Part shown: positions 1 through 64,000 of the stretch, one piece after another
Position numbering within the stretch: position 1 is the stretch's first letter
Layout of the letters: the number at the start of each line of letters is the position of its first letter
DNA from: Escherichia phage kaaroe
Reading direction: 5' to 3' (one strand)
Sequence record: MN850574.1
Length of the DNA stretch: 64,000 nucleotides
Translations under genes and position numbers: made by a program
The notes under the pieces: generated by a model
Told to the model about the DNA's origin: nothing
What the model saw: only the letters and a program-made list of their open reading frames with translations
Databases searched by the model: none

Positions 1-43
1 TACACACATCAAAACGAAACACACTTTCTTAAGGAGAATCAAA

Positions 44-322
44 ATGAGCAACCTGTCTTTCGCTAAAGTAGAAATTTCTAAAACTCGCGGTGGCTTTAAA
101 ATCAAAACTTCCAACATCACTTCCTGTCGTGGTTGCGTCCGGTTTGCGTTCGACTTGGCAGCGAAGCTGGGTATTAAAACCTTTACCGTTGAGAGCGGAT
201 CTACCTGGACCACTCTGATTGTTACTGCCGCTTGGATCAATGGCGAGTATGTAGAAAAAGCATACTTTGACATTTTCTATGACTACGAAGAAAAATGCTT
301 TTATGCACTGCAAGACATGTAA
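44..322 (+). CDS. hypothetical protein (92 aa)
   Basis: ORF with AAGGAG RBS 8 nt upstream of ATG; no recognisable homology. Confidence 0.5.
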   Translation: MSNLSFAKVEISKTRGGFKIKTSNITSCRGCVRFAFDLAAKLGIKTFTVESGSTWTTLIVTAAWINGEYVEKAYFDIFYDYEEKCFYALQDM

Positions 323-332
323 GGAGGACAAT

Positions 333-641
333 TTGACAACACAAGATATTGTTAATGTACTTTATATCTGGATTACTGGTGCAATGATCTCGTATCTAGT
401 ATTCTGCTTGTATGCCAGATTCGACAAGGACACCAAAGAGGTCGATACAGGAGCATTTTGTATTGCTGCAATCGTCTGGCCTATAACGTGGACCGTGGTT
501 GATATTGTTATGTGTTATAAGGGGCTGAAATGTTTTGGTTTGATGATTGCTGGTAAACCGGAAGCGAAGCCGCGCACGCATAAAGGATTCAGTCCAAAAC
601 CAGTCGATGACGGTCGATATAAACCGGAAGAAGATTTTTAA
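333..641 (+). CDS. hypothetical membrane protein, TTG start inferred
   Basis: AAGGAGG RBS at 322-328 then TTG at 333; hydrophobic helices (YIWITGAMISYLVFCLY, AAIVWPITWTVV). Confidence 0.4.
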   Translation: MTTQDIVNVLYIWITGAMISYLVFCLYARFDKDTKEVDTGAFCIAAIVWPITWTVVDIVMCYKGLKCFGLMIAGKPEAKPRTHKGFSPKPVDDGRYKPEEDF

Positions 642-648
642 AAAACTG

Positions 649-677
649 TTGACATGAAAATGCGGTTATCATATAAT
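649..677 (+). promoter_or_regulatory. sigma70-type early promoter inside a hairpin
   Basis: TTGACA 649-654, 17-nt spacer, TATAAT 672-677; stem ATGCGGT 660-666 pairs with ACCGCAT 679-685 so the -10 sits in the loop. Confidence 0.6.
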
Positions 678-711
678 GACCGCATCAAATGAACGATGTG
701 AGGATTATATT

Positions 712-1020
712 ATGTTTATCTCTTCTGCTACTCCAGTTAAAGTTTACGGCGAAACTGTGTATCTTCCGGCTGGCTATCGCTATGTTATCGTTGACCGTCA
801 CGGTGTAGTGTATGCTTTTAAAGGCCGTCCGGTTGAGATTGATTCTGAATACGGTACATGGGGATATAAAGCCGCATACATGGATATTCCTGATTTGGGA
901 GTACGTTTAGGAAGATTTGATAATGATGTTAAACCATGCTTGATTAAGTATGCATCCTATGGTAAAACTGTTAAACCAAATAGCGTCGGCTGGATTGATA
1001 ACGGCGTTAACGTGAAATAA
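712..1020 (+). CDS. hypothetical protein
   Basis: ATG 712 preceded by GAGGATTATATT leader; start refined from ORF 676..1020. Confidence 0.5.
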   Translation: MFISSATPVKVYGETVYLPAGYRYVIVDRHGVVYAFKGRPVEIDSEYGTWGYKAAYMDIPDLGVRLGRFDNDVKPCLIKYASYGKTVKPNSVGWIDNGVNVK

Positions 1021-1034
1021 TGTGAGGTGAATTT

Positions 1035-1328
1035 ATGCTGTCTACTAGTAAAATGGTTGTTGGTGTCGCTGAAAATGCTTTAGAAATCGCTGATGAGGCT
1101 TTGACCGTCGCTTATGTTCGACGTGAAGAATTGCTATTGAAACACGCGGATCTATTGGTTGAACGGAAAGAGACTATGAAAGCTGGTAAAAGCACGCTCG
1201 CTATTGCCATTAAACTATCTGATAGTGAAGATGAGATCGTGGAGATCCACACTAAGATCAAGGAAGTAGAAAAATACTCTGAAATGCTGCGACATAATCT
1301 TGATGAATTAGGGGTAAATCATGGCTAA
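1035..1328 (+). CDS. hypothetical protein
   Basis: ORF with GAGGTG RBS. Confidence 0.5.
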   Translation: MLSTSKMVVGVAENALEIADEALTVAYVRREELLLKHADLLVERKETMKAGKSTLAIAIKLSDSEDEIVEIHTKIKEVEKYSEMLRHNLDELGVNHG

Positions 1329-1542
1329 GTTACGATCTGGACGAGTTTTAACGCTGGCTGAACTGAAAGAAAAAGGTTTAGACCCTGATTCTGTAGGTAT
1401 TAGACCTATTAATTACATTCTGTTTCTAGAGGGTAAACTCTTTACTAATGCTCATCCAGCATTAAATGCACCACATTTTTATAAGTGTAATGACTTTAAC
1501 GGTTATATCGTTCCAGAATATTTCTTAGAATTTGATGATTAG
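1321..1542 (+). CDS. hypothetical protein
   Basis: ORF with start overlapping upstream stop. Confidence 0.45.
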   Translation: MAKLRSGRVLTLAELKEKGLDPDSVGIRPINYILFLEGKLFTNAHPALNAPHFYKCNDFNGYIVPEYFLEFDD

Positions 1543-1828
1543 TATAAAACACTCACCGACCGGAAAGGGGTCGGTGATCTTCAATGATGATAAACCGTTA
1601 ATCTTAATTCGAAATGGTGACTGGACATTACATGATACCCGTGTTACTATCCATTCACCGCCTAAAGAGATTCAACGGGAATTGGTTAGGATCGCCCTAA
1701 CCGATAAGCATAAAGAGGCGGTAGGCTATTCTCTTTTGAAGTTGGGTGTTGACTTTCCTTTCGAGTATACGCTAACATTCAGAGAGCAGTCAGTGAAGCT
1801 AACAGAGATTCTATTCTCTGAGATATGA
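1535..1828 (+). CDS. hypothetical protein, start uncertain
   Basis: ORF; a strong hairpin at 1553-1577 lies inside the 5' end, so the true start may be GTG 1574. Confidence 0.35.
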   Translation: MISIKHSPTGKGSVIFNDDKPLILIRNGDWTLHDTRVTIHSPPKEIQRELVRIALTDKHKEAVGYSLLKLGVDFPFEYTLTFREQSVKLTEILFSEI

Positions 1829-1838
1829 GGATTATATA

Positions 1839-2270
1839 ATGGTTTATCCAACCCCTAGTAAGATTTACATTGACGATACTCATTTTCTTGTTGAAATTAT
1901 GGGTATCAAGTTTAGTGGTAATGTTAAAATTGTAGAATGGGAATTGCACGGTCAATCTGTAACCGATTATGACCATTATATCCCTTTCGGTGGCGATGAT
2001 AACTTTGTTTCATTCGACCATGAAGGTTACATGAACTTTGAGCAAGACGATGTACCTTTGTATCTGGCAATGATGGATATTCCTACTAAAACAGAATATA
2101 CAGAGGGTGATTGCGATTGTTGCGGATACTACAGCGTAACAGATATTAAGCTGCTATCCGGTAAAGAACTTTACAAAGAGGATCATTTCGGAAACTGCAA
2201 TTTTCCGTGTGATTGGCAAGAATTTTTCGAACTGGTAGAGATTGAGCGAACTTATGTGAGGAAGGGATAA
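1839..2270 (+). CDS. hypothetical Cys-rich protein
   Basis: ORF with GAGGATTATATAATG start context; CDCCGYY and CNFPCDW motifs. Confidence 0.5.
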   Translation: MVYPTPSKIYIDDTHFLVEIMGIKFSGNVKIVEWELHGQSVTDYDHYIPFGGDDNFVSFDHEGYMNFEQDDVPLYLAMMDIPTKTEYTEGDCDCCGYYSVTDIKLLSGKELYKEDHFGNCNFPCDWQEFFELVEIERTYVRKG

Positions 2271-3082
2271 TGAAGAAAGCATTAGGTTTAATTCCCTATA
2301 CTGGCAATAAGGAAAAGTTATTGCCGGGTGTTAGTAAGTATTTCCCTAAGCACTATAACCGCTTTGTTGATGCCTTTTGTGGCGGCTTGAGCGTGTCTCT
2401 GTACGTAGAAGGGGATGTGCTGGCTAATGACTATGATCACCGCTTAATTGAAGCGTACAAAGCGATTGACGAGTGTCCTGATCCGGTTTCTACGATCAAG
2501 CGGATTATTGCCGAGAATGATTTGTCTCGTGATGATAAAGATGCTTACATGGCATTCCGTAAGAAGTATAATGAGAATCCAGATCCGCTATCTCTGTTTG
2601 TTCTGATTCAGCACAGTTTTAGCAACATTAACCGTCATAACAGGAAGGGCGAATTTAATGCTAATTTTGGTCGCCGGACTTTTAACGAAAACGCGGTAGA
2701 GCGTGTCCTGAATTTTAAGGAAGAAAACAAAGACGGTCGAATCAGTTTTACGTCTGGTCGTTATGACGAGATCGAGATCTTGCCAGGTGATTTCGTTTAT
2801 TTGGACCCGCCGTACCTTATCACTTCTGCGGAATATAATAAGTTCTGGAGTGACGAGGAAGAGATTAAATTCTATCAGTGGGTAGAATCTATTATGGCGC
2901 GTGGTTTTCAGTTTGGTATAAGTAATGTCACGCATCATAAGGGAAAGGCAAATGATCATCTTCTTGACTTTATCAAGCGGAATGATTTAAACTGCGTCTT
3001 GTTGAATAAGACCTATTGCCTAGATCGTTCAGGTGGCAAGTCTTCTGATACGCAAGAAGTTTATGTAACTAACGTAGATTGA
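2270..3082 (+). CDS. dam: DNA adenine methyltransferase Dam
   Basis: N-terminal YTGNKxKLLP..FVDxFCGGLSVSL and DPPY motif; colinear with recalled T4 Dam. Confidence 0.85.
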   Translation: MKKALGLIPYTGNKEKLLPGVSKYFPKHYNRFVDAFCGGLSVSLYVEGDVLANDYDHRLIEAYKAIDECPDPVSTIKRIIAENDLSRDDKDAYMAFRKKYNENPDPLSLFVLIQHSFSNINRHNRKGEFNANFGRRTFNENAVERVLNFKEENKDGRISFTSGRYDEIEILPGDFVYLDPPYLITSAEYNKFWSDEEEIKFYQWVESIMARGFQFGISNVTHHKGKANDHLLDFIKRNDLNCVLLNKTYCLDRSGGKSSDTQEVYVTNVD

Positions 3083-3090
3083 GGTATAAC

Positions 3091-3372
3091 ATGGTAGAAA
3101 TTTTTGGTTTTGAAGGTTACAACTGTAAGTATTGCCAGAATGCAAAGCGCCTTTGTGAAGCGCGTAAGATCCCTTACATCTACATTCCGGTTAATGATGG
3201 TGTGGACGAAAACGGTCGCCCGGTAAAGATTGATTCTATCATTGCCGATATTCAGGATCGCGCAGGGGTAGAAGTTATTGCCACCATGCCGCAGATTTTC
3301 TATGATGGTGATTATATCGGTGGCTTTGATGAGTTCCGATCCTTTGTAGTCAAAAACAAGATTAATGGTTAA
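3091..3372 (+). CDS. nrdC: thioredoxin/glutaredoxin-like protein NrdC
   Basis: CKYC redox motif, MPQIFYDGDYIGGFDEF tail similar to recalled T4 NrdC; ATG 3091 after GAGG. Confidence 0.7.
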   Translation: MVEIFGFEGYNCKYCQNAKRLCEARKIPYIYIPVNDGVDENGRPVKIDSIIADIQDRAGVEVIATMPQIFYDGDYIGGFDEFRSFVVKNKING

Positions 3373-3396
3373 ATACCTTCTTTGGAGGGTGAATTT

Positions 3397-3870
3397 ATGT
3401 TACTGACTGCTAAGAGTGCTAAAGAGTACAAACAAGAACTATTCGAAAAACAGGGGGGCATTTGCCCCCTTTGTCAATTGCCACTTTTTGAGGATATGAG
3501 CAAAAACCATCTTGACCACGACCACGATCTAGATGGGAAAGGGCAAGGCCGCGTAAGGGGATTGCTTCATTCGTGTTGCAACCGCCTAGAAGGATCGTTG
3601 ACCGGAGACTTTAAACGGTTTGGTGTTGGTGCTTTAGGTGCTGATTTCGTTGTTTGGGCTACAAACTATGTTAATTACATCAAAGGAGACTACACCAACA
3701 ATCATTTACATCCTCAATATGCTGTTGATAAAGTAAAACGATTTTCACGCTTGACACGCGCGGAGATGGTTGATATTATGGACGCAGAAGGTTTCGATTA
3801 CTGCGACGCTGATACAAGAGAAGAGATCACGAAGAAGTATAAGAAACAATTTATACAAAGATTAAGATAG
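3397..3870 (+). CDS. 49: endonuclease VII (Holliday junction resolvase) gp49
   Basis: MLLTAK..CPLCQ..HLDHDH..RGLLHSCCN matches recalled T4 gp49 zinc-binding/H-N-H region. Confidence 0.85.
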   Translation: MLLTAKSAKEYKQELFEKQGGICPLCQLPLFEDMSKNHLDHDHDLDGKGQGRVRGLLHSCCNRLEGSLTGDFKRFGVGALGADFVVWATNYVNYIKGDYTNNHLHPQYAVDKVKRFSRLTRAEMVDIMDAEGFDYCDADTREEITKKYKKQFIQRLR

Positions 3871-3873
3871 TAG

Positions 3874-3908
3874 TTGACAATAAGAAATGGGAGTAGTAAA
3901 ATACTCCC
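3874..3908 (+). promoter_or_regulatory. early promoter with GGGAGTA/TACTCCC hairpin (PeSL-like)
   Basis: TTGACA 3874-3879, 17-nt spacer, TAAAAT 3897-3902; arms GGGAGTAG 3889-3896 and TACTCCC 3902-3908. Confidence 0.6.
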
Positions 3909-3933
3909 ATCTAATCAAGAAGGAGAATCAACA

Positions 3934-4206
3934 ATGCGTAAGATGTTTAAATCCGGTGTTGCCTATGTTTTTAAATCTGAGCAAGCACATAAAGACTTCT
4001 TAGATGATGAATACGAGGGGGTGAAAGATACCTACGAAGTCATCAAGAATGGGTTTACTGTTCTTAAAGTGTCACCTGTTGGTTATGTAAGTGAAATCTC
4101 GGTTGATGGGAAAACATACACCGCTAAAGACTTTGATCCGCGTTGGGAATTTATGCTGCTTCCGTGTGAGCGCATTCTGTTCCGTGCTGTTCAATTAGTG
4201 AAATGA
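3934..4206 (+). CDS. hypothetical protein, paralog family A member 1
   Basis: AAGGAG RBS; GF(T/K)VLKV..G.V..I.VDG..YT..DF module shared with next two genes. Confidence 0.5.
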   Translation: MRKMFKSGVAYVFKSEQAHKDFLDDEYEGVKDTYEVIKNGFTVLKVSPVGYVSEISVDGKTYTAKDFDPRWEFMLLPCERILFRAVQLVK

Positions 4207-4220
4207 TAGAGGATTATATT

Positions 4221-4787
4221 ATGGTACAGAAAACGTATAAATTGTATCCGGCTAAGTCTTCAAATGATGCTGTTTTTGAACGAGGTCGTTATTACACTTT
4301 CCGTAATGCTGAGTCCGCAGAGGAATTTGTTAAACGCTACCCACAACATAACAAGTTCCTGTATGGTGTGCTTCACAGGGGCTTTAAAGTTCTTACGGTT
4401 AATGTTATGGGTAAAGTGTATTTGGTAGAAACTCATGATTATGAGGGTGCATCAATCATGATTGATGCAAGCGAGCGCAAATACTTTAAACGCATCACTA
4501 AAAAGCAGTTTGAAGAAATGAAACCAGTTAAGAAAGAAGAATCTCTGGAAGATCTGATTAACTTGTTTGGTAAAGTTCGCTCTATCTCCTTTGCGATTGA
4601 AGATGACATTACCGACAATAAAATCTTTATCAAGAACGCGGAAGACCTGAAAGAGTTCCTTATTGAAAATAGATCTCGGCTGGAAACCTTTCTTGAAAGT
4701 GAAATTATTCGACATGATACCTACGCTAAATTCAGCGCCGATAAAGTAGCTGAACTGAAAGAGATCCAAAAGTCATTTAACGCTTGA
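4221..4787 (+). CDS. hypothetical protein, paralog family A member 2
   Basis: Shares GFKVLTV and ERKYFKRITKKQFEEM modules with 4844..6022. Confidence 0.55.
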   Translation: MVQKTYKLYPAKSSNDAVFERGRYYTFRNAESAEEFVKRYPQHNKFLYGVLHRGFKVLTVNVMGKVYLVETHDYEGASIMIDASERKYFKRITKKQFEEMKPVKKEESLEDLINLFGKVRSISFAIEDDITDNKIFIKNAEDLKEFLIENRSRLETFLESEIIRHDTYAKFSADKVAELKEIQKSFNA

Positions 4788-4818
4788 CATGATGAAACGG
4801 GAGTAGTAAGATACTCCC
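4784..4818 (+). promoter_or_regulatory. early promoter with GGGAGTA/TACTCCC hairpin (PeSL-like)
   Basis: TTGACA 4784-4789, 17-nt spacer, TAAGAT 4807-4812, arms GGGAGTAG/TACTCCC. Confidence 0.6.
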
Positions 4819-4843
4819 ATCTAAACAACGAGAGGATTATATT

Positions 4844-6022
4844 ATGGCTAAATTCTTTGAAGGTCATTACTATGCATTCCGTGAAGGCGGTAAAGATGAG
4901 TTTCTAGACTTTTCTCGCTATTCAATTATTCTGACCGATGCTTCGCGCCGTGGTCATATTCGGGTTGCTGAAATCGTAGAAAAGGGCTTTAAAGTATTAG
5001 AAAAAGATGACCACGGTCATGTTATTACTATTGAAGCTGGAGATGTAGTTTATTCCGCTGAGGATATCGTTTATTATTGGTCTACTATGATTATGCACAA
5101 TGAGCGCAAATACTTTAAACGTATCTCAAAAGAGGCATACGAAGCGATGAACAAGAAAGAGGATGCAATGCCGACTTACTTTGAAAAAGGTAAATGTTAT
5201 TCGTTTACCCCAGAAGGTTTGCAAGAATTTAAGCGATTCTGGGGAGAGCATGACCCAGAGCACAAAGAAGCCATGAAACTTGTTGATTTTGTCGAATATG
5301 GCTTTTTAGTTGAAGAAGAATTGCACGGATCAGCTACCATGATCACCGCGAAAGGTGAAACCGTCAAGGCGGACCGTTTTTGTGATCAATGGAATTGCTT
5401 GTTTGACGGTAGCGAATTTGAATACTTCGCGGAAATCACGAAACAACAATTTCATTCTATGCAAGCGGATGGTCAGAGATTTAAAGTAGGTGAACGCTAC
5501 AAACCAAATCAGCATAATTTGCCATATTGGTTTACCGCTGAAACTGTATCAAGTCATGTTGTTGAAATTGTTCAAAAGCTGGGACAAGGATTTAAGGTAA
5601 CTAAAGTAGATGATTATGGAAGTGTTGACGCGGTTGAAATTGATGGTGTAGAATATACACCGAAATCTTTCGGTCTTTGCTGGTATCACTTGATCAGCAA
5701 TGATGAACGTTATAACTTTGTTGAACTGCCATCTGAACCGGAAGAAGCACTAGAAGATCATGATCATCTGTCTGAACTGGTTAAGCTGTTTGGTGATCTG
5801 CCGGATGGTGTAGGCGTGGCGGTAATGGGTGAAGGTGCTGTTATCCGAAACCTGAAAGACTTTAAAAAGTTCTTGATTGACATGCTGCCTAAACTTGATG
5901 ATAATCTAGATACAGATATTCAGAATCGCAAAGAAATTGTTAAAGAGACTGAAAAAGAGATCGAAGAGATTCGAGCAATTCGCCAGAAGGTGAAAGCAGT
6001 AAAGAAAAAAGTTAGTGCTTGA
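4844..6022 (+). CDS. hypothetical protein, paralog family A member 3 (internally repeated)
   Basis: Contains GFKVLEK, GFKVTKV, ERKYFKRISKEAYEAM and EFEYFAEITKQQFHSM repeats of the family A module. Confidence 0.6.
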   Translation: MAKFFEGHYYAFREGGKDEFLDFSRYSIILTDASRRGHIRVAEIVEKGFKVLEKDDHGHVITIEAGDVVYSAEDIVYYWSTMIMHNERKYFKRISKEAYEAMNKKEDAMPTYFEKGKCYSFTPEGLQEFKRFWGEHDPEHKEAMKLVDFVEYGFLVEEELHGSATMITAKGETVKADRFCDQWNCLFDGSEFEYFAEITKQQFHSMQADGQRFKVGERYKPNQHNLPYWFTAETVSSHVVEIVQKLGQGFKVTKVDDYGSVDAVEIDGVEYTPKSFGLCWYHLISNDERYNFVELPSEPEEALEDHDHLSELVKLFGDLPDGVGVAVMGEGAVIRNLKDFKKFLIDMLPKLDDNLDTDIQNRKEIVKETEKEIEEIRAIRQKVKAVKKKVSA

Positions 6023-6053
6023 CATGCGAAGGGAGTATGCTATAATACTCCCA
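6019..6053 (+). promoter_or_regulatory. early promoter with GGGAGTA/TACTCCC hairpin (PeSL-like)
   Basis: TTGACA 6019-6024, TATAAT 6041-6046, arms GGGAGTA 6031-6037 and TACTCCC 6047-6053. Confidence 0.6.
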
Positions 6054-6076
6054 CTTAACAACGAGAGGATTATATT

Positions 6077-6571
6077 ATGTGGGTACAAGATGTTTGGTAT
6101 ACTGTAACTAAAGAAAACCTTGACGCATTCAGCGACCAATCTTGCGCTAATAGCTCAATTGCTGGTATACTTACTGATGTGTTTGGTGGTGTAGATAAAA
6201 TTCGTTTTAAAGTTGTTGTTAGTTCGCTGGGTCAGGTGAAAGATCTTTACACCGAAGATAAAGACCTTGATCTTGAACTTCGTCTTCGTATTGATAATGC
6301 AAGTCTAGGTTATTGGTTTGAAGATAACGAATATGAATACTTCACGCCAGCAATTAAAGTTTTTGCGACTAAACTGGAAGCTGTACTGAATCTCCGACCA
6401 ATTAATGTTGACGGATACATTATCAAAAATATTCAGGATTGGGAGTTGTATCTAGATCAGGTTATCCGAAATAGTAAGCAGGAAGCCGCTAATAAGAAGC
6501 GACAAGAGATTAAACAGCTTAAAGCTGAACTAGAAGCTAAAGAAAAAGAATTAGCAGAACTGGTAAAATAA
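6077..6571 (+). CDS. hypothetical protein with C-terminal coiled coil
   Basis: GAGAGGATTATATTATG start context; C-terminal heptad-like KQLKAELEAKEKELAELVK. Confidence 0.5.
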   Translation: MWVQDVWYTVTKENLDAFSDQSCANSSIAGILTDVFGGVDKIRFKVVVSSLGQVKDLYTEDKDLDLELRLRIDNASLGYWFEDNEYEYFTPAIKVFATKLEAVLNLRPINVDGYIIKNIQDWELYLDQVIRNSKQEAANKKRQEIKQLKAELEAKEKELAELVK

Positions 6572-6581
6572 CTATCAACGA

Positions 6582-6603
6582 GCGGGAGAAATCCCGCTTT
6601 TTC
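6582..6603 (+). terminator. intrinsic terminator
   Basis: GCGGGAgaaaTCCCGC followed by TTTTTC. Confidence 0.6.
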
Positions 6604-6615
6604 ATAGGTGATACA

Positions 6616-8478
6616 ATGGAAAAACTAATCAAAGACATTACAGAGATCGCAACGGGTAAAGAAAACGAAGTAAGCAAAGAGAACGCGAACAAAGACGCGC
6701 GAACATTCCCGACACGTCGAGATCTGATTGCTGGTGCTGTGTCTAAACAGATTGCTAAAACCGTGTTACCTGAGCACATCTATAAAGCGCATGTAGACGG
6801 TGACATTCATTATCATGATATGGATTATGCACCCGCTATGCCGTTTACTAACTGCTGTCTTGTTAATCTCAAAGACATGTTAGAGAATGGTTTTAAATTG
6901 GGTAGCGCACAAATCGAAAGTCCGAAATCAATCGGCGTTGCTTGTGCTGTAACCGCTCAAATTATCGCACAGGTGGCAAGTCATCAATATGGCGGGACCA
7001 CAATCGCAAACATCGATCAGGTGTTAGCACCGTATGTTGAGAAAACATATCATAAACACCTTGCTGATGCCGAAACCTACGGAATCAAAGCTGATACTCT
7101 CTATGCACAAGAGAAGACAGAAAAAGAAACTTTAGACGGGTATCAAGCGTTGGAATATGAAATCAACACTTTGTTCTCCACCAACGGTCAAACGCCTTTT
7201 GTGACTTTAACCTTTGGTATGGGTACTAGCTGGGAAGAAAAACTGATTCAGAAAGCGATCCTGAACGTTCGAACTAAAGGTTTAGGTAAAGATGGTATCA
7301 CTCCGGTGTTTCCTAAGCTGGTGATGTTCTTAGAAGAAGGATTAAACCTTAAACCGGAAGATCCGAACTACGACATTAAGCAACTTGCATTGGAATGTTC
7401 TAGTAAGCGTCTTTACCCTGATTATATCTCTGCGAAGAATAACCGTAGTATCACCGGATCTAGTGTTCCGGTTAGCCCGATGGGTTGTCGTAGCTTCCTG
7501 GGTGTGTGGCATAATGAGAAAGGCGAAGAAGTATTAGACGGACGTAATAACTTGGGTGTTGTGACCCTGAATCTTCCGCGTATTGCCCTTATTGCCGCGC
7601 GTCGTGCTGGTAAAGCGTCTGTAATGCGCAGAATTGAGCTATTCGAACAAGAGCTAGCCAATCGTATGCCTATTTGCTTTGATGCGCTCATGAGTCGCGT
7701 AGACGCTTTAAAAGGGGCTAAAGCCAATGTTGCTCCGGTGCTGTATACCGAAGGTGCGTTTTTCCGTATTCATCAAAACGATGAAATTTTGGAAGTGTTG
7801 AAAGATGGTCGCGCTAGTATCTCTCTTGGATATATTGGTTTACATGAGGTATTGAGCGTCCTGTTTGGTGTTCATCCGTTTGATTCGGAAGATGCGCAGC
7901 GATACGGTAAACATATTCTTAAGATCTTGCGTCATTATACTGAAAAATGGAAGGACGAAACCGGACTTGGGTTTAGTCTTTACGGTACTCCAGCCGAGAG
8001 CCTTTGCTATCGATTTAATCGACTGGACCGAGAGCAATTTGGTATTGTTAAGGGTGCTACCGATAAAGACTGGTACACCAACTCATTCCACCTTGACGTA
8101 GACCGGAAAGTCACTCCATTTGAGAAAATTGACTTTGAGAAAGATTATCACTGGCTGGCGTCCGGTGGCATGATCTCTTATGTTGAGTTCCCAGACATGA
8201 AAAACAACCTGAAAGGTCTTGAAACTGTAGTAGACTATGCAATGGATAAATTGCACTACTTCGGTGTTAATACTCCTTCTGATGTATGTCATGTATGCGG
8301 ATCTACTAAGGAAATGAGAGCGACCGAGTCTGGTTTTGTTTGTCCTGATTGCGGTAATGACAATCTGGACAAGATGAATGTTATCCGTCGCGTTAGTGGA
8401 TATCTTGGATCTGTTGATCTGCGTCCATTCAACCACGGGAAACACTCCGAGATGGTAAACCGCGTTAAGCACATGTAA
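6616..8478 (+). CDS. nrdD: anaerobic ribonucleoside-triphosphate reductase NrdD, uninterrupted
   Basis: Near full-length colinearity with recalled T4 NrdD (NANKDARTFPTRRDL..., C-terminal CHVCGST...CPDCG, glycyl-radical region). Confidence 0.95.
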   Translation: MEKLIKDITEIATGKENEVSKENANKDARTFPTRRDLIAGAVSKQIAKTVLPEHIYKAHVDGDIHYHDMDYAPAMPFTNCCLVNLKDMLENGFKLGSAQIESPKSIGVACAVTAQIIAQVASHQYGGTTIANIDQVLAPYVEKTYHKHLADAETYGIKADTLYAQEKTEKETLDGYQALEYEINTLFSTNGQTPFVTLTFGMGTSWEEKLIQKAILNVRTKGLGKDGITPVFPKLVMFLEEGLNLKPEDPNYDIKQLALECSSKRLYPDYISAKNNRSITGSSVPVSPMGCRSFLGVWHNEKGEEVLDGRNNLGVVTLNLPRIALIAARRAGKASVMRRIELFEQELANRMPICFDALMSRVDALKGAKANVAPVLYTEGAFFRIHQNDEILEVLKDGRASISLGYIGLHEVLSVLFGVHPFDSEDAQRYGKHILKILRHYTEKWKDETGLGFSLYGTPAESLCYRFNRLDREQFGIVKGATDKDWYTNSFHLDVDRKVTPFEKIDFEKDYHWLASGGMISYVEFPDMKNNLKGLETVVDYAMDKLHYFGVNTPSDVCHVCGSTKEMRATESGFVCPDCGNDNLDKMNVIRRVSGYLGSVDLRPFNHGKHSEMVNRVKHM

Positions 8479-8483
8479 ATTTC

Positions 8484-8512
8484 AGCCGATCCGAAAGGGT
8501 CGGCTTTTTCGT
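8484..8512 (+). terminator. intrinsic terminator
   Basis: AGCCGATCCgaaaGGGTCGGCT then TTTTTCGTTTT. Confidence 0.65.
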
Positions 8513-8521
8513 TTTGGGGTG

Positions 8522-8549
8522 TTGACAACATGATTAGCTAATGTATAAT
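8522..8549 (+). promoter_or_regulatory. sigma70-type early promoter
   Basis: TTGACA 8522-8527, 16-nt spacer, TATAAT 8544-8549. Confidence 0.55.
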
Positions 8550-8578
8550 GCTCACATCGAAAACAACGAGAGGACAAC

Positions 8579-9118
8579 ATGATGATGTTTTGTGTACTGA
8601 ACAAAGAAGTTAAACTTCGTAAACTGGAAATTGGCGATGGTGTTGTTGTTAAAATGCACGCTAGCACATTGACTAGTTTTAATTTAAAGGAAAGTTTTTT
8701 TATTAGAGGAACGGTGGTTAATATCTGCTGGAGTAAAGGCGAAGGAATCCGTAGCTTTTGCGTAATTGACGATGATAATAACCTGTATGTGATTCGCTAT
8801 CATAATAATTCTGTATTGGTCTATACCGACAATTCACGAGAATTGTATACTCTTGAATTTGTTAAGCGTACTGATTGCGATCGATTTGTTCGTGCTTATG
8901 AAGAAGATGGCTGTTTTGCGACTGAAACAGAAACAAATGAATATGTTCCTATGGAAGTAGGAGCAGAAATTAAACACAAGATCACGGATCGTATTTTTAA
9001 GGTTGTTGCGGTTGCTCATACTCAATTTGTAGCGCAAGCGCCGGATGAAGAATTTATTATCTACAATATTGGTAATGCAAGTTCTCATTTTCATAATGTA
9101 CTATATCGCGACCTTTGA
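8579..9118 (+). CDS. hypothetical protein
   Basis: ORF downstream of promoter with GAGAGG RBS. Confidence 0.5.
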   Translation: MMMFCVLNKEVKLRKLEIGDGVVVKMHASTLTSFNLKESFFIRGTVVNICWSKGEGIRSFCVIDDDNNLYVIRYHNNSVLVYTDNSRELYTLEFVKRTDCDRFVRAYEEDGCFATETETNEYVPMEVGAEIKHKITDRIFKVVAVAHTQFVAQAPDEEFIIYNIGNASSHFHNVLYRDL

Positions 9119-9135
9119 TAATGTGTGAGGTGAAT

Positions 9136-9663
9136 ATGAAATCATTAAACCGTAAGCGTAAAGCACAACGACACAAAGAACGAGCTAAAAAGATTGCTAT
9201 TGAACTGGTTGAGCGTGAGGATAGCTATTTGTCTACGGGTCGTTTGTATACATTCCATGCATTGATTGATGGTAAGCCAGTGTTGCATAATCATGATTGC
9301 TTAGCACTGTTTCACGAGATCGAACCAATCCATCGTGAATGGGATGACAACAAAGCAAAAGGACAATATTTCCTTACTTGTTCGTGTGGTCATGCTGGAT
9401 GTGCTGGATATTGGGAACCTGTTACGATCCGTGAGAAAAATGATACTATTCAATGGGTCGCCCGTACCCGCGATGGTTATGATAAAGGTGCTGATGGTAC
9501 TGGCGATAACGTAGTTTACTTTAATCGTGATTGGTATTATATGGCGCGATGTATGATCCTGTTTTATCTTGACTCGATGCCGTATGAATATTTCAGTTTC
9601 CAGAATGGGACCGAACTGACAGGGAAGGAATGGTCTGAATACATTCGAAAAAATTTAAAATAA
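9136..9663 (+). CDS. hypothetical Cys-containing protein
   Basis: ATG 9136 after GAGGTG; CSCGHAGCAGYW motif. Confidence 0.5.
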   Translation: MKSLNRKRKAQRHKERAKKIAIELVEREDSYLSTGRLYTFHALIDGKPVLHNHDCLALFHEIEPIHREWDDNKAKGQYFLTCSCGHAGCAGYWEPVTIREKNDTIQWVARTRDGYDKGADGTGDNVVYFNRDWYYMARCMILFYLDSMPYEYFSFQNGTELTGKEWSEYIRKNLK

Positions 9664-9667
9664 ATGC

Positions 9668-9696
9668 TTGACGGGGATCGCGAGATCCCCTATACT
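9668..9696 (+). promoter_or_regulatory. early promoter with GGGGATC/GATCCCC hairpin
   Basis: TTGACG 9668-9673, 17-nt spacer, TATACT 9691-9696; palindrome GGGGATCgcgaGATCCCC 9673-9690. Confidence 0.5.
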
Positions 9697-9738
9697 ATAT
9701 TCATCAAGACGAGATACAACTTTACAGGAGAATCAAAT

Positions 9739-9891
9739 ATGTGGACTTTACTGATTTGGGAAACTGAAAACGCACAAGTAGAAATCCGTGAATACGAATA
9801 CCTAAGCCCAGCTTATCTATTAGCATCTCGCGGTGGTTACTATAAAGCGCAGATTGTAAACGAGTTCGGGGTAATTGAATATGAGTTCTGA
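9739..9891 (+). CDS. hypothetical small protein
   Basis: AGGAGAATCAAAT leader then ATG 9739; 50 aa. Confidence 0.35.
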   Translation: MWTLLIWETENAQVEIREYEYLSPAYLLASRGGYYKAQIVNEFGVIEYEF

Positions 9892-10384
9892 TACATACGG
9901 CAAACTACGCTATGCCGATATTAAAGATTGTGATATGGTTAACGGTGAGGGAGTGAGAGTCTCCCTTTACGTTACCGGATGTTCACACGCATGTGATGGT
10001 TGCTTTAATGCTAGCCTACTCAATCCTAAGAACGGGGAACCATTCACCGATGATACAATGGGATTGATTCTGGATCTGCTTAGACCTGATTTTATTCAGG
10101 GGCTAACATTCTTAGGTGGCGATCCACTGTATAAACGCAATTTAAAGGGTGTACAGCGGATCATCGATGAAGTAAAATCATGGATGCCAAATAAAGATAT
10201 TTGGCTATGGTCCGGTTATACCCTTGACCAATTGAATGATGAGCAAAGAAAAATTGTAGAATCAGTTGACATGTTCATCGATGGGCGTTATATTAAAGAT
10301 ATGCCAACGAAGAAGCCGTGGCGGGGATCTGACAATCAAGTACAATACAAGATTGTTAATAGTATTCCAGTGAAAATTATTTGA
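9881..10384 (+). CDS. nrdG: anaerobic ribonucleotide reductase activating protein NrdG
   Basis: Radical-SAM-like GCSHACDGC cluster, GGDPLY and KKPWRGSDNQ matching recalled T4 NrdG. Confidence 0.9.
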   Translation: MSSDTYGKLRYADIKDCDMVNGEGVRVSLYVTGCSHACDGCFNASLLNPKNGEPFTDDTMGLILDLLRPDFIQGLTFLGGDPLYKRNLKGVQRIIDEVKSWMPNKDIWLWSGYTLDQLNDEQRKIVESVDMFIDGRYIKDMPTKKPWRGSDNQVQYKIVNSIPVKII

Positions 10385-10394
10385 GGTGATTATT

Positions 10395-10922
10395 ATGGAA
10401 TGGGAAGTTGGTAAAACTTACAAGATTGAATGCGAAGCGTCGAAAGCCGAACTGACTAAATTTTCGTCGTCTATTAACAGATGTATTGTTGACTTGTTGG
10501 CTGGTCGCCCGTTTAGGGTAGAAGACCTTGACGATGATGGTGATGTTAGAGAAATTACTATTATTGGTAGTGATTTCGACTCTATGACGTTAAAAGAATC
10601 CCCTATTGGTTGTTCTGGTGTGTGGTTTTGGTCGGGTGAGCGTCGTTTCTTTACCGAAGTTACTATTGAACCTAAGATTCCAGATTCAGAAGAAAAAGAA
10701 GAAGACCTAACTTTAGAACGCCTGGGTCTGCTTATGGAAGCCTACGACATTCAGTTGATCGATAAGATGGGGTTACATAATAGCATTGCCAAAATTACTA
10801 CCCTAGAAGGTATTAAGAGCGTACTGGATGGTATGCCTAGCCGGATCGGTGCTATCAGAGAATACAAACAAACGCGCGACCGTATGATCCAATTAGAATC
10901 ACGTATCAAAAATGAGAGATGA
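10395..10922 (+). CDS. hypothetical protein, paralog family B member 1
   Basis: N-terminal MEWEVGKTYK motif shared with the next three genes. Confidence 0.55.
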   Translation: MEWEVGKTYKIECEASKAELTKFSSSINRCIVDLLAGRPFRVEDLDDDGDVREITIIGSDFDSMTLKESPIGCSGVWFWSGERRFFTEVTIEPKIPDSEEKEEDLTLERLGLLMEAYDIQLIDKMGLHNSIAKITTLEGIKSVLDGMPSRIGAIREYKQTRDRMIQLESRIKNER

Positions 10923-10926
10923 TATT

Positions 10927-11391
10927 ATGAAATGGGAAGCTGGTAAGACCTATGCGTGGAAAGATGTAAAAGATGCAAACCAATTTTTTAAATGGTATGA
11001 TGTTGATTATTTGAAATATCTGCGATTACCGTTTAAAGTTGCGTCGGTTGATGCGAAAAAAGGATACGTGCGGTCTGTTTATCTTCATGATGGAACTTAT
11101 ATGAGTTCAACCGATGTAGGTCTATCTTGTTGGTTTCTGGATCATGACCGTAGCAGATTTGAAGAAATTATTATTCCAGAAGAATCTAAATTAATTGACC
11201 TTCTCAAATTGGCGATGGATAATTATAAAATTCGCTTTGAATGCAAATCACATGCGGCTATCGGTGCTAACGCCTTGCGTCATATCTCCAGTTTTGAAGA
11301 GTTGAAAGATTTTCTTGACAAAATGCCGGAAAGAGTGCAAGCTATACAGGAAGCTGAGAAAGCATTAAACGAACTTGATAAAATCGGTTAA
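10927..11391 (+). CDS. hypothetical protein, paralog family B member 2
   Basis: MKWEAGKTYAWKD N-terminus; C-terminal helical tail resembling other family B members. Confidence 0.55.
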   Translation: MKWEAGKTYAWKDVKDANQFFKWYDVDYLKYLRLPFKVASVDAKKGYVRSVYLHDGTYMSSTDVGLSCWFLDHDRSRFEEIIIPEESKLIDLLKLAMDNYKIRFECKSHAAIGANALRHISSFEELKDFLDKMPERVQAIQEAEKALNELDKIG

Positions 11392-11403
11392 GGGGAATAT
11401 ATT

Positions 11404-12228
11404 ATGAAATGGGAAATTGGTAAAACTTACACTTGGAAAGATGAAAACGCGAAAACTGAGTTTATTACTAACGGAGAAGGTGTTCTTTCTCCACTTAACA
11501 GCGATATCAGTGCAGCTATTGGTGACAAGCCATTTACCATCATCGAGATCGAGGGTAACGGTTGGATTGATGCAATAGAGCTAGACGGTGTTTATCATAC
11601 GGCGAAAACTGCTACAGGAAAAGACATTTGGACTGCAACATATTTCTTTAGTCCATTCGATAGAAAATTCTTTCGTGAAGTTGAAGAAGTTCCCCAGAAA
11701 TGGGAAGTTGGTAAAACTTATACTTGGAAAGATGCGAATGCTATGACCGACTTCTGTCATTATGCTGAAAACGTATCTAACCTTAATTATGTTATTGCAC
11801 GAGCAATAAATTATAGACCTTTTACTGTTAAAAATGTTAGTCCATGTGGGCAAGTTAATGTAATTGAAATTGATGGTAAAGACCATACTCTAATGAGTGC
11901 AACCGAAGATAGCGACCATAAAGGAACTAGCTGGTTTATTGATTCTGATAGAAAATTCTTTCGTGAAGTAGAAGAATTGGAAGTTATAACCACTGATTCT
12001 AAGATCGTTGGACAGTTGAAACGTCTGTTTAGTAGTCGTTATGGCCTGACAATGGTTAAATTTAGCGAAGCAAATGAAGGTAAAACCTTTGAACGTTTCG
12101 ATGATTTCATCGCAGCACTTGACAAGATGGACGAAATAATGCAAGATCGCCAGAAGATTAAAGACCTTCAAGAAGACATTAAACGTCGTGAAGTTGAATT
12201 TTTGATTGGTAAAGAGCGAGGTTGGTAA
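11404..12228 (+). CDS. hypothetical protein, paralog family B member 3 (two tandem modules)
   Basis: MKWEIGKTYTWKD and a second internal QKWEVGKTYTWKD; repeated DRKFFREVEE. Confidence 0.6.
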   Translation: MKWEIGKTYTWKDENAKTEFITNGEGVLSPLNSDISAAIGDKPFTIIEIEGNGWIDAIELDGVYHTAKTATGKDIWTATYFFSPFDRKFFREVEEVPQKWEVGKTYTWKDANAMTDFCHYAENVSNLNYVIARAINYRPFTVKNVSPCGQVNVIEIDGKDHTLMSATEDSDHKGTSWFIDSDRKFFREVEELEVITTDSKIVGQLKRLFSSRYGLTMVKFSEANEGKTFERFDDFIAALDKMDEIMQDRQKIKDLQEDIKRREVEFLIGKERGW

Positions 12229-12229
12229 T

Positions 12230-12706
12230 ATGTTTGTTGTTGGCATGACCTATCAGTGGAAAAACGAACAAGCGCGTAAAGCCTTTGCAACCAGTGATGC
12301 GAATCGTGTGATCTCCGAGTTTATCGGGGACCGTCAGTTTAAAGTCTTAGCTATTGATTCATCTACTATACCTGAATATGTTTCTGTGATTGAAATCGAT
12401 GGTAAGGCTTACCAGTGTCCAGACAATGAAAAGGTTTATCTTTATGCTTGTAATTGGTTTTCACCTACCGAAGATCAATATTTTAAAGTAGTATCAGCAG
12501 AACTATCATCCGAAGCAATGATGCAACAATTCTTCAATAACTACGAAGTTTCTGTGCGTCGCTATGGCGAAGAAGAAGTGTTTAAAATCGATGATTACAA
12601 TCAGTTTAAACGAGTATTCGCCACTAAGTTGCAGCGTGACTTTGAACGTGACCAACGGATCAAGGAACTGGAAGAAGAACTAGAAAGATTAAAGGCTGAG
12701 AAATGA
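12230..12706 (+). CDS. hypothetical protein, paralog family B member 4
   Basis: MFVVGMTYQWKNE N-terminus and coiled-coil C-terminus. Confidence 0.55.
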   Translation: MFVVGMTYQWKNEQARKAFATSDANRVISEFIGDRQFKVLAIDSSTIPEYVSVIEIDGKAYQCPDNEKVYLYACNWFSPTEDQYFKVVSAELSSEAMMQQFFNNYEVSVRRYGEEEVFKIDDYNQFKRVFATKLQRDFERDQRIKELEEELERLKAEK

Positions 12707-12972
12707 TCGAGATATACGGTATACCGAAAGAGGCTTATCATTGTTATGGTTGTATTAGTGCAATGAAGCTACTGGATGATCTGGGTATTCCGTATACACT
12801 TAAACCAGTATTCAAGCAGGTCGGGGTTGACATTATTCCCGACCGTGATATGATTGAAGAACTGGCGGGGAGGCTGAACTCAAAGAGCCTCCGGTTTGTA
12901 TACCCCCAGATATTCATTGACAACGAGCACATTGGAGGCTATAAAGAACTGAGGGCGATTTATGATTATTGA
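12703..12972 (+). CDS. nrdH: glutaredoxin-like protein (NrdH-like)
   Basis: CYGC redox motif and YPQIFIDNEHIGGYKEL; sits beside nrdG as in T4. Confidence 0.65.
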   Translation: MIEIYGIPKEAYHCYGCISAMKLLDDLGIPYTLKPVFKQVGVDIIPDRDMIEELAGRLNSKSLRFVYPQIFIDNEHIGGYKELRAIYDY

Positions 12973-13120
12973 GAATTTAGTTTCGGTATTCATTATTGCT
13001 TTATTTGCTATAATGGCTTTACCGTTGAAGAAGTGTAAACACTGTAACGGAACAGGATTGCGTGGTGATGGGTGTTGCGCTCATTGTCATGGATCTGGTA
13101 AAGTAAGTATCATTAAGTAA
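12962..13120 (+). CDS. small membrane-anchored peptide with DnaJ-type CxxCxGxG zinc finger (52 aa)
   Basis: Unlisted ORF; hydrophobic N-terminus NLVSVFIIALFAIMAL followed by CKHCNGTG..CCAHCHGSG. Confidence 0.3.
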   Translation: MIIENLVSVFIIALFAIMALPLKKCKHCNGTGLRGDGCCAHCHGSGKVSIIK

Positions 13121-13141
13121 TTCTTGAGTGAGGAATATATT

Positions 13142-13429
13142 ATGTTAGTACACAATGCAATCGCACACATGGTTTATTCTCGATTTGGGCGCATGGAAGA
13201 AATCAATATTACCGACGCAGATTTAGATCTGATGCAAGTCGAAGGCCAGACATATCTGAAAAATAACGGCGTGAATATCGGTAAAGCGCGTGTGCGTGAA
13301 TTGTTGGTTGAATATATTCTCTCTGAATTTGGCATTAGTGCTTTCGGTGTGAAAGAGATTGCACCTAAGCGCGAAATTTCTGATAAAATGATCAAGAAAT
13401 GCCAGAAAGAACGACGTAAGGGTTTCTAA
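13142..13429 (+). CDS. hypothetical protein
   Basis: GAGTGAGGAATATATTATG start context. Confidence 0.5.
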   Translation: MLVHNAIAHMVYSRFGRMEEINITDADLDLMQVEGQTYLKNNGVNIGKARVRELLVEYILSEFGISAFGVKEIAPKREISDKMIKKCQKERRKGF

Positions 13430-14898
13430 TGAAGATTGAAACATTAATCGCATTGCCAGCGGCGGGGAAAACTGATGCTATACTTTCCCACGTCCTAGAG
13501 ACAAAAGAAAAAGCGGTTATTGCTTCGCCATCTCGTGTTTTAAGTGAACAATCTTACAATAAGTTTAAAAGAATGGGCGGTCGTGCTGTCTTGATTGATA
13601 GCACAAGACTAAGAAGCCTTAAGACAGTGCAAGCGTCGATAATGCAATCAGTTAAAGATGGTGCTGATGTGATATTCATTACACATACAGCGTTATCTAA
13701 TATGGAACGTTCAAAAATGTTTGGTGATTATGCTCTTTACATTGATGAAGTTCCTCAACTGGTTGAATTTAATGAGTATCCGTTTAAGTCTAATCTTGAA
13801 CTTATCACGAAGCATTGCGAACCAATCGCCGACGAATCGGAATGCCTACAGAACTTAGTTCTAAAAGACTCTGAGAAGGCCGCTATCAAAGAAAAGATAG
13901 AAAGTGCGAAGGATGGTACTGATATGATCGATTCTTCTCTTAGAGGGCTTTATGAGGCGTTATTAGAGAAGAAAATCAACGTTATGGTAAAACATAACGA
14001 AGGACACCGGAAGAATGGGTCGAAAATTGTTTTCTTGAACGATAACAAACACGGTACGTGGGGAGACTTTAAAAAGGTTACGATAGCATGTGCAAATCTC
14101 TTTGATACATATAGTGGGAAGTATCTACGATACTATGCAAATTGCGATTTTGTTCCGAGTGCGCTAGAATCCAGACTATATTTCAAAGAGTATAAAAATA
14201 CAGATAGAGTTAATATCATCCTTATGACGGACTCTGAACGATGGTCGCGTCACCAGTCAGAAACAAACAATACCTTTGAACGTCTTGTTGATATGGTTAA
14301 AAATGAATGTGGCGATGACTTCATTTATACCGTGAATCGGGACCGTGAAGCGTGTACAAATGGTATTGGTGAGCGGATACCTTACGGGTCTTATGGTCTT
14401 AACTCTTACATTCATCATAAAAATGTTGCTGTGATGTTCAGCTTTAACCCTCAACGATGGGAGATTGATATTTTAAAAGGTCTTGCTAATAGTTGTGATC
14501 TCCCGACAAACGAGTTTTTGAAAGCGCGTCATGTGTCTGATTATCTGGAACCAGCATTTCAATTATGTTTGCGTTGTAACCTGAGAGACAACGAGAGCAA
14601 GGAGAATGTTAATCTATATGTTCCTGATTGGGCGTTGGTGGATTATCTAAAAACGTTTCTGCCTAATGCCAATGTAATAACAGATCGAATGATTCCGCTA
14701 GAATGTGGTGAACGTAAAGGGCGAAAATCATTTAAAAAGATGTTCGACTTTAACGAGCAAGAGAATGCAAGATTTAACGGATTTAAGTACCGCATGAAGA
14801 AAAAAGGAAAAACTCTTGATCCGTCTGACGGCGAATCTGTAGAGATGGTTAGAGTGTGGATAACTAAGCAAAGAAAGTATAATGGTAATGGGGAATAG
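13429..14898 (+). CDS. putative P-loop NTPase/helicase-like protein
   Basis: Walker A-like LPAAGKTD near N-terminus and Walker B-like LYIDEVP; no T4 counterpart recognised. Confidence 0.45.
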   Translation: MKIETLIALPAAGKTDAILSHVLETKEKAVIASPSRVLSEQSYNKFKRMGGRAVLIDSTRLRSLKTVQASIMQSVKDGADVIFITHTALSNMERSKMFGDYALYIDEVPQLVEFNEYPFKSNLELITKHCEPIADESECLQNLVLKDSEKAAIKEKIESAKDGTDMIDSSLRGLYEALLEKKINVMVKHNEGHRKNGSKIVFLNDNKHGTWGDFKKVTIACANLFDTYSGKYLRYYANCDFVPSALESRLYFKEYKNTDRVNIILMTDSERWSRHQSETNNTFERLVDMVKNECGDDFIYTVNRDREACTNGIGERIPYGSYGLNSYIHHKNVAVMFSFNPQRWEIDILKGLANSCDLPTNEFLKARHVSDYLEPAFQLCLRCNLRDNESKENVNLYVPDWALVDYLKTFLPNANVITDRMIPLECGERKGRKSFKKMFDFNEQENARFNGFKYRMKKKGKTLDPSDGESVEMVRVWITKQRKYNGNGE

Positions 14899-14938
14899 CC
14901 CGAAAGGGTTATTTCCTAAATAATAGCGAGGGTGCGAA

Positions 14939-15472
14939 GTGTCTGATTATGTAAACAATAAAGAGCTTTACGAAGAAATTTGCCGTTGGAAACAACAAAT
15001 TGCAGCAGAAGGTCGGCAAGTTCCAATGAGCGATCAAATCGGCCTAGCAATTATGCAAATCTCTAAAAATCTATCACGTCGTTTTAACTTTTCTGGTTAT
15101 AGTCAAACGTGGCGCGAAGAAATGATCGACGACGGAATCGAAGCGGCGGTCAAGGGTTTGATTAATTTTGACGAGACAAAGTATAAAAATCCTCATGCTT
15201 ACATCACGCAAGCGTGCTTTAATGCTTTTGTACAGCGCATTAAAAAAGAGAGAACAGCGACAGCCGCAAAATACAAATATTTTGTGCATCATGTATATGA
15301 CGAACGCGACGCTGATATGTGCCAGATTGCTGATGAGGCATTCATACAGGACATTTACGATAAAATCAACAACTACGAGGAATCGGTCAATAAACCGAAA
15401 GCGCCAAAGGTTGAAGATGTATTGACCGAGGAATTGCCTAGCTTGGACCAATTTTATGAGATTGAAAATTAA
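14939..15472 (+). CDS. 55: late-transcription sigma factor gp55
   Basis: [49 protein letters not shown] closely matches recalled T4 gp55; GTG start. Confidence 0.9.
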
Positions 15473-15689
15473 CATTTCCCGTTTGCTGGAAGAAGCAGAG
15501 TTTGAAACTGACCTTGTGCCGTATTTCGCCAAATTATTTTTGAGAGATTGCGGCGTTCCGGTGATTATCGATCCGTGCAATATCAAATCACCGGATCTTG
15601 AGGTCTTTACGGGTACAATCTCACATAGCTATAATGTATCAGAAGATGAATTTTCTTTAATAATTGATTATATCCCAGAGGTAAAATAA
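15456..15689 (+). CDS. hypothetical protein
   Basis: ORF with start overlapping end of gene 55. Confidence 0.35.
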
Positions 15690-15690
15690 T

Positions 15691-15978
15691 ATGACTTGCA
15701 ATGAACAGCATGACCAGATTGCAGTGAATGAAGTAGACAAAGTACAAGCAGAACTAGAGGCTAAAGCCGCTAAGAAAGCGGAAAAGATCTTGCGTAAGAA
15801 CTCGCGAGAGATTGCACGCCTTAAGCGGTGGGCTGAACAAGCTATCATCGATGATAACCGTGATGCGTATATCTACGCTATCGGAAAGTTACGTGATATC
15901 TACAAACAGCCACACACGCCAGAACTGCTTTCTGCTATGTGGATTAGTACACGGCAAACGGTATTAAGTATGCTGTAA
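15691..15978 (+). CDS. hypothetical protein
   Basis: ORF with GAGG RBS. Confidence 0.45.
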   Translation: MTCNEQHDQIAVNEVDKVQAELEAKAAKKAEKILRKNSREIARLKRWAEQAIIDDNRDAYIYAIGKLRDIYKQPHTPELLSAMWISTRQTVLSML

Positions 15979-16000
15979 TGGCTTTATAGGGGAGACTCTG

Positions 16001-16026
16001 AAAGGGGTTTCCCTTTTTATTTTTCT
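16001..16026 (+). terminator. putative intrinsic terminator
   Basis: AAAGGGgtttCCCTTT followed by T-rich run. Confidence 0.45.
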
Positions 16027-16068
16027 GTGATATAGTGAGAGCATCGAAAACGAAGAGAGGAAGAGACT

Positions 16069-17094
16069 ATGAAAATTTTGCTTTTAGGTGATCTGCATAC
16101 TGGTATCGGTGGCGATGATCCGTGGGTGCATGAGTATATTCTTGATACCATCAAGAAGGCGGTTGAATACTCCAAAGAGCATAATATTAAGACATGGATT
16201 CAAACAGGGGATTGGTTTGATTGCCGAAAAGCAATTACCCATGAAACCATGAAATTTAACCGTACTAAGGTCATCCCATTACTGGAAGAGGCTGGAATTA
16301 CTTGTTATATCACGGTCGGGAACCATGATATGTTTAAACGAAACAAGATCCAGCCTAACGCACCGCGTGAAGTGTTAAGCCAGTATGATTGCATTAAGGT
16401 TATCGATAAACCGGAAACAGTTACCTTTGATGGTGTATCATTTGATCTGTTCCCGTGGTTTTGTGATGACAATAAATCAGAGATTTTAGAGTTTATTCAA
16501 AACTCATTCAGCGAATATTGTGTAGGCCATTGGGAATTGTCCGGTTACTATTTCTATAAAGGGCTAAAATCCGAAGGTTATAGCGCGGACTTCCTCAAGA
16601 AATACCGTGAAGTGTTTTCCGGTCATTTTCATACTATCAGCGATGGCGGTAATGTAACGTATATCGGTACACCATACACACTAACGGCGGGTGACGAAAA
16701 CGATCCGCGTGGGTTTTGGGTATTCGATACCGATACACACAAAAAAGAGTTTATCCAGAATGACAAAACTTATCATGTGCGTATCACTTACCCGTCAGAT
16801 GATAAAATCGATGTAGAACGCTTTAAGGGGCTTAGTGTGCGTCTTATTGCAACGGTTGCTGATAATGGGTTAACTAAGTTAGAAAGCGCGTTAGAGGCCG
16901 TTGTACACAAGCTAAAAGTGGTCCATAAACTGGAGAGTAGCGCATCACAGGAAACAGGTGTTATTGAAGTTAAAAGCACTATTCAGATGGTATATGAATA
17001 TCTGGAAGAACAAAACCTAGAACCGGAAGAACTTGCGGCGGTCAAGCGTATTTCTGATGAACTTTTAGCCGAGGTAAATAGCGCAAAAAGTTAG
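16069..17094 (+). CDS. 47: recombination endonuclease subunit gp47 (Mre11-like)
   Basis: MKILLLGDLH..GDWFD..VGNHD phosphoesterase motifs; position before gene 46. Confidence 0.9.
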   Translation: MKILLLGDLHTGIGGDDPWVHEYILDTIKKAVEYSKEHNIKTWIQTGDWFDCRKAITHETMKFNRTKVIPLLEEAGITCYITVGNHDMFKRNKIQPNAPREVLSQYDCIKVIDKPETVTFDGVSFDLFPWFCDDNKSEILEFIQNSFSEYCVGHWELSGYYFYKGLKSEGYSADFLKKYREVFSGHFHTISDGGNVTYIGTPYTLTAGDENDPRGFWVFDTDTHKKEFIQNDKTYHVRITYPSDDKIDVERFKGLSVRLIATVADNGLTKLESALEAVVHKLKVVHKLESSASQETGVIEVKSTIQMVYEYLEEQNLEPEELAAVKRISDELLAEVNSAKS

Positions 17095-17123
17095 TTGACG
17101 CGTGGAGAAATCCCCGTTATACT
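17095..17123 (+). promoter_or_regulatory. sigma70-type early promoter
   Basis: TTGACG 17095-17100, 17-nt spacer, TATACT 17118-17123. Confidence 0.5.
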
Positions 17124-17148
17124 CTCTAAAAATTGATTGGAGGTTGTT

Positions 17149-17400
17149 ATGATTACTAATGCATTGAAAGAAATCAACGAAGGTTTATCGAAATTCACTA
17201 AGATCCATGTATTTGAGGTTGTGCGAGATGGTCAGTATATGCTATCATTTCGATCTAACTATGGTTTGTGGACTCATGACGAAATCCCATTTGATCGTGA
17301 AAATATCACCAAAGAGGGGCTAACAAACATCGTATCCCGTAAGGTTGCTGATATTACCCAGAATGTTATTGCGCGTGGATCTATGGGGTCTGTACGATGA
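17149..17400 (+). CDS. hypothetical protein
   Basis: GGAGG RBS then ATG 17149. Confidence 0.45.
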   Translation: MITNALKEINEGLSKFTKIHVFEVVRDGQYMLSFRSNYGLWTHDEIPFDRENITKEGLTNIVSRKVADITQNVIARGSMGSVR

Positions 17401-17714
17401 AAACACTTGCACAAAAGGTAATGGAATTTAATGAGGCATTGCCTATGTTTGCTCGACGTAAGGGGATCTCCGTTGATGTATGGTATTCCAAAGAGCATGA
17501 AGAAGTTCGGATGATGGTCGAAAAGCGACTCACTGATACTACCGTTAAGTGTAAGTTTCGCTCTATTCCTCGCGCGGAAATAGAATTTGATGAAAGCTAT
17601 TACTTTACGCTGCGTCATGTACTGAAACAAGCAGTGGATGAACTTTTAGAAGACCTGAAACAATATGAGATTGAACGAGGAACATATTATGAATACGACT
17701 ATGGTCGCGGCTGA
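17397..17714 (+). CDS. hypothetical protein
   Basis: ORF with overlapping start. Confidence 0.45.
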   Translation: MKTLAQKVMEFNEALPMFARRKGISVDVWYSKEHEEVRMMVEKRLTDTTVKCKFRSIPRAEIEFDESYYFTLRHVLKQAVDELLEDLKQYEIERGTYYEYDYGRG

Positions 17715-18261
17715 TTCTGATTTGTTGGTAATGGAACATTTTATTAAATTGGTGCACACATACACACTAAAACAATCACATTGCAAGAATCCGATCTATG
17801 GCTATCTGAAAGCGAGTATTGCTAAAATGTGGGGTCAGCCAGTGGTTAAGATGTGGTATGATGACGGTTATCGTCGTTACCTTAAAGTGATTCATCCACA
17901 GGATTTGATGGTAACTATGGACATTGGCGACTTTGTAAAAGACAAAGTAGAATCCATTATTAAGAGTGTGGTTGGTGAATATAATCCGATTGTATATGGT
18001 GCTTTCGTACAGTGGAAACAATCCAGCAAGTATTATTTTCCGAATACTCCATTGACGTTAACAGGTTGGATCTCTGTCATGCATAGTGGGGTATTCCTGG
18101 AAGCGTCAGAGACAATGTATAAAGGGTATATTCTCCCGCATCGACTGGTGAAATGTGATTACCGCTTGACTGTAGGTGAATTTCGCGATATTCTGGAACA
18201 GCAAGCGGAAGACCTGCAAGGTGAAATTGAAGAATTTTTAGAGGAACATAAACTAAAATGA
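17689..18261 (+). CDS. hypothetical protein
   Basis: GAGGAACATATTATG start context. Confidence 0.5.
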   Translation: MNTTMVAADSDLLVMEHFIKLVHTYTLKQSHCKNPIYGYLKASIAKMWGQPVVKMWYDDGYRRYLKVIHPQDLMVTMDIGDFVKDKVESIIKSVVGEYNPIVYGAFVQWKQSSKYYFPNTPLTLTGWISVMHSGVFLEASETMYKGYILPHRLVKCDYRLTVGEFRDILEQQAEDLQGEIEEFLEEHKLK

Positions 18262-18521
18262 TTCTATCGATGACCTACCTTAGACACAGGGTTATAGAAG
18301 GTCTTCGCGAATATCTGGCATTGAATAAAGGGATTTATGTTGATCCCTTTATGACATATGATCCGGCGACACTGGATTATGTGATCATGTTGCCAGATCG
18401 CAGAGACACACTAGTTAAAGTGAAGGCGGCAAGTGTTTACAATATTGATGAAGATGTGTTAGCATTTAATATTATGGAATGTGTGATTGCGGAGTGGATT
18501 AATGGCAAAGTTAAATTTTAA
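18258..18521 (+). CDS. hypothetical protein
   Basis: ORF with overlapping start. Confidence 0.45.
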   Translation: MILSMTYLRHRVIEGLREYLALNKGIYVDPFMTYDPATLDYVIMLPDRRDTLVKVKAASVYNIDEDVLAFNIMECVIAEWINGKVKF

Positions 18522-20184
18522 AACCTTGCGCTATCAAAATATAATGAGCGTGGGTGCTGAACCTGTTGAGATTCAGCTAGACGGATTCAAAAAGACACTA
18601 ATCACTGGTGTTAACGGTGCTGGTAAATCAACAATGATCGAGGCGCTTTGCTTTGTGTTGTTCGGTAAACCGTTTCGTAGTATCAAGAAAGGCCAATTGA
18701 TTAACAGCGTCAACAAAAAGAAACTGTTAGTCGAAGTCTGGTTTGAACTGGACGGAAAAGAGTTTTATATCAAACGTGGTCAAAAACCGGAAGTCTTCGA
18801 AGTGCATCGCGACGGTCAAAAGATCGACGAGAGCGCAAGCACCAAAGACTTTCAGGAATATTTTGAAGGTATCATAGGAATGAACCTAGCCAGCTTTAAA
18901 CAGATCGTTGTTTTAGGCACTGCTGGTTATGTTCCGTTTATGAGTCTTCCGGCAGCGGGTCGCCGTAAACTGGTCGAGGATTTGCTTGATATTGCTACGC
19001 TAGGCGAAATGGATAAACTGAATAAAGCGTATGTGCGCGAGATTACCCAGAATATCCAAATGCAGGAAATGAAAGCTAATCACGTTCAGCAACAAATCAA
19101 CACTCATAAAAAGTACATAGAAGACGCTAGCAAGGCGAGTGCCGAGAATCTACAGCGTTTGCAGAATATGTACGAGAAAGAAGTCGAATCAGCTAAAGCG
19201 TTTAAAGCCGAAGAAACACGCTTGACCGATGAGCTATTGGCTGTTGTTATGCCGGAAGATCCTAGCGCGGCATTGGCTAAAATTAATACGGCTATCGCAC
19301 AGATTGGTGCACAGATCCAGAACTTTGACCGTGTTATCCATATGCACGAGAAAGGCGGGATCTGTCCTACGTGCACACAACCGATCATTCAGGGTAATGA
19401 TCAGGCTGTACGCGAACAAAAAGCACAAGCCGAACATAAACTGTCTCTTATTGACGAGAAACGCGTAGAATACGCAGAGAAGGCCAATTCTTTCCAGACA
19501 GCACAAACTAAGGTCTTGGAAATTAAACGCGCTATAGAGTCACAGAGAGCGAATTTAACGGCATCTGTAGGTCGGGCTAAACAGATCCAGAAAGCAATTC
19601 AGGAATTACAAAAAGAAAGGGTTGACAATTCCGAAGAACTTGCTAAACTGGAACACGAACTGGTAGAGATTACTAATGAAAAATCAAAGCTAGTTCTTGA
19701 AAAATATCACCGTGGATTTGTAACAGAAATGTTGAAGGATTCCGGTGTTAAGGCGTCTATCGTCAAGAAATATATTCCATATTTCAATGATCGGATTGCG
19801 TATTATCTTGATATCATGGAAGCGGATTATATCTTTACGCTAGATGAAGAGTTTAACGAAACAATCAAATCACGGGGGCGGGAATCGTTTTCGTATACAT
19901 CATTCAGTCAAGGCGAAAAAGCACGTATTGACCTTGCGATGCTCTTTACATGGCGTGATGTTGCTGGTAAAGTATCTGGTACTAATATTTCTTTGTTGGT
20001 ACTCGACGAAATTTATGATGGGGCTACGGACGTTCAGGGCGTAAAAGCACTTGATTCCATCATTGACAAGTTAGATGATAACGTGTATATTATCAGCCAT
20101 CGTGACCATAACCCTGATGATTTTAGCCGTCATCTCAAGATGGTTAAACGTGGGCGATTCACTGAAATGAATGTTAACATTTGA
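18502..20184 (+). CDS. 46: recombination ATPase subunit gp46 (Rad50/SbcC-like)
   Basis: YQNIMSVG..TGVNGAGKST Walker A, central coiled coil with CPTC zinc hook, C-terminal LLVLDE; matches recalled T4 gp46. Confidence 0.9.
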   Translation: MAKLNFKTLRYQNIMSVGAEPVEIQLDGFKKTLITGVNGAGKSTMIEALCFVLFGKPFRSIKKGQLINSVNKKKLLVEVWFELDGKEFYIKRGQKPEVFEVHRDGQKIDESASTKDFQEYFEGIIGMNLASFKQIVVLGTAGYVPFMSLPAAGRRKLVEDLLDIATLGEMDKLNKAYVREITQNIQMQEMKANHVQQQINTHKKYIEDASKASAENLQRLQNMYEKEVESAKAFKAEETRLTDELLAVVMPEDPSAALAKINTAIAQIGAQIQNFDRVIHMHEKGGICPTCTQPIIQGNDQAVREQKAQAEHKLSLIDEKRVEYAEKANSFQTAQTKVLEIKRAIESQRANLTASVGRAKQIQKAIQELQKERVDNSEELAKLEHELVEITNEKSKLVLEKYHRGFVTEMLKDSGVKASIVKKYIPYFNDRIAYYLDIMEADYIFTLDEEFNETIKSRGRESFSYTSFSQGEKARIDLAMLFTWRDVAGKVSGTNISLLVLDEIYDGATDVQGVKALDSIIDKLDDNVYIISHRDHNPDDFSRHLKMVKRGRFTEMNVNI

Positions 20185-20401
20185 CAGAGTAACGCAGCCG
20201 GAGTTAGAATTGTATACATTAATCAATCTATATTCCGGTGAAGAATATGTAGTTAGTATGGGGGATATGAAAAACAGCATATACAGCGATGAAGACATAA
20301 CAAAAATGTTGTCTTGTCGTCATCATGAGTTTATGCTGGTCCCCAACTTTGATAAACTTGATTACCCTGATGCTGGGGTTGCAACAAACTTTAGAACGTG
20401 A
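20171..20401 (+). CDS. hypothetical protein
   Basis: ORF overlapping end of gene 46. Confidence 0.4.
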   Translation: MLTFDRVTQPELELYTLINLYSGEEYVVSMGDMKNSIYSDEDITKMLSCRHHEFMLVPNFDKLDYPDAGVATNFRT

Positions 20402-20431
20402 TATACTGATTTTATTTTGGAGATTAATATT

Positions 20432-20809
20432 ATGACTACTTCCGCAAACCTGGCTAAAATTACTGTAGCAGACATTCAGAACAAGAAAACCAGTCTCGAA
20501 TTTGACCGAGCAATGAACAAGATACGTAAAGCGTGGGGACTACAAATGCCGGAAAGCGAGAAAGCTAAAATGAAGGTTATCCCGCAGCAAGCACGCTTTG
20601 AACTGTACGCGCATATTGATGATATGGTGCAAAAAGAATGGATCGCGGCAATGCGCAAGTATTACGATGATTCAATTGCTAAAGGTGCTAAAACTATTCG
20701 AGGTAAAGATATTCTCGAAAAGGGTTATCAGATTGACACTGATGAACTGCTGATTGAAGCCGCTAGCGTAGTAGTAACTCGTCTGATCGCAATTGCTGAT
20801 GGGAAGTGA
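20432..20809 (+). CDS. hypothetical protein (occupies the position of rpbA in T4)
   Basis: ORF between 46 and 45; assignment positional only. Confidence 0.4.
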   Translation: MTTSANLAKITVADIQNKKTSLEFDRAMNKIRKAWGLQMPESEKAKMKVIPQQARFELYAHIDDMVQKEWIAAMRKYYDDSIAKGAKTIRGKDILEKGYQIDTDELLIEAASVVVTRLIAIADGK

Positions 20810-20813
20810 TAGA

Positions 20814-21191
20814 ATGAAACGTATGAGCTTAAAAGAACAAATGCTATTCATCCTACAAAATCGTAAATTATGTCATATTCCGTTTGACTATATCAAAGAT
20901 AATGATGTAATGAACTACCGTCACGGGATAGAATGTATTGAGTGGTATTTTGTCCTAGATAAATTTGTTGATGATGTGATTCGTCGTAAACTTGCGTTTG
21001 ATGTTCGTGGTGATCTGGTATATCTCGACGGCAAAAAGACCGCAAAGAATCCTGTTACTGTCTATGCTCTGCAACAATACTTGACAGCTTACATTGGATT
21101 GAAGTATACTCACTCATCCGACAAGGAAGCCGAGAAAAAATTTATCGAAAGAATGCTAAAGATTCAAAATGAGCACGCAGTAAACCCGTAA
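20814..21191 (+). CDS. hypothetical protein
   Basis: ORF with GGGAAG RBS. Confidence 0.45.
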   Translation: MKRMSLKEQMLFILQNRKLCHIPFDYIKDNDVMNYRHGIECIEWYFVLDKFVDDVIRRKLAFDVRGDLVYLDGKKTAKNPVTVYALQQYLTAYIGLKYTHSSDKEAEKKFIERMLKIQNEHAVNP

Positions 21192-21221
21192 TTAATTGAT
21201 TAACATGATAAAGGTGATTTG

Positions 21222-21908
21222 ATGAAACTGACTAAAGAAACCATTGCTACCCTGAAAAACTTTTCCGCTATTAACCCAGGTATCATCCTGAAAAAAGGAA
21301 ACGTCCTGATCACCAAAAACATGACAAACGTTGTATATGGTGAAGCGACTCTGAATCAAGAACTGGAACACGAAATTGGGATCTATGATCTTAACTCTTT
21401 CTTGGGTATTCTGAATCTGGTAGGCGATGAAGCAGATATTACGGTTGACGACCGCACTGGTAACATTCGTGTGTCTAATGATCGTCTGAAAATTAATTAC
21501 CCTGGTGCTAGTGCTGCTGCTATCGTATCACCGAAAGGCCGAGTTACTCCACCTGCAAGCGATGTAGATTACGAACTGAGCAACGACGATCTGAAACAGC
21601 TTATGAAAATGAGCAATCAGCTTAAAGTGGATCGCCTTGAATTTCTTCCGATTGATGGTCGTCTGATGATCAAAGGTTGGGAAGAGATTGACAAAAATAA
21701 TCCTAATGAGATGTTTTGTCTTGATATGGGCGAATATACCGGAACCGCAGACTTCCATTTCTTTATTCGTAAAGATAACATGAAACTGGTTGCTACTGAC
21801 TTCGGCGATTACAAACTGAGCTTCACTCGCCGTAAGGCTGTATGGCTGGCAAGTGAAACCGTATCTTATATGATCGCGTGTGACCTTGACTCCAGCTACA
21901 CCGACTAA
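21222..21908 (+). CDS. 45: sliding clamp gp45
   Basis: MKLTKETIATLKNFSAINPGIILK colinear with recalled T4 gp45 N-terminus; 228 aa. Confidence 0.9.
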   Translation: MKLTKETIATLKNFSAINPGIILKKGNVLITKNMTNVVYGEATLNQELEHEIGIYDLNSFLGILNLVGDEADITVDDRTGNIRVSNDRLKINYPGASAAAIVSPKGRVTPPASDVDYELSNDDLKQLMKMSNQLKVDRLEFLPIDGRLMIKGWEEIDKNNPNEMFCLDMGEYTGTADFHFFIRKDNMKLVATDFGDYKLSFTRRKAVWLASETVSYMIACDLDSSYTD

Positions 21909-21920
21909 TATAATGTTTGT

Positions 21921-21941
21921 GGGGAGTATAAAATACTCCCC
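21921..21941 (+). other. GGGGAGTA/TACTCCCC hairpin with TATAAAAT in loop region
   Basis: 8-bp stem with 5-nt loop between genes 45 and 44; same arm sequence as the PeSL-like promoters. Confidence 0.45.
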
Positions 21942-21974
21942 GTTTTAATGATGTAATTTGTGAGAGGTGATTAT

Positions 21975-22949
21975 ATGCTGAGTGTTAATGAAAATGAGTT
22001 TCAGTGGGAACAGAAATACCGTCCGAAATCAATTTCTGAATGTATTCTGCCGGAAGCAGATAAAAAGATCTTCGCGCAGATTGTTAAGCAAGGCCGAATC
22101 CCTTCTATGATCCTGCATAGCCCATCGCCGGGTACTGGTAAAACAACCGTTGCTAAGGCGCTTTGCGAAGATGTGGGTGTTGATTATCTGTTTGTTAACG
22201 GCGCAGATTGTAAGATTGATTTTATCCGCGATGAGATTACACGCTTTGCGCAGAGTGTATCACTCGATGAAGAAAAAAGAGAAAAAGGCAAAGTTGTTAT
22301 TATCGATGAGTATGACCGAGCGGGGTTGGCTGACGCTCAAAGACACTTGCGTAGTTTCTCTGAGGCATACTCAAACAATGTGACATTCATTATCACAGCA
22401 AACGATCTAGAAGGTATTATCCCAGCGTTACGATCTCGATTTGACCCCATAACGTTTGGATCTCCGACTAAAGATGATCAGCTTCGCATGATGAAAGAAA
22501 TGATCGTCCGGTGTAAAGCAATTCTTGATAAAGAAGGTGTGCCAGTAGAAGAAATGCGCGTATTAGCGGAACTGGTTAAACAGAACTTCCCAGACTTCCG
22601 ACGCGTAATGAAACTTTTGGACCGCTACGCTAAACATGGTAAAATTGATGCTGGCGTATTGAGCATGGTTATCGAAAGTAGCAATACCGAAGTAACCGAT
22701 GTGGTGGAAGCACTTAAAACTAAACAGTTTGCTAATGTGCGTAAACTTGCGCCGCGATATACCAATACATACGCTCAATTTGTCAAGAAACTTTATAATG
22801 AGTTGTATACTCAAGTTAAGCCAGCTTCTATTATTCGTCTCACTGAGATTATCGGTGAAAATAATCAGATGTTTGCACACGCGGCTGATAAAGAGATTCA
22901 CATTGTCTTTTTGTTAATGCAATTAATGGTTGAATTGGAGTTCGTATAA
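21975..22949 (+). CDS. 44: clamp loader large subunit gp44
   Basis: EQKYRP..HSPSPGTGKTTVAKAL Walker A, IDEYDR, SRC-like region; colinear with recalled T4 gp44. Confidence 0.9.
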   Translation: MLSVNENEFQWEQKYRPKSISECILPEADKKIFAQIVKQGRIPSMILHSPSPGTGKTTVAKALCEDVGVDYLFVNGADCKIDFIRDEITRFAQSVSLDEEKREKGKVVIIDEYDRAGLADAQRHLRSFSEAYSNNVTFIITANDLEGIIPALRSRFDPITFGSPTKDDQLRMMKEMIVRCKAILDKEGVPVEEMRVLAELVKQNFPDFRRVMKLLDRYAKHGKIDAGVLSMVIESSNTEVTDVVEALKTKQFANVRKLAPRYTNTYAQFVKKLYNELYTQVKPASIIRLTEIIGENNQMFAHAADKEIHIVFLLMQLMVELEFV

Positions 22950-23527
22950 TGTTAGGTCAATTTTTCGGTGAAGATGATACACAATTAAACGAGCATGAAA
23001 TTGCATGGCGCTCTCGTGATTGGGAAAAGGTGTCTGAATTAGCGGATACATTCACCGAGAAAACCGACAATGCATTATTTGCTCTGATGGATCATATCAC
23101 TTTAGATAAACAGCGCGTTAATGTGGGAAACAATTCTGCATATAACCAGAGATGGATTAACACCGCTCTTTCCCAGCACGCAGATTGCCTATATAGCGCG
23201 TATGTGATGAATTTAATCGGTCATGGCCTCCCAGATCAAATGCATTTTGATTATCTCTTACAGAGTATTTCTAAGGGGAAACGATACGGTAAATGGGCTA
23301 AACTAACAGAAGAATTGGACCAAAAATTGGTTTTAATGGCAGTGGCGAAAGCATATTGTGTAAATATGGATGACGCCCGGTTTTATCTCGATTTGGCTAA
23401 TGAAAAGGGATATATGGACAAGTTATTGAAGCACATTAAACCGTATGCGACCGATGAACTTTTGGCGGGTGTTACTAAGAATCAGACAGAAAGGAAACGA
23501 CTTAAAAAGATTATAGAAAGGTGGTAA
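22949..23527 (+). CDS. 62: clamp loader small subunit gp62
   Basis: QLNEHEIAW..KRYGKWAKL colinear with recalled T4 gp62. Confidence 0.85.
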   Translation: MLGQFFGEDDTQLNEHEIAWRSRDWEKVSELADTFTEKTDNALFALMDHITLDKQRVNVGNNSAYNQRWINTALSQHADCLYSAYVMNLIGHGLPDQMHFDYLLQSISKGKRYGKWAKLTEELDQKLVLMAVAKAYCVNMDDARFYLDLANEKGYMDKLLKHIKPYATDELLAGVTKNQTERKRLKKIIERW

Positions 23528-23528
23528 A

Positions 23529-23891
23529 ATGATTGAAATTAATTTGATTAGTCCTGAAAACTTCCTTAAAATTAAGGAAACTTTAACCCGCTGCGGCATT
23601 GCCAACAATCGAGACAAGACGCTGTATCAGTCTTGTCATATTCTCCAGAAGAAAGGGCGCTATTACATCGTTCATTTCAAGGAGTTGTTGAAATTAGATG
23701 GTCGTAGTGTTAAAATGACGTGGGAAGATGAATTACGCCGTAATAACATTGCAAAACTTCTGGCGCAGTGGAATCTGTGTACCCTGATTGATAGTGATTT
23801 TGAAACTACCGAAGTTAATAATTTCCGTGTATTGTCTTTCAAACAGAAAGAAGAGTGGACGCTGATCGAGAAATATCAGATCGGGCGATAA
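23529..23891 (+). CDS. regA: translational repressor RegA
   Basis: MIEINL..LTRCGIANNRDKTLYQSCHILQKKGRYYIVHFKE nearly identical in pattern to recalled T4 RegA. Confidence 0.9.
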   Translation: MIEINLISPENFLKIKETLTRCGIANNRDKTLYQSCHILQKKGRYYIVHFKELLKLDGRSVKMTWEDELRRNNIAKLLAQWNLCTLIDSDFETTEVNNFRVLSFKQKEEWTLIEKYQIGR

Positions 23892-23913
23892 GATACTGAT
23901 GGGATAGGGGTAT

Positions 23914-23941
23914 TGACAAACTAAGTCGATTCCCCTATAAT
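23914..23941 (+). promoter_or_regulatory. sigma70-type early promoter
   Basis: TTGACA 23914-23919, 16-nt spacer, TATAAT 23936-23941. Confidence 0.55.
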
Positions 23942-23973
23942 GAGTGTCTTTCGTAAGTGAAGGAGTTTATATT

Positions 23974-26652
23974 ATGTATTTTCTGTCATGTGAGCGAGTA
24001 GGTGATAAGATCTACGAGCGTTATATTGATGATGCTGGACAAGAACAAGAGCGTTACGTTGAATATACGCCAACTTTATTTCATCATGCCGCGCCTGGTA
24101 TGGTTACGAATTATAAAGATATCTATGGCAAGCCTTGCATTGCTAAAAAATTCCCCTCTATGAACGAGGCCAACAAATGGCGTAAAAAGATGGGAGAAAT
24201 GGGGCAAGAGGCGCTAGGGATGGATGATTTTATCATCTCCTATCTGTCTGATACGTATAAAGGCGAGATTCGATATGACCGAAATAAAATCCGTGTAGCA
24301 TGGGTTGATATCGAGGTCACTGCCCCAGAATTTCCTAAACCAGAAGAAGCGAAATATCCTATCGATGCAATTACGCATTATGATTCCGTACATGATCGTT
24401 TCTTTGTATTTGATTTGAAAGGAAAAAACGGTGAAATCTGGGAATCTAGCAAGTCTATTCTTCGACCTGATATTGTAGAGCGCGTTGTTTATAACGTCTA
24501 TGACACAGAAGATGAATTGCTGTTAGAATACATCCGATTCTTTGAGGAAAACCGACCCGTTGGTTTCACTGGCTGGAACACAGAAACATTCGATATTCCA
24601 TATATCATTAAACGTATCAGTAATAAGTTCGGAAGTAGAACCGCTAACCGTCTAAGCCCGTGCGGTAAGATTAAATCCCGAATCTCACAGGATGATTTTG
24701 GCAACGAGCGTGAAGCATTTACGATCATGGGGATCGAAAGCCTTGATTATATTGACCTGTACAAGAAATTTAGCTTTACGACTCAACCAACATATGCATT
24801 AGATTATGTTGCTGAATATGAGACAGGAATCGGTAAGGTTGATTATGATGGTCCGTTAAAGAAATTGCGTGATGACAACCATCAACTTTACATCGATTAT
24901 AACATCGGCGACGTTGATCGTGTTCTGGCGATTGATAAAAAGCGTGGATTTATCGATCTGGTGTATAGTCTATGTTTCTATGCAAAGATTAAATTTAACC
25001 ATGTTTATAACCCGATGAAAGTGTGGGATGCTATTATCTTCGGATCTCTGAAAGCTGAGGGTAAAGTAGTACCGGAAAATAAGATACAGCCTAAGCAGAC
25101 GTATCCAGGCGCATTCGTAAAAGAACCTGTGCCGAATGCTTACCGTTGGATGATGAGCTTTGACTTAACAAGTCTGTACCCATCTATTATTCGACAGGTT
25201 AATATTTCGCCTGAAACAATCGCTGGATCTTTTGATGCTGCACCGATGCACGAGTATATCAATAAAACTGCACCACGTCCGAGTGATGAGTATTCTTGCT
25301 CGCCTAACGGATGGATGTATAGAAAAGATATTCACGGTATCGTACCGATTGAGATTAAAAAGGTATTCGATCAGCGTAAGCAGTACAAAAACATGATGTT
25401 GGCATGTGATCGCAATGCTGAACTCTGTAAAGCGATTCTACACGATGAAAATCATGTTTATGGAGGAACCATTAACTATAGCGTTGAAGTGCGTCACGAC
25501 TTTGATGAAGCGTTTAAATCGATGCTTTCTGAATTAAGTAAAGATGCCTTAGAGAAATTGCTGGAAGAATGTAAAGACGAGTCGATCTTGTGCAATACAA
25601 ACCAGCTTTCTCGTAAAGTTTTGATCAACTCCCTTTATGGTGCGTTGGGGAATCCTAAATTCCGTTTTTATGATCTCCGTAACGCTAGTGCGATCACCTT
25701 GTTTGGTCAGCTTGCAATTCAGTGGATTGAGCGTAAGATTAACGAATACTTAAACGAGCTTTGTGGAACAACCGATTTTGCATATGTTCGTTATTGTGAT
25801 ACTGACTCCGTTTATGTGCTGGTTAACAATGTTGTTGATAAGGTTGGCGGGGAAGACCGTTTCGACGATACCGAAAAACTTGTTGACTTCCTTGATAATT
25901 TCGGTAAACATCGAATGGAACCTATTATCGACAAGGGATATCGCGAGTTATGCGAGTACATGAACAACTATGAGCACTTGATGTTTATGGACCGTGAGGC
26001 AATTGCTGGTCCTCCATTGAAATCTGCGGGTATCGGTGGATTCTGGACTGGTAAAAAGCGTTATGCTCTTAATGTTTGGGATATGGAAGGAACGCGCTTT
26101 GCTGAACCTAAGCTAAAAATCATGGGCTTGGAAACGCAACGTAGCTCCACCCCTAAAGCATGTCAGAAATCACTGAAAGAATGTATTCGCCGTATGTTGC
26201 AGGAAGGTGAAGAGTCATTGCAGGAATACTACGGTATTTTTGAGCAAGAATTTAGAAAACTTGACTATCTTGATGTTGCTGCGGTATCATCTGCAAACAA
26301 CCTACAGAAATACAGCGATTCAAACGGGTATCCGATTAAGGGTTGTCCGTATGCGGTTAAGAGTGTATTGTGTTATAATCGTAATGCTCGAAAATTCGGA
26401 CTAGATCCGATTCGTGAAGGCGAGAAGGTTATGATTGTACCGCTGAAAGATCGAAATCCGTTTGGAGAAATCTGTTTTGGTTGGTTGTCCGGTACTCGTA
26501 TTCCTCCAGAAATTGAATCAGAGGTGTTAAAGTGGTTAGACTGGCCTTTGTTGTTTAATAAGACTTTCGTCAAACCACTGGAGAACATTACCACGGCTGC
26601 AAAGCTGCAATATGAAAAAGTGGCATCTCTTACAGACCTGTTTGACATTTAA
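23974..26652 (+). CDS. 43: DNA polymerase gp43 (family B)
   Basis: Exonuclease and polymerase motifs (DIE, YNIGDVD, SLYPSII, KILINSLYGALG, YCDTDS) colinear with recalled T4 gp43. Confidence 0.95.
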   Translation: MYFLSCERVGDKIYERYIDDAGQEQERYVEYTPTLFHHAAPGMVTNYKDIYGKPCIAKKFPSMNEANKWRKKMGEMGQEALGMDDFIISYLSDTYKGEIRYDRNKIRVAWVDIEVTAPEFPKPEEAKYPIDAITHYDSVHDRFFVFDLKGKNGEIWESSKSILRPDIVERVVYNVYDTEDELLLEYIRFFEENRPVGFTGWNTETFDIPYIIKRISNKFGSRTANRLSPCGKIKSRISQDDFGNEREAFTIMGIESLDYIDLYKKFSFTTQPTYALDYVAEYETGIGKVDYDGPLKKLRDDNHQLYIDYNIGDVDRVLAIDKKRGFIDLVYSLCFYAKIKFNHVYNPMKVWDAIIFGSLKAEGKVVPENKIQPKQTYPGAFVKEPVPNAYRWMMSFDLTSLYPSIIRQVNISPETIAGSFDAAPMHEYINKTAPRPSDEYSCSPNGWMYRKDIHGIVPIEIKKVFDQRKQYKNMMLACDRNAELCKAILHDENHVYGGTINYSVEVRHDFDEAFKSMLSELSKDALEKLLEECKDESILCNTNQLSRKVLINSLYGALGNPKFRFYDLRNASAITLFGQLAIQWIERKINEYLNELCGTTDFAYVRYCDTDSVYVLVNNVVDKVGGEDRFDDTEKLVDFLDNFGKHRMEPIIDKGYRELCEYMNNYEHLMFMDREAIAGPPLKSAGIGGFWTGKKRYALNVWDMEGTRFAEPKLKIMGLETQRSSTPKACQKSLKECIRRMLQEGEESLQEYYGIFEQEFRKLDYLDVAAVSSANNLQKYSDSNGYPIKGCPYAVKSVLCYNRNARKFGLDPIREGEKVMIVPLKDRNPFGEICFGWLSGTRIPPEIESEVLKWLDWPLLFNKTFVKPLENITTAAKLQYEKVASLTDLFDI

Positions 26653-26668
26653 GATAAAGTGTGTATAA
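26641..26668 (+). promoter_or_regulatory. sigma70-type early promoter followed by leader hairpin
   Basis: TTGACA 26641-26646, 16-nt spacer, TATAAT 26663-26668; GGCGGGT/ACCCGCC hairpin at 26669-26694. Confidence 0.5.
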
Positions 26669-26713
26669 TGGCGGGTGTTGGGTGACGATACCCGCCAACG
26701 TGAGAAATATACT

Positions 26714-26902
26714 ATGAGAGAAATTGAAAAGATTAAACGTGAACGTGAGGAAGGCATAGAGCATTTCAAGAAAGTTCACGGAAATCACAGCAACGAAGTA
26801 TTTGTGACGATCGATGTTGATGCGATGAAAAAGTTAATTCAAGAGCACTACAAAGATCGAATAACAATGAAGCAATTAAAGTATTACGGATTAACTGAAT
26901 AG
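26714..26902 (+). CDS. hypothetical small protein
   Basis: GAGAAATATACTATG start; only ORF between 43 and uvsX. Confidence 0.4.
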   Translation: MREIEKIKREREEGIEHFKKVHGNHSNEVFVTIDVDAMKKLIQEHYKDRITMKQLKYYGLTE

Positions 26903-26913
26903 AGGTATTAATA

Positions 26914-27984
26914 ATGTCTGTACTGGAAAAACTGAAAAAGAACTCTACCCTGAAAACTACTGCGGTACTGTCTAAATCCAGCTTCTTTAACGAAAAAACA
27001 AATACTCGCACTAAGATCCCGATGCTGAATATTGCGTTTTCAGGTGATCTTAAAAAAGGCTTTCAATCTGGTCTGATTTTCTTTGCTGGTCCGTCTAAGC
27101 ACTTTAAATCAAACATGGGATTAACTTGTGTTAGTGCATACATGAAACAGAATCCTGATGCGGCGTGTTTGTTCTTTGATTCTGAGTTCGGTATTACACC
27201 CGCTTATCTTGAATCTATGGGTGTAGATCCTGATCGCGTGGTGCATGTTCCAATCAAGAACATCGAAGAACTTAAATTTGAAATCATGAACCAGCTTGAG
27301 CAAATTACCCGTGAAGATAAAGTGATCATCTTTATTGACTCAATCGGTAACTTAGCAAGTAAAAAAGAAGTTGAAGACGCGATTAATGAGAAATCTGCAC
27401 AGGATATGACGCGAGCTAAAGCACTTAAAGGCTTGTTCCGTATGGTGACGCCATATCTGACTATGAATGATATCCCGTGCATCGCTATTAACCACACTTA
27501 CGAAACACAAGAAATGTTTAGTAAGACCGTTATGTCCGGCGGTACGGGCGCGATGTATTCAGCCAATGAAGTTTTCATTATTGGTCGTCGTCAGCAGAAA
27601 GAAGGAACCGAAATTACTGGTTATGATTTTATCCTGAATGCGGAAAAATCACGAACCGTTAAAGAAAAATCTAAGTTCCCGATTAGCGTAACATTTAGCG
27701 GTGGCATCGATCCTTATTCCGGTTTGCTGGAGTTGGCTGTAGAGTTAGGTTGGGTAGTGAAACCGTCAAACGGCTGGTATTCTCGTTCAATCCTGAATAC
27801 TGAGACCGGAGAGATGGAAACCGAAGAACGCAAGTTCCGTGCTAAAGAAACCAATAGCATTGAGTTCTGGAAACCGCTTCTGACAAACGATAAGTTTAAC
27901 GAAGCAATCAACGATCATTATAAGCTGGGGCAAGTGATCAGCGACGAAGCAGTTGACAAAGAAATCGAAGATATGTTAGCATAA
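26914..27984 (+). CDS. uvsX: recombinase UvsX (RecA-like)
   Basis: KIPMLNIAFSG..AGPSKHFKSN Walker A-like region and FIDSIGNLASKKE; colinear with recalled T4 UvsX. Confidence 0.95.
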   Translation: MSVLEKLKKNSTLKTTAVLSKSSFFNEKTNTRTKIPMLNIAFSGDLKKGFQSGLIFFAGPSKHFKSNMGLTCVSAYMKQNPDAACLFFDSEFGITPAYLESMGVDPDRVVHVPIKNIEELKFEIMNQLEQITREDKVIIFIDSIGNLASKKEVEDAINEKSAQDMTRAKALKGLFRMVTPYLTMNDIPCIAINHTYETQEMFSKTVMSGGTGAMYSANEVFIIGRRQQKEGTEITGYDFILNAEKSRTVKEKSKFPISVTFSGGIDPYSGLLELAVELGWVVKPSNGWYSRSILNTETGEMETEERKFRAKETNSIEFWKPLLTNDKFNEAINDHYKLGQVISDEAVDKEIEDMLA

Positions 27985-27995
27985 CAATGGTAGTA

Positions 27996-28018
27996 AAGGG
28001 GCTACGTGCCCCTTTTTC
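27996..28018 (+). terminator. intrinsic terminator
   Basis: AAGGGGCtacgtGCCCCTT followed by TTTTC. Confidence 0.6.
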
Positions 28019-28039
28019 ATATCTAGAGAGGATTATATT

Positions 28040-28357
28040 ATGGATAAGAAACCAACAAGTTTAGAAGAAGCACACGGCTTGATTCAAGAAGCAATGAAGA
28101 CAGTTATTCAGGAATTGATAATTGTTGATGAAGAGGGAGAGCATCATATTGTCTATATTCATAATGTTGAATACGATCCAGACACTAAAGGTATTGTGGT
28201 CGACTACTCCACGCCGTCAGATCGTGATGTGGTATATCCACACGTCATTAAGGCGTTAACCGCGCAGATCAAAGAAGCAGAAGAAAAGTTGAAAAAAGAA
28301 ACTTTCTGGTATAAACTCAAGACCTTTGTTATGCGTGTAGTTGGGGGCTATGTATGA
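28040..28357 (+). CDS. hypothetical protein (occupies the position of gene 40 in T4)
   Basis: GAGAGGATTATATTATG start; assignment positional only. Confidence 0.4.
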   Translation: MDKKPTSLEEAHGLIQEAMKTVIQELIIVDEEGEHHIVYIHNVEYDPDTKGIVVDYSTPSDRDVVYPHVIKALTAQIKEAEEKLKKETFWYKLKTFVMRVVGGYV

Positions 28358-29766
28358 TTAAAACTATCTTTTCACAGTTGATTTACAATGGCGCATTCTT
28401 TACGAATGTATGGCCTCACCTTAAAGCGGACTACTTCACCGAAGACGAAGAAAAACTGATTTATAAGCTGATTAAAAAGCACGTAGACGAATATTCCAAC
28501 ATTCCTACGCCAACTGCATTACATATTGCTTTAGACAAGGAGAGAGGCAATCAGACAACATATGAAGGGGCTAAAACTCTTCTTGATTCGCTTGAGAATA
28601 CACCGGAAGACCTTGATTGGTTAATGAAGGAAACCGAAAAATTTATTCGTGACCGTGCCATGTATAATGCAATGTCACGGGCGCTAGAGATTCAGGCGAA
28701 CGCACAACTACCAAAAGAGAAACAGAATAAGAAATTGCCGAGTGAGGGTGCTATTCCTGAGATCATGCAGGAAGCACTATCAATTACGTTTGATTCTGAT
28801 GTAGGTCATGACTGGTTTAATGACTTTGAAAAACGATTCTTGCTATATCAGACTAAGGCGAATAAGATCCCGTTTAAGCTGCCGATGTTGAATAAAATCA
28901 CGAAAGGAGGGGCGGAAAGAAAAACGCTAAATGTGTTGCTTGCTGGTGTAAATGTTGGTAAATCGCTTGGATTATGTTCTCTTGCTGCGGATTATATGGA
29001 ATGTGGTTATGATGTATTGTATATCTCAATGGAGATGGCAGAGCATGTCGTAGCCAAACGTATCGACGCAAACTTGCTTGACATTACATTAGATGAATTG
29101 GATAATGGTAATGTTTCTTTTGCGGAATATTCCGCACGTATGAAGCGTGTTAAGAATAAGAAGATCGGAGATCGTCCGGTTGGAAAATTGATGATCAAGC
29201 AGTATCCGACTGGTGGCGCGAACTCCAATCACTTTGAGGCGTTAATGAATGAATTGCGACTCAAGAAACAGTTTAAACCTGATGTTGTGATTGTTGACTA
29301 TCTGGGGATTTGCGCATCGTCTCGCTTGCGTGTATACTCTGAAAATAGTTACACACTAGTTAAGGCGATTGCGGAAGAACTGCGAGGATTTTTTGTTAAG
29401 TGGGATGTTGTTGGTTGGACTGCGGCACAGACTACCCGCGCGGGTTGGGATGCTTCCGACCTTAACATGAGTGATACCGCTGAATCAGCAGGTCTTCCGG
29501 CTACTGCCGACTTTATGTTGGGTGTTATCGAAACCGAAGACCTGGCTAAAATGGGCGTCCAACTCATGAAGCAGATCAAGTCTCGTTACGGTGATAAGAA
29601 CTATTATTCACGGTTTAACGTTGGTGTGAAGAAAGGCAATCAGCGTTGGTATGAAGTACCAAACCAGATCGCAGATCAGGAGAATGCACAACTTAAACCA
29701 CAAAGCGCACAGCAAGCCGAGAAACGAGAAAAACTCGACGAGCTAGCAAATAACATGACTTTCTAA
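28354..29766 (+). CDS. 41: replicative DNA helicase gp41 (DnaB-like)
   Basis: LLAGVNVGKSLGLCSLAADY Walker A, IVDYLGIC, C-terminal IKSRYGDKN; colinear with recalled T4 gp41. Confidence 0.95.
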   Translation: MIKTIFSQLIYNGAFFTNVWPHLKADYFTEDEEKLIYKLIKKHVDEYSNIPTPTALHIALDKERGNQTTYEGAKTLLDSLENTPEDLDWLMKETEKFIRDRAMYNAMSRALEIQANAQLPKEKQNKKLPSEGAIPEIMQEALSITFDSDVGHDWFNDFEKRFLLYQTKANKIPFKLPMLNKITKGGAERKTLNVLLAGVNVGKSLGLCSLAADYMECGYDVLYISMEMAEHVVAKRIDANLLDITLDELDNGNVSFAEYSARMKRVKNKKIGDRPVGKLMIKQYPTGGANSNHFEALMNELRLKKQFKPDVVIVDYLGICASSRLRVYSENSYTLVKAIAEELRGFFVKWDVVGWTAAQTTRAGWDASDLNMSDTAESAGLPATADFMLGVIETEDLAKMGVQLMKQIKSRYGDKNYYSRFNVGVKKGNQRWYEVPNQIADQENAQLKPQSAQQAEKREKLDELANNMTF

Positions 29767-29772
29767 TAAAAT

Positions 29773-29788
29773 GCGCCCTGCGGGGCGC
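29773..29788 (+). other. GC-rich hairpin without T-run
   Basis: GCGCCCtgcgGGGCGC immediately after gene 41 stop. Confidence 0.35.
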
Positions 29789-29816
29789 TGGTGAATGATT
29801 TGATAGGAGATATAAC

Positions 29817-30452
29817 ATGATCGCTAATGCTTTACCGCCAAAATGGATCGTAAGTCGCTTTTATACTCTCAAGGAAGGTAACGCACCTGATGGTCGTCCG
29901 ATCCGAGATCTGTTTCTGGAGATGACTACAGCCGAAGCACAGTTTTATAATGATCTGACAGACGATAAGCCATTTCTCGTAAATTCGGTGGACCTTGATG
30001 GCAATGTCACATCAATCATCACACATGGTGGGGGAGTGAAAAATATTACTTCTCTGCGTGATCACGGTTGGGAAATTGCTTGTGTATTTCCTGCGGATGT
30101 ACGCGGATTCTTTGATGAGGTATCTGATATTAAAGTAAATGCACTGGAACCATATGACGAGATCCCACCACTGAAAGAAGAAAAAGAGTTGACACCGGAA
30201 GATGTAGATAGTACACTACACCCCGACCTATTTAAGAAGATTAGCGGTTTATGGACTGTTACCCTGTATCCAACCGCATTAGGTCTAGAATTGGGTATGC
30301 CAACTTATTCTGATATTGATAATTGGAATAAGAGCATTGATAAAGATGTTGAAAAACAGCGAAATAATGCTAAAATGCAACTTAAAGAGAAACGCAAAGA
30401 TCTTGAACGACAACTGAAAGAAACAAAACGTTTGCTTTCTACATTCGCTTGA
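29817..30452 (+). CDS. hypothetical protein
   Basis: ORF with GGAGA RBS. Confidence 0.5.
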   Translation: MIANALPPKWIVSRFYTLKEGNAPDGRPIRDLFLEMTTAEAQFYNDLTDDKPFLVNSVDLDGNVTSIITHGGGVKNITSLRDHGWEIACVFPADVRGFFDEVSDIKVNALEPYDEIPPLKEEKELTPEDVDSTLHPDLFKKISGLWTVTLYPTALGLELGMPTYSDIDNWNKSIDKDVEKQRNNAKMQLKEKRKDLERQLKETKRLLSTFA

Positions 30453-30482
30453 TCTATAATGAAACTCTAAGGAGACGATATT

Positions 30483-30860
30483 ATGAAAAATATGATTACG
30501 CCGGAAGATGTAGCATTCAAAACCGCATTCAACGGAGATATTCTTATTTTTATCGACGGTAAACACGCCGGAATGATTGAACCGGAAGGTCGCTGGGGTG
30601 TTGCTGAACTATATAACGTGGCGGGTGTAGAAGGTCATAAAACAGCACTTGTTTTCTTGTCAGATAAAGATCAAATGCGTCGAAAAATTGCTGCGCTCTA
30701 TAATGAAGCAGTATATTTCTACGAACCGTTTCATCGTATTAAAACGATCTCCCGCGTGACTCGAAAAGATGTTAATGCTTGTGTTATCAAGATTGTAGAG
30801 AATCAGGATAAACTGACGAAAGACCAGATTGTTGACTTACTGAAAGAGATTATTCTATGA
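30483..30860 (+). CDS. hypothetical protein
   Basis: AAGGAGACGATATTATG start context. Confidence 0.5.
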   Translation: MKNMITPEDVAFKTAFNGDILIFIDGKHAGMIEPEGRWGVAELYNVAGVEGHKTALVFLSDKDQMRRKIAALYNEAVYFYEPFHRIKTISRVTRKDVNACVIKIVENQDKLTKDQIVDLLKEIIL

Positions 30861-31180
30861 TTGGATTTAAACAGTTTGTTGAAGAAAATAAACTCAAAGA
30901 AGATATGACCGCTGGCGATGCTGGCGGCAATCCTGAGAAGATCGCAGCAGGTGAAACGAGCGGATCTATTACCAATCGTGGACCTAGTGTAGCGGGTAAA
31001 GAAAAACGCAAAAAGGAGAAAGACGGTGCTTAGTATCATCATGTTTATCGTTGGCTTGCTGTCCGCTATTATCGGTGTTGTTGTTTTCGGATTATCTGGA
31101 CACAAAACAAAAACAGAAAAGTTATCCGAGATCACAATGTATGTTGGTGTAGTTCTCATTCTGTTGTCGGTGGCGCTTAA

Positions 31181-31384
31181 ATGATTACGATGAAATGTCT
31201 TAAAAGCACATATGCACTTTTTGAAGCCGGAAAAGAATATGAATTTACAGAACTTGATTCGGTAGGCCGTTTTCGTGTATTCTCTTACACATCGCCAGAT
31301 GGTAGTGTCTACAAATTTGGCTTAGATGAAAACGGAGAGAATGAAAATGAAAGTGTAGGAACTTTCATGAAATTTGAGCTATAA
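31181..31384 (+). CDS. hypothetical protein
   Basis: Small ORF upstream of primase. Confidence 0.4.
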   Translation: MITMKCLKSTYALFEAGKEYEFTELDSVGRFRVFSYTSPDGSVYKFGLDENGENENESVGTFMKFEL

Positions 31385-31393
31385 GAGGTTATT

Positions 31394-32422
31394 ATGATTT
31401 ACTACGCAGATTATGAAATAGCGGAAAAAGCCATATACGGCGAACGAAATTTTAAACGGTTGCATACTAGCTCATTTACGCTGGTCTGTAGTTGTCCGAT
31501 CTGCGGTGACTCAAAGAAAAATCATACTCAAGCGCGATTCCGTATCTATACCTATAAAGATAGTTTGCGTTGTGGTTGTTTCAACTGTAACTACAATCAG
31601 CCGTTAGGTGAATTTCTCAAACAGTATAAGCCGGACCTATTCAGGGAATGGCTTATGGAACGACGGAAGGAACAAGGCGACCACAAGAACACCACGTTCA
31701 AGCCACTGAAAAAGGTAGAAAAGCCGGAGATTAAGAAAGTGCAAACATTGCCTTTCTGCGAGAGATTAGATACTCTTCCGGCTAATCATCCTATAATAAA
31801 GTATGTCAGTGATCGTTGCATCCCTCACGATAAATGGGATCTTCTGTATTTCACGAGAGAATGGCAAAAGGTAGCAAATCACATTAAGGCTGATACTTTC
31901 AAGAATCCACAACCTGAACCGCGTTTAGTGATTCCTATCTTTAACCGAGAGAACAAGATAGAATCCATTCAGGGGCGAGCATTGAGAAAGGATTACGGAA
32001 AGACCAAATATATGACGATTAAAACTCATGAGTTAGCGAGTAAGGTCTATGGTCTTGAACGAGCCGATCCGAGTAAACCAGTGTATTTCTTAGAAGGTCC
32101 GATCGATTCATTGTTTATTGATAACGGGTGTGCAATTACTGGCGGTACTTTGGGATTAGATGAAATTCCTTTCCCTGATCAGCGAGTGTTTGTACTTGAT
32201 GCGGAACCACGGTCTGCCGATACAATGCACCGACTGGAAAAGTTTATCAATGCAGGGGAAAAGATTGTATTGTGGGACCGTTGCCCGTGGCATTCTAAAG
32301 ACGTTAACGCCATGATTCAAGACGAGGGCGCTACACGCGACCAGATCATGGAATATATCAAAGAGAACACCGTACAAGGTCTGATGGCTAAAATGCGGTT
32401 TATGAAATATTGTAAATTTTAA
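31394..32422 (+). CDS. 61: DNA primase gp61
   Basis: N-terminal zinc ribbon CPICGDSKKN..CFNCNY, EPRLVIPI, EGPIDSLFI and GATRDQIMEY colinear with recalled T4 gp61. Confidence 0.9.
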   Translation: MIYYADYEIAEKAIYGERNFKRLHTSSFTLVCSCPICGDSKKNHTQARFRIYTYKDSLRCGCFNCNYNQPLGEFLKQYKPDLFREWLMERRKEQGDHKNTTFKPLKKVEKPEIKKVQTLPFCERLDTLPANHPIIKYVSDRCIPHDKWDLLYFTREWQKVANHIKADTFKNPQPEPRLVIPIFNRENKIESIQGRALRKDYGKTKYMTIKTHELASKVYGLERADPSKPVYFLEGPIDSLFIDNGCAITGGTLGLDEIPFPDQRVFVLDAEPRSADTMHRLEKFINAGEKIVLWDRCPWHSKDVNAMIQDEGATRDQIMEYIKENTVQGLMAKMRFMKYCKF

Positions 32423-32436
32423 TTAATGAGGTGAAT

Positions 32437-32955
32437 ATGTCAGAATTTAATTCTTGTGCTGGTCTGGTTAACGAAAAAGATATTAACGCGGCTATCGCCG
32501 CATATCATCACGCGATTGCAGAAGGTAAAGATCCGTTTCAGGTGATGCTCGAAATGCAAACTGGTTTGCAGGTTGCATTATCCGAAAAATTTGATTGGGT
32601 CCCAAATCCAACTAAGCTAGAGACTTGCGGTGAAATGCTGGATTGGATGCAACGGATGGATGACGCTATCGCAGACGAAACACGAGAGCTTTACACATCG
32701 CTGGGTGGAATGTCCAATGGTAAAGATGCAAGTGCAATCTGGAAAATGTGGAAAAAGAACCACGGAGAAGCGCGAGCGCGTAAATTCTCTGAACTGTCAC
32801 CGGAAGATCAGCTTGAAGTGAAATTTGAATTTGTGGACGCGATCCACTTCATTCTGTCAAAGATGATCCCGCTGGGTATTGACGCTCAAGAACTCTTTAT
32901 TCTGTACTATCTGAAAAATGCTGAAAACTTCGCCCGTCAAGAACGCGGCTACTAA
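32437..32955 (+). CDS. 56: gp56-like dCTP pyrophosphatase (MazG-like all-alpha NTP pyrophosphatase)
   Basis: Position after gene 61 and C-terminal LSPEDQLEVKFEFVD..LYYLKNAENFARQ acidic-helix pattern; sequence match to T4 gp56 is from memory only. Confidence 0.5.
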   Translation: MSEFNSCAGLVNEKDINAAIAAYHHAIAEGKDPFQVMLEMQTGLQVALSEKFDWVPNPTKLETCGEMLDWMQRMDDAIADETRELYTSLGGMSNGKDASAIWKMWKKNHGEARARKFSELSPEDQLEVKFEFVDAIHFILSKMIPLGIDAQELFILYYLKNAENFARQERGY

Positions 32956-32962
32956 AAATTAG

Positions 32963-32991
32963 TTGACACTACTCTATAATGGTTTTATTAT
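32963..32991 (+). promoter_or_regulatory. sigma70-type early promoter
   Basis: TTGACA 32963-32968, 17-nt spacer, TATTAT 32986-32991. Confidence 0.5.
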
Positions 32992-33021
32992 GCCTCCCGT
33001 CGAAAGATTGGAGGCTTTTTT
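32992..33021 (+). other. hairpin plus U-run that includes the Shine-Dalgarno of the downstream gene
   Basis: GCCTCC 32992-32997 pairs with GGAGGC 33010-33015, then TTTTTT; ATG at 33025. Confidence 0.5.
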
Positions 33022-33024
33022 ATT

Positions 33025-33528
33025 ATGCAATTTACACCAGAAGAACTTAACATCATTGATGAAGTGATGAACTCTAAAGAAAATATCGATATGTCGATCC
33101 TTAATGGATTGATCGAAAAGACTGAGCGGTTAGTGCATCATGAAGCCTTGTATCGCGGTGTGAGCAAAAGAGAAGGCCGTAAGCTGGATACCTTAATTGT
33201 TGGTGATTCTTTCGTTGTAGAGCGTCCTATGAGCTTTACGCCACTGCAATCAACAGCAGAGGACTTTGCAACCGATGTTTATGCAACAGGAAAGATTATT
33301 GCAATAAAACCTACCAAGCCTTGCATGAATTATTACGAACATGCTATTGACCGAGTGGTGTCTAAAGAGTATGACAATCCGACTACTCGACTGTCTTTGT
33401 ATGCTATGTTGGCAGATGAGCGCGAGTGCATATACAAGACAGGGACGACCATGATCCTTGATGAGATCGAGGAAGTTTACGCGTGTAACGGCGATCTGAT
33501 AGAGATTTACAAATTTTCTTTAATTTAA
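33025..33528 (+). CDS. putative ADP-ribosyltransferase-like protein (Mod-like)
   Basis: Ordered YRG, SFT/QST and ExE (DEIEE) motifs in R-S-E spacing; sits where T4 has modA/modB. Confidence 0.35.
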   Translation: MQFTPEELNIIDEVMNSKENIDMSILNGLIEKTERLVHHEALYRGVSKREGRKLDTLIVGDSFVVERPMSFTPLQSTAEDFATDVYATGKIIAIKPTKPCMNYYEHAIDRVVSKEYDNPTTRLSLYAMLADERECIYKTGTTMILDEIEEVYACNGDLIEIYKFSLI

Positions 33529-33531
33529 GTG

Positions 33532-33560
33532 TTGACAGGACAAACCAGATAGACAATAAT
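33532..33560 (+). promoter_or_regulatory. sigma70-type early promoter with conserved leader
   Basis: TTGACA 33532-33537, about 17-nt spacer, AATAAT 33555-33560; leader ATAATACACACATACCAA..AAGGAGAATCAA. Confidence 0.5.
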
Positions 33561-33589
33561 ACACACATACCAACTAAGGAGAATCAATT

Positions 33590-34345
33590 ATGAAACTGTT
33601 TGCTTTTAAATCTAACGAAGAATTGGCGCTGGTTGTTTTCCGGCTGAACTCTATCATGGCTGGCGCTTCACGTCGCAACAAAGACTTCTCTATGAGCTTA
33701 GTCACTGTGCGTAACATTTACCGTCAGACTCATTGCGCCTATTCAGGTGAAGCGTTCGGTGAAGGTGATGATGGACTCTCCTTAGAGCGCATTGATTGCA
33801 ATCTGGGATATGTTGATGGCAATGTAATTCCGGTTAAACTGAAATACAATTCTTTCCGTGGAAATCACACTATCGAATCTCTTAAAGAGATCCAGGAACT
33901 GGGAACTAACGGTAAACTTTCTGATGATGAAATTGCCCTACGTGCGAAGTACATCGAGTGGATCGAACTTAACGAGAATCGCATCAAAAATCAGGAAATG
34001 GCAATCGAAGAAAAGAAATTAGCAATCGAGCGCCACAAAAAGCACAACGAACCGGAGAAAGCAGAGGCAGCCGAGCGAGCGATTAAAAATACTCTCTTCC
34101 GTATGGAAGAACGTTATCAGAAAATTGCAGATCTCAAGCAAGCACTTAGCGAAATCAACAAGAAAGAAGAAAAACTTAAGGCTATTGCAAACAATACCGA
34201 AATCGTGCTAAAATATACCAGCGTTTTGATTGAATCTCTTTCTAAGTATGAGAACTTAACGCCAGCACAAAAAGAACGCGTGAAATACGGGCTTCCGATT
34301 GATGCGTCGTGGATTGAATTGATGAAAGCGAAGGTAGGTTTATAA
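33590..34345 (+). CDS. hypothetical protein with long coiled-coil segment
   Basis: ORF with AAGGAG RBS; charged helical region AIEEKKLAIERHKK.. Confidence 0.5.
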   Translation: MKLFAFKSNEELALVVFRLNSIMAGASRRNKDFSMSLVTVRNIYRQTHCAYSGEAFGEGDDGLSLERIDCNLGYVDGNVIPVKLKYNSFRGNHTIESLKEIQELGTNGKLSDDEIALRAKYIEWIELNENRIKNQEMAIEEKKLAIERHKKHNEPEKAEAAERAIKNTLFRMEERYQKIADLKQALSEINKKEEKLKAIANNTEIVLKYTSVLIESLSKYENLTPAQKERVKYGLPIDASWIELMKAKVGL

Positions 34346-34659
34346 TGCATGTATTTGCTGTATGTTATCGTGATAAAGACGGATTCTTTCAATACTCAGT
34401 GGACGCGAAAGGTCGCGTCCTAACTTGCGAAACACATGATGCTGCGTTAGCGTCAATGTGTGATCAGATAGATTATTGTGAGAGTCTATTGGCGGGTGAA
34501 CCGAAATACAAGGTTGTACCTAAACGAAAATTTGGCATAATCCGGTCTTCTGAAATTGTTCGGGATGGTATCGAATATAAAATTCCTGAATATGAAAAAG
34601 AACGGGTACGGCGAGAACTCAATACTATCTGTGTTCGCAAGGTGAGGATTTTAGGATAA
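34345..34659 (+). CDS. hypothetical protein
   Basis: ORF with overlapping start. Confidence 0.45.
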   Translation: MHVFAVCYRDKDGFFQYSVDAKGRVLTCETHDAALASMCDQIDYCESLLAGEPKYKVVPKRKFGIIRSSEIVRDGIEYKIPEYEKERVRRELNTICVRKVRILG

Positions 34660-36050
34660 TGAGCAGAGTATTAACTTTCGATATGTTAACAGACGGGCAA
34701 AAACATGCTTTTGATGTTCTAATGAAACGCATTGAACAAAAGAAGCATACAACTGTCCGTGGTGCGGCGGGTACTGGTAAAACCGCAATGATGAAATTCA
34801 TTGTTCAGGAAATGGTCCGCCGTGGTGTAACTGGTGTGGTTTTGGCAACGCCTACCCACCAGGCTAAAAAAGTTTTGAGTAAAGCGGTAGGTCGTCAAGC
34901 ATTTACTTTACATGCACTACTGCGACTAAACCCGACCAACTATGAAGATACTCAAGTATTTGAGCAAAAAGATACTCCTAAGCTAGATGATGTTCAGATC
35001 ATCATTGTTGATGAAGCGAGTATGGTCGATAAGAAACTATTTGATATTCTCATGAAGAGTATCAACGGTCGAATTGTTATTATTGCCGTGGGTGATCTGT
35101 ACCAGTTACGACCAGTTGATCCGAGCGGTGCAACGTCGATCTCTCCTTTCTTCACCGATGAAAGGTTTCAGAATGTAGAACTTACAGAGATTAAACGATC
35201 TAATGCGCCAATAATTGATGTGGCGACCGCTGTCCGTAATGGTAAATGGGTATTCGAAAAGCAGTGCGGTAACGAGGGTGTATTCCATAGCTCAACTCTG
35301 CCGGAGTTTATGAAGCATTATTTCGAAACCGTTAAAACGCCGGAAGACCTTCTAGAAAACCGTATTCTGGCCTACACTAACAAGAGCGTCGAAAAACTCA
35401 ATGAAATTGTGCGTAAGCGCGTTTATAACACCGATGAACCAGTGATTGTAGATGAAATTCTGGTTACTCAGGAACCATTGATCGAATATCTGCGAGATGA
35501 ACGCGGGAAGAAGATTCCCAATGTTATTTTTAACAATGGTGAGATGATCCGAGTTAAAGAGGTCATCCCGCGTGAATTTACATTACGTTGCACGGGGGTA
35601 GATCCGCAACCAGTTTTAGGATATACTCTGAAAGTGGAAAGCGTCGATGATGACGAAGACAAAGAAATCCTAAATCAGAAAGTCGGTTTAGATGCAGTCG
35701 GAATCACTACAGATAAACCAGATTTAGTAGAAATCAACATTCTGACAGAACAACGTCAGAAGAACATTTTCTCTATCTATCTGAATACGGTCGCCGGACA
35801 ATATCGCGAAATGAAGAAAGAGAATCCAAAATTTAAACCAGATTGGGATTCCTTCTGGACGATGAAGCGTATGTTCTTGAATGTAAAAGCATTACCAGCT
35901 TGCACCATTCATAAGTCACAAGGGATCAGCGTAGACCGCGTGTTCCTGTATACTCCTTGCATGTGTACAGACAATGTTGACTTTGAACTGGCAATGCAGT
36001 TATTATATGTGGGTGTTACCCGTGCGCGGTATCGAGTAGACTATATTTGA
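34659..36050 (+). CDS. dda: DNA helicase Dda (SF1)
   Basis: LTDGQKHAFD..GAAGTGKT Walker A, IIVDEASM, GDLYQLRPV, C-terminal VGVTRAR; colinear with recalled T4 Dda. Confidence 0.9.
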   Translation: MSRVLTFDMLTDGQKHAFDVLMKRIEQKKHTTVRGAAGTGKTAMMKFIVQEMVRRGVTGVVLATPTHQAKKVLSKAVGRQAFTLHALLRLNPTNYEDTQVFEQKDTPKLDDVQIIIVDEASMVDKKLFDILMKSINGRIVIIAVGDLYQLRPVDPSGATSISPFFTDERFQNVELTEIKRSNAPIIDVATAVRNGKWVFEKQCGNEGVFHSSTLPEFMKHYFETVKTPEDLLENRILAYTNKSVEKLNEIVRKRVYNTDEPVIVDEILVTQEPLIEYLRDERGKKIPNVIFNNGEMIRVKEVIPREFTLRCTGVDPQPVLGYTLKVESVDDDEDKEILNQKVGLDAVGITTDKPDLVEINILTEQRQKNIFSIYLNTVAGQYREMKKENPKFKPDWDSFWTMKRMFLNVKALPACTIHKSQGISVDRVFLYTPCMCTDNVDFELAMQLLYVGVTRARYRVDYI

Positions 36051-36229
36051 GGAAATTATTATGATTATGCGAAGTATCCCAGAATTTAATGATGTGACGG
36101 TAAGCCGTCACAATGGAACTGTTACCATGTGCTTTAGATGGGGTCTATACGGCTGGAACGTGTCCGGCGATAGTGAAGCTGCATGTATCAATAAAATGAT
36201 CGAGCATTTCACTAAGCGAGGGTTTTGAT

Positions 36230-36472
36230 ATGGTTGTTATTAATAATGTGGCTAATGTAATACATCTACAATCAATTGTCGCGTGGAACCGTCAAAAGAT
36301 TCATTGTGACTATGCACAACATGTAATGAATTTTAACAACAAAGTACGCGCATACATGGCAACGGAACGACTGTTAACCGATAATTACGGTAACGGGATT
36401 ATTGATTGTAGCGGTTTCATTCTGGATAAAAACGATCTGGAGTTGTTCCGGCATATCGCGGAGGATATTTAA
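36230..36472 (+). CDS. hypothetical protein
   Basis: ORF between dda and dexA. Confidence 0.4.
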   Translation: MVVINNVANVIHLQSIVAWNRQKIHCDYAQHVMNFNNKVRAYMATERLLTDNYGNGIIDCSGFILDKNDLELFRHIAEDI

Positions 36473-36473
36473 A

Positions 36474-37142
36474 ATGCTTCCAGTGGATTTAATGATTGAC
36501 TTTGAAAGTTTAGGTTATCCGCCTGATGGGGCGGTTATCAATATGGCGGCAATCGGATTTAAAGAAGATCCGCACAATCCACCTACATTTAAAGAACTGG
36601 TTGGCAATTCCTTTCTGGTAAAATTTGATATTCCTTCCCAGAAAGGTGTAAGGGTGTTTGATCATGGTGTGGTTGAATGGTGGAAGAATACCACCTCAGA
36701 AGGCATGAGAAAGCAATTAATCACAAATGGTACGGAAGTATCAACTAAAGAAGGTTTAGCGCGTTTTAACGCATTCTGTGAAGCCGTAGGAGTAGATCCG
36801 GTTAAATCCGTATTGTGGTCACGCGGTAATGCGTTTGATATTCCGTTACTAGTTGATATGATCCGCCGTGCACACAATACACGAGAGACGTTCAGCCTTG
36901 AACCTGTGCGATTCTGGAATATCCGAGATGTTCGCACCGCCATTGAGCGTACATTGATGCATCGCGGGATGTGTGAGTGTCCGTTACCAATGGGTACGCT
37001 AGATGGTTTTATCGCACATGATGCAATTCATGATTGCGCTCGCGATATTCTTATGCTAATCTATGCACAACGTTATGCTATGGGTCTGGAAGACCTACCA
37101 GAAAATCCAGATCCAAATTCAGTTAAGAAACAAAGGGGATAA
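36474..37142 (+). CDS. dexA: exonuclease A DexA
   Basis: DLMIDFESLG N-terminal DEDD-type motif and HDAIHDCARD C-terminal motif; position after dda. Confidence 0.8.
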   Translation: MLPVDLMIDFESLGYPPDGAVINMAAIGFKEDPHNPPTFKELVGNSFLVKFDIPSQKGVRVFDHGVVEWWKNTTSEGMRKQLITNGTEVSTKEGLARFNAFCEAVGVDPVKSVLWSRGNAFDIPLLVDMIRRAHNTRETFSLEPVRFWNIRDVRTAIERTLMHRGMCECPLPMGTLDGFIAHDAIHDCARDILMLIYAQRYAMGLEDLPENPDPNSVKKQRG

Positions 37143-37143
37143 T

Positions 37144-37317
37144 ATGCCATTATACGATTATTCTTGTGAAGAACACGGTCAATTTCAGAAAATCCGCAAA
37201 ATTTCCGAGCGTGAAAAGGCAGAATGCCCTGAATGCGGTAAAGAATGCAAACAGGGATTGACTGCCCCGCGCGGGATTAATGGCGGGTACTATGATAAAA
37301 ATGTGCGCGTGTCATGA
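37144..37317 (+). CDS. FmdB-like zinc-ribbon small protein (57 aa)
   Basis: MPLYDYSCEEHG...CPECGKEC arrangement typical of FmdB-family zinc ribbons; GGGG RBS. Confidence 0.45.
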   Translation: MPLYDYSCEEHGQFQKIRKISEREKAECPECGKECKQGLTAPRGINGGYYDKNVRVS

Positions 37318-37416
37318 GTCATATACTTGACAATCACTCAATTTTTAATATGATTGTTGCAGCCGTCTTTGTGGCGGTTGCAGTAAGTTATGGTTATGTT
37401 ATGAAGAGGTTTAATA

Positions 37417-39240
37417 ATGAGTGAGTTTCGCATTTTATCTGATCGTGAACATGTCCTTAAGCGTGCAGGAATGTATATAGGATCAACAACTTACGAAGAA
37501 CATCAACGTTTCCTGTTCGGTAAATGGACAAAAATTTCATACGTTCCTGGACTGGTTAAAATCATTGATGAGATCATCGACAACTCTGTAGACGAGGCGA
37601 TCCGCACTAACTTTGAATTTGCCAATGTGATTAGCGTCGATATCCAAAACAATATTGTTACTGTAACAGACAATGGTCGCGGTATTCCTCAACATATGGT
37701 TACTACCCCAGAGGGTACGCAGATTCCGCAACCTGTCGCCGCATGGACACGAACAAAAGCAGGGTCTAACTTTGATGATACCAATCGATTAACGCAAGGG
37801 ATGAACGGTGTGGGGTCGTCGTTGTCAAATTTCTTTAGCGATTGGTTTACTGGTGTGACCTGTGACGGCGAAACAGAAATGACCGTTCAATGTACAAACG
37901 GTGCTGAAAATATCACATGGTCATCGAAACCATCAAAATTGAAGGGAACAAAGGTTACATTTTGCCCAGACTTCGACCACTTCGAAGGTTATATGATGGG
38001 CAACTCTGTTTTAGATATTGTTCATGATCGTCTGCAATCATTGAGCGTAATATTTCCTAAGATCACGTTTAAGTTTAATGGTAAACGTATTGTTAGTAAG
38101 TTCAAGGATTATGCTAAACTATACAATGATGATCCGTTTGTCATTGAAGATAAAAACTTTTCACTTGCCCTAGTTCCTGCGGTCGAGGGAGAAGGTTTTA
38201 AATCAGTATCCTTTGCTAATGGTCTGTTTACCAAAAACGGGGGAACACACGTTGATTATGTGACAGATGATCTTTGTGAAGAGATTGTAAAACGAATCAA
38301 GAAAGAATATAAGGTTGATGTTACTAAAGCTGCGGTTAAGTCTGGATTGACCTGTATTCTTATTGTTCGTGAATTGCCTAACCTTCGTTTTGATTCACAG
38401 ACAAAAGAACGATTGACTAATCCAACTGGTGATATCAAGCGTCATATTGATCTTGATTTTAAAAAGCTGGCTAAAGTCATTGCTAAGAAAGAAAACATTA
38501 TCATGCCTATTATTGCTGTAGTCCTGGCACGCAAAGAGGCAGCAGATAAAGCGGCAGCGACTAAGGCAGCAAAGGCAGCGAAACGGGCTAAGGTGGCAAA
38601 ACACGTTAAAGCTAACCTTATTGGAACTGACGCAGAAACTACCCTGTTTTTGACGGAAGGTGATTCCGCGATCAACTATCTGATCTCTGTACGTGATCAA
38701 GATTTACATGGAGGTTTCCCGTTGCGAGGCAAAACTCTTACAACGTGGGAACAACCGGAGGCAAAGATCGTTAAGAACGCCGAAATTTTTAACATCATGG
38801 CGATCACTGGCTTGCAATTTGGTGTTGATGCATTGGAAGTTATGCAATACAAAAATATTGCGATTATGACCGACGCTGATACTGACGGGATCGGGTCTAT
38901 TAAACCTAGTCTGATCTCTTTCTTTGCACGTTGGCCTGAATTGTTCGAAGATGGACGAATCCGGTTTATCAAAACACCTATTATCATTGCGGAACCAAAG
39001 AAAGGTGATGATGTTCGATGGTATTATGACCTAGAAGATTTCGAGAACGACCGAGATAATATCAAAGGTTACAACATTCGATATATCAAAGGTTTAGCAT
39101 CGCTCACAGAATCAGACTATCATCGCGTGATCAACGATCCTGTCATGGAGATCATCACGTTACCGGAAAACTATAAAGAGCTATTCGATTTGCTCTATAG
39201 TGAAGATGCAGATCAGCGCAAAATTTGGATGCAATCATAA
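37417..39240 (+). CDS. 39: topoisomerase II large (GyrB-like ATPase) subunit gp39, unsplit
   Basis: RPGMYIGS-like N-terminus, GHKL ATPase motifs (DNGRGIP), TOPRIM region; continuous 607-aa ORF. Confidence 0.9.
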   Translation: MSEFRILSDREHVLKRAGMYIGSTTYEEHQRFLFGKWTKISYVPGLVKIIDEIIDNSVDEAIRTNFEFANVISVDIQNNIVTVTDNGRGIPQHMVTTPEGTQIPQPVAAWTRTKAGSNFDDTNRLTQGMNGVGSSLSNFFSDWFTGVTCDGETEMTVQCTNGAENITWSSKPSKLKGTKVTFCPDFDHFEGYMMGNSVLDIVHDRLQSLSVIFPKITFKFNGKRIVSKFKDYAKLYNDDPFVIEDKNFSLALVPAVEGEGFKSVSFANGLFTKNGGTHVDYVTDDLCEEIVKRIKKEYKVDVTKAAVKSGLTCILIVRELPNLRFDSQTKERLTNPTGDIKRHIDLDFKKLAKVIAKKENIIMPIIAVVLARKEAADKAAATKAAKAAKRAKVAKHVKANLIGTDAETTLFLTEGDSAINYLISVRDQDLHGGFPLRGKTLTTWEQPEAKIVKNAEIFNIMAITGLQFGVDALEVMQYKNIAIMTDADTDGIGSIKPSLISFFARWPELFEDGRIRFIKTPIIIAEPKKGDDVRWYYDLEDFENDRDNIKGYNIRYIKGLASLTESDYHRVINDPVMEIITLPENYKELFDLLYSEDADQRKIWMQS

Positions 39241-39244
39241 CACT

Positions 39245-39280
39245 TGACATACAAGGGAGATTCTCTATAATGGGAGTCTC
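39245..39280 (+). promoter_or_regulatory. early promoter within GGGAGA/TCTCCC hairpin followed by T-run
   Basis: TTGACA 39245-39250, TATAAT 39266-39271; arms GGGAGA 39255-39260 and TCTCCC 39277-39282 then TTTTCTTTT. Confidence 0.5.
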
Positions 39281-39305
39281 CCTTTTCTTTTATGAGGATT
39301 TAACG

Positions 39306-39605
39306 ATGAGCAAAAAGAATAACATGATGATGAGTATGGCAAAGTTCATGGAAGCAGACCTGATCAAAAATACAGTACAGCATGAACGCCAGCGAGAAGC
39401 CGCAGTGATTGCAGAACAAGGTTTTCAGGTTATCCGCAATCCACCTAAAGATACGATTAAATCGAAATACAGAGAAGATCTGAAAGACCATGAAGTACGG
39501 GAACTGGTTAATGATCTGCGTGACATTGCCATCAAATATCATGGTTATCAGTGCTTACGAGAACTGATCGCAGAGCGAGTAATGGATGCATTGAAAAAAG
39601 ATTAA
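39306..39605 (+). CDS. hypothetical protein
   Basis: GAGGATTTAACGATG start. Confidence 0.45.
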   Translation: MSKKNNMMMSMAKFMEADLIKNTVQHERQREAAVIAEQGFQVIRNPPKDTIKSKYREDLKDHEVRELVNDLRDIAIKYHGYQCLRELIAERVMDALKKD

Positions 39606-39612
39606 AAATCTG

Positions 39613-39647
39613 TTGACACTGGATCGGGGATATATCATAATGTCCCC
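39613..39647 (+). promoter_or_regulatory. early promoter with GGGGA/TCCCC hairpin
   Basis: TTGACA 39613-39618, 17-nt spacer, CATAAT 39636-39641; arms GGGGA 39626-39630 and TCCCC 39643-39647. Confidence 0.5.
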
Positions 39648-39671
39648 ATCGAAAACAAAAGGTTGACTTAT

Positions 39672-39866
39672 ATGAAACCGTTTAAGAATGAAGAAACTCA
39701 AAAATTTTGTGAAAAAATTGCAGAAATCTACTTGACAGGGAATAAGGAAAAAGCTAATATTATGTTCAAAGAGTCAGTTTCCATGATGAAAGTAGCACGC
39801 TGGGAACTGATCGCAATGCAAGACCAAATTCGTTATCTAGTAACAAAGGAGAATCAAAATGCGTAA
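39672..39866 (+). CDS. hypothetical protein
   Basis: Small ORF downstream of promoter. Confidence 0.4.
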   Translation: MKPFKNEETQKFCEKIAEIYLTGNKEKANIMFKESVSMMKVARWELIAMQDQIRYLVTKENQNA

Positions 39867-40053
39867 CCATTACATCGAATTGGCAAGCCGTAAAGTTTCA
39901 GACCTGAAAGGCGTAATTGCTTACTATGAAGAAGTCCTGAAAAACGAAATTGCCGAGTGGGAACGTAAAGAATACAGCAAGTGCTTAGAGAAAAGCCGCG
40001 CTGAACTGGTTGACGCAGAAGCCCATCTGCAATGGGTAATTGAAAATGTATAA
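39859..40053 (+). CDS. hypothetical protein
   Basis: AAGGAGAATCAAAATG start context. Confidence 0.4.
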   Translation: MRNHYIELASRKVSDLKGVIAYYEEVLKNEIAEWERKEYSKCLEKSRAELVDAEAHLQWVIENV

Positions 40054-40064
40054 GGAGTAGAAAA

Positions 40065-40322
40065 ATGAGTCGAAGTTTTGATTTTATGATCGCCAAGTGT
40101 CATAGAGAAAAGAAATCGATGGACCTATTTATGAAATGTCTGAGATATGAATATGCGCACCTTCGTAAACACAAAATTGACCCGCAAGTTTCCTACGAAA
40201 ACATCAAGAAATATGCGAAAGAAGTGATTGACAACGATTGCACCGTGACATATAATGCGTTTATTGATTTATGGGCGTGGGATGTAATCTACGCAGAGAT
40301 GGACAAAGAAGATTTTAATTAA
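40065..40322 (+). CDS. hypothetical protein
   Basis: AAGGAG RBS. Confidence 0.45.
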   Translation: MSRSFDFMIAKCHREKKSMDLFMKCLRYEYAHLRKHKIDPQVSYENIKKYAKEVIDNDCTVTYNAFIDLWAWDVIYAEMDKEDFN

Positions 40323-40336
40323 GTGAGGATTATATT

Positions 40337-42445
40337 ATGAAAATGCATATTGATAATGAAGAAGTATTTGGCAGTGACTTGAGCGGTGCGGTTGATTTTT
40401 CACTGAAAGCAAGTAGCAAGGCTTTTATGGTGCTTTCTAAGAACACTTATCAATATTGTGAACGTGCTTGCGTCCGTGAGTATTCGTGCAATGCTACCGA
40501 CACTCACAAAGAAGCCGGAACCTTAGATCGTCCGTTTGATATTCATTTACCGACTGCAATCGAACCGTATTTTTCTGTGCGTGATTATGGTACTGGTATT
40601 CCGTCTAAGAAAGAATTAGAACAACTGTTTACGGTTTACTTTGAATCAACAAAAGACCAGACTAATGATTATATCGGATCTTTTGGTTTAGGTGCGAAAT
40701 CTGCTTATAGCTATACCGACACCTTTACAATCGTAAACTATTACAATGGTCGCGCTTATGGCTTTACGGCATTTGTGCAAAACTCTATGCCGAAAATGGT
40801 GCAGATTTTCGACGAACCGACCTATGAAGACAACGGTCTGAAAATCACTATTCCGGTGAAAGAAAAAGACATTCAGACATGGCATCGAGAAGCGCAATTT
40901 GTACTGCGTCATTTTGGGGAACACAAACCTAATATCAATGCAATCGAAATTAATTATTTCCCTAGCTTTGATAATTATTATGTGTGTAATGGGCGTGATA
41001 ACGATTCCTATGTAGTATATGCAATCATGGGTAAGATCCAGTATCCGATCCCGTATGAATATGTTCGCGGAACATGGTTAGAAGCTGTAAACCGCCAGCA
41101 CCAGACCATTTACATTAATTTTGAGTTGGGTGATCTGGACCTTATGCCATCGCGTGAAGAAGTTCACTTGTCAATTGAGACTAAAGCGAACATCGAAAAA
41201 CGCATTGCAGAAATCAATGAAATGATGTTGGAAAAGGTTAAAGAAAAGATCGCCAACATTAAAACAGAGCGTAAACTTGCGCAATTTATGAGCGAGTATT
41301 CATCGACTCAACGCAATATTATTAGCAAGATGGGTAAGATCGGACAATGGGACGATCCGGTAGCAATCTATAATAAGTTTGTTAATGCGGGTAAAGATTC
41401 GCCTAATGACGTAGAAGGTCAGGTGTATACTCTGTATCGTACTCGTCACACAATAAGTAAATTGCGCCCTGCTTTCGTTAGCAGTCAATACAACATTACG
41501 CATTTTGTATGGATGCATAAAGAAGATATTACGTGTCTTATTGATGATACCGATAAACCGAAACTGCGTGCACTGACTCTTAACGGCATGGTCCAGGAAT
41601 ACGGCATCAATAAAAAGGTACTGGTGTTCCGTCAGAAAAACGAAAAACATATGGAGACTTTCGAGTACATCAAACAGTATTATGATGATTCTGAAATGAC
41701 CGTGATTAAAGTGTCTGAGGCCGATGATCTGCGTGCTAAAGCAGTTAAACCGGAGAAGACCGAGCGTACACAACGTGAAGCGACTCCTAAGCTGCCTAAC
41801 GTGTATATCATGGAAAAGATTGGTGACAGTTGGCATAAAACCAGCCATCACATGAAAGCGGCAGAGATTCGCGAGTTATCAGGCTTGCACATGTTCCGCG
41901 TAGGTGATGCATTCGAAAGCCGTAGTCGTAAATCGATCCATAGTGAAAATACATTACACACGGCGCTTGACTACTTCGGGGTAACAAAGTATATTATTAC
42001 TCGAAACGAGACACAAAAATATCTCGTTGACGAACAATTGGAATGTGCGCTAGAATTTGTTCGCGGTAAGCTGGCTGGTCTGGCTAAGAAGGTTAAGACC
42101 AATCATCTGGGGTATGGCGAATATCTGGGTGTGATCACTATGTTGTTTCATGACGATGAACTAGAACGCTGTGTTCCAGAATTTATTGACAGACTGTACG
42201 GTCGTCATTATAATAAAGAGGTTTCCAAGTTACTCCTTCGTACTCGTTGGATTATGGACGCAGAAACTAAAAAGATTTGTGATGAAAAATTCACGGTAGC
42301 AAACGAACGAATTAAAGCAGTTTGTGCGAAGTTTAAAGAGAATAGCCCGTTACTGTATGATATTGTAGATAACTGGTATCGTATTCTGCATAATGACAAA
42401 CGCGCACAAGACTTTATGAAACTGGTTAAGAATGTTAAATTTTAA
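40337..42445 (+). CDS. rIIA: rIIA protein (membrane-associated, GHKL-type ATPase-like domain)
   Basis: SKAFMVLSKN..YQ, LPTA..SVRDYGTGIP, GSFGLGAKSAYSYTDTF and GLKITIPV colinear with recalled T4 rIIA. Confidence 0.9.
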   Translation: MKMHIDNEEVFGSDLSGAVDFSLKASSKAFMVLSKNTYQYCERACVREYSCNATDTHKEAGTLDRPFDIHLPTAIEPYFSVRDYGTGIPSKKELEQLFTVYFESTKDQTNDYIGSFGLGAKSAYSYTDTFTIVNYYNGRAYGFTAFVQNSMPKMVQIFDEPTYEDNGLKITIPVKEKDIQTWHREAQFVLRHFGEHKPNINAIEINYFPSFDNYYVCNGRDNDSYVVYAIMGKIQYPIPYEYVRGTWLEAVNRQHQTIYINFELGDLDLMPSREEVHLSIETKANIEKRIAEINEMMLEKVKEKIANIKTERKLAQFMSEYSSTQRNIISKMGKIGQWDDPVAIYNKFVNAGKDSPNDVEGQVYTLYRTRHTISKLRPAFVSSQYNITHFVWMHKEDITCLIDDTDKPKLRALTLNGMVQEYGINKKVLVFRQKNEKHMETFEYIKQYYDDSEMTVIKVSEADDLRAKAVKPEKTERTQREATPKLPNVYIMEKIGDSWHKTSHHMKAAEIRELSGLHMFRVGDAFESRSRKSIHSENTLHTALDYFGVTKYIITRNETQKYLVDEQLECALEFVRGKLAGLAKKVKTNHLGYGEYLGVITMLFHDDELERCVPEFIDRLYGRHYNKEVSKLLLRTRWIMDAETKKICDEKFTVANERIKAVCAKFKENSPLLYDIVDNWYRILHNDKRAQDFMKLVKNVKF

Positions 42446-42456
42446 GAGGTGATATT

Positions 42457-42588
42457 ATGACTAAACTGACCGCTATCCAGAAAGAAACCATCCGTAAACA
42501 ATACGCTCGCGGCTTGACTAAAGGCGAACTGGCACGAATCTATAATGTATCAGACCGCACAATCCGCAAGGTTGTCGAAGCAAAATAA
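42457..42588 (+). CDS. small HTH protein resembling the N-terminal domain of T4 rIIB (43 aa)
   Basis: Unlisted ORF with GAGGTG RBS; LTKGELARIYNVSDRTIRKVVEAK parallels recalled T4 rIIB residues about 25-50. Confidence 0.45.
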   Translation: MTKLTAIQKETIRKQYARGLTKGELARIYNVSDRTIRKVVEAK

Positions 42589-42591
42589 TTC

Positions 42592-42628
42592 TGGTATAAT
42601 GATGTGAATCGGGCGGCGATAGTCGCCC
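42592..42628 (+). promoter_or_regulatory. extended -10 promoter-like element followed by hairpin
   Basis: TGgTATAAT at 42592-42600, no clear -35; GGGCG/CGCCC hairpin 42611-42628. Confidence 0.35.
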
Positions 42629-42650
42629 AACTAATAGAGGAATGAATACT

Positions 42651-43643
42651 ATGACTAAAGCAAAAATCACCGTCTCTGACCGTAACGTTCAATGCCTGGA
42701 TTCTGAAAAACAAATCAAACTGGCTAAACAGTGGGGCGAAGGTAAGTTTACTACCCGCGAAGCACTTGCGGCAGCATTTGGGGTATCTCGTCGTACTGCC
42801 TCCCGTGTATTACTGATTCAGAAAGACGCAGTAGCGGAAGGTCGCAAGGCACTAGAAAAACGTAAAGCACGCCGTAAAACCAGTAAAGGAAAAGGCGGTG
42901 AACGCGCAAAAAAGCCCGTGACTACTTCCTCAAAAATCGTAGCAATAGCCTCAACTAAGTTTATTACTATTACATGTGGTGACATTGTTTATACTGCTGA
43001 TCCATCGCATGTTAACTTTAATGAAGCACTGGAAGCGATTAAACATAATGATTTCATCAAAGCTATTACGCTGATTGACATTAAGAAAGCGGTTGAAGTA
43101 TATTATCACGGCGCTTTCCGTATCGAAAATGGTATTGTGTATTATCATAATATTGTTCTTGATAATAATCTGACTCGTCGAGTTGTGGAGTCGATTAAAG
43201 AGAATAAGCCATATACGCACTATCTGAACTTCTTTGAGAAGTGCAAGAAGAATCCTAGCCGTAAGGCGGTAGATCGTCTGTTTGACTTCTTAGAGCACAA
43301 CGACATTGAGATCGGGGAAGATGGTTGTTTCTATGCATGGAAACGTGTTGATGTTGATTATAAAGATTTCTTTACGCATACGTTTGATAATAGCCCAGGG
43401 CGCACGGTTAAAATGAAGCGTAAAGACGTGGACCCAGATGATGATCGCACTTGCTCTAATGGCCTCCACGTTGCAGCGAAACACTATATTCCTCACTATG
43501 GCGGTGGACGAGGCCGAATCATTAAATGCAAAGTTGATCCGCGTCACGTTGTAAGTATCCCGAAAGATTATGCGAATGCCAAAATGCGCTGCCATCGTTA
43601 CTATGTGGTTGAAGATGTAACCGAAGGTTTTAGCCATTACTAA
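42651..43643 (+). CDS. rIIB: rIIB protein
   Basis: C-terminal FYAWKRV..TFDNSPGRTVKM..DDDRTCSNGLHV..DPRHVVSIP..AKMRC..YVVEDVTE colinear with recalled T4 rIIB. Confidence 0.85.
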   Translation: MTKAKITVSDRNVQCLDSEKQIKLAKQWGEGKFTTREALAAAFGVSRRTASRVLLIQKDAVAEGRKALEKRKARRKTSKGKGGERAKKPVTTSSKIVAIASTKFITITCGDIVYTADPSHVNFNEALEAIKHNDFIKAITLIDIKKAVEVYYHGAFRIENGIVYYHNIVLDNNLTRRVVESIKENKPYTHYLNFFEKCKKNPSRKAVDRLFDFLEHNDIEIGEDGCFYAWKRVDVDYKDFFTHTFDNSPGRTVKMKRKDVDPDDDRTCSNGLHVAAKHYIPHYGGGRGRIIKCKVDPRHVVSIPKDYANAKMRCHRYYVVEDVTEGFSHY

Positions 43644-43657
43644 CAGAGGAATTAATT

Positions 43658-43984
43658 ATGGTTGATATGAAAGTTACTTGCGAAAGTGCACATGTTGAAG
43701 TTGAAAGTAGCCAATATTCATTGCGTCCGTCCGGTCGCGTTACTGTGACTATGGATGATGTTGATTTGGTTAATAATGTTAGTGTTGAAGATATCGTTAA
43801 TGAGTATGATCATAGCGAACTACTAGACGCAATTCCTGAACATGTTGTGATCCAGCACGTAGTAAGCAATAATGATCCATCGACTTTCATTAAAGAATAT
43901 GGCGCTGATGAAATGCTCGATGAAATTGGCGAAAAGATTGTTATTGCATGGCTTGAAAACAACGGTTATACTGTAGAACAATAA
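43658..43984 (+). CDS. hypothetical acidic protein
   Basis: ORF with GAGG RBS. Confidence 0.45.
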   Translation: MVDMKVTCESAHVEVESSQYSLRPSGRVTVTMDDVDLVNNVSVEDIVNEYDHSELLDAIPEHVVIQHVVSNNDPSTFIKEYGADEMLDEIGEKIVIAWLENNGYTVEQ

Positions 43985-43993
43985 TCAACATAG

Positions 43994-44016
43994 GCCGCTT
44001 TGCGCGGCCTTTCTTA
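43994..44016 (+). terminator. intrinsic terminator
   Basis: GGCCGCtttgcGCGGCC followed by TTTCTT. Confidence 0.5.
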
Positions 44017-44029
44017 GAGGGAATACATT

Positions 44030-44323
44030 ATGACGGTCACGGTTATTACCAAATACGACGACGAAAATGTGATTTACGGTGACGTGGTTGTTGTTCACGG
44101 TCGTAGCATGAAAGTTACTGGTAATTGTAAAGATGGTGCTATTATTTGCGGTGAATTGGTGAGAACAGTCAATCCTATCACCGACGAACAAAAGCGAGTC
44201 ATTATCAGAAAACTTAAAGACAGTGGATATTGTAACGTCGTGGTGATTCAAGAAAAAATTGAAGTAGGTCACTTATACACAAATCAGAAAACAATTCCTG
44301 TATCAATGGTTAAAGGCGGTTAA
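44030..44323 (+). CDS. hypothetical protein
   Basis: AGAGGG RBS. Confidence 0.45.
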   Translation: MTVTVITKYDDENVIYGDVVVVHGRSMKVTGNCKDGAIICGELVRTVNPITDEQKRVIIRKLKDSGYCNVVVIQEKIEVGHLYTNQKTIPVSMVKGG

Positions 44324-44325
44324 TA

Positions 44326-44688
44326 ATGCTAGGTCATTCTAAAATAGAAGATTGCTCATTCAGAGCAATGAAAGATGATTTTTCGGTCCTGTACGCGTCT
44401 ATCCGAGAGTTGTTTGTAGATTTTAAGCAATTCAGAGAATACAAAGGCGTTAAGATGCGGGAGTGGGTATTCTGGCCTTTCTATATCATTACTCTGTTTT
44501 CTATGGTATTTTGTTTTGTCGGGATCACTATCGCTAGTTTTGTCACTTGCGTTTTCCTGATTATCAGGTGTATCATGTTTGCTTTGATTGCTGCCCCGTT
44601 TATTGTGTCAATCCTTCCGTTAAAATGGCTATTGGATTGGGCTGATAAATCTGATAAAGTAAAGAATGTGATTTGTAAGCGTGTATGA
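44326..44688 (+). CDS. hypothetical membrane protein
   Basis: Two long hydrophobic segments (FYIITLFSMVFCFVGITIASFV, IMFALIAAPFIVSIL). Confidence 0.45.
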   Translation: MLGHSKIEDCSFRAMKDDFSVLYASIRELFVDFKQFREYKGVKMREWVFWPFYIITLFSMVFCFVGITIASFVTCVFLIIRCIMFALIAAPFIVSILPLKWLLDWADKSDKVKNVICKRV

Positions 44689-44695
44689 GGTGAAG

Positions 44696-46042
44696 ATGAA
44701 TAAATCAGTTACTTACCGCAGCCTTGAAAGCATTGTACATAATGAAGCTAAGGAATATGCGATCTATTCTGCCGAGGAACGCGGGATTCCTCAATTAGTG
44801 GATGGGCTTAAACCAGTGCAACGCTTTGTTATGGAGTGCGCACTTCAAAAGAGTAAAGGTGACCGTAAGAAATTCCGTAAGATGGCAGATATTGGATCTG
44901 GTGTTGCTGAGTTGGGGTATCACCACGGCGAAACTAATGCCGTAGAAGCCGGATCACTCATGGCGAATACATGGAGCAATAATACTCCACTGCTTGACGG
45001 TCAAGGTAACTTCGGATCGCGTTTAGTCCAGAAAGCAGGTGCGGCACGTTATATCTTTGCTCGCGTGCATGAAAACTTCTTTAAAATCTATAAAGATATG
45101 AATTGCGCACCTAAGCACGAAGATCTGGAACACATCCCGCCAGCGTTCTACTTGCCAGTTGTGCCAATGGTATTGGCTAACGGTATTAGTGGTATTGCTA
45201 CAGGGTATAAAACTGACATTTTACCGCATTCACTGGAAAGCCTTATTGAATGCACAGAGCTAGCACTTGCCGGAAAACTGGATAAAGAACCTAGTGTTCA
45301 ATTCCCGAAATTCACGGGTAAAGTTATCCCGCGAGATGATCGCGATGGTGTGATTCTTGAGGGTACATATGAACTAAACGGCAAGACTAAACTGACAATA
45401 TCAGAAGTTCCTTATAAGTTCGACCGTGAAGAATATGTAGCGGTACTGGATGCACTGGAAGAAAAAGATCTGATTGTATCGTATAATGACCGTTGCTCTA
45501 AGGACGGATTCAGATTTGAAGTAACACTGAAACGCGATTATTTCAAAAGCGAAGATGAATCCGCTCGACATGAGCAAATCATGAAGGATTTTAAACTAAC
45601 GCAGTTAGTAGCCCAGAATATCGTAGTAGTTAACGAACGTGGTTTAGTAGAAGTATTCGAGAAAGCGAGCGATCTGATCCGTCGATTCGTCGAAATCCGA
45701 TTAGGGTATGTCGATAAACGCATTGAATTGATGCAAGCGGAAACGCTGGAAGCATACAATTATGCAATGGCTAAAGCCGAATTTATCGATCGCGTAATTA
45801 AGGGCGAAATCGAGCTACAGGGCAAGAAAAAGGCCGAGGTAATGCAATCCATCAATGGACATGAAAAACTGCGTCCATACGCCGATAAGCTAGTTTCTAT
45901 GCCATTGTATAGCGTTACTCAAGAAGAGTATGATCGACTGGTCAAAGATGCCGATAAACATCATAGTGAATATGAGTATTGGACAAAGACGACCGCAATG
46001 AAGGAATATAAGAAAGATCTTAAAGAACTTAAGAAGGGTTGA
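44696..46042 (+). CDS. 52: topoisomerase II medium (GyrA-like) subunit gp52
   Basis: DGLKPVQRFV motif and breakage-reunion region; position after the rIIB region. Confidence 0.9.
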   Translation: MNKSVTYRSLESIVHNEAKEYAIYSAEERGIPQLVDGLKPVQRFVMECALQKSKGDRKKFRKMADIGSGVAELGYHHGETNAVEAGSLMANTWSNNTPLLDGQGNFGSRLVQKAGAARYIFARVHENFFKIYKDMNCAPKHEDLEHIPPAFYLPVVPMVLANGISGIATGYKTDILPHSLESLIECTELALAGKLDKEPSVQFPKFTGKVIPRDDRDGVILEGTYELNGKTKLTISEVPYKFDREEYVAVLDALEEKDLIVSYNDRCSKDGFRFEVTLKRDYFKSEDESARHEQIMKDFKLTQLVAQNIVVVNERGLVEVFEKASDLIRRFVEIRLGYVDKRIELMQAETLEAYNYAMAKAEFIDRVIKGEIELQGKKKAEVMQSINGHEKLRPYADKLVSMPLYSVTQEEYDRLVKDADKHHSEYEYWTKTTAMKEYKKDLKELKKG

Positions 46043-46044
46043 TT

Positions 46045-46242
46045 ATGAAAGAATATCCAGAAGGCGGTTATATTGCATTTGTGTACAACAATAAAAAGAT
46101 TGTGCCAATGGTCGTTGAGACTATGGAAGAAGCCAACCGGATCACTATTGAATCTCTGAGCAAATTAGCAGAGATGACAAACACACCAGAACACAGAGCA
46201 AAGATCGACAGCTTGATGAAAGAATTTTCAGAGAGGAAATAA
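46045..46242 (+). CDS. hypothetical protein
   Basis: Small ORF, ATG 46045 just after gene 52 stop. Confidence 0.4.
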   Translation: MKEYPEGGYIAFVYNNKKIVPMVVETMEEANRITIESLSKLAEMTNTPEHRAKIDSLMKEFSERK

Positions 46243-46245
46243 ATT

Positions 46246-46641
46246 ATGACTGAACGACGCATTACTTCAAATGGTTTGGGTACTCATCATGCCTGGATGG
46301 TTGACCCAGACAAAAATCCTTATAAACTTTACGATACAACGATTAAACCGTGGAATAATGGCGTATGGAAAACACCACCCACAACAGCACCTATTATGAC
46401 TGATCAGAAACCGTTTAGCCCGATGGCGGAACCAGTACAGATTAAGCCGTTACCTTACCAGATAACGACGAATAGCATCACCAACAAACAAGAAAATGAT
46501 ATTGATATGATCTACGAGATGATTAAACTTTGGCGTGATGTTTATCTGGGTGTTCTCTGCAACACAGATAAAAGTGCACATGCGGCAGCGGTACTGGCAT
46601 CTCATGCAGTAGACGAAGCCAAAAAGAAATTTAGTAAGTAA
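46246..46641 (+). CDS. hypothetical protein
   Basis: GAGAGG RBS. Confidence 0.5.
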   Translation: MTERRITSNGLGTHHAWMVDPDKNPYKLYDTTIKPWNNGVWKTPPTTAPIMTDQKPFSPMAEPVQIKPLPYQITTNSITNKQENDIDMIYEMIKLWRDVYLGVLCNTDKSAHAAAVLASHAVDEAKKKFSK

Positions 46642-46651
46642 CTGATTATTA

Positions 46652-46680
46652 AGCCGATCCTTGTGGTCGGCTTTTTTATT
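46652..46680 (+). terminator. intrinsic terminator
   Basis: AGCCGATCcttgtGGTCGGCT followed by TTTTTTATTTT. Confidence 0.7.
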
Positions 46681-46690
46681 TTAAAAGTTG

Positions 46691-46719
46691 TTGACTTCCA
46701 TAATCCATCATTGCATAAT
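46691..46719 (+). promoter_or_regulatory. sigma70-type early promoter with conserved leader
   Basis: TTGACT 46691-46696, 17-nt spacer, CATAAT 46714-46719; leader ATAATACACACATACCAAAC..AAGGAGAATCAA. Confidence 0.55.
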
Positions 46720-46750
46720 ACACACATACCAAACAAAAGGAGAATCAAAG

Positions 46751-47023
46751 ATGAACAACGAAAACAGCAAAGTGTTGGCAATTGCAGATAAAGTAGGTTA
46801 CTGGAAATGCTGGGATGATATGGAGAAATTAGGCGGTCGCTATCTCGATAACTTAGAGTTGCATTATTGCCAAGCGCGTAATGCAGAAGTTGCGGGAGTA
46901 GCAATCGAAGATATTCCGTCTAAAGTCTTCGGATTCTCTAAAGATGATACTCTAGAATATGTTTTCAAGGCTGTTATGGATCAAGCATGGGAAGACGCAG
47001 AGACACGCGCTCTTGACTGGTGA
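46751..47023 (+). CDS. hypothetical protein
   Basis: AAGGAGAATCAAAG then ATG 46751. Confidence 0.45.
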   Translation: MNNENSKVLAIADKVGYWKCWDDMEKLGGRYLDNLELHYCQARNAEVAGVAIEDIPSKVFGFSKDDTLEYVFKAVMDQAWEDAETRALDW

Positions 47024-47027
47024 TAAT

Positions 47028-47198
47028 ATGAACTGGTATAAAATTTGGAAAAATCAGGTGGAGGCTTATCTAGGGTATAAGCCAACCGACGAAGAATTAC
47101 TTGAAGCAATGTACGAAGACGGCTTAAATCCGAAAGTAGCCGCGCAAGAATACGCGGAATGGGTGAAGGTCGAAGATAACCTAAAGGGGAAACTATGA
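47028..47198 (+). CDS. hypothetical small protein
   Basis: ATG 47028; 56 aa. Confidence 0.35.
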   Translation: MNWYKIWKNQVEAYLGYKPTDEELLEAMYEDGLNPKVAAQEYAEWVKVEDNLKGKL

Positions 47199-47395
47199 AG
47201 AAAATGATTGCGATTGCTTTGCTGGCTAGTGCATGTACGGTAAATGCTAATACCGCAGCGATGGTCGCGGCTGTAACTGCTGCAAATGCGTCTGTTATGG
47301 CATCGCAAGAGGCAGCACGCCAGCAAGCACAACAAGAAGCCCAGCGAAAAGCACATGAGGCGACGAAAAATTTCACGAAAATAACAAAAAACTAG
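47195..47395 (+). CDS. small secreted or lipoprotein-like protein
   Basis: N-terminal signal-like MKKMIAIALLASAC with possible lipobox Cys; Ala/Gln-rich mature part. Confidence 0.4.
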   Translation: MKKMIAIALLASACTVNANTAAMVAAVTAANASVMASQEAARQQAQQEAQRKAHEATKNFTKITKN

Positions 47396-47430
47396 TTGAC
47401 GCCAAAGGTCATCGGTAGTATTATACTCCC
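47396..47430 (+). promoter_or_regulatory. sigma70-type early promoter with degenerate hairpin
   Basis: TTGACG 47396-47401, 17-nt spacer, TATTAT 47419-47424; GGTAGTA..TACTCCC arms. Confidence 0.5.
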
Positions 47431-47458
47431 ATACCGAAACGAACTGGAGGAAATAAAA

Positions 47459-47701
47459 ATGGTTAAAGTTAATGTTATCGAAGTTGCACTGTACGACGCT
47501 GGGATCTTCCTGAATGAAAAAGAAGCTGCCGTCCTCGACGAACTGAAAACTGTTTTTGTTCCTGTAGTAGAAGACGTAGAAGCAATCAAAATCGCTTCTC
47601 GTAAACTGTCCCGCGAAGCATTCGACATGATTGATCCGGTTTTCAAAGTTATGCACGAATGCGCGGTTATGATGACCGAAGAAGAAGCGAAAAATTTCTA
47701 A
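47459..47701 (+). CDS. hypothetical protein
   Basis: GGAGG RBS, ATG 47459. Confidence 0.45.
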   Translation: MVKVNVIEVALYDAGIFLNEKEAAVLDELKTVFVPVVEDVEAIKIASRKLSREAFDMIDPVFKVMHECAVMMTEEEAKNF

Positions 47702-47708
47702 AAACTAG

Positions 47709-47743
47709 TTGACGTAAAGATAAGGGAGTAGTAACATACTCCC
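47709..47743 (+). promoter_or_regulatory. early promoter with GGGAGTA/TACTCCC hairpin (PeSL-like)
   Basis: TTGACG 47709-47714, 17-nt spacer, TAACAT 47732-47737; arms GGGAGTAG 47724-47731 and TACTCCC 47737-47743. Confidence 0.55.
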
Positions 47744-47766
47744 ATACCAAACGAAAGGAGAATCAC

Positions 47767-47976
47767 ATGAAATCTATCGAGCAAGTAGTAACAGAGTTTA
47801 TGAGCTACGAAGGAAACCGCATCTTTGGACGTTCTCAAGTTCGCGAGATCGTAGAAGAAGTTGCTGGAGAGTTTGCGGAATCTGGTCACATTATCACGCA
47901 AGAACGTAAAGAAGAAGCAGTAAACCAGATCATGGCTATACAGAAAATGCGTATTAATGCACGAGCGGGGGCTTAA
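47767..47976 (+). CDS. hypothetical protein
   Basis: AAGGAGAATCACATG start context. Confidence 0.45.
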   Translation: MKSIEQVVTEFMSYEGNRIFGRSQVREIVEEVAGEFAESGHIITQERKEEAVNQIMAIQKMRINARAGA

Positions 47977-47977
47977 A

Positions 47978-48277
47978 ATGAATTTTACCGATAAAGTTTT
48001 TGAAATTAGTCGCACTACTTCAATTAAAAATCTTAGGGCGGCTGCATTTATGGTTGATAAAGGGTTTAATATGGCATCGTCTGACGGTGTACCGTACTTT
48101 GCACCAACTTTCGTTGGCTGGATGACTGATCGTAAACGTGATTACACTAAAGCATATCCGCATATGGTACTTAGTAAAATTATCACTAAAGTGTATCCAC
48201 ATATGGTACTTAATGACGTTATCACGGACCACGATCACTTTACAAACTTTATTGTTTCCGGTGAATGGCGAAAATAA
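47978..48277 (+). CDS. hypothetical protein with internal 13-aa tandem repeat
   Basis: ATG 47978; YPHMVLSKIITKV / YPHMVLNDVITDH from a 39-bp direct DNA repeat. Confidence 0.45.
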   Translation: MNFTDKVFEISRTTSIKNLRAAAFMVDKGFNMASSDGVPYFAPTFVGWMTDRKRDYTKAYPHMVLSKIITKVYPHMVLNDVITDHDHFTNFIVSGEWRK

Positions 48278-48288
48278 TTTAAAACTAG

Positions 48289-48323
48289 TTGACACCGGAT
48301 TAAGGGAGTAGTAACATACTCCC
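48289..48323 (+). promoter_or_regulatory. early promoter with GGGAGTA/TACTCCC hairpin (PeSL-like)
   Basis: TTGACA 48289-48294, 17-nt spacer, TAACAT 48312-48317; arms identical to the 47709 copy. Confidence 0.55.
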
Positions 48324-48351
48324 ATCAAGACAAAACACTGAGGAATATATT

Positions 48352-49110
48352 ATGAAAAACATTATCGCTGCTATCGTTCTTTCTGCTACTGCTTTCGGTG
48401 CTAACGCTGCGTCCTTTGATTGCGCTAAAGCTACTACCAAATCAGAGAAGTTTATTTGTGCTAATGAGTCTATCTCCGCACTGGACTCTAAACTTCATGA
48501 GGTGTATGTTAAGGCTGTTAAGATTGATCCGTCTCTGAAACAAGAGCAACGAAACTGGAATAAAACTGTTCGTGATACAATGATCAATATAGGGCAGATT
48601 CAGCCACTGGAGGCTGTATATAACGCTCAAATCCAAAACTTGATGAATGTATTACCTAAAGAAGAAACCGCGTCAGAAAGCGATTCAGAGACTTCTGCGA
48701 AGGTTGAAGAAGAACAACCGAAACAGGAAGCAAAAGTGGTAGAAGAACCGAAGGTCGAAACTTTTACCTATCAATGTACCGTTCGTTATGAGTGGAGTAT
48801 GAAAGATGGAATTTCCACAAAAATTAAAGAGGCTCCACTGTATGCAAAATATGGAAACCAGCCAGGGGATCTTAAAGTAACCATTAAAAATGGGAAGATG
48901 GTTGATTTTGTATACACTGATGAATACAACGTACACAAAGCAAACGTACAAGAAACCGTTATGACTAAAGGCGGGTTTTATAAGAATGTTGGCAAGAAAG
49001 ATCTATATGAATACTCCGTTTTCGAACCAAACGACGGAACTATTCGATTTGAAAAACGTCATCCTACATTCGGTGGAGCAATTGATGTAGATCAATACGT
49101 TTGCAAGTAA
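48352..49110 (+). CDS. secreted protein with LprI/DUF1311-like N-terminal domain
   Basis: Signal peptide MKNIIAAIVLSATAFGANA; CAKATT..E.FIC..ISALDSKL..VY pattern typical of DUF1311; acidic linker then C-terminal domain with second Cys pair. Confidence 0.5.
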   Translation: MKNIIAAIVLSATAFGANAASFDCAKATTKSEKFICANESISALDSKLHEVYVKAVKIDPSLKQEQRNWNKTVRDTMINIGQIQPLEAVYNAQIQNLMNVLPKEETASESDSETSAKVEEEQPKQEAKVVEEPKVETFTYQCTVRYEWSMKDGISTKIKEAPLYAKYGNQPGDLKVTIKNGKMVDFVYTDEYNVHKANVQETVMTKGGFYKNVGKKDLYEYSVFEPNDGTIRFEKRHPTFGGAIDVDQYVCK

Positions 49111-49121
49111 GAGGTTAAATT

Positions 49122-49409
49122 ATGCAATTCAATAACATGAAGATTACAAAAGATTGGTGGAAGGCGATGCAAGATACTCCAGAAACCAAATTAAGCGAGA
49201 CAACAACCACAATACAAGTTGATTACGAAGATCCGAAAGACATATACAGAGAGATTTTAATCAGAGAGCTTATAAAAGCTGGAAACTATCAAACACCAGA
49301 TGGCCTTATTGACATGATGGTTAAAGGTCTGTATAGTGGTAAAAATCCAGATATTTTACCGTGGTACGAGGGATATTTTAAAACATATCGTGACCACAAC
49401 CGAAAATAA
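49122..49409 (+). CDS. hypothetical protein
   Basis: ORF with AGAGG RBS. Confidence 0.45.
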   Translation: MQFNNMKITKDWWKAMQDTPETKLSETTTTIQVDYEDPKDIYREILIRELIKAGNYQTPDGLIDMMVKGLYSGKNPDILPWYEGYFKTYRDHNRK

Positions 49410-49432
49410 GTTGTTGACGTGAGGATTATATT

Positions 49433-49624
49433 ATGGTAATTTTTAATCGCGATGGTATCATAGTTCGGCAGCATCCATTCCTTGAATACTATCAGGTTGA
49501 ACAATGGGGATATGGAGATTGCAACCGCTCATACGGTCAAAGCTGGGGATACCGTACAGTTTTTGAATCAACTAATATTGACAAAGTACGACAGAAAGTT
49601 TTAGAACTTCTTAACGATAAGTGA
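49433..49624 (+). CDS. hypothetical protein
   Basis: GAGGATTATATTATG start context. Confidence 0.4.
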   Translation: MVIFNRDGIIVRQHPFLEYYQVEQWGYGDCNRSYGQSWGYRTVFESTNIDKVRQKVLELLNDK

Positions 49625-49634
49625 GGATTACATC

Positions 49635-50003
49635 ATGGAAATTCAAAACAATTACGAAAAATGTGTTATTATCAATGATTTGCAACGTCAATTGCACAAC
49701 TACGAAACCGATTATAAAACAGCAACCAAAACTGGAAAGCTGAAAGTGTGGGAAGTCTGGTATAACCGGAACTATCTGGGAAGCATCCACAAACTTGATC
49801 GCAGTGATGTTTATACAATGCATGTAGGCGCTTGTGGTGAATCGGATGTAGCATTTAATTTCATGGAAGCACTTGCATTCTATGTAGAATATCTGGTAGA
49901 CTATATCGAGTTGGAAGAGGAAGTTGTAGAATTGCTTCCTCCACCGGAAGAAGCGCCGGAAGCAACGATCCTGAAAGCATTAAAGAAAATCTTTGTTAAG
50001 TGA
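49635..50003 (+). CDS. hypothetical protein
   Basis: GTGAGGATTACATCATG start context. Confidence 0.45.
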   Translation: MEIQNNYEKCVIINDLQRQLHNYETDYKTATKTGKLKVWEVWYNRNYLGSIHKLDRSDVYTMHVGACGESDVAFNFMEALAFYVEYLVDYIELEEEVVELLPPPEEAPEATILKALKKIFVK

Positions 50004-50011
50004 GGTGAACT

Positions 50012-50344
50012 ATGAAAAATGTACTGATTGTGTGGGAACTGATTCCAGAAACTACTGAATTATACATGGTACAGGTTGACAATAAAGAATTTGAAATTCT
50101 GAAACGCGTCAACTGCAAATATATTAACATTGATGACATGACCCCAGAAATGGACTATGTAAACTATGCTCTCATGCAGCCTAGTTGGATTATGGATGAA
50201 ACTAAAGCAGACGCCGAATCGCTGGGTGTACCGGAAGAAGTATTAGCGAAATGGCATCAATTCAAAGTTGAAATAAAAGAGGGCGAACCGTTTATTCCTA
50301 GCGGTAAGATCGATGCGGTGATCGTAACAGGTTTTCATCTGTAA
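50012..50344 (+). CDS. hypothetical protein
   Basis: GTGAGGTGAACTATG start context. Confidence 0.45.
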   Translation: MKNVLIVWELIPETTELYMVQVDNKEFEILKRVNCKYINIDDMTPEMDYVNYALMQPSWIMDETKADAESLGVPEEVLAKWHQFKVEIKEGEPFIPSGKIDAVIVTGFHL

Positions 50345-50356
50345 GGAGATTATACA

Positions 50357-50689
50357 ATGTTTAACTATGACAAATATGAATCATGGAAAGCGACCGAATT
50401 GAAAGAGGCAGCGCGGTTAATCACACCGCGTCTTTATCCGGTGTTGTTTAGCGCAGATAAAGTAACAAGGGAAGTAAACGAGGCGCTATCGGTTTTAGGC
50501 TATCTGATCGATAAAGTAGAGAAAACATCGGTATTCACAAATAGCGTAGAATATACCCGGTATCGAGTGTTTTTAGATTCCTTGCTCGTTGTCATTAAGG
50601 CACTAAATGATCATAACTACACCATGAACATGACGAAAATAATCGACGAAGCAAGAATTATGACAGAGAATATTTTCGGTAAATTTTGA
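50357..50689 (+). CDS. hypothetical protein, paralog family C member 1
   Basis: C-terminal ..IIDEARIMTENIFGKF similar to the next gene. Confidence 0.45.
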   Translation: MFNYDKYESWKATELKEAARLITPRLYPVLFSADKVTREVNEALSVLGYLIDKVEKTSVFTNSVEYTRYRVFLDSLLVVIKALNDHNYTMNMTKIIDEARIMTENIFGKF

Positions 50690-50803
50690 TTATGAAAGAT
50701 GATGAATCATTGAAAATTGCACTGGTTATGCTATTACAAGGTATAGAATTAGCAAACCACGAAAAAATGTTGAAACAACAGCGTGAAATTATGAGAGGTG
50801 ATT

Positions 50804-51127
50804 ATGATCGAGTTTGAAATTGACAACTTTCACGAAAAAGCAGAAGACCTAACCAAAATTTTGATTAGTCGAGGTGCATATAATACGAAAGATATTATAA
50901 AAGAAGTTAATGTAGCGATGGACGCGATCCGAAAGGAATTTAAACATATTTCAGCGATTGGAGAAAATGGTCATCTTGAAGATGTTGAGCTGGTAGCACT
51001 GCGACGCTATTACTTCTTTGTTGATTGCATCATTGATCTAGCTAAAAATTATAGTCATTACATGAAAGATATTGTAAAAGATGCACGTAAGCTGGCAGAG
51101 AATGTTTACGGGAAGTTTCCAGAATGA
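50804..51127 (+). CDS. hypothetical protein, paralog family C member 2
   Basis: C-terminal ..IVKDARKLAENVYGKF similar to the previous gene. Confidence 0.45.
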   Translation: MIEFEIDNFHEKAEDLTKILISRGAYNTKDIIKEVNVAMDAIRKEFKHISAIGENGHLEDVELVALRRYYFFVDCIIDLAKNYSHYMKDIVKDARKLAENVYGKFPE

Positions 51128-51372
51128 AATTAGAACAAGCGATTGTATACTTTGAGATGGGCTATGATATTGCTCGTGTAGAGTGGGAAGATGGTGATTT
51201 TGTCCGATTGATTGATCTTCCAGAAACAGCTATTGCACTGGTCAAAGTAGAAAACGGCGTACAACGAAATTACGCGTTTTCTGACGAAGACAAACAAGCC
51301 GATGACTGGTACGCTACCTGTTTTCATCATACAGCGTCAAAATGCGATTCAGGCGCGTCTATGCGCCAATAA
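51124..51372 (+). CDS. hypothetical protein
   Basis: Last + strand ORF before the convergent terminator. Confidence 0.4.
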   Translation: MKLEQAIVYFEMGYDIARVEWEDGDFVRLIDLPETAIALVKVENGVQRNYAFSDEDKQADDWYATCFHHTASKCDSGASMRQ

Positions 51373-51375
51373 AAA

Positions 51376-51405
51376 GAAGGGGAGGCCGAAAGGCTTCCCC
51401 TTTAA
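51376..51405. terminator. bidirectional intrinsic terminator between convergent transcription units
   Basis: GGGGAGGCCgaaaGGCTTCCCC with A/T runs on both sides, between + strand ORF end (51372) and holin stop (51407). Confidence 0.6.
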
Positions 51406-51406
51406 G

Positions 51407-52063
51407 TTATCTAATCCTTCCGAGGATTCTGGCAGATTGATTGCAAAGAGTATCTAAATTCTCAATGTCAATATCCGGTTTATTCTTCCATGAAATGGCG
51501 ATACTACCAGAATAGACATTATCGAGATTGAATATAGGACAAGAATACATGAAACCTATATCGATATTCTCTAATTTCTTTTCTCTTGATGGAATATACT
51601 GGAAATCTTTATCGGTAAAATATGATTTACCTAAAAGATGCCTACGATATTCTTCACTCGTTTTATTGATAGGGAATCCGCCTAAATTTTTTTCATCGAT
51701 TGTGTGAGGTAGCTTTCCTTCATATGCCACCAAATCAACAAAATAGTTTAGGTTTTTCGGACGAAAACTAAAAACAGCAGAAAAATCGGCATCAGCCGAC
51801 ACATGAACTATCTGTAACTGCTCCTGTGCTGCATTATCAAAATTGCGGTCTTTCTCTACCTGGAGAATGTGAGCATAAGTCTCATAACGAGTCTCTTTAT
51901 AAAGCGCAAATAACTCGTTTTTACTATAAACGACAAATGCTAATATGGACAACACGACGGCAGCAAAAACACGAAGTACGAGCAACTCCGTGCTTTTAGT
52001 TGTGAAAATAGCGCGCAGGACATTTGAGATAGCAAAGTCTTTCCCTTTTTCAGAAACTTGCAT
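51407..52063 (-). CDS. t: holin T
   Basis: 218 aa, one N-terminal TM helix; QLQIVHVSADADFSAVFSFRPKNLNYFVDLVAYEGKLP and CNQSARILGR colinear with recalled T4 holin. Confidence 0.85.
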   Translation of the reverse strand: MQVSEKGKDFAISNVLRAIFTTKSTELLVLRVFAAVVLSILAFVVYSKNELFALYKETRYETYAHILQVEKDRNFDNAAQEQLQIVHVSADADFSAVFSFRPKNLNYFVDLVAYEGKLPHTIDEKNLGGFPINKTSEEYRRHLLGKSYFTDKDFQYIPSREKKLENIDIGFMYSCPIFNLDNVYSGSIAISWKNKPDIDIENLDTLCNQSARILGRIR

Positions 52064-52096
52064 ATAATGCCCTAAGATAACTATGACAGTGTACTC

Positions 52097-52336
52097 TTAT
52101 TTAGGTAGTTGACTATCACTAGGTTTATCTTGCTCGTTACTATCTTCTGACTGATCTTTATTAAACTCCTTATAAAGTTCTTCCACAAAACGATCATCAA
52201 TTGGCGTATTGGTATAAGCCGCAAGACGACGAGCGCAATAGAAGAAAATTTTAGTGAGCATCTTTTCACTAATTAACTTTGACAATAATTTCATTCCGAA
52301 ATTAGACAAAGCACCAATGACGATATTATAGACCAT
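52097..52336 (-). CDS. hypothetical protein (79 aa) in the position of gene 38
   Basis: AAGGAGAAAC RBS; hydrophobic N-terminus, acidic C-terminus; no resemblance to T4 gp38 noticed. Confidence 0.45.
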   Translation of the reverse strand: MVYNIVIGALSNFGMKLLSKLISEKMLTKIFFYCARRLAAYTNTPIDDRFVEELYKEFNKDQSEDSNEQDKPSDSQLPK

Positions 52337-52376
52337 AGCCGTTTCTCCTTAGTAGTTCCCTTCCCTGGGAGTTTCC

Positions 52377-55139
52377 TTAATTCTTTTTAAGTTCCGCTAG
52401 TTCAGCTTTAACGGCATTCAATTCTTCGCTCATTTCCTGAAACGCCTTAATTAAAAGAGCGTTGACAGCAGAGTTAGAAATTGTTAAGATCTCTTCTGGC
52501 TTATCGGGATCGCCGATGTTAGAAGTTGTTACTGCTTCCGGTAATTCTTTTTCAAGATCCTGAGCAATAATACCAACTTCATGAGCAATGACAGTACGGT
52601 CGGTTAAAGATTTAACCTTGTCATAGGTGTATACCGTCAAGCGATTAACTTTATCAGTGGCATTCTCCTTATACTCTTCCTTGTTGATTTTAAGGCGAGC
52701 ATCAGAGCGAATGTAAACGTCGTTAAAGTTACCATTGCGTCCAGCTTGGAAATCGCCGTTTTTATAGAAGGTAGTATTAGATTCAACACCAGAACCTTTA
52801 ACATGAACTCGCCATGAACCTTCATTAAGAAGCATACCCAACGAGAATGTTACTGCACCTTGAACATAACGTTGCTTGATCAAAGGAACATATGTAGACG
52901 CATCACCACGGTCTAAACGTTGGAAAATAGGTGCTTTGACGTTATCATCATGTTGAGATGCAAAAGAACCAGCACCCGCAGAACCAGAATCTATAGTAAT
53001 GACGCTAGCGCCGCGTTGAATAGCATTACCAAAATTCAGACTACCGCCTACGTTAGCATCGCTTCCGCTATAGAAAGAACCTGCAACAGAGAACTTAACC
53101 GGACCAGTTCCACCCGCAGTACGTTCGGTATACCAATGATAACTTGTTGCATCCGTACATTCAAAAACTTGTTTTCGTGATTCATTACCCCATGTATGGA
53201 GACTAAATTGCGAAGAAGAACCACGGTTAGCATGGAATGTAATTTCGCCAGATTCTACACGCACAAATCCTTTAAATCGCGCAGTAATTTCACCGGTTGC
53301 CATTTTACGTTCAGTTGTGAAGTGTGCACCGCTATTGTCTTCAAACTGCAAAATGTTATCACGGGCGTTATTGCTATCACCCCAATGGTTGATTTTAAAG
53401 AAATCACGAGATCCTAATCGTCCACTAGAGAAATGAAGGAAACCTTTTTCTACATAAACATCACCCGTAAAACGAGCGGCTTTGCTTGCACGTTCTAACG
53501 TTAATGCAGCTTCGTTACCGTCACCGCCTAATTGAACGTTACCGGAAGTCAAATCGTAAATGAATGGTCGGTTGCCGTTCCACCCACCAAAACGATCATT
53601 TTCGGCAGTAGAAAGAAGATAAACTTTAGTGCCGTCATTACGCCAGAATGCACCATAATTACCAAAGATCATACGGTATGCATCAGAATTGGCAGCTACA
53701 TATTGACCATTAGTGTATACAATTTTGGTTGCACCTGCGCTTAAAGATACTTGACCACTTGCTTCTAGCTTAACAAAGTTTTTACCTTCGTCACTATACC
53801 ATTGAAAATCGTTGGTTTCTGTAGAACCAAAACCAAACCAGCCTTGACGTTTATTAGCCCCGTCTCGCTGATCCATATATTCAAAATAGTTACTACAACC
53901 AGTAGGACGCCACATACGAATCGCGTTATTGCCTTGCAGATGAAGTCTATTGACAAATAAACCATCACTACCAACAATTTTTAATACTTCTTTTTGGTCG
54001 GTGGAACCAGTAGCCAAACGATACACATCACCTTGAACAGTTTCATGCCATATTGTTTCCGCCGCACGACTGCGGAATTTACGCATATATTTTTTATTGT
54101 TGTCTGGTACGTTATTAAGGCTCACAATATCATAGGTTGCTTGTGAGTTATTATCAAACATCAACGTTCCGGCTTTGTTTTCTGTGTTGAACATCGTAAT
54201 AACACGAGCATCAAATTTAGTTCCGGTTGCTGGTGCAGTCGCCGAAAATTCAGGAACATCATAAACAGTCAATGCGACGTCAACAGTTTTTCCAAACTCT
54301 ACAATAACGTTATCGGTGTAACGACCATAGTTAACATAAATGTCATAGTTATCACCGGAAGTATTAATTGCAAATACTTCATGGACGTTCAAAGAATTTC
54401 GACGATATGCAGCAATAGTAACACCTTTAGGATTTCCATTCCCACCACGAATCACGATTTCAAGGAAATCCACCTGGTCGTAGGATTTAACATTAAATCC
54501 GTTTCCACCATAGATACGAATAAATGCCATTTTTCCTTGCTGGGGGATCATTGCGGTTGCAATCTTAAAGTAGCCACGAGTTGCGTCACCGGAAGGAACA
54601 GACATTTTAACGTTCTTAACAAACATACGGTCAATTTCTTGTTTGCTATAAACGTTCAATTCTCCTGGAGTTGGTTTATCACCTTCGTGATACATTTTAT
54701 AACTAAATGCTTTTTGACCTTCTCTATTATAGCCATAAGTTTCTACACGCGATCCAGTGTGCCCATACTGGAAAGTAAATCCTCGACCATGTTGGACACC
54801 GGAAGAGTGAGGAACGTTTAGCGTGAGTTCGAGAAGACCATCAAGACCATTGGTACGGAAAGCGCCAAAGTAGTTAAGATCTCTCGCTGTCTGATCTTCC
54901 AGATAGTTAGCGGTTTTACTTAAGATATAATTATTACCTTTAACCTTACCCGCCATTGTAACATCGCGGTCATAAACCGGAGGACAACTTAAATTGATAA
55001 TAGTACCGGAATCATTTTTAGTAAGAAGATATTGATCCGCAAGGTTGATTGCCAATTCCCCCGGATTCATCGTACTAGCATCAGGTTTACGACCTTTAGT
55101 GCTAGTGCGTTTAAATTGGATTCTGCTTAAATCTGCCAT
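52377..55139 (-). CDS. 37: long tail fiber distal subunit gp37 with C-terminal intramolecular chaperone (peptidase S74-like) domain
   Basis: N-terminal RIQFKR..PGELAINL and internal AGAGSFASQ..DASTYVPLIKQRYVQG match recalled T4 gp37; C-terminal SDARLK..GIIAQDLEKELPEAV matches the S74 chaperone signature. Confidence 0.9.
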   Translation of the reverse strand: MADLSRIQFKRTSTKGRKPDASTMNPGELAINLADQYLLTKNDSGTIINLSCPPVYDRDVTMAGKVKGNNYILSKTANYLEDQTARDLNYFGAFRTNGLDGLLELTLNVPHSSGVQHGRGFTFQYGHTGSRVETYGYNREGQKAFSYKMYHEGDKPTPGELNVYSKQEIDRMFVKNVKMSVPSGDATRGYFKIATAMIPQQGKMAFIRIYGGNGFNVKSYDQVDFLEIVIRGGNGNPKGVTIAAYRRNSLNVHEVFAINTSGDNYDIYVNYGRYTDNVIVEFGKTVDVALTVYDVPEFSATAPATGTKFDARVITMFNTENKAGTLMFDNNSQATYDIVSLNNVPDNNKKYMRKFRSRAAETIWHETVQGDVYRLATGSTDQKEVLKIVGSDGLFVNRLHLQGNNAIRMWRPTGCSNYFEYMDQRDGANKRQGWFGFGSTETNDFQWYSDEGKNFVKLEASGQVSLSAGATKIVYTNGQYVAANSDAYRMIFGNYGAFWRNDGTKVYLLSTAENDRFGGWNGNRPFIYDLTSGNVQLGGDGNEAALTLERASKAARFTGDVYVEKGFLHFSSGRLGSRDFFKINHWGDSNNARDNILQFEDNSGAHFTTERKMATGEITARFKGFVRVESGEITFHANRGSSSQFSLHTWGNESRKQVFECTDATSYHWYTERTAGGTGPVKFSVAGSFYSGSDANVGGSLNFGNAIQRGASVITIDSGSAGAGSFASQHDDNVKAPIFQRLDRGDASTYVPLIKQRYVQGAVTFSLGMLLNEGSWRVHVKGSGVESNTTFYKNGDFQAGRNGNFNDVYIRSDARLKINKEEYKENATDKVNRLTVYTYDKVKSLTDRTVIAHEVGIIAQDLEKELPEAVTTSNIGDPDKPEEILTISNSAVNALLIKAFQEMSEELNAVKAELAELKKN

Positions 55140-55182
55140 TTTATAAAATCCTTAAACGGTTATTAGAATAATATTATTTAGA

Positions 55183-55207
55183 AAAGCGGGGATTGTCTCC
55201 CCGCTAA
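55183..55207 (-). terminator. intrinsic terminator after gene 36
   Basis: AGCGGGGAgacaaTCCCCGCT followed on the - strand by TTTTC. Confidence 0.5.
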
Positions 55208-55209
55208 AA

Positions 55210-56700
55210 TTAGAAAGTACCAAAATCAATCACCGCATTAAGTGGAACTGCGCCAACATCAGCCGGAGTAGGTTTATTACCTTCATGATAAAGCTGATAG
55301 CGGTCCACGGTTTGAGTATTGTTTCTAGAACGGAAAAACACGACCTTTGAGTCGTGGGTGATCCCCAGCTTTTCGGTCCCTTTAATATCACTAATGCGGT
55401 GAATCATAGCAGTACCATCAGCACCGCTTAACGCCGCATAACAGTTATCCCCGTTATAGTTAGTTTTAGCTGTTCTAACACCGTTTGCAGCCGGAACAGT
55501 TAACGGTCCTGTCATGGTATCGCCAGTGACGTTAACATAGCGAATATCAGCCAATTTACGGTGATCTACATAGTTCCATGCAGTCCATGATTCATTAGAA
55601 CACGAACGCCAGCACATCGGATGGTCAATAGATTCAGGATAATACACCTGAACAATTCGACGAGTACCAACAGCATCTTCTGGGCGATATACCATCAAAA
55701 CGCCGTTATAATAGCTATCAGACGGTTTATTAGTACCTGATCCAGCATTTTCCACACGATAGATACCGCGATTAATAAGAGTGTTCCAATCAACGTTTCC
55801 AATGATGGTTGGATTTGCTACCATTGATTTTCTCTCAAAGTAGCTCAAACGAACCAATTCATTAGGACCAGCAGGATCGTTTGTCGCCAACATTCTAGGC
55901 GCTTGCAAGTTACCTTCCATAATATCACCAGCACGTTTAACCTGTGCATCATTGGTGACATTGCCTAGCCCAACATCGGCTTTAGTTGGTTTATTGTTGG
56001 TGTGATAAAAACGACCTTCTCTGCCATTAACAAAAATGGTAGGCTCATCTTTACTTCGGAAGACCAACGTGTCAAGAACGTTACCATAATAGATCTTAGT
56101 CGCATCAAAATTAATTAAATCACGTTCCCTTGCAATTAATTTCGAATCAACCGATAGTTTAACAGTGACAGTGTTTAAATTATATGTTCCTGTGAGGGTA
56201 TCACCGCGACGAGACACCAAATCTAAATCATTATTCGTTGGTTTATTAACAGGGCTATAGACGCGTTGACCTGTGTCTTTAATGGTTGTCCCTTCGATAG
56301 TCCCTTTAGACTTAAATTCGCCCGTTGTGGTGTCAATATACGCCATAATAACGCCATCACGGGCATTAACAAAGCCGATTGACTTCCATGAATGCAAACC
56401 CCAGCTTACGCCGTCAAAATTAGCAGCGTCGCTCTGACCTTTAAAGATACCATTCTTTTTGGTTTCTCCAGCCGATGCGCTACCTACGCTTAAACCTTCC
56501 TCGAAATGAACTTGCTTTTGAAATGTGCCACCTTCGGATGCACTAACAGCATCAAAATCGGTAGCCGAAGGTCTATCAAAAGCGGTATAGATTTTATGAC
56601 CTTTGTAGAAAAGCTGATCCCCCGCTGGCTGGATCGTCAAGTTTCCTTGCGTCCAAATGGGAGATCCACCTACAGTAGATCCATATTTCAAATCTGCCAT
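55210..56700 (-). CDS. 36: long tail fiber distal connector gp36 (enlarged, 496 aa)
   Basis: N-terminal MADLKYGSTVGGSPIWTQGN..PAGD matches recalled T4 gp36; about twice the T4 length. Confidence 0.8.
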   Translation of the reverse strand: MADLKYGSTVGGSPIWTQGNLTIQPAGDQLFYKGHKIYTAFDRPSATDFDAVSASEGGTFQKQVHFEEGLSVGSASAGETKKNGIFKGQSDAANFDGVSWGLHSWKSIGFVNARDGVIMAYIDTTTGEFKSKGTIEGTTIKDTGQRVYSPVNKPTNNDLDLVSRRGDTLTGTYNLNTVTVKLSVDSKLIARERDLINFDATKIYYGNVLDTLVFRSKDEPTIFVNGREGRFYHTNNKPTKADVGLGNVTNDAQVKRAGDIMEGNLQAPRMLATNDPAGPNELVRLSYFERKSMVANPTIIGNVDWNTLINRGIYRVENAGSGTNKPSDSYYNGVLMVYRPEDAVGTRRIVQVYYPESIDHPMCWRSCSNESWTAWNYVDHRKLADIRYVNVTGDTMTGPLTVPAANGVRTAKTNYNGDNCYAALSGADGTAMIHRISDIKGTEKLGITHDSKVVFFRSRNNTQTVDRYQLYHEGNKPTPADVGAVPLNAVIDFGTF

Positions 56701-56734
56701 AAAGTAACCTCAAAAAATTAGTTATAGTTCCGAG

Positions 56735-56742
56735 TATTTATA
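56735..56742 (-). promoter_or_regulatory. T4-type late promoter TATAAATA
   Basis: TATAAATA on - strand about 30 nt upstream of gene 36 ATG. Confidence 0.6.
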
Positions 56743-56870
56743 GAATGTTAACAAAATATCGCTTCGCGACGTGCCGTAGGCACTGGCTATTTTTTAACCG
56801 AAACAAATTTCTATTATTCTAAAGATCTTTCTTCGTTTTGGTTACATTTTAACCAACTGTATAAAAAATA

Positions 56871-56893
56871 AAGCCGACCACATGGGTCGGCTT
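56871..56893 (-). terminator. intrinsic terminator after gene 35
   Basis: AAGCCGACCcatgtGGTCGGCTT followed on - strand by TATTTTTTAT. Confidence 0.6.
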
Positions 56894-56903
56894 GTTAAAA
56901 ATG

Positions 56904-58043
56904 TTAATCAACATCGAACTCTTTAAAGTTGTTGGATGTGATGTGTTTATTATCTCTGGGTAGTTTAAGAAGACTCATTACAGGGTTAGTAAAATCACCG
57001 TTATCCTGAATATGAGTTGTTCTAACACCATTAACACCAAATGAAGTAGGACCAGTAGTTTTGACAACTCCACTGATCGGCGTTATTAGTATGTTTCTAA
57101 TTTTAACAATACCTTCATTGGAGTTGGTTGGATATCTGATACAACCAGTTACTACACTATCAACTCCTTCCGGTACGGTATAGACGGCTTCAAACTTTTC
57201 CCATTGGTCTTTTTTGCTGGCATTGTATCGAACACCAGTTTGATATTGTCCATCGGTGAAGTAGTTGTGATAGAAACGCGCTGTTACGTTGGCTGCGGCT
57301 GCGGCACTATCACGGAACAATTCAAAGGATATTGATAGTTTGTCACCTGCCTTTATGTTAAAATCCTCAAGTGGGGCGCTGGTCTCATCATGAGGCCATT
57401 GTATTAGCTCGAAATGTTCGGCATCTTCGCTAACATACTCAACCGGATAATCTAAAAATCGTTGTGGTGTTCCTGTTATAGCAAGATCATCTATAGTATC
57501 ATAGACTTTCTCAATTTGTATAGATGAATCTTGTCCTTCCCCGTGAGTTGCTTGCATCCCTTCGCACACAATTTTACCCATTTTAGTAGAATAAATTGCT
57601 GCATATGATACACGAGGCATTTGCTGTAGCAAAATGTGATTCGGGAATGATACAGATCCCAGCTTAGAGAATACACCATCACTGATCGGATCTGCAAACA
57701 ATTCTCCATGCGTTGCCATCGCAATGATATAGTCACCTTTCAGCAAAGAAAGATAATCACGCATTGCCAAAACAGCACCGCGACCATAGAATACCTTTTC
57801 TTCGTGTAGTTGTCCAGTTGGAGTAAGAACTTTAAAATTTAGGCCATTTTCATAGCCAGTGCCAACGATCTCCACTCCATTAAATCTAATCCTTGCTGGT
57901 TTGGTAGAATCCGCATTAGATCCGCGCACTTCCAGCTTATACATCACAGAGTTATTTTCTGAAATGCTGGTAAATGTCGCAGAGTCTTCGTCGAAATGCG
58001 CAAACCTAATTCCAGTGTTGCGTAATTCTATATCTTGTGTCAT
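56904..58043 (-). CDS. 35: long tail fiber hinge connector gp35
   Basis: Position between 34 and 36; NNSVMYKLEVRGS, VSYAAIYS and FGVNGVR resemble recalled T4 gp35 segments. Confidence 0.75.
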   Translation of the reverse strand: MTQDIELRNTGIRFAHFDEDSATFTSISENNSVMYKLEVRGSNADSTKPARIRFNGVEIVGTGYENGLNFKVLTPTGQLHEEKVFYGRGAVLAMRDYLSLLKGDYIIAMATHGELFADPISDGVFSKLGSVSFPNHILLQQMPRVSYAAIYSTKMGKIVCEGMQATHGEGQDSSIQIEKVYDTIDDLAITGTPQRFLDYPVEYVSEDAEHFELIQWPHDETSAPLEDFNIKAGDKLSISFELFRDSAAAAANVTARFYHNYFTDGQYQTGVRYNASKKDQWEKFEAVYTVPEGVDSVVTGCIRYPTNSNEGIVKIRNILITPISGVVKTTGPTSFGVNGVRTTHIQDNGDFTNPVMSLLKLPRDNKHITSNNFKEFDVD

Positions 58044-58055
58044 AATAACCCCATA

Positions 58056-58071
58056 GGGGGCTTTCGCCCCC
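58056..58071 (-). other. intercistronic GC hairpin between genes 34 and 35
   Basis: GGGGGCgaaaGCCCCC (minus-strand sense) in the 33-nt gap, no T-run. Confidence 0.4.
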
Positions 58072-58076
58072 TTTAA

Positions 58077-61000
58077 TTAGTCTTCCCAGATAAAGTCTAC
58101 GGTACGAGTCAGATTATTGGCGATGATTTTAACATTACCAACTTTGATCCAATCACGAACCGTCATAGAGTTCATTAAACCACCTTCTGCAACTACTGCC
58201 CCGATTTCCTGAGCGGTAGGCTTATTCTGTTTGGTGTAAATTTCACCCCATGCTGTCCATTGACCACCAGTACCGGAACGGATATAATGTTTATGAGTAC
58301 CATCAGGGGACCAAAGCTGGGTAAGCCCGTCCGCGTCAGTACCCCATTGCATCAGAGTACCGTTTTTCTTCTCTGGATAAGTTTCTTTGATGTTCTGGGT
58401 AGTAACTCGCATATTCCAGAAACCGATGTTACCGATTGCCGGAGCGGTTGCCGCGCTAGCTTCATGCTTAACAGAAACAATAGGCGCATTATCCATAGTC
58501 AGCTTACCGACCATTGTATCGCCAGCATTCTTAACAAACTGACGGTTAAGAACTTCGTCGGCGTTTCCTGCGTGTACGATCTGATATTTCTGTCCGGCGA
58601 TCTCTGTAGTTAACGTTTGATGACCTGCCTTGATGTTAACACTTCCACCGTGACCGATATTCAGCATACCATCTGAGGAACGAGTCATTGCCGGATTAGA
58701 CTGGTCAACTATGTATAAACCGCCTTGTTTCGCATACAGGTTACGACCTGCAATAAAGTCTCTATATGCTGTCGCGTCGCCATTGTGTTTCATAGCAAAG
58801 GCGTAATGCTCAACGACTCCACCATCATTGATTTTACCGAAAGCGATAGCATCACTATCAACAACTTGCGCTGTTCCAGTACCACCAACGATAATAGACC
58901 AAGAGTTTTTCATGCCTTCCGATGCGGTTGTGCCATGCAGAGTAATTCCGGTGTGACCGTCAACTCCACGCTCACCCAACACCAGATGACCATTACTCGG
59001 AACATCGGTCGAGTTCTTAGTCACAGACAGAGTTTCAAAGGAACCTGATTTTAAGCACTCTAAATCGCCCTTCACGTTAACGTTTTTATTAAACGTGTAA
59101 TTGCTCTCTATGGTCTGATCAATGTCTCTACGCGCCCATTTAGCGGCCTCTACGTTACCCAATTTCAAACTATTCTGAGCGGTTGCCATCTTAGGTAAGA
59201 AATTAGCAAGTGCGTAGTTTAATCCTTTAGGGGTAACAGCAATTCCGTCATGCTGGTAGTTTCCTAGTTCTTGAGTAGAACCTTGCAGATTATCACCAAC
59301 AAAACAGTTTTCCTGAGTAGCAACTTTCAAGAAGCCACGACGCGCTTCGGTTGCTTTCCATGTATCCTCTGTCTGAACAACATATTTGAAGTTCTTCGGA
59401 GAAATTGCTACATTGTCCATAATACCAGCCACGGTTTCGGCTTGAGTACCAACTCGGATAATACCTTCTTTACCTTCGGTGGCCTTTTTGCCTTGCAGCT
59501 TTTTAGGCGTGATGATTGTAGTATCATCTTGACCAGCGTCAGTAAGCTGAGTAGTCGCAACTTTAGCGACACCTTTTGTATCTTCGGTTGCATCCAGACC
59601 GCTGATCATGATACCTTGCCACAAATCACCAGTAAGGTTAAGCCCCTGAGTCGGATCTACTTTCAAACGCTGTGCATTCTCAAAGAAGGTTTTAATCTTC
59701 AATGGGGTAGAAATGCGATCATCGTCACGACCTGCGTCAAATTCCGGCTGAGTTGCAATTTCTGCTAAACCGTGTAAAGTTTCCGTTGCGCGGCGAGTAT
59801 GCAACTTTTTAGGCGTGATGATATGGTTATCACTTTGACCTAAGTTTGTTTCTTCCTGAGTTGCAATTTCAGCGATACCAGTGCGCGATTCGGTAGCAGT
59901 ACGTTTCGTTAGCGTGCGAGTCGTGATGAGTAAAGCATCTTGCTGGGTTGATTCTGTAGCCCCTTGCACTTCCGCGTCAGTTGCCAGATAGCCAACACCA
60001 CGGGAAGTTTCGGTCGCCTTGACTTCGTTGATGTTTTTTGGCGTAACAATTTTAGCATGGTCATTGATGTTATAGATCCCTGTACCAGCTTCGCCACGTC
60101 GAGCGGCAGCACTGCCGCCAGCCTGAACAATTTCAGCAATACCAGCGAGATCTTCGGAAGCGCGACGTTCTTCTAATTTCTTAGGAGTAATAGCGCGGGT
60201 ATCGTCTAAACCTTCATTGGTTTCGTGCTGGGTTGCAATTTCCATCACACCACGACGGGCTTCGGTAGCAACACAGTCATTTAACTTTTTAGGCGTAACG
60301 ATAACATCATCCAGGAAGTTGGAACCAGTATCTTGATGCGTTTCCGCTTGAGTCGCAATGCGAGCAATACCGCGTCGAGTTTCGTTGGCGGTTTTATTAG
60401 CCAGCATTTTTGGTGTTACTGCAACTTCGTCGCTAGGATTCTCTTCATGGTTTTTATTCGTTTCAGTTTGGGTAGCCAGTGCAATTACACCAACACGATC
60501 TTTACGAGTCGGATCTACTCGTTCTACAATCGGGTGAGCATGTGCCACCAACCAGTATTTCTTACCATCATCACCTTCTGAATAAGAGAACTCCAGATAA
60601 GGTACATAATCATTTGCAGCGTTGAAAGACAATTCAGATACTCCCGTCCATGTATCGGTCCCATTGAATGGGTACTCGCTACGCTTAGGAAACTGAACCA
60701 TGTTTTTCTGCATAAGGATTTTTGTATCCTCTGTGGCGGTGATAATACGGCAATTCTGGTTTCCGTTCATATACTGCATAGAAACTTGAATACGATCACC
60801 CGGCTCGACATTGGTCGGCAGCGTCAGAGTAACATCACGACCACCAAATACAGCAACATAGCTATTAGGTTGCAAGCGAGTGTCATCGATGATCGGTTTA
60901 AGACGAACAGACTGATCACCATCCCACAAACGCCATAAGTTTTCCGTCTTGTCAAAGATGAATACACCATGACCGCTACGCTTACCGATAATCTCTTTTA

Positions 61001-61817
61001 GACCGGACGTGCCAATTGATTGTTCTTCTGCGTGCTCATGAACTTTAACCGTAACGTGGTTGGTTGCGGTTAATCCGTCAAGGTCTGTAGTCTGGATCAT
61101 GTCGCCATTGTTGGCAAACTTAGGAAGCACTAAGGTAATATTACCCAACGAACTACGACGAAATACCTGATCACCATTCTGCATTTGAATAGCATCAATC
61201 GCTGGCTGTGCGTACACACCGCGTGGCTCTGTTCCTGTCTGATAAACATGCCAACGATTACGAACAAAGATGAAATAGTTCATTGCATACGGGGTAGTGC
61301 AATACCATTTTCGGTTGTACACATTACCGTTATGGTAAAACTCATGTCCTGTACTCAAGAACGATAATTCGTTAACACCACACTTGCCACCGATATCTTT
61401 TACTGTTATAGTGTCTCCCTCTGCTGGTTTAGTTGGCATAGAGAAAGTCAAGTTTGCAAATTGACCATCTGCTGCGATATAATCACCAGACTGTAAAGGA
61501 GTATCACCGGAAGTTGCTGCAATATAATCCCAACGTGGGTCCGTGCGCAGTGCTTGCCATTTAGTCGGGTCAAAATCACCTGCTGGCTTTGTGATATCTT
61601 CTTTTGCATAATACGGACGGTTTTGATAGATTGTAGTTCCGTATTGATCATAACCGCGAGTTGTGTCATACTGAGTAATACCATTATGGTAATTGAAAAA
61701 TTCAACGTTGACCGCATCGGTGTTGACATTCTTATCAGCCAATGCTACATTGACGACCTTTTCATTACCAGCGTCAAAGCCAAATGTGGCCTTGAAATGT
61801 TGAGAAAAATCTGCCAT
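58077..61817 (-). CDS. 34: long tail fiber proximal subunit gp34
   Basis: Repeated TETRRGIARIATQ / TEARRGVMEIATQ / TPKKL units and C-terminal TVRDWIKVGNVKI..FIWED colinear with recalled T4 gp34. Confidence 0.9.
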   Translation of the reverse strand: MADFSQHFKATFGFDAGNEKVVNVALADKNVNTDAVNVEFFNYHNGITQYDTTRGYDQYGTTIYQNRPYYAKEDITKPAGDFDPTKWQALRTDPRWDYIAATSGDTPLQSGDYIAADGQFANLTFSMPTKPAEGDTITVKDIGGKCGVNELSFLSTGHEFYHNGNVYNRKWYCTTPYAMNYFIFVRNRWHVYQTGTEPRGVYAQPAIDAIQMQNGDQVFRRSSLGNITLVLPKFANNGDMIQTTDLDGLTATNHVTVKVHEHAEEQSIGTSGLKEIIGKRSGHGVFIFDKTENLWRLWDGDQSVRLKPIIDDTRLQPNSYVAVFGGRDVTLTLPTNVEPGDRIQVSMQYMNGNQNCRIITATEDTKILMQKNMVQFPKRSEYPFNGTDTWTGVSELSFNAANDYVPYLEFSYSEGDDGKKYWLVAHAHPIVERVDPTRKDRVGVIALATQTETNKNHEENPSDEVAVTPKMLANKTANETRRGIARIATQAETHQDTGSNFLDDVIVTPKKLNDCVATEARRGVMEIATQHETNEGLDDTRAITPKKLEERRASEDLAGIAEIVQAGGSAAARRGEAGTGIYNINDHAKIVTPKNINEVKATETSRGVGYLATDAEVQGATESTQQDALLITTRTLTKRTATESRTGIAEIATQEETNLGQSDNHIITPKKLHTRRATETLHGLAEIATQPEFDAGRDDDRISTPLKIKTFFENAQRLKVDPTQGLNLTGDLWQGIMISGLDATEDTKGVAKVATTQLTDAGQDDTTIITPKKLQGKKATEGKEGIIRVGTQAETVAGIMDNVAISPKNFKYVVQTEDTWKATEARRGFLKVATQENCFVGDNLQGSTQELGNYQHDGIAVTPKGLNYALANFLPKMATAQNSLKLGNVEAAKWARRDIDQTIESNYTFNKNVNVKGDLECLKSGSFETLSVTKNSTDVPSNGHLVLGERGVDGHTGITLHGTTASEGMKNSWSIIVGGTGTAQVVDSDAIAFGKINDGGVVEHYAFAMKHNGDATAYRDFIAGRNLYAKQGGLYIVDQSNPAMTRSSDGMLNIGHGGSVNIKAGHQTLTTEIAGQKYQIVHAGNADEVLNRQFVKNAGDTMVGKLTMDNAPIVSVKHEASAATAPAIGNIGFWNMRVTTQNIKETYPEKKNGTLMQWGTDADGLTQLWSPDGTHKHYIRSGTGGQWTAWGEIYTKQNKPTAQEIGAVVAEGGLMNSMTVRDWIKVGNVKIIANNLTRTVDFIWED

Positions 61818-61845
61818 TATTGGGTCTCCTTTTATAGTATGTTCA

Positions 61846-61853
61846 TATTTATA
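61846..61853 (-). promoter_or_regulatory. T4-type late promoter TATAAATA
   Basis: TATAAATA on - strand 29 nt upstream of gene 34 ATG. Confidence 0.6.
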
Positions 61854-61891
61854 AAATAAGGCTTGATAGAAACAAAAGAGGATGATATATT

Positions 61892-62077
61892 ATGGTTAAA
61901 GTTGATTTGTCAGAAGGTGCAAAATGGGTAGTTGACAGAATCCCTGATAAGGATTACAATTATTTCCGCGCCGAATTAAACAATGCAATTCTGCGAGTTA
62001 TGGAGAAGTACGGGTATGACCGTGAAGTATCTAACTCGTTTGGCGAATATGTTGTTGTGAGAGTGGAGAGAACTTAA
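61892..62077 (+). CDS. hypothetical protein
   Basis: AAGAGGATGATATATTATG start context. Confidence 0.45.
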   Translation: MVKVDLSEGAKWVVDRIPDKDYNYFRAELNNAILRVMEKYGYDREVSNSFGEYVVVRVERT

Positions 62078-62079
62078 TT

Positions 62080-63027
62080 ATGACGTATAACCCATTTACA
62101 AAAACGACCGCTACACTTAATGATTTCTTCGATGATCCAGAAGATAAACTGCCGGAAGGTGTGCATTTGATTGATATGTCGCAGCTTATGATTGCTACTA
62201 TCTCACATACCTTTAAACCGGAAGATCCTATTAATGAAGGTATGATCCGTCATCTTATCCTTGACACCATGCGTTATAATATGACAAAATTCAAAGAGCA
62301 ATACCCAATTACGGTACTTGCCTTTGATTCAAGCAAAGGTTACTGGCGACGTGATATCGCACCTTACTATAAACGCAACCGTAAGGAAAAACGAGACGCA
62401 GATCCGCGTGATTGGGAGATGATCTTTGCTGCGATCAATAAGATCACCGAAGAGTTTAAAGAGAACATGCCTTATCACGTTATTAAGGTTGACAAAGTTG
62501 AAGCGGATGATATAATCGCTGTGTTAACTAAAAAGTTTTCTGTCGAAGGTCGCCAGGTGCTGATCAACTCAGGCGATGGTGACTACACACAGTTACACAA
62601 ATACAAAAACGTGAAACAGTGGTCGCCAGTACAGAAAGCGTGGAAGAAATGCAAATATGGTAGCCCTTACAAAGACCTTATGGTAAAATGTGTTAAGGGT
62701 GACGCAAAAGACGGTGTAGCTTCTATCAAGTGCCGTAGTGATTTCATTATCTCACGACTGGAAGGAGAACGAGCTAAACCAATTGCAACCAAATGGTTAG
62801 AGCAAATTTTCGATGCCGAAGATCCAAAGTCTTTGATGACAGAGGAAGAAGCACGACGCTTTGACGAAAACCGCGAACTTATTGATTTTGAATTTATTCC
62901 TGATAACATCGAATATGAAATTTTGTTAGCATGGGAGAAATCTAAACCAGCACCACGCGGTAAAATTTATAACTATTTTGTAACAAATGCGTTAGTTAAA
63001 ATGTTGCAGAAAATTGGTGAGTTCTAA
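62080..63027 (+). CDS. rnh: RNase H (5'-3' exonuclease/flap endonuclease)
   Basis: RHLILDT, YWRRDIAPYYK, VEADDIIAVL, SGDGDYTQLHKY.NVKQWSP and PRGKIYNYFV colinear with recalled T4 Rnh. Confidence 0.9.
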   Translation: MTYNPFTKTTATLNDFFDDPEDKLPEGVHLIDMSQLMIATISHTFKPEDPINEGMIRHLILDTMRYNMTKFKEQYPITVLAFDSSKGYWRRDIAPYYKRNRKEKRDADPRDWEMIFAAINKITEEFKENMPYHVIKVDKVEADDIIAVLTKKFSVEGRQVLINSGDGDYTQLHKYKNVKQWSPVQKAWKKCKYGSPYKDLMVKCVKGDAKDGVASIKCRSDFIISRLEGERAKPIATKWLEQIFDAEDPKSLMTEEEARRFDENRELIDFEFIPDNIEYEILLAWEKSKPAPRGKIYNYFVTNALVKMLQKIGEF

Positions 63028-63037
63028 GGGTTGATAT

Positions 63038-63634
63038 ATGAAAGAACTTGAATTAAAATACTATGCACACTCACAAATTGGCGTCGAAACAATCTGTGAT
63101 TTGTGGGTAGCAATGTATGACGGGTACAATCTAGTAGATCGTGCTAACACTCTAAAACACGAATTTTATTATGATACCGAAGATCATGCACTGCGTCGAA
63201 AAGGAATTTATGCTCGACTTGACGTTAATAGATCATTGATCATGGTCAAAATAGGTGATAGTGAATCTGGACTCTTCAACCGAGAAGAAATTACTTTTTC
63301 AACAATGGATGATTTCTATCATTATGTTGATAGTCTAGGCGTAAACTCCGACCTTATCGTTCCTTTATTGCAAGTAATGACATACCGCAAGTCATTGACA
63401 CTTGACCTTGAGGGTGCTATAGTGGAAATGTGCAAAGACACTTTCTATTATTGCAAAGTCGGCGAAAGAATGGGAGAGGCTCACTATGAACTTGAGTTCG
63501 AGTTAAAATCAGGTGATGAAAAAGCACTTGACATTATCCGAGAAATGATGCTAGAATATGTTGGTGACGATTTAAGTCCTAGCGAATTTTCAAAAGCTGA
63601 ACGTGGTTTTCAATTAATGACGAAAGAGGGTTAA
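63038..63634 (+). CDS. CYTH-like (triphosphate tunnel metalloenzyme-like) domain protein
   Basis: N-terminal ELELK (ExExK) and C-terminal YELEFELK acidic motif; 198 aa. Confidence 0.45.
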   Translation: MKELELKYYAHSQIGVETICDLWVAMYDGYNLVDRANTLKHEFYYDTEDHALRRKGIYARLDVNRSLIMVKIGDSESGLFNREEITFSTMDDFYHYVDSLGVNSDLIVPLLQVMTYRKSLTLDLEGAIVEMCKDTFYYCKVGERMGEAHYELEFELKSGDEKALDIIREMMLEYVGDDLSPSEFSKAERGFQLMTKEG

Positions 63635-63638
63635 TATT

Positions 63639-63914
63639 ATGACTGAACAGAAAAAAGAAAAAGTAGTATTTGACGAAGCAGTGCACGGAAATACCCTGGC
63701 ACAACTGATTAAAGAAGCCAGCGATCAGAAAACCATTCAAGAAGCATATGGCGATAAGATCAAAGAGATCAAACAGCGTGCTAAAGAAGAATTAGGCGTA
63801 GATGGTAAAATGTGGGGCATTCTGTTTAAACTGTATCACCAGCAACAGCGCGAAACCTTCGAAGCAGAACGCGATGAAGCAGTAGAACTCTATGATCGGG
63901 TGTTCAATGCTTAA
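63639..63914 (+). CDS. dsbA: late-promoter/dsDNA-binding protein DsbA-like
   Basis: FDEAVHG..LAQLIKEASD..RAKEELGVDGKM..FEAERDEAVELYDRVF resembles recalled T4 DsbA; position after rnh. Confidence 0.6.
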   Translation: MTEQKKEKVVFDEAVHGNTLAQLIKEASDQKTIQEAYGDKIKEIKQRAKEELGVDGKMWGILFKLYHQQQRETFEAERDEAVELYDRVFNA

Positions 63915-64000
63915 TGAACATGCGGTAAAAGCCGCGAATAAAACAGCAAACGGTCTTGCAATCGAAAAACTGGTTGTTGAAGAGGGATTGACTTATCTTG

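Follow-up and report, generated by a model that had tools for sequence, protein, structure and literature searches.

Promoter-overlapping stem-loops between genes of an RB49-like coliphage are assigned to the PeSL class and probably act in RNA

Promoter-early stem-loops (PeSLs) were described in the coliphages RB49 and phi1 by Arbiol, Comeau, Kutateladze, Adamia and Krisch in 2010 (PMC2839356) and Comeau et al. added those of T4/PST and KVP40/nt-1 in 2014 (PMC4122927). Their definition names a sigma-70 consensus with an AT-rich tract upstream of it, plus a stem-loop which lies between the promoter boxes or overlaps the -10, and 51-52 of them have been reported per genome (PMC2839356; PMC4122927). 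The stem-loop of phi1 PeSL212/210 (RB49 211/210) cut lacZ read-through about as much as rrnB T1, and this published assay, which covers one stem-loop only, of the type here called S2, is the basis of the label "terminator/attenuator"; as a promoter, PeSL206/205 gave ~13,000 Miller units (PMC2839356). PeSLs lie at indel junctions and mini-circle joints, a role in recombination ascribed to homology over the entire ~100-bp cassette rather than to the hairpin serving as a structure-specific target, and their stem-loops stop sequencing polymerases on single-stranded DNA (PMC2839356).

In this work a stretch of 64,000 nt (the window) was analysed which is 97-99% identical to RB49, Phi1, JSE and ~55 further Krischvirus genomes; the source phage is an RB49-like coliphage of the genus Krischvirus. 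The original prediction had placed promoters with hairpin arms at 649, 9668, 39245 and 39613. All four promoters and arm pairs were found, the third being displaced by one position as its -35 begins at 39244. Each of these sites (S1 to S4; Table 1) is a near-consensus sigma-70 promoter with a stable stem-loop in a 65-75-nt gap between + strand genes, the gap holding an A/T-rich tract, the promoter, the G/C-rich stem-loop and the Shine-Dalgarno (SD) sequence of the next gene. The four sites share with the PeSLs of RB49 and phi1 the genus, the near-perfect TTGACA-N16/17-TATAAT promoter, the A/T-rich upstream tract, the position between a stop codon and the following SD/start, and a stem-loop of the form G(n)-loop-C(n), which overlaps the -10 at S1, S3 and S4 and lies between the boxes at S2. 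Judged by these sequence features S1-S4 are ordinary members of an already known class, an assignment which is to the class and not to an exact-site listing.

Table 1. Coordinates in the window of the four PeSL-type cassettes and their parts
Feature	Position	Strand	Detail
S1 PeSL cassette	642-711	+	between RB49p069/phi1 ORF069 and RB49p068/ORF068 orthologs
S1 flanking genes	639-641; 712	+	RB49p069/phi1 ORF069 ortholog stop; RB49p068/ORF068 ortholog ATG
S1 cassette parts	649-654; 672-677; 700-704	+	-35 TTGACA; -10 TATAAT; SD GAGGA; also A/T-rich tract
S1 stem-loop	660-685	+	ATGCGGTTAT (660-669) / loop CATATA / ATGACCGCAT (676-685)
S2 PeSL cassette	9664-9738	+	between ORF054 and ORF053 orthologs, directly upstream of nrdG
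S2 flanking genes	9661-9663; 9739	+	ORF054 ortholog stop; ORF053 ortholog ATG
S2 cassette parts	9668-9673; 9691-9696; 9726-9730	+	-35 TTGACG; -10 TATACT; SD AGGAG
S2 stem-loop	9673-9690	+	GGGGATC (9673-9679) / loop GCGA / GATCCCC (9684-9690)
S3 PeSL cassette	39241-39305	+	between topoisomerase II large-subunit gene (gene 60+39) and ORF005 ortholog
S3 flanking genes	39238-39240; 39306	+	gene 60+39 stop; ORF005 ortholog ATG
S3 cassette parts	39244-39249; 39266-39271; 39294-39298	+	-35; -10 TATAAT; SD GAGGA
S3 predicted intrinsic terminator	39253-39291	+	AAGGGAGATTCTC (39253-39265) / TATAAT / GGGAGTCTCCCTT (39272-39284), then TTTTCTTTT
S4 PeSL cassette	39606-39671	+	between ORF005 and ORF004 orthologs
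S4 flanking genes	39603-39605; 39672	+	ORF005 ortholog stop; ORF004 ortholog ATG
S4 cassette parts	39613-39618; 39636-39641; 39659-39662	+	-35; -10 CATAAT; SD AAGG
S4 stem-loop	39622-39650	+	GAT-c-GGGGATAT (39626-39633) / ATCATA / ATGTCCCC (39640-39647)-ATC

The stems at S1, S3 and S4 are longer than the arms first proposed. That of S1 has 10 bp including one G.U (G.T as DNA) and contains the predicted ATGCGGT/ACCGCAT, that of S3 has 13 bp including two G.U, and that of S4 has 8+3 bp (the outer pairs being GAT/ATC) with one G.U. The -10 had been expected in or next to a stem, and this holds at S1 and S4, where it lies within the loop and the top of the 3' arm, and at S3, where the loop is exactly the hexamer TATAAT; at S2 it is adjacent only, the hairpin occupying the promoter spacer without the -10, with its first G as the final base of the -35 and its 3' end adjoining the -10. 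The four sites have wholly unlike arms, whose register with the -10 varies by 0-2 nt or moves to the spacer. The S2 arms are identical to those of phi1 PeSL212/210, 206/205 and 210/209, and S4 is a paralog, a near-copy, of phi1 PeSL199/198, while paralogs of S1 or S3 were not found among the sequences compared.

By its predicted features S3 is a canonical intrinsic terminator: it was picked up by an intrinsic-terminator scan, and three independent GenBank records (Makalu_002, GEC-3S and G2494/ARNold) mark its ortholog as a terminator which overlaps a promoter, both elements being annotated in the GEC-3S record. The tail of S2, TATACTATAT (T = 5/10), comes from the -10 hexamer. No T-tract follows the stem at S1 (following sequence CAAATGAACG, T = 1/10 nt) or S4 (GAAAACAAAA, T = 0/10 nt), the terminator scan raised no flag on either, and a family with GGGAGTA/TACTCCC arms, present at five promoters of the window, likewise has no U-tract after the stem. 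Orthologs of both S1 and S4 carry a promoter annotation in the GEC-3S record, and that of S1 is a terminator in the G2248 record, as scored by ARNold-type software.

The predicted RNA folds of the four sites are more stable than those of 200 dinucleotide shuffles (z = -2.7 to -4.3): -12.9 kcal/mol for the core of S1 (z -2.96 over a 69-nt region), -13.9 for S2 (z -2.74), -21.3 in the sense against -13.8 in the antisense strand for S3 (z -4.28), and -14.3 against -9.9 for S4 (z -2.76). Stabilities thus run from -13 to -21 kcal/mol as RNA against -5 to -7.5 as DNA (S1 -7, z -3.56; S4 merely -5.2, z -0.9). G.U pairs number 11 in sense folds and 4 in antisense folds, the sense folds being the stabler. 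A hairpin formed by the non-template strand of the DNA would also account for tolerance of G.T on the sense strand.

Inverted repeats at the -10, which the original prediction proposed to count against shuffled sequence, proved strongly enriched. When the geometry was limited to stems bracketing or abutting the -10 and each arm family was represented once, 6/17 promoters had a stem score of at least 9 against 0.35 expected, a count reached in 0/1000 shuffles. A perfect stem scoring at least 11 was present in 12/21 intergenic promoters (0.21 expected), i.e., in 57% of them as compared with 3.5% of intragenic promoter-like controls (Mann-Whitney p = 6e-5). These statistics and the PeSL literature (PMC2839356) agree with the proposal that the hairpin itself is functional in transcription control and is linked to recombination. 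Hairpins in cassettes of this type were also found ahead of the -35 or past the -10, as previously described (PMC2839356), and the promoters at 8522 and 46691 have no internal hairpin but a canonical terminator directly upstream of each.

The differing arms had also been read as compensatory covariation. The arms do differ, but strict covariation is overstated for S1-S4 because they represent separate PeSL sub-families or singletons and not aligned homologous positions. Among orthologs, changes at S1 (15 phages) and S4 (11 phages) are one-sided, U-A to U-G or C-G to U-G in either direction, and no double changes were detected in these sets; pairing is kept in 97.5% of cells at S1 (8 haplotypes) and in 100% at S4 (6 haplotypes). 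The stems of S2 and S3 are essentially without variation: that of S3 is unchanged across 11 phages, and the S2 stem-loop is unchanged in RB49, PTE-Eco09, Makalu_002 and SSG23, with the outermost pair alone lost in Phi1. Variable columns make up 11/238 in stems versus 42/507 elsewhere (p = 0.09), pair-preserving events number ~7 versus ~5 pair-breaking ones, and the one true double compensatory change in all is located at the promoter at 23913, outside S1-S4. Ortholog sequences thus lend modest support to selection on pairing.

Taken as PeSLs, S1-S4 are very probably compact composite promoter-terminator/attenuator cassettes which separate early genes and whose hairpin acts in RNA. Interleaving the stem-loop with the promoter would fit both into a small intergenic gap: the arms would take positions where the promoter is free of sequence demands, namely the spacer and the discriminator with the initial transcribed region, while the conserved -10 would take a part of the hairpin that is equally free; at S1, S3 and S4 this is the loop, and at S2 it is the place of the U-rich 3' tail. 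Read-through RNA from an upstream promoter would have both arms and fold, and so be terminated, attenuated or given a protected 3' end. The cassette's own transcript, which we infer to begin ~7 nt past the -10, in or beyond the 3' arm, would escape because the 5' arm is missing; the arms could differ between cassettes because pairing alone would matter. Terminator/attenuator activity at S1 and S4 is suggested by analogy with the assayed stem-loop, efficient intrinsic termination there being doubtful because the U-tract is missing and the terminator scan silent.

The hairpins might instead act as DNA, either as a cruciform or non-template-strand hairpin which tunes promoter opening or as a structure-specific target at which endonuclease VII or the gp46/47 SbcCD-like nuclease, both encoded within the window, would start PeSL recombination or mini-circle formation. 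We regard this as unlikely. As in RB49 and phi1, cassette edges fall on indel/homology breakpoints, here at S2 and at S3, where W115, FL15 and JSE have an HNH gene inserted, in keeping with the published recombination junctions and polymerase stops on single-stranded DNA (PMC2839356); paralogs of the GGGGATC family have their loop as reverse complements (GGT and ACC), as expected of hairpin-mediated flipping, and the G.T asymmetry is compatible since the sense strand is the non-template strand. However, the DNA stabilities are low, with S4 no better than shuffles. Cruciform extrusion is poor for short stems with loops of 6 nt. A symmetric cruciform should moreover not tolerate G.T on one strand, since the opposite strand would then have A.C; S1, S3 and S4 nevertheless contain such pairs, and antisense folds are weaker than sense folds. 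Published recombination joints are accounted for by homology across the entire cassette (PMC2839356), and the arms of S1 and S3, being unique, have little homology to offer.

At S1 and S4 the hairpins could be non-terminators, i.e., pause sites or RNA 3'-end stability or processing elements which, once an endonuclease has cut, shield the mRNA of the upstream cistron from 3' exonucleases. The missing T-tracts and the stable, strand-specific RNA folds of these two sites favour such a role, as does the strong reliance of T4-type phages on RegB and RNase E to process their mRNA, regB being divergent in RB49 (PMC3014915). We nevertheless consider it quite unlikely, given the label of Arbiol et al., from one assay (PMC2839356), and the software score of the S1 ortholog; it refines RNA-level action on read-through and is no true alternative to it. 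Hardly credible is a palindromic operator at which a dimeric phage or host protein turns off early promoters, for although operators classically consist of inverted repeats over the -10, early transcription is shut off in T4-type phages and the GGGAGTA/TACTCCC arms recur, no single sequence-specific protein fits arms so different in sequence and register, ortholog changes preserve pairing via G.U and not duplex dyad symmetry, and hairpins of such cassettes may lie outside the promoter boxes (PMC2839356).

With the preferred reading of S1-S4 as composite cassettes acting in RNA, several known systems can be compared. Rho-independent terminators of E. coli and its phages resemble S3 (13-bp G/C-rich stem, 6-nt loop, TTTTCTTTT tail) and S2 (7-bp G/C stem, GNRA-type loop, tail U-rich in part), but S1-S4 are interleaved with a promoter, and S1 and S4 are without the class-defining U-tract. 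The T4 genes e, soc, 49 and I-TevI likewise have a promoter inside the 5' arm of an inhibitory RNA hairpin, such that long read-through RNAs have both arms and fold while RNAs from the embedded promoter escape (PMC3014915). In T4 this promoter is late and control is translational, the SD or AUG being sequestered by the 3' arm (PMC3014915), whereas in S1-S4 the promoter is early sigma-70 and the SD lies outside the 3' arm. The cassette at 32963 has its SD within the 3' arm, as in the T4 genes, and the same logic of own versus read-through transcripts would apply to it as at S1-S4. In lambdoid "morons" and in the elements of the T-even internal-protein (IP) locus, too, small genes travel together with a promoter and a terminator of their own, and such regulatory cassettes lie beside hyper-variable genes; unlike in PeSLs, the promoters and terminators of morons are separate and are not believed to mediate the mobility, and the promoters of IP-locus elements are of the T4 early type, their stem-loops being AT-rich and weaker (PMC2839356). 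From the PeSLs of RB49 and phi1 there is no essential difference, the arms of S1 (GCGG/CCGC) being less G(n)/C(n)-like.

The four hairpin-bearing promoters S1 to S4 of phage kaaroe, all on the + strand, are members of the already described promoter-early stem-loops (PeSLs) of RB49-type phages, which were published in 2010 and 2014 and are nothing new for the field. Approximately 50 PeSLs have been reported in each of RB49 and phi1, and their parts include an early promoter with the sigma-70 consensus, an A/T-rich upstream tract, and a stem-loop (Arbiol et al., 2010; PMC2839356). The stem-loop is often a G(n)-loop-C(n) sequence and takes one of five positions relative to the promoter boxes (-35 and -10): between them, overlapping one or the other, or on their upstream or downstream side. 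The gene that follows a PeSL is often an ORFan. In later work (Comeau et al., 2014; PMC4122927) the term "composite conserved promoter-terminator motifs" was used, and G(n)-loop-C(n) was again given for the stem-loop of RB49 and phi1. At S1 to S4 we found a near-consensus sigma-70 early promoter (TTGACA-N16-18-TATAAT), an A+T content of 0.80, 0.90, 0.65, and 0.80, respectively, over the 20 nt that precede the -35, and a stem-loop which lies between the boxes at S2 and overlaps the -10 at S1, S3, and S4. Each cassette is located in an intergenic gap of 65-75 nt leading from an upstream stop codon to a downstream Shine-Dalgarno sequence (SD), 9-36 nt past the 3' arm, and the start codon of a hypothetical gene (ORF068, ORF053, ORF005, and ORF004, respectively). 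Exact matches to TTGAC-N-TAWAAT number 12 in the window against 1.0 expected. The original prediction had placed promoters with a -10 in or next to a stem at these four sites, and all four promoters and arm pairs are present in the sequence; the S3 promoter is real but starts at 39244 rather than 39245, the stems at S1, S3, and S4 are longer than proposed, and at S2 the -10 is only beside the stem and not inside it. A reader given only the sequence was able to rediscover a real regulatory architecture.

Table. Positions and composition of the four hairpin-bearing promoters and of associated features (window coordinates unless a related record is named; ORFs in Phi1 numbering).
Feature	Position	Promoter	Stem	Setting
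S1	649 (+)	TTGACA 649, 17-nt spacer, TATAAT 672; 12/12 consensus matches	ATGCGGTTAT/ATGACCGCAT, 10 bp, one G.U, 6-nt loop	between ORF069 and ORF068
S2	9668 (+)	TTGACG 9668, 17-nt spacer, TATACT 9691; 10/12 consensus matches	GGGGATC-GCGA-GATCCCC; occupies spacer, ends one base short of -10	between ORF054 and ORF053, directly upstream of nrdG
S3	39244 (+)	TTGACA 39244, 16-nt spacer, TATAAT 39266; 12/12 consensus matches	AAGGGAGATTCTC/GGGAGTCTCCCTT, 13 bp, two G.U; loop exactly the TATAAT hexamer; then TTTTCTTTT	between topoisomerase II large-subunit gene (60+39) and ORF005
S4	39613 (+)	TTGACA 39613, 17-nt spacer, CATAAT 39636; 11/12 consensus matches	GGGGATAT/ATGTCCCC plus outer GAT/ATC	between ORF005 and ORF004
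HNH homing-endonuclease gene	W115 (L017) 741-1304			stop codon inside S3 TTGACA
GGGGATC/GATCCCC loop variants	L007 4071-4087, 5630-5646; L001 979; L004 4925; L006 8789
Terminators (related pair)	8484-8505; 46651-46673		AGCCGATCC...GGTCGGCT plus T-run	upstream of promoters 8522 and 46691

The phage itself is closely related to those in which PeSLs were described, with around 58 complete Krischvirus genomes (RB49, Phi1, JSE, GEC-3S, and others) matching window positions 1-12000 and 15000-25000 over their full length at 95-99% identity. The + strand gene orientation holds to about 52 kb of the window, and the sign of the GC skew flips near 52000, where the early genes of the + strand give way to genes on the minus strand. 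S2 has the same arms and layout as the phi1 elements PeSL212/210, which reads TTGACA-GGGGATC-GGT-GATCCCC-T-TATAAT in the hyperplastic region, and PeSL206/205, which carries GGGGATC-ACC-GATCCCC-TATACT; the arms are also identical to those of PeSL210/209. Insertion of the PeSL212/210 stem-loop (RB49 PeSL211/210) cut lacZ read-through about as strongly as rrnB T1, and PeSL206/205 showed a promoter activity of approximately 13,000 Miller units (PMC2839356). S4 has a near-copy in PeSL199/198 (TTGACACCGGATCGGGGATATAGCATAATATCCCCATC), and no paralogs of the S1 or S3 arms were found in the approximately 250 kb of sequence compared. Third-party in silico annotations place overlapping promoter and terminator features at S3 and promoters at S4 and S1 (GEC-3S record), a terminator at the S3 ortholog (Makalu_002 and G2494 records, the latter by ARNold), and a terminator at the S1 ortholog (G2248 record). 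On the basis of the PeSL paralogs and these annotations, S1 to S4 may have promoter and terminator or attenuator activity in vivo. Rfam 15 at the gathering threshold gave no match anywhere in the window, and an IMG/VR scan anchored on the S1 flanks returned a single contig.

A chance origin of the hairpins was ruled out by shuffles with fixed hexamers, by dinucleotide shuffles, and by intragenic promoter-like controls. The set analyzed comprised the 21 intergenic promoters of the window that have an SD and start codon downstream, perfect stems were scored as length plus G/C count, and only the two hexamers were kept fixed in the shuffles. A score of at least 11 was reached by 12 of the 21 promoters, against 0.21 expected, and by only 3.5% of 57 promoter-like control sequences, most of them intragenic (Mann-Whitney p = 6e-5). 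The summed folding energy of the 21 promoters was -310 kcal/mol versus -188 +/- 12 kcal/mol in shuffles, and the four S1 to S4 regions, folded as RNA, had z-scores between -2.7 and -4.3 relative to dinucleotide shuffles. When only stems bracketing or abutting the -10 were counted and the GGGAGTA/TACTCCC family was reduced to one representative, 6 of 17 promoters scored at least 9, against 0.35 expected and with none of 1000 shuffles as high. Inverted repeats around -10 elements are thus commoner than in shuffled sequence, and the original prediction is not refuted by this count; its reading of the hairpins as functional is essentially right. This enrichment, together with the recurrence of hairpins with unrelated sequences, is the strong evidence for selection on pairing.

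The diversity of the arms had originally been read as compensatory covariation, which does not hold in the strict sense: the arms belong to different PeSL sub-families or are singletons, and do not represent aligned homologous positions. Pair counts over the collected orthologs (15 for S1, 11 each for S3 and S4) revealed no double-sided compensatory change at S1 to S4, the shuffle control on these counts being uninformative for one-sided changes. At S1 there were eight haplotypes in 15 phages, with three of the ten pairs varying, on one side only (U-A<->U-G, C-G<->U-G), and 97.5% of cells paired; at S4 one pair varies, again one-sided, and all cells are paired. No variation was seen in the S3 stem over 11 phages, in several of which the flank directly upstream of the -35 is replaced, and S2 is invariant except for the outermost pair in Phi1. 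Across 12 hairpins, each compared in four to six relatives, variation was seen in 11 of 238 stem columns and in 42 of the 507 columns outside both stems and hexamers (p = 0.09), and approximately seven pair-preserving events were counted versus approximately five pair-breaking ones, most of which fell at the ends of helices. Only one double compensatory change, from A-T to G-C, was detected, at promoter 23913, upstream of gene 43, in Makalu_002 and SSG23. Stem variability across the window is compatible with selection on pairing, which is suggestive but weak by itself.

Some further hairpins deserve mention. In the region 23903-23973, which precedes gene 43 (DNA polymerase), the entire -35 and spacer lie between the arms of the stem ATAGGGG/CCCCTAT, whose inner helix ATTGAC/GTCGAT is the site of the A-T to G-C change; a second hairpin, TCTTTC-GTAAGT-GAAGGA, covers the gene 43 SD and may be a candidate translational operator for gp43. 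Gene 43 is intact in the window (23974-26652, 2.7 kb), unlike that of the closest relative PTE-Eco09 (L002 28974-32765), which is annotated as two pieces approximately 1.2 kb apart with three small annotated ORFs between them. At 17095-17123, in the promoter preceding the ORF that follows gene 47, the spacer hairpin CGGGGA-GAAA-TCCCCG is perfect in four relatives, and in the window phage it is broken by a G->T change.

The hairpins most likely act in RNA, on the sense strand, for which there are four supporting observations. The sense strand folds more stably than the antisense strand (-21.3 versus -13.8 kcal/mol at S3, -14.3 versus -9.9 at S4, and -12.9 versus -10.7 at S1), with 11 G.U pairs in sense folds versus four in antisense over 15 hairpins. 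Folding energies computed for RNA exceed those for DNA by a factor of two to three, S4 as DNA being no better than shuffles. GNRA-type tetraloops occur, with GCGA at S2 and GAAA in relatives at 17095 and 21886. Finally, promoters 8522 and 46691, which have no internal hairpin, are immediately preceded by a canonical terminator; these two terminators are a PeSL sub-class with the stem-loop upstream of the -35, and phi1 PeSL197/194 has the same AGCCGAC/GTCGGCT arms. Acting in RNA, the cassette would pack a terminator or attenuator and a strong promoter into the same approximately 40 bp, and would insulate each small early gene transcriptionally. The arms sit where sigma-70 has little sequence preference (spacer, discriminator, and first transcribed bases), and the -10 hexamer where the hairpin has little (the 6-nt loop at S1, S3, and S4); at S2 the -10 forms the 3' tail of the hairpin, with UAUACU giving part of a U-rich tract. 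Loop register relative to the -10 differs by 0-2 nt among the different arm families. A transcript from an upstream promoter would contain both arms; the embedded promoter, by canonical sigma-70 geometry, would have its start point some 7 nt past the -10. Such a start is inside the 3' arm or downstream of it, and the promoter's own transcript could therefore not fold. Desplats et al. (2002) are cited in PMC1524935 for the mapping of 5' ends of early RB49 transcripts.

When the sites were scanned for intrinsic terminators (a G/C-rich stem of at least 5 bp, a loop of 3-8 nt, and at least five T within an 8-nt stretch that begins 0-2 nt past the stem), S3 alone of the four was flagged. The S2 tail, with five interspersed T in 10, is borderline and was not flagged, and the 10 nt after the stem contain one T at S1 and none at S4, neither of which scores as a terminator; the GGGAGTA family likewise has no U-tract after the stem. 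Since S1 and S4 have no U-tract and the single published terminator assay concerned an S2-type stem-loop (PMC2839356), their role may be termination, attenuation or pausing, or stabilization of the 3' end of the upstream message. It is improbable, in our estimation, that the hairpins with the -10 in the loop and no U-tract (S1, S4, and GGGAGTA/TACTCCC) form a distinct non-terminator class, serving as RNA 3'-end or processing signals or as hairpins of the non-template DNA strand. In this latter, more radical option the -10 could be displayed in a single-stranded loop, tuning promoter opening or seeding cassette recombination; were such a class real, the -10-centred loop, with its constant 6 nt despite unrelated arms, would be a designed feature and not an accident of packing. 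On the minus strand, GGGAGTA-family hairpins at 3885-3912 and 47724-47743 are followed by T-rich tails and were flagged as terminator-like, and these might also stop antisense transcription. The promoter at 47396-47440 keeps only the right arm (ACTCCC) of this family, the left having been replaced, and looks like a degraded or recombinant PeSL.

The cassettes also mark sites of exchange, as PeSL edges coincide with homology breakpoints at S3 and S2. A free-standing HNH homing-endonuclease gene, absent from the window, lies between the topoisomerase large-subunit gene and S3 in W115, FL15, JSE, and pEJ01, and in these phages similarity to the window picks up again at the S3 TTGACA; at S2 similarity to Makalu_002 and SSG23 starts approximately 19 nt upstream of the -35. 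No indel or replacement junction was seen at S1 or S4 among the related phages compared. In T4-like phages the PeSL layout offers portable junctions at which genes can be shuffled. Such events have been put down to homologous recombination over the length of the conserved cassette rather than to structural targeting of the hairpin (PMC2839356). A role of the hairpin at the DNA level is disfavoured by the weak DNA energies and the G.U-type strand asymmetry; for these reasons and for the diversity of the arms, the cruciform and palindromic operator readings were given less weight. N4-type hairpin promoters and single-strand promoters of the Frpo type were set aside as unlikely on anatomy, since the promoters at S1 to S4 have the sigma-70 consensus in duplex form and the phage is T4-like. 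In the GGGGATC/GATCCCC family the 3-nt loop is GGT or ACC, which are reverse complements, in paralogs and GCC or GGC in orthologs; sequence comparison suggests that the loop may occasionally be flipped through the inverted repeat, the GCC/GGC pair being ambiguous in this respect as the two are one base apart.

The clearest form of the distinction between own and read-through transcripts at S1 to S4 is the cassette at 32963-33024. Here the -10 of a TTGACA-17-TATTAT promoter adjoins the 5' arm of the hairpin GCCTCC-(12 nt)-GGAGGC, which is followed by TTTTTT and whose 3' arm is the SD of a downstream modB-like ADP-ribosyltransferase gene (ATG 33025); the Makalu_002 record has a terminator overlapping the ribosome-binding site of this gene. 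RNA read through from upstream would either be terminated here or have its SD masked, and RNA from the cassette's own promoter would be without the 5' arm. A 3' arm holding the SD or start codon is the trait of the T4 genes e, soc, 49, and I-TevI; it is not shared by S1 to S4 and occurs only at 32963-33024, the cassette which parallels these T4 genes (PMC3014915).

Follow-up and report, generated by a model that had tools for sequence, protein, structure and literature searches.

Probable promoter-early stem-loops, near-identical in sequence, within a paralogous gene array of Escherichia phage kaaroe, a Krischvirus

Four paralogous genes and three promoter-hairpin cassettes

The window analysed here is the entire 64,000-nucleotide stretch of Escherichia phage kaaroe (sequence record MN850574.1), which sequence comparison identifies as a Krischvirus (99.8% to vB_EcoM_PTE-Eco09, 97.8% to RB49). 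Positions 3934-6571 hold an array of four distantly paralogous open reading frames (ORFs), g1 to g4, and promoter-hairpin cassettes, which we refer to as c1, c2 and c3, stand ahead of the first, third and fourth of these only. The features of the locus are as follows:

3874-3933, + strand: c1, probable promoter-early stem-loop (PeSL) between gene 49 and g1, from sequence, fold, promoter scan, RB49 Pe:39144 and GEC-3S
3934-4206, + strand: g1, 90 aa, with one copy of the ~90-aa domain common to the array; RB49p060 orthologue
4221-4787, + strand: g2, 188-aa paralog; RB49p059, labelled 'goF mRNA metabolism modulator'
4784-4843, + strand: c2, probable PeSL between g2 and g3, from sequence, fold, promoter scan, RB49 Pe:38234 and TransTerm 38186-38205
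4844-6022, + strand: g3, 392 aa, labelled frd.2 or 'goF'; three N-domain repeats and a C-terminal domain
6019-6076, + strand: c3, probable PeSL between g3 and g4, from sequence, fold, promoter scan, RB49 Pe:36999 and GEC-3S
6077-6571, + strand: g4, 164 aa, a weak paralog; phrog_3710 is common to g3 and g4
6582-6603, + strand: intrinsic terminator, AGCGGGA-GAAA-TCCCGCT then TTTT, closing the array before nrdD

A Pfam search with the four array proteins returned no family above the cut-off, only sub-threshold noise. The original prediction had placed a cassette before each gene of the array, which holds for g1, g3 and g4 but not for the fourth member, g2. The latter starts 14 nt after the g1 stop behind a ribosome-binding region alone and is presumably co-transcribed with g1; with 27% variable columns, it varies more than any other array gene. 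Among relatives, the 5' third of g4 occurs as two alleles whose left boundary lies at c3. The terminator downstream of g4 folds at -17 kcal/mol (z -4.0), is annotated in GEC-3S and is the TransTerm site 36406-36422 of RB49 (PMC1524935).

Direct reading of the three cassettes confirmed the architecture first proposed at 3874, 4784 and 6019, namely TTGACA, a spacer of 16-17 nt and a -10 hexamer inside a GGGAGTA-TACTCCC hairpin. Their parts, with predicted transcription starts, are:

c1 promoter, + strand: TTGACA 3874-3879, 17-nt spacer, TAAAAT 3897-3902
c1 stem, + strand: GGGAGTA 3889-3895 / TACTCCC 3902-3908, loop 3896-3901
c1 leader, + strand: predicted +1 at A 3909, SD GGAG 3922-3925, ATG 3934
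c2 promoter, + strand: TTGACA 4784-4789, 17-nt spacer, TAAGAT 4807-4812
c2 stem, + strand: 4799-4805 / 4812-4818
c2 leader, + strand: predicted +1 at A 4819, SD GAGG 4832-4835, ATG 4844
c3 promoter, + strand: TTGACA 6019-6024, 16-nt spacer, TATAAT 6041-6046, with an extended -10 (TGcTATAAT, 6038-6046)
c3 stem, + strand: GGGAGTAT 6031-6038 / ATACTCCC 6045-6052
c3 leader, + strand: predicted +1 at A 6053, SD 6065-6068, ATG 6077

In each cassette the -10 sits in the 6-nt loop and runs one base into the 3' arm. The c1 stem is extendable to 9 bp (3887-3895 / 3902-3910), and the GGGAGTA and TACTCCC half-sites are separated by 6 nt in c1 and c2 and by 8 nt in c3. The gene 49 stop lies 3 nt upstream of the c1 -35, the TGA stops of g2 (4785-4787) and g3 (6020-6022) fall within the -35 hexamers of c2 and c3, and the ATG of each downstream gene is about 25-26 nt 3' of the predicted start. 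An AT-rich tract upstream of the -35 is among the published traits of PeSLs (PMC2839356). It is clear only at c1, with 72% AT; c2 and c3 have 58% AT there, equal to the window mean of 59%, and the region in question is part of the preceding gene.

Promoter consensus, folding and the published PeSL class

A consensus promoter scan scored c1 at 11/12, c2 at 10/12 and c3, with an extended TG, at 12/12; the promoter role of the cassettes is near certain and their start sites are predicted. Desplats and colleagues reportedly mapped the 5' ends of RB49 early transcripts in 2002. The RB49 early consensus favours C at -3 to -1, in agreement with mapped 5' ends (PMC1524935), and the CCC followed by A at c1-c3 matches this consensus. 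Folding confirmed the proposed stems both as RNA (-11.9 to -13.8 kcal/mol, z -3.0 to -3.7) and as DNA (-5.4 to -7.5 kcal/mol, 0/200 shuffles as good), and within a read-through RNA of 200 nt the stem pairs form with a probability of 0.98-1.0. Rfam covariance models gave no match at E <= 1 across 3300-6800. Extrusion of a cruciform on which endonuclease VII, the product of a gene just upstream, could act was also considered and is unlikely given stems of 7-9 bp, 6-nt loops and DNA folds of -5 to -7.5 kcal/mol.

Given that part of the hairpin coincides with promoter positions, the stems might be functionless by-products of promoter consensus and base composition. The 3' arm does contain two parts of the RB49 early consensus, CCC at -3 to -1 and T at -7 (PMC1524935), and a relaxed promoter scan found 13 sites against 11.1 in shuffles. 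However, the spacer, where no consensus is required, holds a 5' arm that is nevertheless perfectly complementary; GGGAGTA-N3-14-TACTCCC has six matches in the window against 0.00 expected (100 shuffles); fold z-scores run from -3 to -5; and the stems are conserved above the third-codon positions of the neighbouring gene. Chance is refuted statistically, and we give it virtually no credence.

Conservation was assessed in a sample drawn mainly from GenBank phage records, to which IMG/VR contributed three Krischvirus contigs (stem pattern and g3). Across 8 genomes the cassettes vary in 7/178 columns, compared to 12.2% overall, with 1/42 variable columns in the stems and 0/36 in the hexamers. Across 13 genomes the stems vary in 4/42 columns, compared to 19.5% in g3 and 33% at g3 third codon positions, and two of these four changes are independent A-to-G substitutions, after which the + strand RNA can still pair as U.G. 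The c2 stem of an ECD7-like contig has two broken pairs, indicating that the hairpin is not indispensable.

Judged by their match to the published description in PMC2839356, c1, c2 and c3 are very probably PeSLs of Krischvirus, the RB49-like T4-type coliphages, a reading that unites promoter, hairpin and recombination. The comparison with PeSLs of RB49-type phages that accompanied the first observation is supported, as the window is a Krischvirus and its elements fit the descriptions in PMC2839356 and PMC4122927. PeSLs were defined in the RB49 and phi1 phage group by Arbiol et al. 2010, who list 51 of them in RB49, as a near-perfect sigma-70 promoter plus a stem-loop, the stem overlapping the -10 in one of five subclasses, placed after the stop of one gene and before the SD/ATG of the next, ahead of genes of unknown function, with nrdD one of the few genes of known function tied to them (PMC2839356). 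Comeau et al. 2014 give their form as TTGACA-N17-TATAAT with a G(n)-loop-C(n) stem (PMC4122927). The cassettes described here share with the RB49/phi1 elements (PMC2839356) the genus, the TTGACA-N17-TATAAT promoter, a G(n)/C(n) stem over the -10, the order of stop, element and SD/ATG, downstream genes of unknown function, and indels with chimeric junction cassettes. The class of the three elements is thus already known; they are ordinary members of it and conceptually nothing new.

Comparison with RB49 revealed that the orthologues of all three promoters had been listed as early as 2006. Nolan et al. 2006 recorded RB49 early promoters and TransTerm terminators separately, in Additional files 3 and 6, and the composite repeated cassette went unrecognised (PMC1524935). 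Their early promoters Pe:39144, Pe:38234 and Pe:36999 are the orthologues of c1, c2 and c3, respectively; the '1 bp del' noted for Pe:36999 corresponds to the 16-nt spacer of c3, and the hairpin of the c2 orthologue is the 7-bp TransTerm terminator 38186-38205, 'frd.2<--ORF059c' (PMC1524935). The GEC-3S record has promoters annotated at c1 and c3.

Copies of the stem and exchange between cassettes

The same stem, or its core, occurs at four further places in the window:

21920-21942, + strand: hairpin at 21922 that shares the stem core, GGGGAGTA-TAAAA-TACTCCCC then GTTTT
47396-47458, + strand: degenerate subfamily member, GGTAGTA...TACTCCC, with a broken stem
47709-47766, + strand: PeSL ahead of an unrelated 69-aa ORF; its stem, GGGAGTA-GTAACA-TACTCCC, is that of c1-c3 and keeps their register
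48289-48351, + strand: PeSL with the same stem ahead of an unrelated 252-aa ORF

The GGGAGTA stems at 47724 and 48304 stand in the same promoter register as those of c1-c3, and the 252-aa ORF has a signal-peptide-like N-terminus. The hairpin at 21920-21942, between the sliding-clamp and clamp-loader genes, is terminator-like and outside the promoter register.

Because the four array genes are paralogs, the cassettes might simply be duplicated 5' ends carried along by plain tandem gene duplication rather than independent units. In keeping with this, c2 and c3 share the leader AACAACGAGAGGATTATATTATG as well as GCTTGACATG, which takes in the Ala-stop codons at the ends of homologous proteins. 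Nonetheless, the stems are 100% identical while the paralogous proteins are only ~30% identical and their coding DNA is unalignable, g2 has no cassette, and the same promoter-hairpin head, at 47709 and 48289, stands before genes that are unrelated. The ribosome-binding GAGGATTATATTATG region occurs in 13 copies, compared to 0.25 expected; it is a consensus for translation initiation throughout the genome and no family-specific duplication. In the cassette alignment, c2 is a mosaic of a c1-like core and c3-like flanks, and identity among the three ends at the -35 and at the ATG. These boundaries, together with chimeric junctions in KFS-EC and ECD7, count against mere duplication of gene 5' ends that lack a cassette boundary of their own, and so do the disparity between stems and proteins and the recurrence of the head before unrelated genes; the initial interpretation is supported in this respect. 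Tandem duplication is therefore largely refuted, and we consider it barely credible.

Relatives provide examples of exchange between cassettes. KFS-EC, in a deletion known from a single genome assembly, lacks g1 and g2 (about 910 bp) and retains a single chimeric cassette with c1 on its 5' side and c2 on its 3' side, the crossover lying inside GGGAGTAGTAA. In ECD7, 46748-47735 is missing and a chimeric cassette marks the junction, and an IMG/VR contig carries an extra ORF and GGGAGTA cassette inserted at about 46727, so that two cassette-bounded indels fall at 46.7-47.7 kb. In JK32, the c2 leader has been converted to the c3 type. All four array genes are kept in 56/58 records, which indicates that shuffling at this locus is rare; hyperplastic PeSL regions are typically less stable. 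As far as genome sequences can reveal it, the comparison of relatives shows a role of the cassettes in recombination.

We also considered whether GGGAGTA...TACTCCC is a sequence-specific DNA operator, at which a dimeric phage protein sitting over the -10 and discriminator would shut off the promoters or target recombination. The exact sequence identity of five promoter-register copies goes beyond what pairing requires, the position of the palindrome would block RNA polymerase, and Arbiol et al. speculated on a stem-binding protein (PMC2839356); moreover, RB49-type phages have neither MotA nor middle promoters (PMC1524935), which makes some other regulation of early promoters conceivable. However, other promoters in the window bear unrelated stems in the same register, at 649 (ATGCGGTTAT/ATGACCGCAT), 39244 (AAGGGAGATTCTC/GGGAGTCTCCCTT) and 39613 (GGGGATAT/ATGTCCCC), from which it follows that structure rather than stem sequence is common to the PeSL promoters of the window. 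In addition, half-site spacing differs between c1/c2 and c3, the recurrent A to G variant breaks the DNA symmetry while keeping the RNA U.G pair, no candidate binding protein was identified, and copying or gene conversion, for which KFS-EC and JK32 give direct evidence, is the simpler account of stem identity. An operator is thus very improbable. The differing stems were compared descriptively, as MAFFT fails to bring c3, with its 8 nt between half-sites, and the 13-bp stem of 39244 into a common register; for PeSLs with different stems, column-by-column homology is not demonstrable.

Proposed mechanism and meaning

In the PeSL reading that we favour, each cassette would act as a near-consensus sigma-70 promoter for the unmodified host RNA polymerase right after infection, with transcription predicted to start at the A after CCC (3909, 4819 and 6053) and to yield a short, unstructured, A-rich leader with a strong ribosome-binding site for g1 (and with it g2), g3 and g4. 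With both stem arms 5' of the predicted start, the cassette's own transcript would be free of the hairpin, which would form solely in RNA reading through from the upstream gene, where it may attenuate transcription or protect the 3' end and so insulate each unit.

Efficient intrinsic termination by the GGGAGTA subfamily appears doubtful from the sequences downstream. The stems of c1, c2 and c3 are followed by ATCTAATCAA, ATCTAAACAA and ACTTAACAAC, respectively, with 2-3 T in the next 10 nt, and the U-tract directly after the stem that defines a canonical rho-independent terminator is absent at all three, which is what makes a terminator role doubtful there. A consensus scan likewise called no + strand terminator at c1, c2 or c3; the same scan also missed the clear terminator at 6582-6603. 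The lack of a U-tract sets this subfamily apart from other PeSLs, from which it otherwise has no essential difference. In the literature, strong in vivo promoter activity is on record for PeSLs 206/205 and 193/192 and termination by the stem was assayed for 211/210 only; the GGGAGTA subfamily is absent from these assayed elements (PMC2839356). Attenuation by the GGGAGTA stem and the start sites of c1-c3 are predictions, and promoter or terminator activity of other PeSLs, as well as mini-circles, are taken from the literature, while anatomy, folding potential, conservation above flanking genes and chimeric junctions in relatives come from our own analysis.

Exchange between one cassette and another would delete, insert or swap the intervening genes and leave one chimeric cassette behind. 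T4-type phages recombine on patches of <50 bp. Cassettes of ~60 nt that are nearly identical would therefore constitute portable homology. Extrachromosomal mini-circles arise from exchange between neighbouring PeSLs (PMC2839356), and the KFS-EC deletion is the reciprocal product that exchange of this type would leave.

Comparable linkers are known elsewhere. The PeSL-like elements of PST/T4 and nt-1/KVP40 (PMC4122927) are also promoter and stem-loop linkers flanking shuffled small genes, and similar composite linkers occur at the internal-protein loci of T-even phages (Repoila et al. 1994, cited in PMC2839356); these have other promoter consensus sequences (TTTACW..., TTGYVH...) and stems (AGNA/TCNT, A3-4G3/C3T3-4) and are analogues, not homologues, according to their authors (PMC2839356, PMC4122927). 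Lambdoid morons and integron cassettes are likewise single genes that carry their own expression signals. Integrons require an integrase and attC sites. PeSL exchange apparently proceeds by general homologous recombination (PMC2839356).

It is conceivable, if improbable, that the identical GGGAGTA/TACTCCC stem is more than a trace of recent copying and marks a sub-regulon read sequence-specifically by a phage factor. If so, it might be a DNA-binding protein, either one setting the time at which these early promoters shut off in a phage without MotA or one directing recombination to them; alternatively, it might bind or cleave RNA, with the GGAG-containing hairpin of read-through transcripts as its target. 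The existence of a stem subfamily without a U-tract also bears on the question of the hairpin's role at the RNA level.

For the phage group as a whole, PeSLs are one of few concrete mechanisms proposed for the shuffling of accessory genes in large lytic phages without integrases, as promoter-plus-hairpin linkers give each small gene its own expression signals along with a homology patch for recombination. The c1/c2 junction of KFS-EC, the ECD7 junction and the inserted ORF with its cassette are clean natural examples for the published model, and they support it from genomes that post-date 2010.

A four-gene array with three promoter hairpins

Database comparison of positions 3000-7000 gave 99.8% identity to Escherichia phage vB_EcoM_PTE-Eco09 and 97.8% to RB49, and all 58 of the 58 matching records were Krischvirus (RB49-like T4-type phages). 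The gene order in RB49 is dam, nrdC, 49 (endonuclease VII), RB49p060, p059, p058 (frd.2), p057 and nrdD.

Genes and promoter-hairpin cassettes in the window
3382-3870, gene 49 (endonuclease VII)
3874, cassette c1: TTGACA, 17-nt spacer, -10 TAAAAT
3934-4206, array gene g1
4221-4787, array gene g2
4784, cassette c2: TTGACA, 17-nt spacer, -10 TAAGAT
4844-6022, array gene g3
6019, cassette c3: TTGACA, 16-nt spacer, -10 TGcTATAAT
6077-6571, array gene g4
From 6616 (ATG at 6616), nrdD

The original prediction placed such a cassette before each gene of a three-gene array. All three cassettes lie at the positions claimed, each with its -10 inside a GGGAGTA/TACTCCC hairpin, but the array holds four genes, linked by common PHROG families (622, 5347 and 8944 in g1, g2 and g3; phrog_3710 in g3 and g4), and g2, which starts 14 nt past the g1 stop, is preceded by a ribosome-binding region only. 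Pairwise protein identity is about 26-33%. The array (3934-6571) is a distant paralog family based on a domain of about 90 amino acids, with one copy in g1, one copy plus a C-terminal domain in g2, and three N-terminal copies plus the C-terminal domain in g3; g4 is weakly related to the rest. Databases label g1-g4 'goF mRNA metabolism modulator / frd.2', and their proteins matched no Pfam family. A canonical terminator at 6582-6603 closes the array. The gene nrdD, among the few known-function genes associated with promoter-early stem-loops (PeSLs; PMC2839356), has no cassette of its own here and starts 13 nt past this strong intrinsic terminator.

Direct reading of the sequence shows the exact inverted repeat in c1, c2 and c3, with the -10 in a 6-nt loop and the 3' arm running from the final T of the -10 to position -1. 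The window holds six instances of the hairpin pattern against an expectation of 0.00, which statistically excludes a chance origin. Folding likewise bore out the proposed stems, as RNA (-11.9 to -13.8 kcal/mol, z -3.0 to -3.7) and as DNA (-5.4 to -7.5 kcal/mol, equalled in 0 of 200 shuffles). The TGA stops of g2 (4785-4787) and g3 (6020-6022) sit within the -35 hexamers (GCT-TGA-CA), so that coding sequence and promoter overlap; both proteins end in a C-terminal Ala.

Promoter and hairpin function

Promoter function of c1-c3 is near certain because the hexamers are near-perfect (consensus-match scores of 11/12, 10/12 and 12/12), the RB49 orthologues were predicted in 2006 to be early promoters (Pe:39144, Pe:38234 and Pe:36999; PMC1524935), and the GEC-3S annotation marks c1 and c3 as promoters. 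The RB49 early-promoter model agrees with mapped RB49 5' ends and favours C at -3 to -1 (PMC1524935), as found in the window cassettes. In each cassette the predicted transcription start is an A (3909, 4819 and 6053); each cassette's own mRNA would thus lack the 5' arm and could form no hairpin, so that the hairpin could act only in upstream read-through RNA or single-stranded DNA. In a 200-nt read-through RNA context, stem pair probability is 0.98-1.0. One other PeSL stem terminates on par with rrnB T1 (Arbiol et al., PMC2839356), and TransTerm called the RB49 orthologue of c2 a terminator in 2006 (PMC1524935). No U-tract follows the stem of c1, c2 or c3, and a consensus terminator scan did not call these stems. 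The odds that they act in attenuation or 3'-end protection are about even.

Alignment of eight genomes over 3382-6630 shows variation in 12.2% of all columns (11-27% in g1-g4, 3.9% in gene 49). Within the cassettes, just 7 of 178 columns are variable, with 1 of 42 in the stems and 0 of 36 in the hexamers. The 27% belongs to g2, unusually variable between close relatives. When 13 genomes are compared, variation is seen in 4 of the 42 stem columns, versus 19.5% of columns across g3 and 33% at its third-codon positions. Two of the four changes are the same A-to-G at the first base past the -10, arisen independently in c1 (phi1, GEC-3S, Whisky and an ECD7-like contig) and c3 (one metagenomic contig), and it preserves a U.G pair in the + strand RNA. 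The other two fall in a single contig, where the 3' arm of c2 is TACTACA and two pairs are lost; the stem is thus under constraint without being indispensable. In c1 the A-to-G creates an in-frame ATG (phi1 4421-4726, Whisky 602-907), and the g1 orthologue is annotated 33 nt longer in phi1 and Whisky, with its start inside the promoter hairpin, probably an annotation artefact.

Further intergenic TTGACA promoters in the window carry a hairpin in the same register around the -10, with unrelated stems.

Same-register promoters with unrelated stems
649, ATGCGGTTAT/ATGACCGCAT
39244, AAGGGAGATTCTC/GGGAGTCTCCCTT
39613, GGGGATAT/ATGTCCCC

The hairpin around the -10 is therefore a general design, of which the GGGAGTA stem is one subfamily. 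These unrelated stems also weigh against reading the GGGAGTA palindrome as a sequence-specific DNA operator, which is further disfavoured by the different half-site spacing in c3 and by the recurrent variant, which retains the RNA wobble pair only. A hairpin at 21920-21942 (GGGGAGTA-TAAAA-TACTCCCC, then GTTTT), between the sliding-clamp and clamp-loader genes, has the subfamily's stem core outside the promoter register and is annotated as a terminator in several records; directly 5' of it, inside the clamp gene end, lies a promoter-like site (TTGACT-17-TATAAT, 21886).

Copying and exchange of cassettes

The promoter-hairpin head also occurs in the same register (as GGGAGTA-GTAACA-TACTCCC) at 47709 and 48289, each time in front of an unrelated ORF, and a degenerate copy lies at 47396. 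Because no universal stem is needed, yet five copies are identical beside genes that are 30% identical or unrelated, the sequences point to recent copying or gene conversion rather than ancient co-duplication. The proposal that stem identity reflects cassette copying thus holds up, whereas stems that are 100% identical before proteins of about 30% identity, the copies before unrelated genes and the chimeric junctions all contradict a plain duplication of gene 5' ends. Allowing at most two mismatches, the window has 13 copies of the ribosome-binding region GAGGATTATATTATG (15 nt), against 0.25 expected (700, 4209, 4832, 6065, 28028, 40325, 49421 and six near-matches); this region is a phage-wide translation-initiation consensus and no sign of duplicated gene 5' ends. 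A second leader type, GGAGAATCA (seven occurrences against 0.63 expected), bears a putative likeness to the T4 RegB cleavage consensus GGAGRAYARAA (PMC3014915); RB49 encodes a RegB homologue.

The four-gene array is retained in all genomes but one, KFS-EC, in which gene 49 is directly followed by g3. Its sole intergenic cassette agrees with c1 in the 5' part (TAGTAGTTGACAGCATGAAAT, the RB49-type c1 spacer) and with c2 in the 3' part (TAAGATACTCCCAT.TAAACAACGAGAGGATT.TATTATGGCTAAATTC), which places the crossover within the common GGGAGTAGTAA; the missing segment, about 910 bp, is as long as the interval from c1 to c2. In JK32 the c2 leader is the c3 version (CCCACTTAACAACGAG), most simply explained by conversion, and the 5' third of g4 exists as two alleles with c3 as their left boundary.

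The second cluster of the GGGAGTA stem family sits in a true hyperplastic region: coverage of 46200-49200 reaches 80% or more in just 28 of the 58 Krischvirus records. There PTE-Eco09 is just 96.4% identical at 90% coverage and FL37 and FL15 are closest (98.6%); since the nearest relative changes between 3-7 kb and 46-49 kb, the genome is a mosaic. ECD7 lacks window positions 46748-47735 and carries a chimeric cassette joining the 46691 promoter head to the leader of the 47709 cassette, and a metagenomic contig has an additional 69-aa ORF and GGGAGTA cassette where the window has one promoter. ORFs 47195-47395 and 47459-47701 are missing from RB49 and JSE; in place of ORF 47957-48277, RB49, ECD7 and JSE have a different small gene with its own GGGGATC-stem cassette. 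Breakpoints in 46200-49300 coincide with PeSLs at 46691, 47396, 47709 and 48289. The chimeric junctions directly support a role of the cassettes in recombination.

Relation to published PeSLs

The proposed PeSL identity agrees with the sequence-level features that c1-c3 share with the PeSLs of RB49 and phi1, phages of the same genus (PMC2839356), 51 of which are reported in RB49 (PMC2839356). PMC4122927 condenses these features to TTGACA-N17-TATAAT with a G(n)-loop-C(n) stem; the exception among them is the upstream AT-rich tract, which is clear for c1 only. The feature represented by c1-c3 is thus already known, and KFS-EC, ECD7 and the metagenomic contig supply junctions that are fresh, tidy instances of the published mechanism.

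Follow-up and report, generated by a model that had tools for sequence, protein, structure and literature searches.

The four tightly packed plus-strand genes at 10395-12706 of Escherichia phage kaaroe, an RB49-like T4-type phage, were identified by profile comparison as a tandem expansion, specific to this lineage, within the phage GoF/Frd.2 family. Positions refer to the window, that is, the whole stretch of 64,000 nt (MN850574.1) that was analysed. In related phages, a few old alleles of the N-terminal heads of these proteins have been exchanged, and the tails and flanking genes are nearly identical. On balance, we lean toward the reading that this expansion, with its exchangeable heads on constant tails, supplies early accessory proteins that would dock to RNA-metabolism or host factors.

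Gene organization

As listed below, the four genes, hereafter A to D, lie between nrdG and nrdH with gaps of 1-12 nt between genes, and the stop codon of gene D overlaps the start of nrdH (ATGA).

9875-10384, plus strand: nrdG, upstream flank; Pfam Fer4_12, E 2.4e-43; 96-100% nucleotide identity in all compared phages
10395-10922, plus strand: gene A, orthologue of RB49p051; 175 aa; open reading frame with ribosome-binding site; phrog_5347, E 1e-66; GoF-like N-module 10395-10676, then acidic linker and tail, 10677-10919
10927-11391, plus strand: gene B, orthologue of RB49p050; 154 aa; N-module 10927-11184, tail 11185-11388
11404-12228, plus strand: gene C, orthologue of RB49p049; 274 aa; module 1 11404-11694, module 2 11695-11982, tail 11983-12225
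12230-12706, plus strand: gene D, orthologue of RB49p048; 158 aa; N-module 12230-12508, tail 12509-12703
12703-12972, plus strand: nrdH glutaredoxin, downstream flank; Pfam Glutaredoxin; 97-100% nucleotide identity

The map positions agreed exactly with the RB49 annotation, in which RB49p048-051 are all "hypothetical". The encoded proteins are acidic (pI 4.8-6.1), and scans of them against Pfam, NCBIfam and PADLOC returned nothing meaningful.

Paralogy and modular architecture

The tandem paralogue family proposed in the earlier note proved to be genuine, with similarity extending over about 90 aa, well beyond the start motif. In the all-versus-all BLASTP of the four products, 91-170 residues were aligned at 25-34% identity (39-49 bits), and N-module HMMs built with one gene left out recovered the omitted gene from the 637 window ORFs at E values of 6e-8 to 4e-31. 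The shared start motif itself held in outline only: genes B and C start with MKWE[AI]GKTY.WKD, but gene A, starting with MEWEVGKTYKIECE, lacks WK[DN], and gene D, starting with MFVVGMTYQWKN, lacks M[EK]WE. Meanwhile, the presence of two full modules in gene C, the second from residue 98 (QKWEVGKTYTWKD), was confirmed by two HMM domains (E 9.5e-41 and 6.4e-44) and by two barrels in its AF2 model. Because gene C holds this internal copy, the motif is not owed to a translation-initiation leader, and that origin, which would have undone the proposed paralogy, was largely refuted. The capsid-targeting leader of T4 internal proteins (MKTY...) was also dropped as a candidate, because the motif is found within gene C as well and supplies the first strand of the barrel.

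The resulting architecture starts with an N-terminal barrel of about 90 aa, present once or twice, and continues with an acidic flexible linker and a tail of about 45-80 aa with a charged end helix. Orthologues of gene C contain either one module (174-185 aa) or two (274-281 aa), the one-module variants lacking exactly one module.

Relationship to the GoF/Frd.2 family

Profile-profile alignment placed the N-module as homologous to the N-terminal domain of T4 GoF/ComC-alpha and the Frd.2 family. The five N-modules aligned with T4 GoF by hhalign at 94.7% (E 5.9e-8), and a 20-sequence family profile aligned over 87 columns with both GoF (96.2%, E 2.6e-9) and Frd.2 (93.5%, E 2.3e-7). An HMM built from the window modules alone scored GoF at 41.5 bits and Frd.2 at 20.2 bits; similarity to MotB.1 was marginal (9.8 bits with this HMM; hhalign 46.9% over 41 columns). 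The link through PHROG families was reciprocal: T4 GoF belongs to phrog_622 (4.6e-38) and also matched phrog_5347 (6.5e-7), the family of A-D, and A-D in turn matched phrog_622 (up to 7e-19) and three "goF" phrogs. As many as 62 of 76 family members matched phrog_622. This homology was confined to the barrel, the tails of A-D not aligning to the C-terminal domain of GoF. Pfam PF03197 (Bacteriophage FRD2 protein; gathering threshold 29 bits), to which T4 Frd.2 itself scores 133 bits, matched neither A-D at E <= 0.1 nor the other five window members described below at E <= 1.

These alignments bear on the view in the earlier note that the fold was uncharacterised, which no longer stands: the modules belong to the GoF/Frd.2/MotB.1 family with an "LSm-like fold" (an SH3-like barrel), recognised only in 2025 from three single-barrel T4 proteins (Kim et al.; PMC12152347). 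The barrel of about 90 aa is homologous between A-D and T4 GoF and has the same structural neighbours; in each case a flexible, acidic linker leads to a small C-terminal portion. All are acidic proteins of T4-like phages, encoded in accessory regions that are transcribed, for A-D putatively, with early genes. In contrast to GoF, A-D form a tandem array of four and carry a predicted long charged end helix.

When 1.84 billion representatives were searched with the profile, 88 matches were returned, of which about 10, long Ig/cadherin/SpaA repeat proteins matched over a short strand-like segment, were discarded as false positives after a Pfam scan. Word-indexed homologue searches returned almost exclusively Krischvirus relatives, and a related-locus search with a narrow alignment returned two Krischvirus loci only; structural matches in BFVD indicated that the family is kept in many T4-like genera.

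Predicted structure of heads and tails

Structure prediction, proposed in the earlier note as a check, yielded SH3-like barrels with GoF-type neighbours. The AF2 models of the N-modules had pLDDT values of 80-96 (83-96 for gene A), and the predicted barrel is a bent five-stranded antiparallel sheet in which strand 1, formed by the start motif, is followed by an inserted helical hairpin. Foldseek with these models retrieved Mib, FeoA, SloR and IdeR; the nearest folds are FeoA and the SH3-like C-terminal domain of DtxR/IdeR/SloR, along with the barrels of Mib-Herc2, Tudor and KOW. For the GoF N-terminal domain, matching neighbours have been published (FeoA, Mib, Tudor/KOW; PMC12152347). Membership in the FeoA family was not indicated, as neither a Pfam FeoA match nor a FeoB or DtxR-type DNA-binding gene context was found. 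PDB sequence searches with the N-module and tail profiles gave only hits with E about 1 or worse.

In the models, a flexible linker precedes a variable C-terminal domain, as in the GoF family, with linker pLDDT below 50 at residues 94-102 of A and 192-204 of C. The tails (pLDDT 35-82) were predicted as helix in the monomer models, including a long terminal helix at residues 147-174 of A and 242-271 of C, at moderate to low confidence. The terminal-helix stretches are 36-59% charged, so that the charged helix described earlier was retained; for the suggested coiled coil, the heptad a/d shuffle test gave no significant signal, with p values of 0.16, 0.20, 0.72 and 0.07 for the tails of A to D. 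In leave-one-out searches, tail homology was detectable for A (E 0.01) and B (1.7e-4); for C and D the E values of about 1 were not significant.

Other family members in the window and in T4

The iterated HMM identified nine family genes with 12 modules in the window, and no member was found in the other 100 kb of RB49. Besides A-D, these comprise a second array between gene 49 and nrdD and a solitary ninth gene directly downstream of a gene 41-like replicative helicase (28354-29766).

3934-6571, plus strand: second array; iterated HMM, domain E 4e-16 to 5e-26
3934-4206, plus strand: p060; one module, no tail
4221-4787, plus strand: p059; RB49p059 is "goF mRNA metabolism modulator" in RefSeq
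4844-6022, plus strand: p058 ("frd.2"); three modules; RB49p058 is "goF mRNA metabolism modulator" in RefSeq
6077-6571, plus strand: p057; member of the second array
29817-30452, plus strand: ninth member; 211 aa, module and tail; HMM E 3.5e-23 after iteration

T4 has three members, none at the syntenic sites nrdG-nrdH or 49-nrdD, compared with nine genes in kaaroe, where multi-barrel proteins (two to three barrels) also occur. A-D share with RB49p058/p059 the superfamily, the arrangement of barrel(s), tail and charged helix, and a location in a neighbouring plastic gap of the nrd region. However, they represent a different subfamily (about 20-25% identical), and RB49p048-051 lack the goF annotation. 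The separate "family B" of the earlier note would accordingly merge with its "family A", presumably the array at 3934-6571, into one superfamily.

Exchange of heads on near-constant tails

In Krischvirus genomes whose flanks agree at 96-100%, DNA identity of the tails was 84-100%, whereas the N-modules occurred as deeply divergent alleles (56-72% nucleotide identity) and were the most divergent segments of the region. In the 12 genomes compared, gene A had 2 allele classes, B had 3, and C and D had 4 each, in differing combinations. In gene B of FL38, for instance, the N-module had 56-57% nucleotide identity compared with 96% for the tail, and gene D of MIZ4, phiS and Brandy, phages with 98-100% identical flanks, had an N-module at 67-72%. 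Among representatives of 90% clusters, mean identity was 58-78% for heads and 92-99% for tails, and on one contig (L018) head identity was 46-68%, with 97-100% elsewhere. The heads of this array varied more between phages than those of the second array (p058/p059). The near-constant tails with independently reassorting N-modules, together with the one- or two-module state of gene C, are new here. A protein (P0069) combining the head of A with the end of C module 2 and the C tail was also seen; this chimera was regarded as a possible assembly artefact, since it stems from a single short-read Logan contig in which gene D is also split.

The dN/dS comparison gave 0.15-0.6 for heads and 0.0-0.15 for tails, exceeding 1 in no comparison, and hence no signal of positive selection by point mutation. 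The head alleles are old (dS >= 1), compared with a flank dS of 0.01-0.2. Since the alleles are divergent with dN/dS below 1, cassette exchange rather than positively selected point mutation is indicated; the suggestion of a diversifying family was therefore right as to variability, but the variation consists of whole-module replacement with old alleles. A more divergent relative (L004) also varies in accessory genes that are unrelated to A-D (p055 at 73%, a DEAD-like helicase at 72%), so part of the pattern is general mosaicism.

Two DNA repeats were found at the module borders.

11406-11462, plus strand: repeat D1, reference copy, 5' end of each module; from the repeat search
10397-10453, 10929-10985 and 11697-11753: other D1 copies; 67-82% identity across the 57 nt, nearly complete over roughly the first 24 nt
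11659-11688, plus strand: repeat D2, 3' end of module C1; second copy 11947-11976, 29/30 identical

Because D1 and D2 bracket one module, they form a substrate for unequal crossover. In the population pattern, heads pass from phage to phage and from one paralogue to another through homologous recombination at such conserved module borders. This resembles the PeSL-flanked ORFan cassettes of RB49 and phi1 (Arbiol et al., 2010; PMC2839356) and the hypervariable T-even internal-protein loci, where accessory genes likewise differ between near-identical genomes and are exchanged by homologous recombination at short conserved sequences. In A-D, however, the exchange unit is a domain within a gene, bounded by conserved coding sequence (start motif, DRKFFREV, tail). 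PeSL cassettes are bounded on both sides by an early promoter and a GC-rich stem-loop (PMC2839356), but no terminator-like hairpin was found within 10395-12706, the only PeSL-like element lying upstream (8484-8549). The PeSL papers found do not mention A-D.

Putative expression signals

8484-8505, plus strand: terminator-like hairpin, followed at 8522-8549 by a sigma-70 promoter candidate with perfect consensus (12/12)
10266-10294, plus strand: sigma-70-like promoter candidate, TTGACA-17-TATATT (11/12), from the consensus scan; located within the nrdG 3' end, some 100 nt ahead of gene A

Judging from these signals, the PeSL-like element probably drives a unit running from p055 through nrdG and A-D to nrdH; no plus-strand terminator-like site was detected between 8505 and 15000. 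The TB34 record annotates a terminator at the matching intergenic position just after nrdD, and A-D lie on the same strand as the replication genes. Most likely, A-D would be transcribed early from sigma-70-type promoters with nrdG and nrdH, as accessory rather than core genes.

Possible functions

T4 GoF is an early, abundant and non-essential protein that behaves as a dimer on gels, and the related T4 genes are dispensable in the laboratory. Its D25Y variant stabilises gene 41 5'UR RNA and lengthens the reporter half-life independently of Hfq (PMC12152347), but the wild-type protein has no RNA effect. The host-takeover role raised in the earlier note is reasonable, since the module is homologous to this T4 early protein. 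The early timing, binding partner and physiological effect that we describe for A-D are what we infer: the barrel would be a ligand-binding head and the tail a constant part mediating self-association or docking to a conserved partner. The most likely activity would be docking, by protein-protein contacts, to the transcription and RNA-turnover machinery of host or phage, which we favour because the proteins are acidic and wild-type GoF lacks an RNA effect. By analogy with the GoF(D25Y) phenotype, the outcome may be that phage mRNA levels are tuned in different hosts.

The population pattern could also be read as anti-defence or immune evasion, in which the variable barrels inhibit, or are recognised by, strain-specific host defences, and balancing or frequency-dependent selection keeps several head alleles circulating. 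Old alleles reassorting independently in young backgrounds are the usual signature of an arms race, the location is a plastic and putatively early-transcribed accessory region, and acidity is a property of many phage inhibitor proteins. However, dN/dS stayed below 1 everywhere, the literature found gave no experimental link between the GoF family and defence systems, and PADLOC yielded zero matches to its defence models, a library that does not contain anti-defence proteins. We regard this reading as rather unlikely, though deserving of consideration.

Less probable still is that A-D are direct RNA chaperones or protectors of the Hfq/LSm type, whose barrels would attach to the leaders of phage mRNAs and protect these from RNases. 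The family is named LSm-like, with reference to the small bent five-stranded antiparallel sheet shared with Hfq and Sm/LSm proteins; the longer half-life of the reporter RNA with GoF(D25Y) is consistent with such a role, and in the alignments the GoF suppressor G84R introduces Arg where module A has a native R84 and C1 and C2 have Lys. In A-D, however, the helix is placed differently and the surface is acidic, Hfq and Sm/LSm proteins were not among the top structural matches listed, and no Sm motifs or ring oligomer were seen.

That the genes are functionless filler of a hyperplastic region, neutrally drifting DNA duplications or a leader-made motif, fits the plasticity of the region and the dispensability of the T4 relatives, but it appears very improbable given the low dN/dS of heads and tails, tail conservation across clusters, the internal motif forming strand 1 of a confidently predicted barrel within about 90 aa of homology, and the maintenance of the family across many T4-like genera. 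An accessory role for the anaerobic ribonucleotide reductase, suggested by map position (nrdG/nrdH; gene 49/nrdD), is disfavoured to the point of being scarcely credible: T4 nrdD, nrdG and nrdH lack such a gene at either site (nrdG-55.8-nrdH; 49-nrdD), other members adjoin genes 39, motB, frd/32 and 41, nrdG and nrdH are 96-100% conserved where heads are replaced, and A-D contain no redox or radical-SAM motif and no Pfam match. The position within the nrd cluster, found unusual at the outset, hence has no functional meaning, and the evidence points to host-adaptive accessory proteins rather than to nucleotide reduction.

Implications

RB49p048-051 and many orthologues now annotated as "hypothetical" can be renamed as GoF-family proteins. 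The T4 early gene GoF goes back to the rho-suppressor genetics of the 1970s-80s and has lacked an explanation ever since. In natural isolates, heads have already been swapped on constant tails while the genomes are otherwise isogenic, a natural experiment for the barrel's ligand with a clear domain boundary for constructs, and the variation pattern gives reason to think that the family is host-adaptive rather than housekeeping. More speculatively, and with considerable doubt on our part, both arrays may constitute a recombination-driven repertoire of binding heads, a population-level "variable domain" system setting intracellular host range. If so, the host factors that a phage can engage (Rho/RNAP/RNase machinery or defence sensors) would depend on its allele combination, and the tails might join paralogues into mixed oligomers with combinatorial specificity.

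Identity and Genetic Organization of the A–D Array

Window positions 9800-13200 showed 98.6-98.9% identity with Escherichia phages RB49, TB34, Delraymugoa, and others; the matching phage records (n = 58) were labeled nearly all as Escherichia, Enterobacteria, Shigella, or Krischvirus, and every one inspected was classified in the genus Krischvirus, family Straboviridae. This identity and classification mark the window, at the sequence level, as that of an RB49-type T4-like phage. Between nrdG (Fer4_12) and nrdH (Glutaredoxin) lie four genes, A to D, orthologous to RB49p051, p050, p049, and p048, respectively, and labeled "hypothetical protein" in RB49, Phi1, TB34, and the remaining records inspected:

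10395-10922, + strand, gene A, ORF of 175 aa
10927-11391, + strand, gene B, ORF of 154 aa
11404-12228, + strand, gene C, ORF of 274 aa
12230-12706, + strand, gene D, ORF of 158 aa

Each gene was preceded by a Shine-Dalgarno sequence, the intergenic gaps were 1-12 nt, and the stop of D overlapped the nrdH start. Since the open frame of D reaches back past the annotated ATG to a TTG at 12206, into the end of gene C, its annotated start is uncertain. The following candidate signals were located, the promoters by consensus match:

8484-8505, terminator-like hairpin after nrdD (AGCCGATCC-GAAA-GGGTCGGCT and a T run)
8522-8549, candidate sigma-70 promoter, perfect TTGACA-16-TATAAT, 17 nt past the hairpin
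10266-10294, candidate sigma-70 promoter at the 3' end of nrdG, 11/12 match
6019-6046, candidate promoter before the gene at 6077, perfect match

No + strand terminator-like site was found from the end of that hairpin (8505) up to 15000. This layout, together with the strand common to the replication genes, suggested that A–D are likely transcribed early. The hairpin and promoter at 8484-8549 resemble the promoter-stem-loop (PeSL) elements of RB49/phi1. GC skew was positive to about 52 kb, negative from 52 to 62 kb, and positive after 62 kb, a pattern that fits a change of transcription direction from early to late gene blocks.

Paralogy and Predicted Structure

The earlier note's observation of four tandem paralogs was confirmed, and its interpretation was partly supported. 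The proposed start motif was literal in B, C, and the internal repeat of C, but A has KIE for WKD and D begins MFVVGMTYQWKN; its recurrence inside C bore out the two modules (C1 and C2) claimed for that gene. BLASTP among the four proteins aligned 91-170 residues at 25-34% identity, extending beyond the motif alone, and G6, T8, Y9, F40, F78, and F86 were invariant in the alignment of all five modules. Furthermore, leave-one-gene-out HMMs of the N-terminal module regained the omitted gene among 637 ORFs at E-values of 6e-8 to 4e-31. A translation-leader artefact, which the note had named as its refutation, was rejected because the motif also occurs inside C and makes up the first strand of a barrel predicted with confidence. 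For the tails, leave-one-out homology was found for A (E 0.01) and B (1.7e-4), with values of about 1 for C and D. AF2 placed a terminal helix in the tails at moderate to low confidence, but heptad periodicity was not significant, so that, of the charged "helical or coiled-coil" tails, the helix is the supported part.

AF2 models built on alignments of 35 sequences (gene C) and 76 sequences (gene A) contained confident barrels (pLDDT 80-96), in which strand 1 leads into two helices, strands 2 and 3 come next, and a long loop and then a short helix precede the final strand; beyond the barrels come a disordered acidic linker and the weaker tail. Foldseek searches against the PDB retrieved a tandem Mib repeat (E 1e-3), FeoA, SloR, ScaR, and IdeR; because no Hfq or Sm protein was among the matches listed, the predicted fold would be better described as an SH3-like barrel than as LSm. 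Against viral models, 65 matches at E <= 1e-3 were obtained, all uncharacterised proteins from T4-like and some other large myoviruses of Escherichia, Aeromonas, Edwardsiella, Proteus, Pectobacterium, Citrobacter, Morganella, and Serratia.

Assignment to the GoF Family and Copy Number

All four genes belonged to PHROGs family phrog_5347, with secondary matches to phrog_622 and three families called "goF mRNA metabolism modulator"; T4 GoF itself matched phrog_622 (4.6e-38) and also phrog_5347 (6.5e-7). Profile-profile comparison matched the module to the GoF N-terminal domain at 94.7-96.2% probability and to Frd.2 at 93.5%, with marginal similarity to MotB.1, and an HMM built from the window modules alone scored 41.5 bits for GoF and 20.2 bits for Frd.2. 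A–D are hence unannotated members of the recently described GoF family, and the "uncharacterised fold" of the earlier note had already been defined (PMC12152347, 2025). In that study, the nearest solved neighbors of the N-terminal domains are FeoA- and IdeR/SloR-type SH3-like domains, and a linker joins each N-terminal domain to a C-terminal domain, the latter being diverse; T4 GoF is early, abundant (~20,000/cell), and dispensable, and runs as monomer and dimer; and a gene 41 leader RNA is stabilized, independently of Hfq, by the D25Y mutant only, wild-type GoF having no RNA effect (PMC12152347). RB49, Krischvirus, tandem arrays, and multi-barrel proteins are not mentioned there. T4 frd.2 was the sole fitness gene of unknown function in a CRISPRi screen (PMC11879866); amber mutants plate normally. 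At the residue before the conserved FF, equivalent to the T4 GoF suppressor G84R, module A natively has Arg (R84, window 10644-10646), both C modules Lys (K88, K184), B Ser, and D Gln.

Searching 1.84 billion representatives with the profile yielded 88 matches, from which Ig-repeat proteins were removed as false positives; almost all the others were proteins of 120-270 aa that begin with the module, and the family is small at the sequence level. In the window, an iterated HMM search of all ORFs converged on 12 modules in nine genes, and no further modules were found in the remaining 100 kb of RB49. Besides A–D, it located:

3934-6571, second array, also of four genes and from the same barrel superfamily, lying between gene 49 (endonuclease VII) and nrdD
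29817-30452, ninth GoF-like gene, 211 aa, barrel and charged helical tail, directly 3' of the gene 41-like helicase (28354-29766)

The second-array protein at 4844-6022 carries three barrels. RefSeq names RB49p058 (gene name frd.2) and p059 of this array "goF mRNA metabolism modulator", and p057 and p060 "hypothetical"; any "family A" of the earlier note located here would share one superfamily with its "family B" (A–D). The position of the ninth gene is curious, since the one phenotype known for GoF involves gene 41 mRNA; among the BFVD structural matches was a 211-aa protein of phage ECD7 named "Dc2". In T4 the nrdG–nrdH interval contains 55.8 alone and the 49–nrdD interval no gene at all; both arrays are thus lineage-specific insertions into plastic gaps.

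Head Exchange between Phages

The main new result was the divergence of heads (N-terminal modules) between phages. In a DNA-level comparison of nine loci with the window as reference, nrdG/nrdH were 96-100% and tails 84-100% identical, and individual N-modules fell to 56-72%: B in FL38; D in MIZ4, phiS, and Brandy; and A, B, and D in the metagenomic contig L004. Gene C occurred with a single module or with two, and in some cases the second of the two differed strongly. At the protein level, the related contig L018 retained 97-100% identity to the window in nrdD, nrdG, nrdH, and neighbors, but the heads of A, B, and D fell to 46%, 47%, and 68%, respectively. Twelve genomes held two allele classes of A, three of B, and four each of C and D, in differing combinations. 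In some alleles of D, seven residues are duplicated just 5' of the module start (GNMFVDGNMFVVG), as in the D orthologues at L018 7806-8324 and, in another related locus, L006 2707-3225.

Among 90%-identity cluster representatives, mean identity was 58-78% for heads and 92-99% for tails. Between allele classes, dS was 1.0-1.6, against 0.01-0.2 in the flanks, and dN/dS was 0.15-0.6 in heads and 0-0.15 in tails. Taken together, these values point to old alleles exchanged by recombination under purifying selection, not to fast divergence by point mutation; the supposed diversifying family does vary strongly in its heads, but dN/dS never exceeded 1. Variable positions clustered in helix 2, the strand 2-3 hairpin, and the long loop, and strand 1 (GKTY) and the WF..(E/D)R.FF.EV end were conserved. 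The second array likewise varied more in heads than in tails, but more weakly. Further accessory genes of the region are also mosaic, since in L004 the DEAD-like helicase gene 3' of nrdH (window 13429-14898) and the RB49p055 orthologue (8579-9118) showed just 72-73% protein identity while nrdD, nrdG, and nrdH showed 93-99%.

Modules A, B, C1, and C2 have a near-identical DNA patch in common at their 5' ends, and 29/30 nt agree between the 3' ends of C1 and C2; the C1/C2 end repeats bracket exactly the module gained or lost. The published cassette shuffling of RB49/phi1 uses PeSL elements, whereas no intergenic PeSL was found inside the A–D array. In the metagenomic L019 (Logan contig SRR11185258_147272), positions 3001-3465 encode a 154-aa chimera that joins A residues ~1-50 to the last part of a type-2 C module 2 and the C tail; the contig lacks B and C module 1, and its gene D is broken into 64- and 105-aa ORFs. 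This chimera may reflect paralogue recombination at DDD microhomology or, as a single contig, a short-read assembly artefact.

Proposed Function

Beyond the family, fold, architecture, copy number, and population pattern established for A–D, we infer that they would act as early accessory proteins, the barrels binding a target that varies with the host or competitor and the tails performing some constant role. Protein docking by the barrels is favored over direct RNA binding, because the proteins are acidic (pI 4.8-6.1; head net charge -1 to -7.5), wild-type GoF lacks an RNA effect, and no Sm-type features were seen in A–D. Given the rho-suppressor genetics of goF, the most plausible targets would lie in the transcription, termination, or RNA-decay machinery. 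An anti-defence role is a rival to such docking. A role related to nrd, against which stand the array-free nrd sites of T4 and a neighborhood that carries no functional message, and neutral filler are both poorly supported. The organization of multiple barrels, tandem arrays, constant tails, and swappable heads was not found in our literature search; although a specialist would not be astonished by it, the natural head swaps make the GoF question more tractable.
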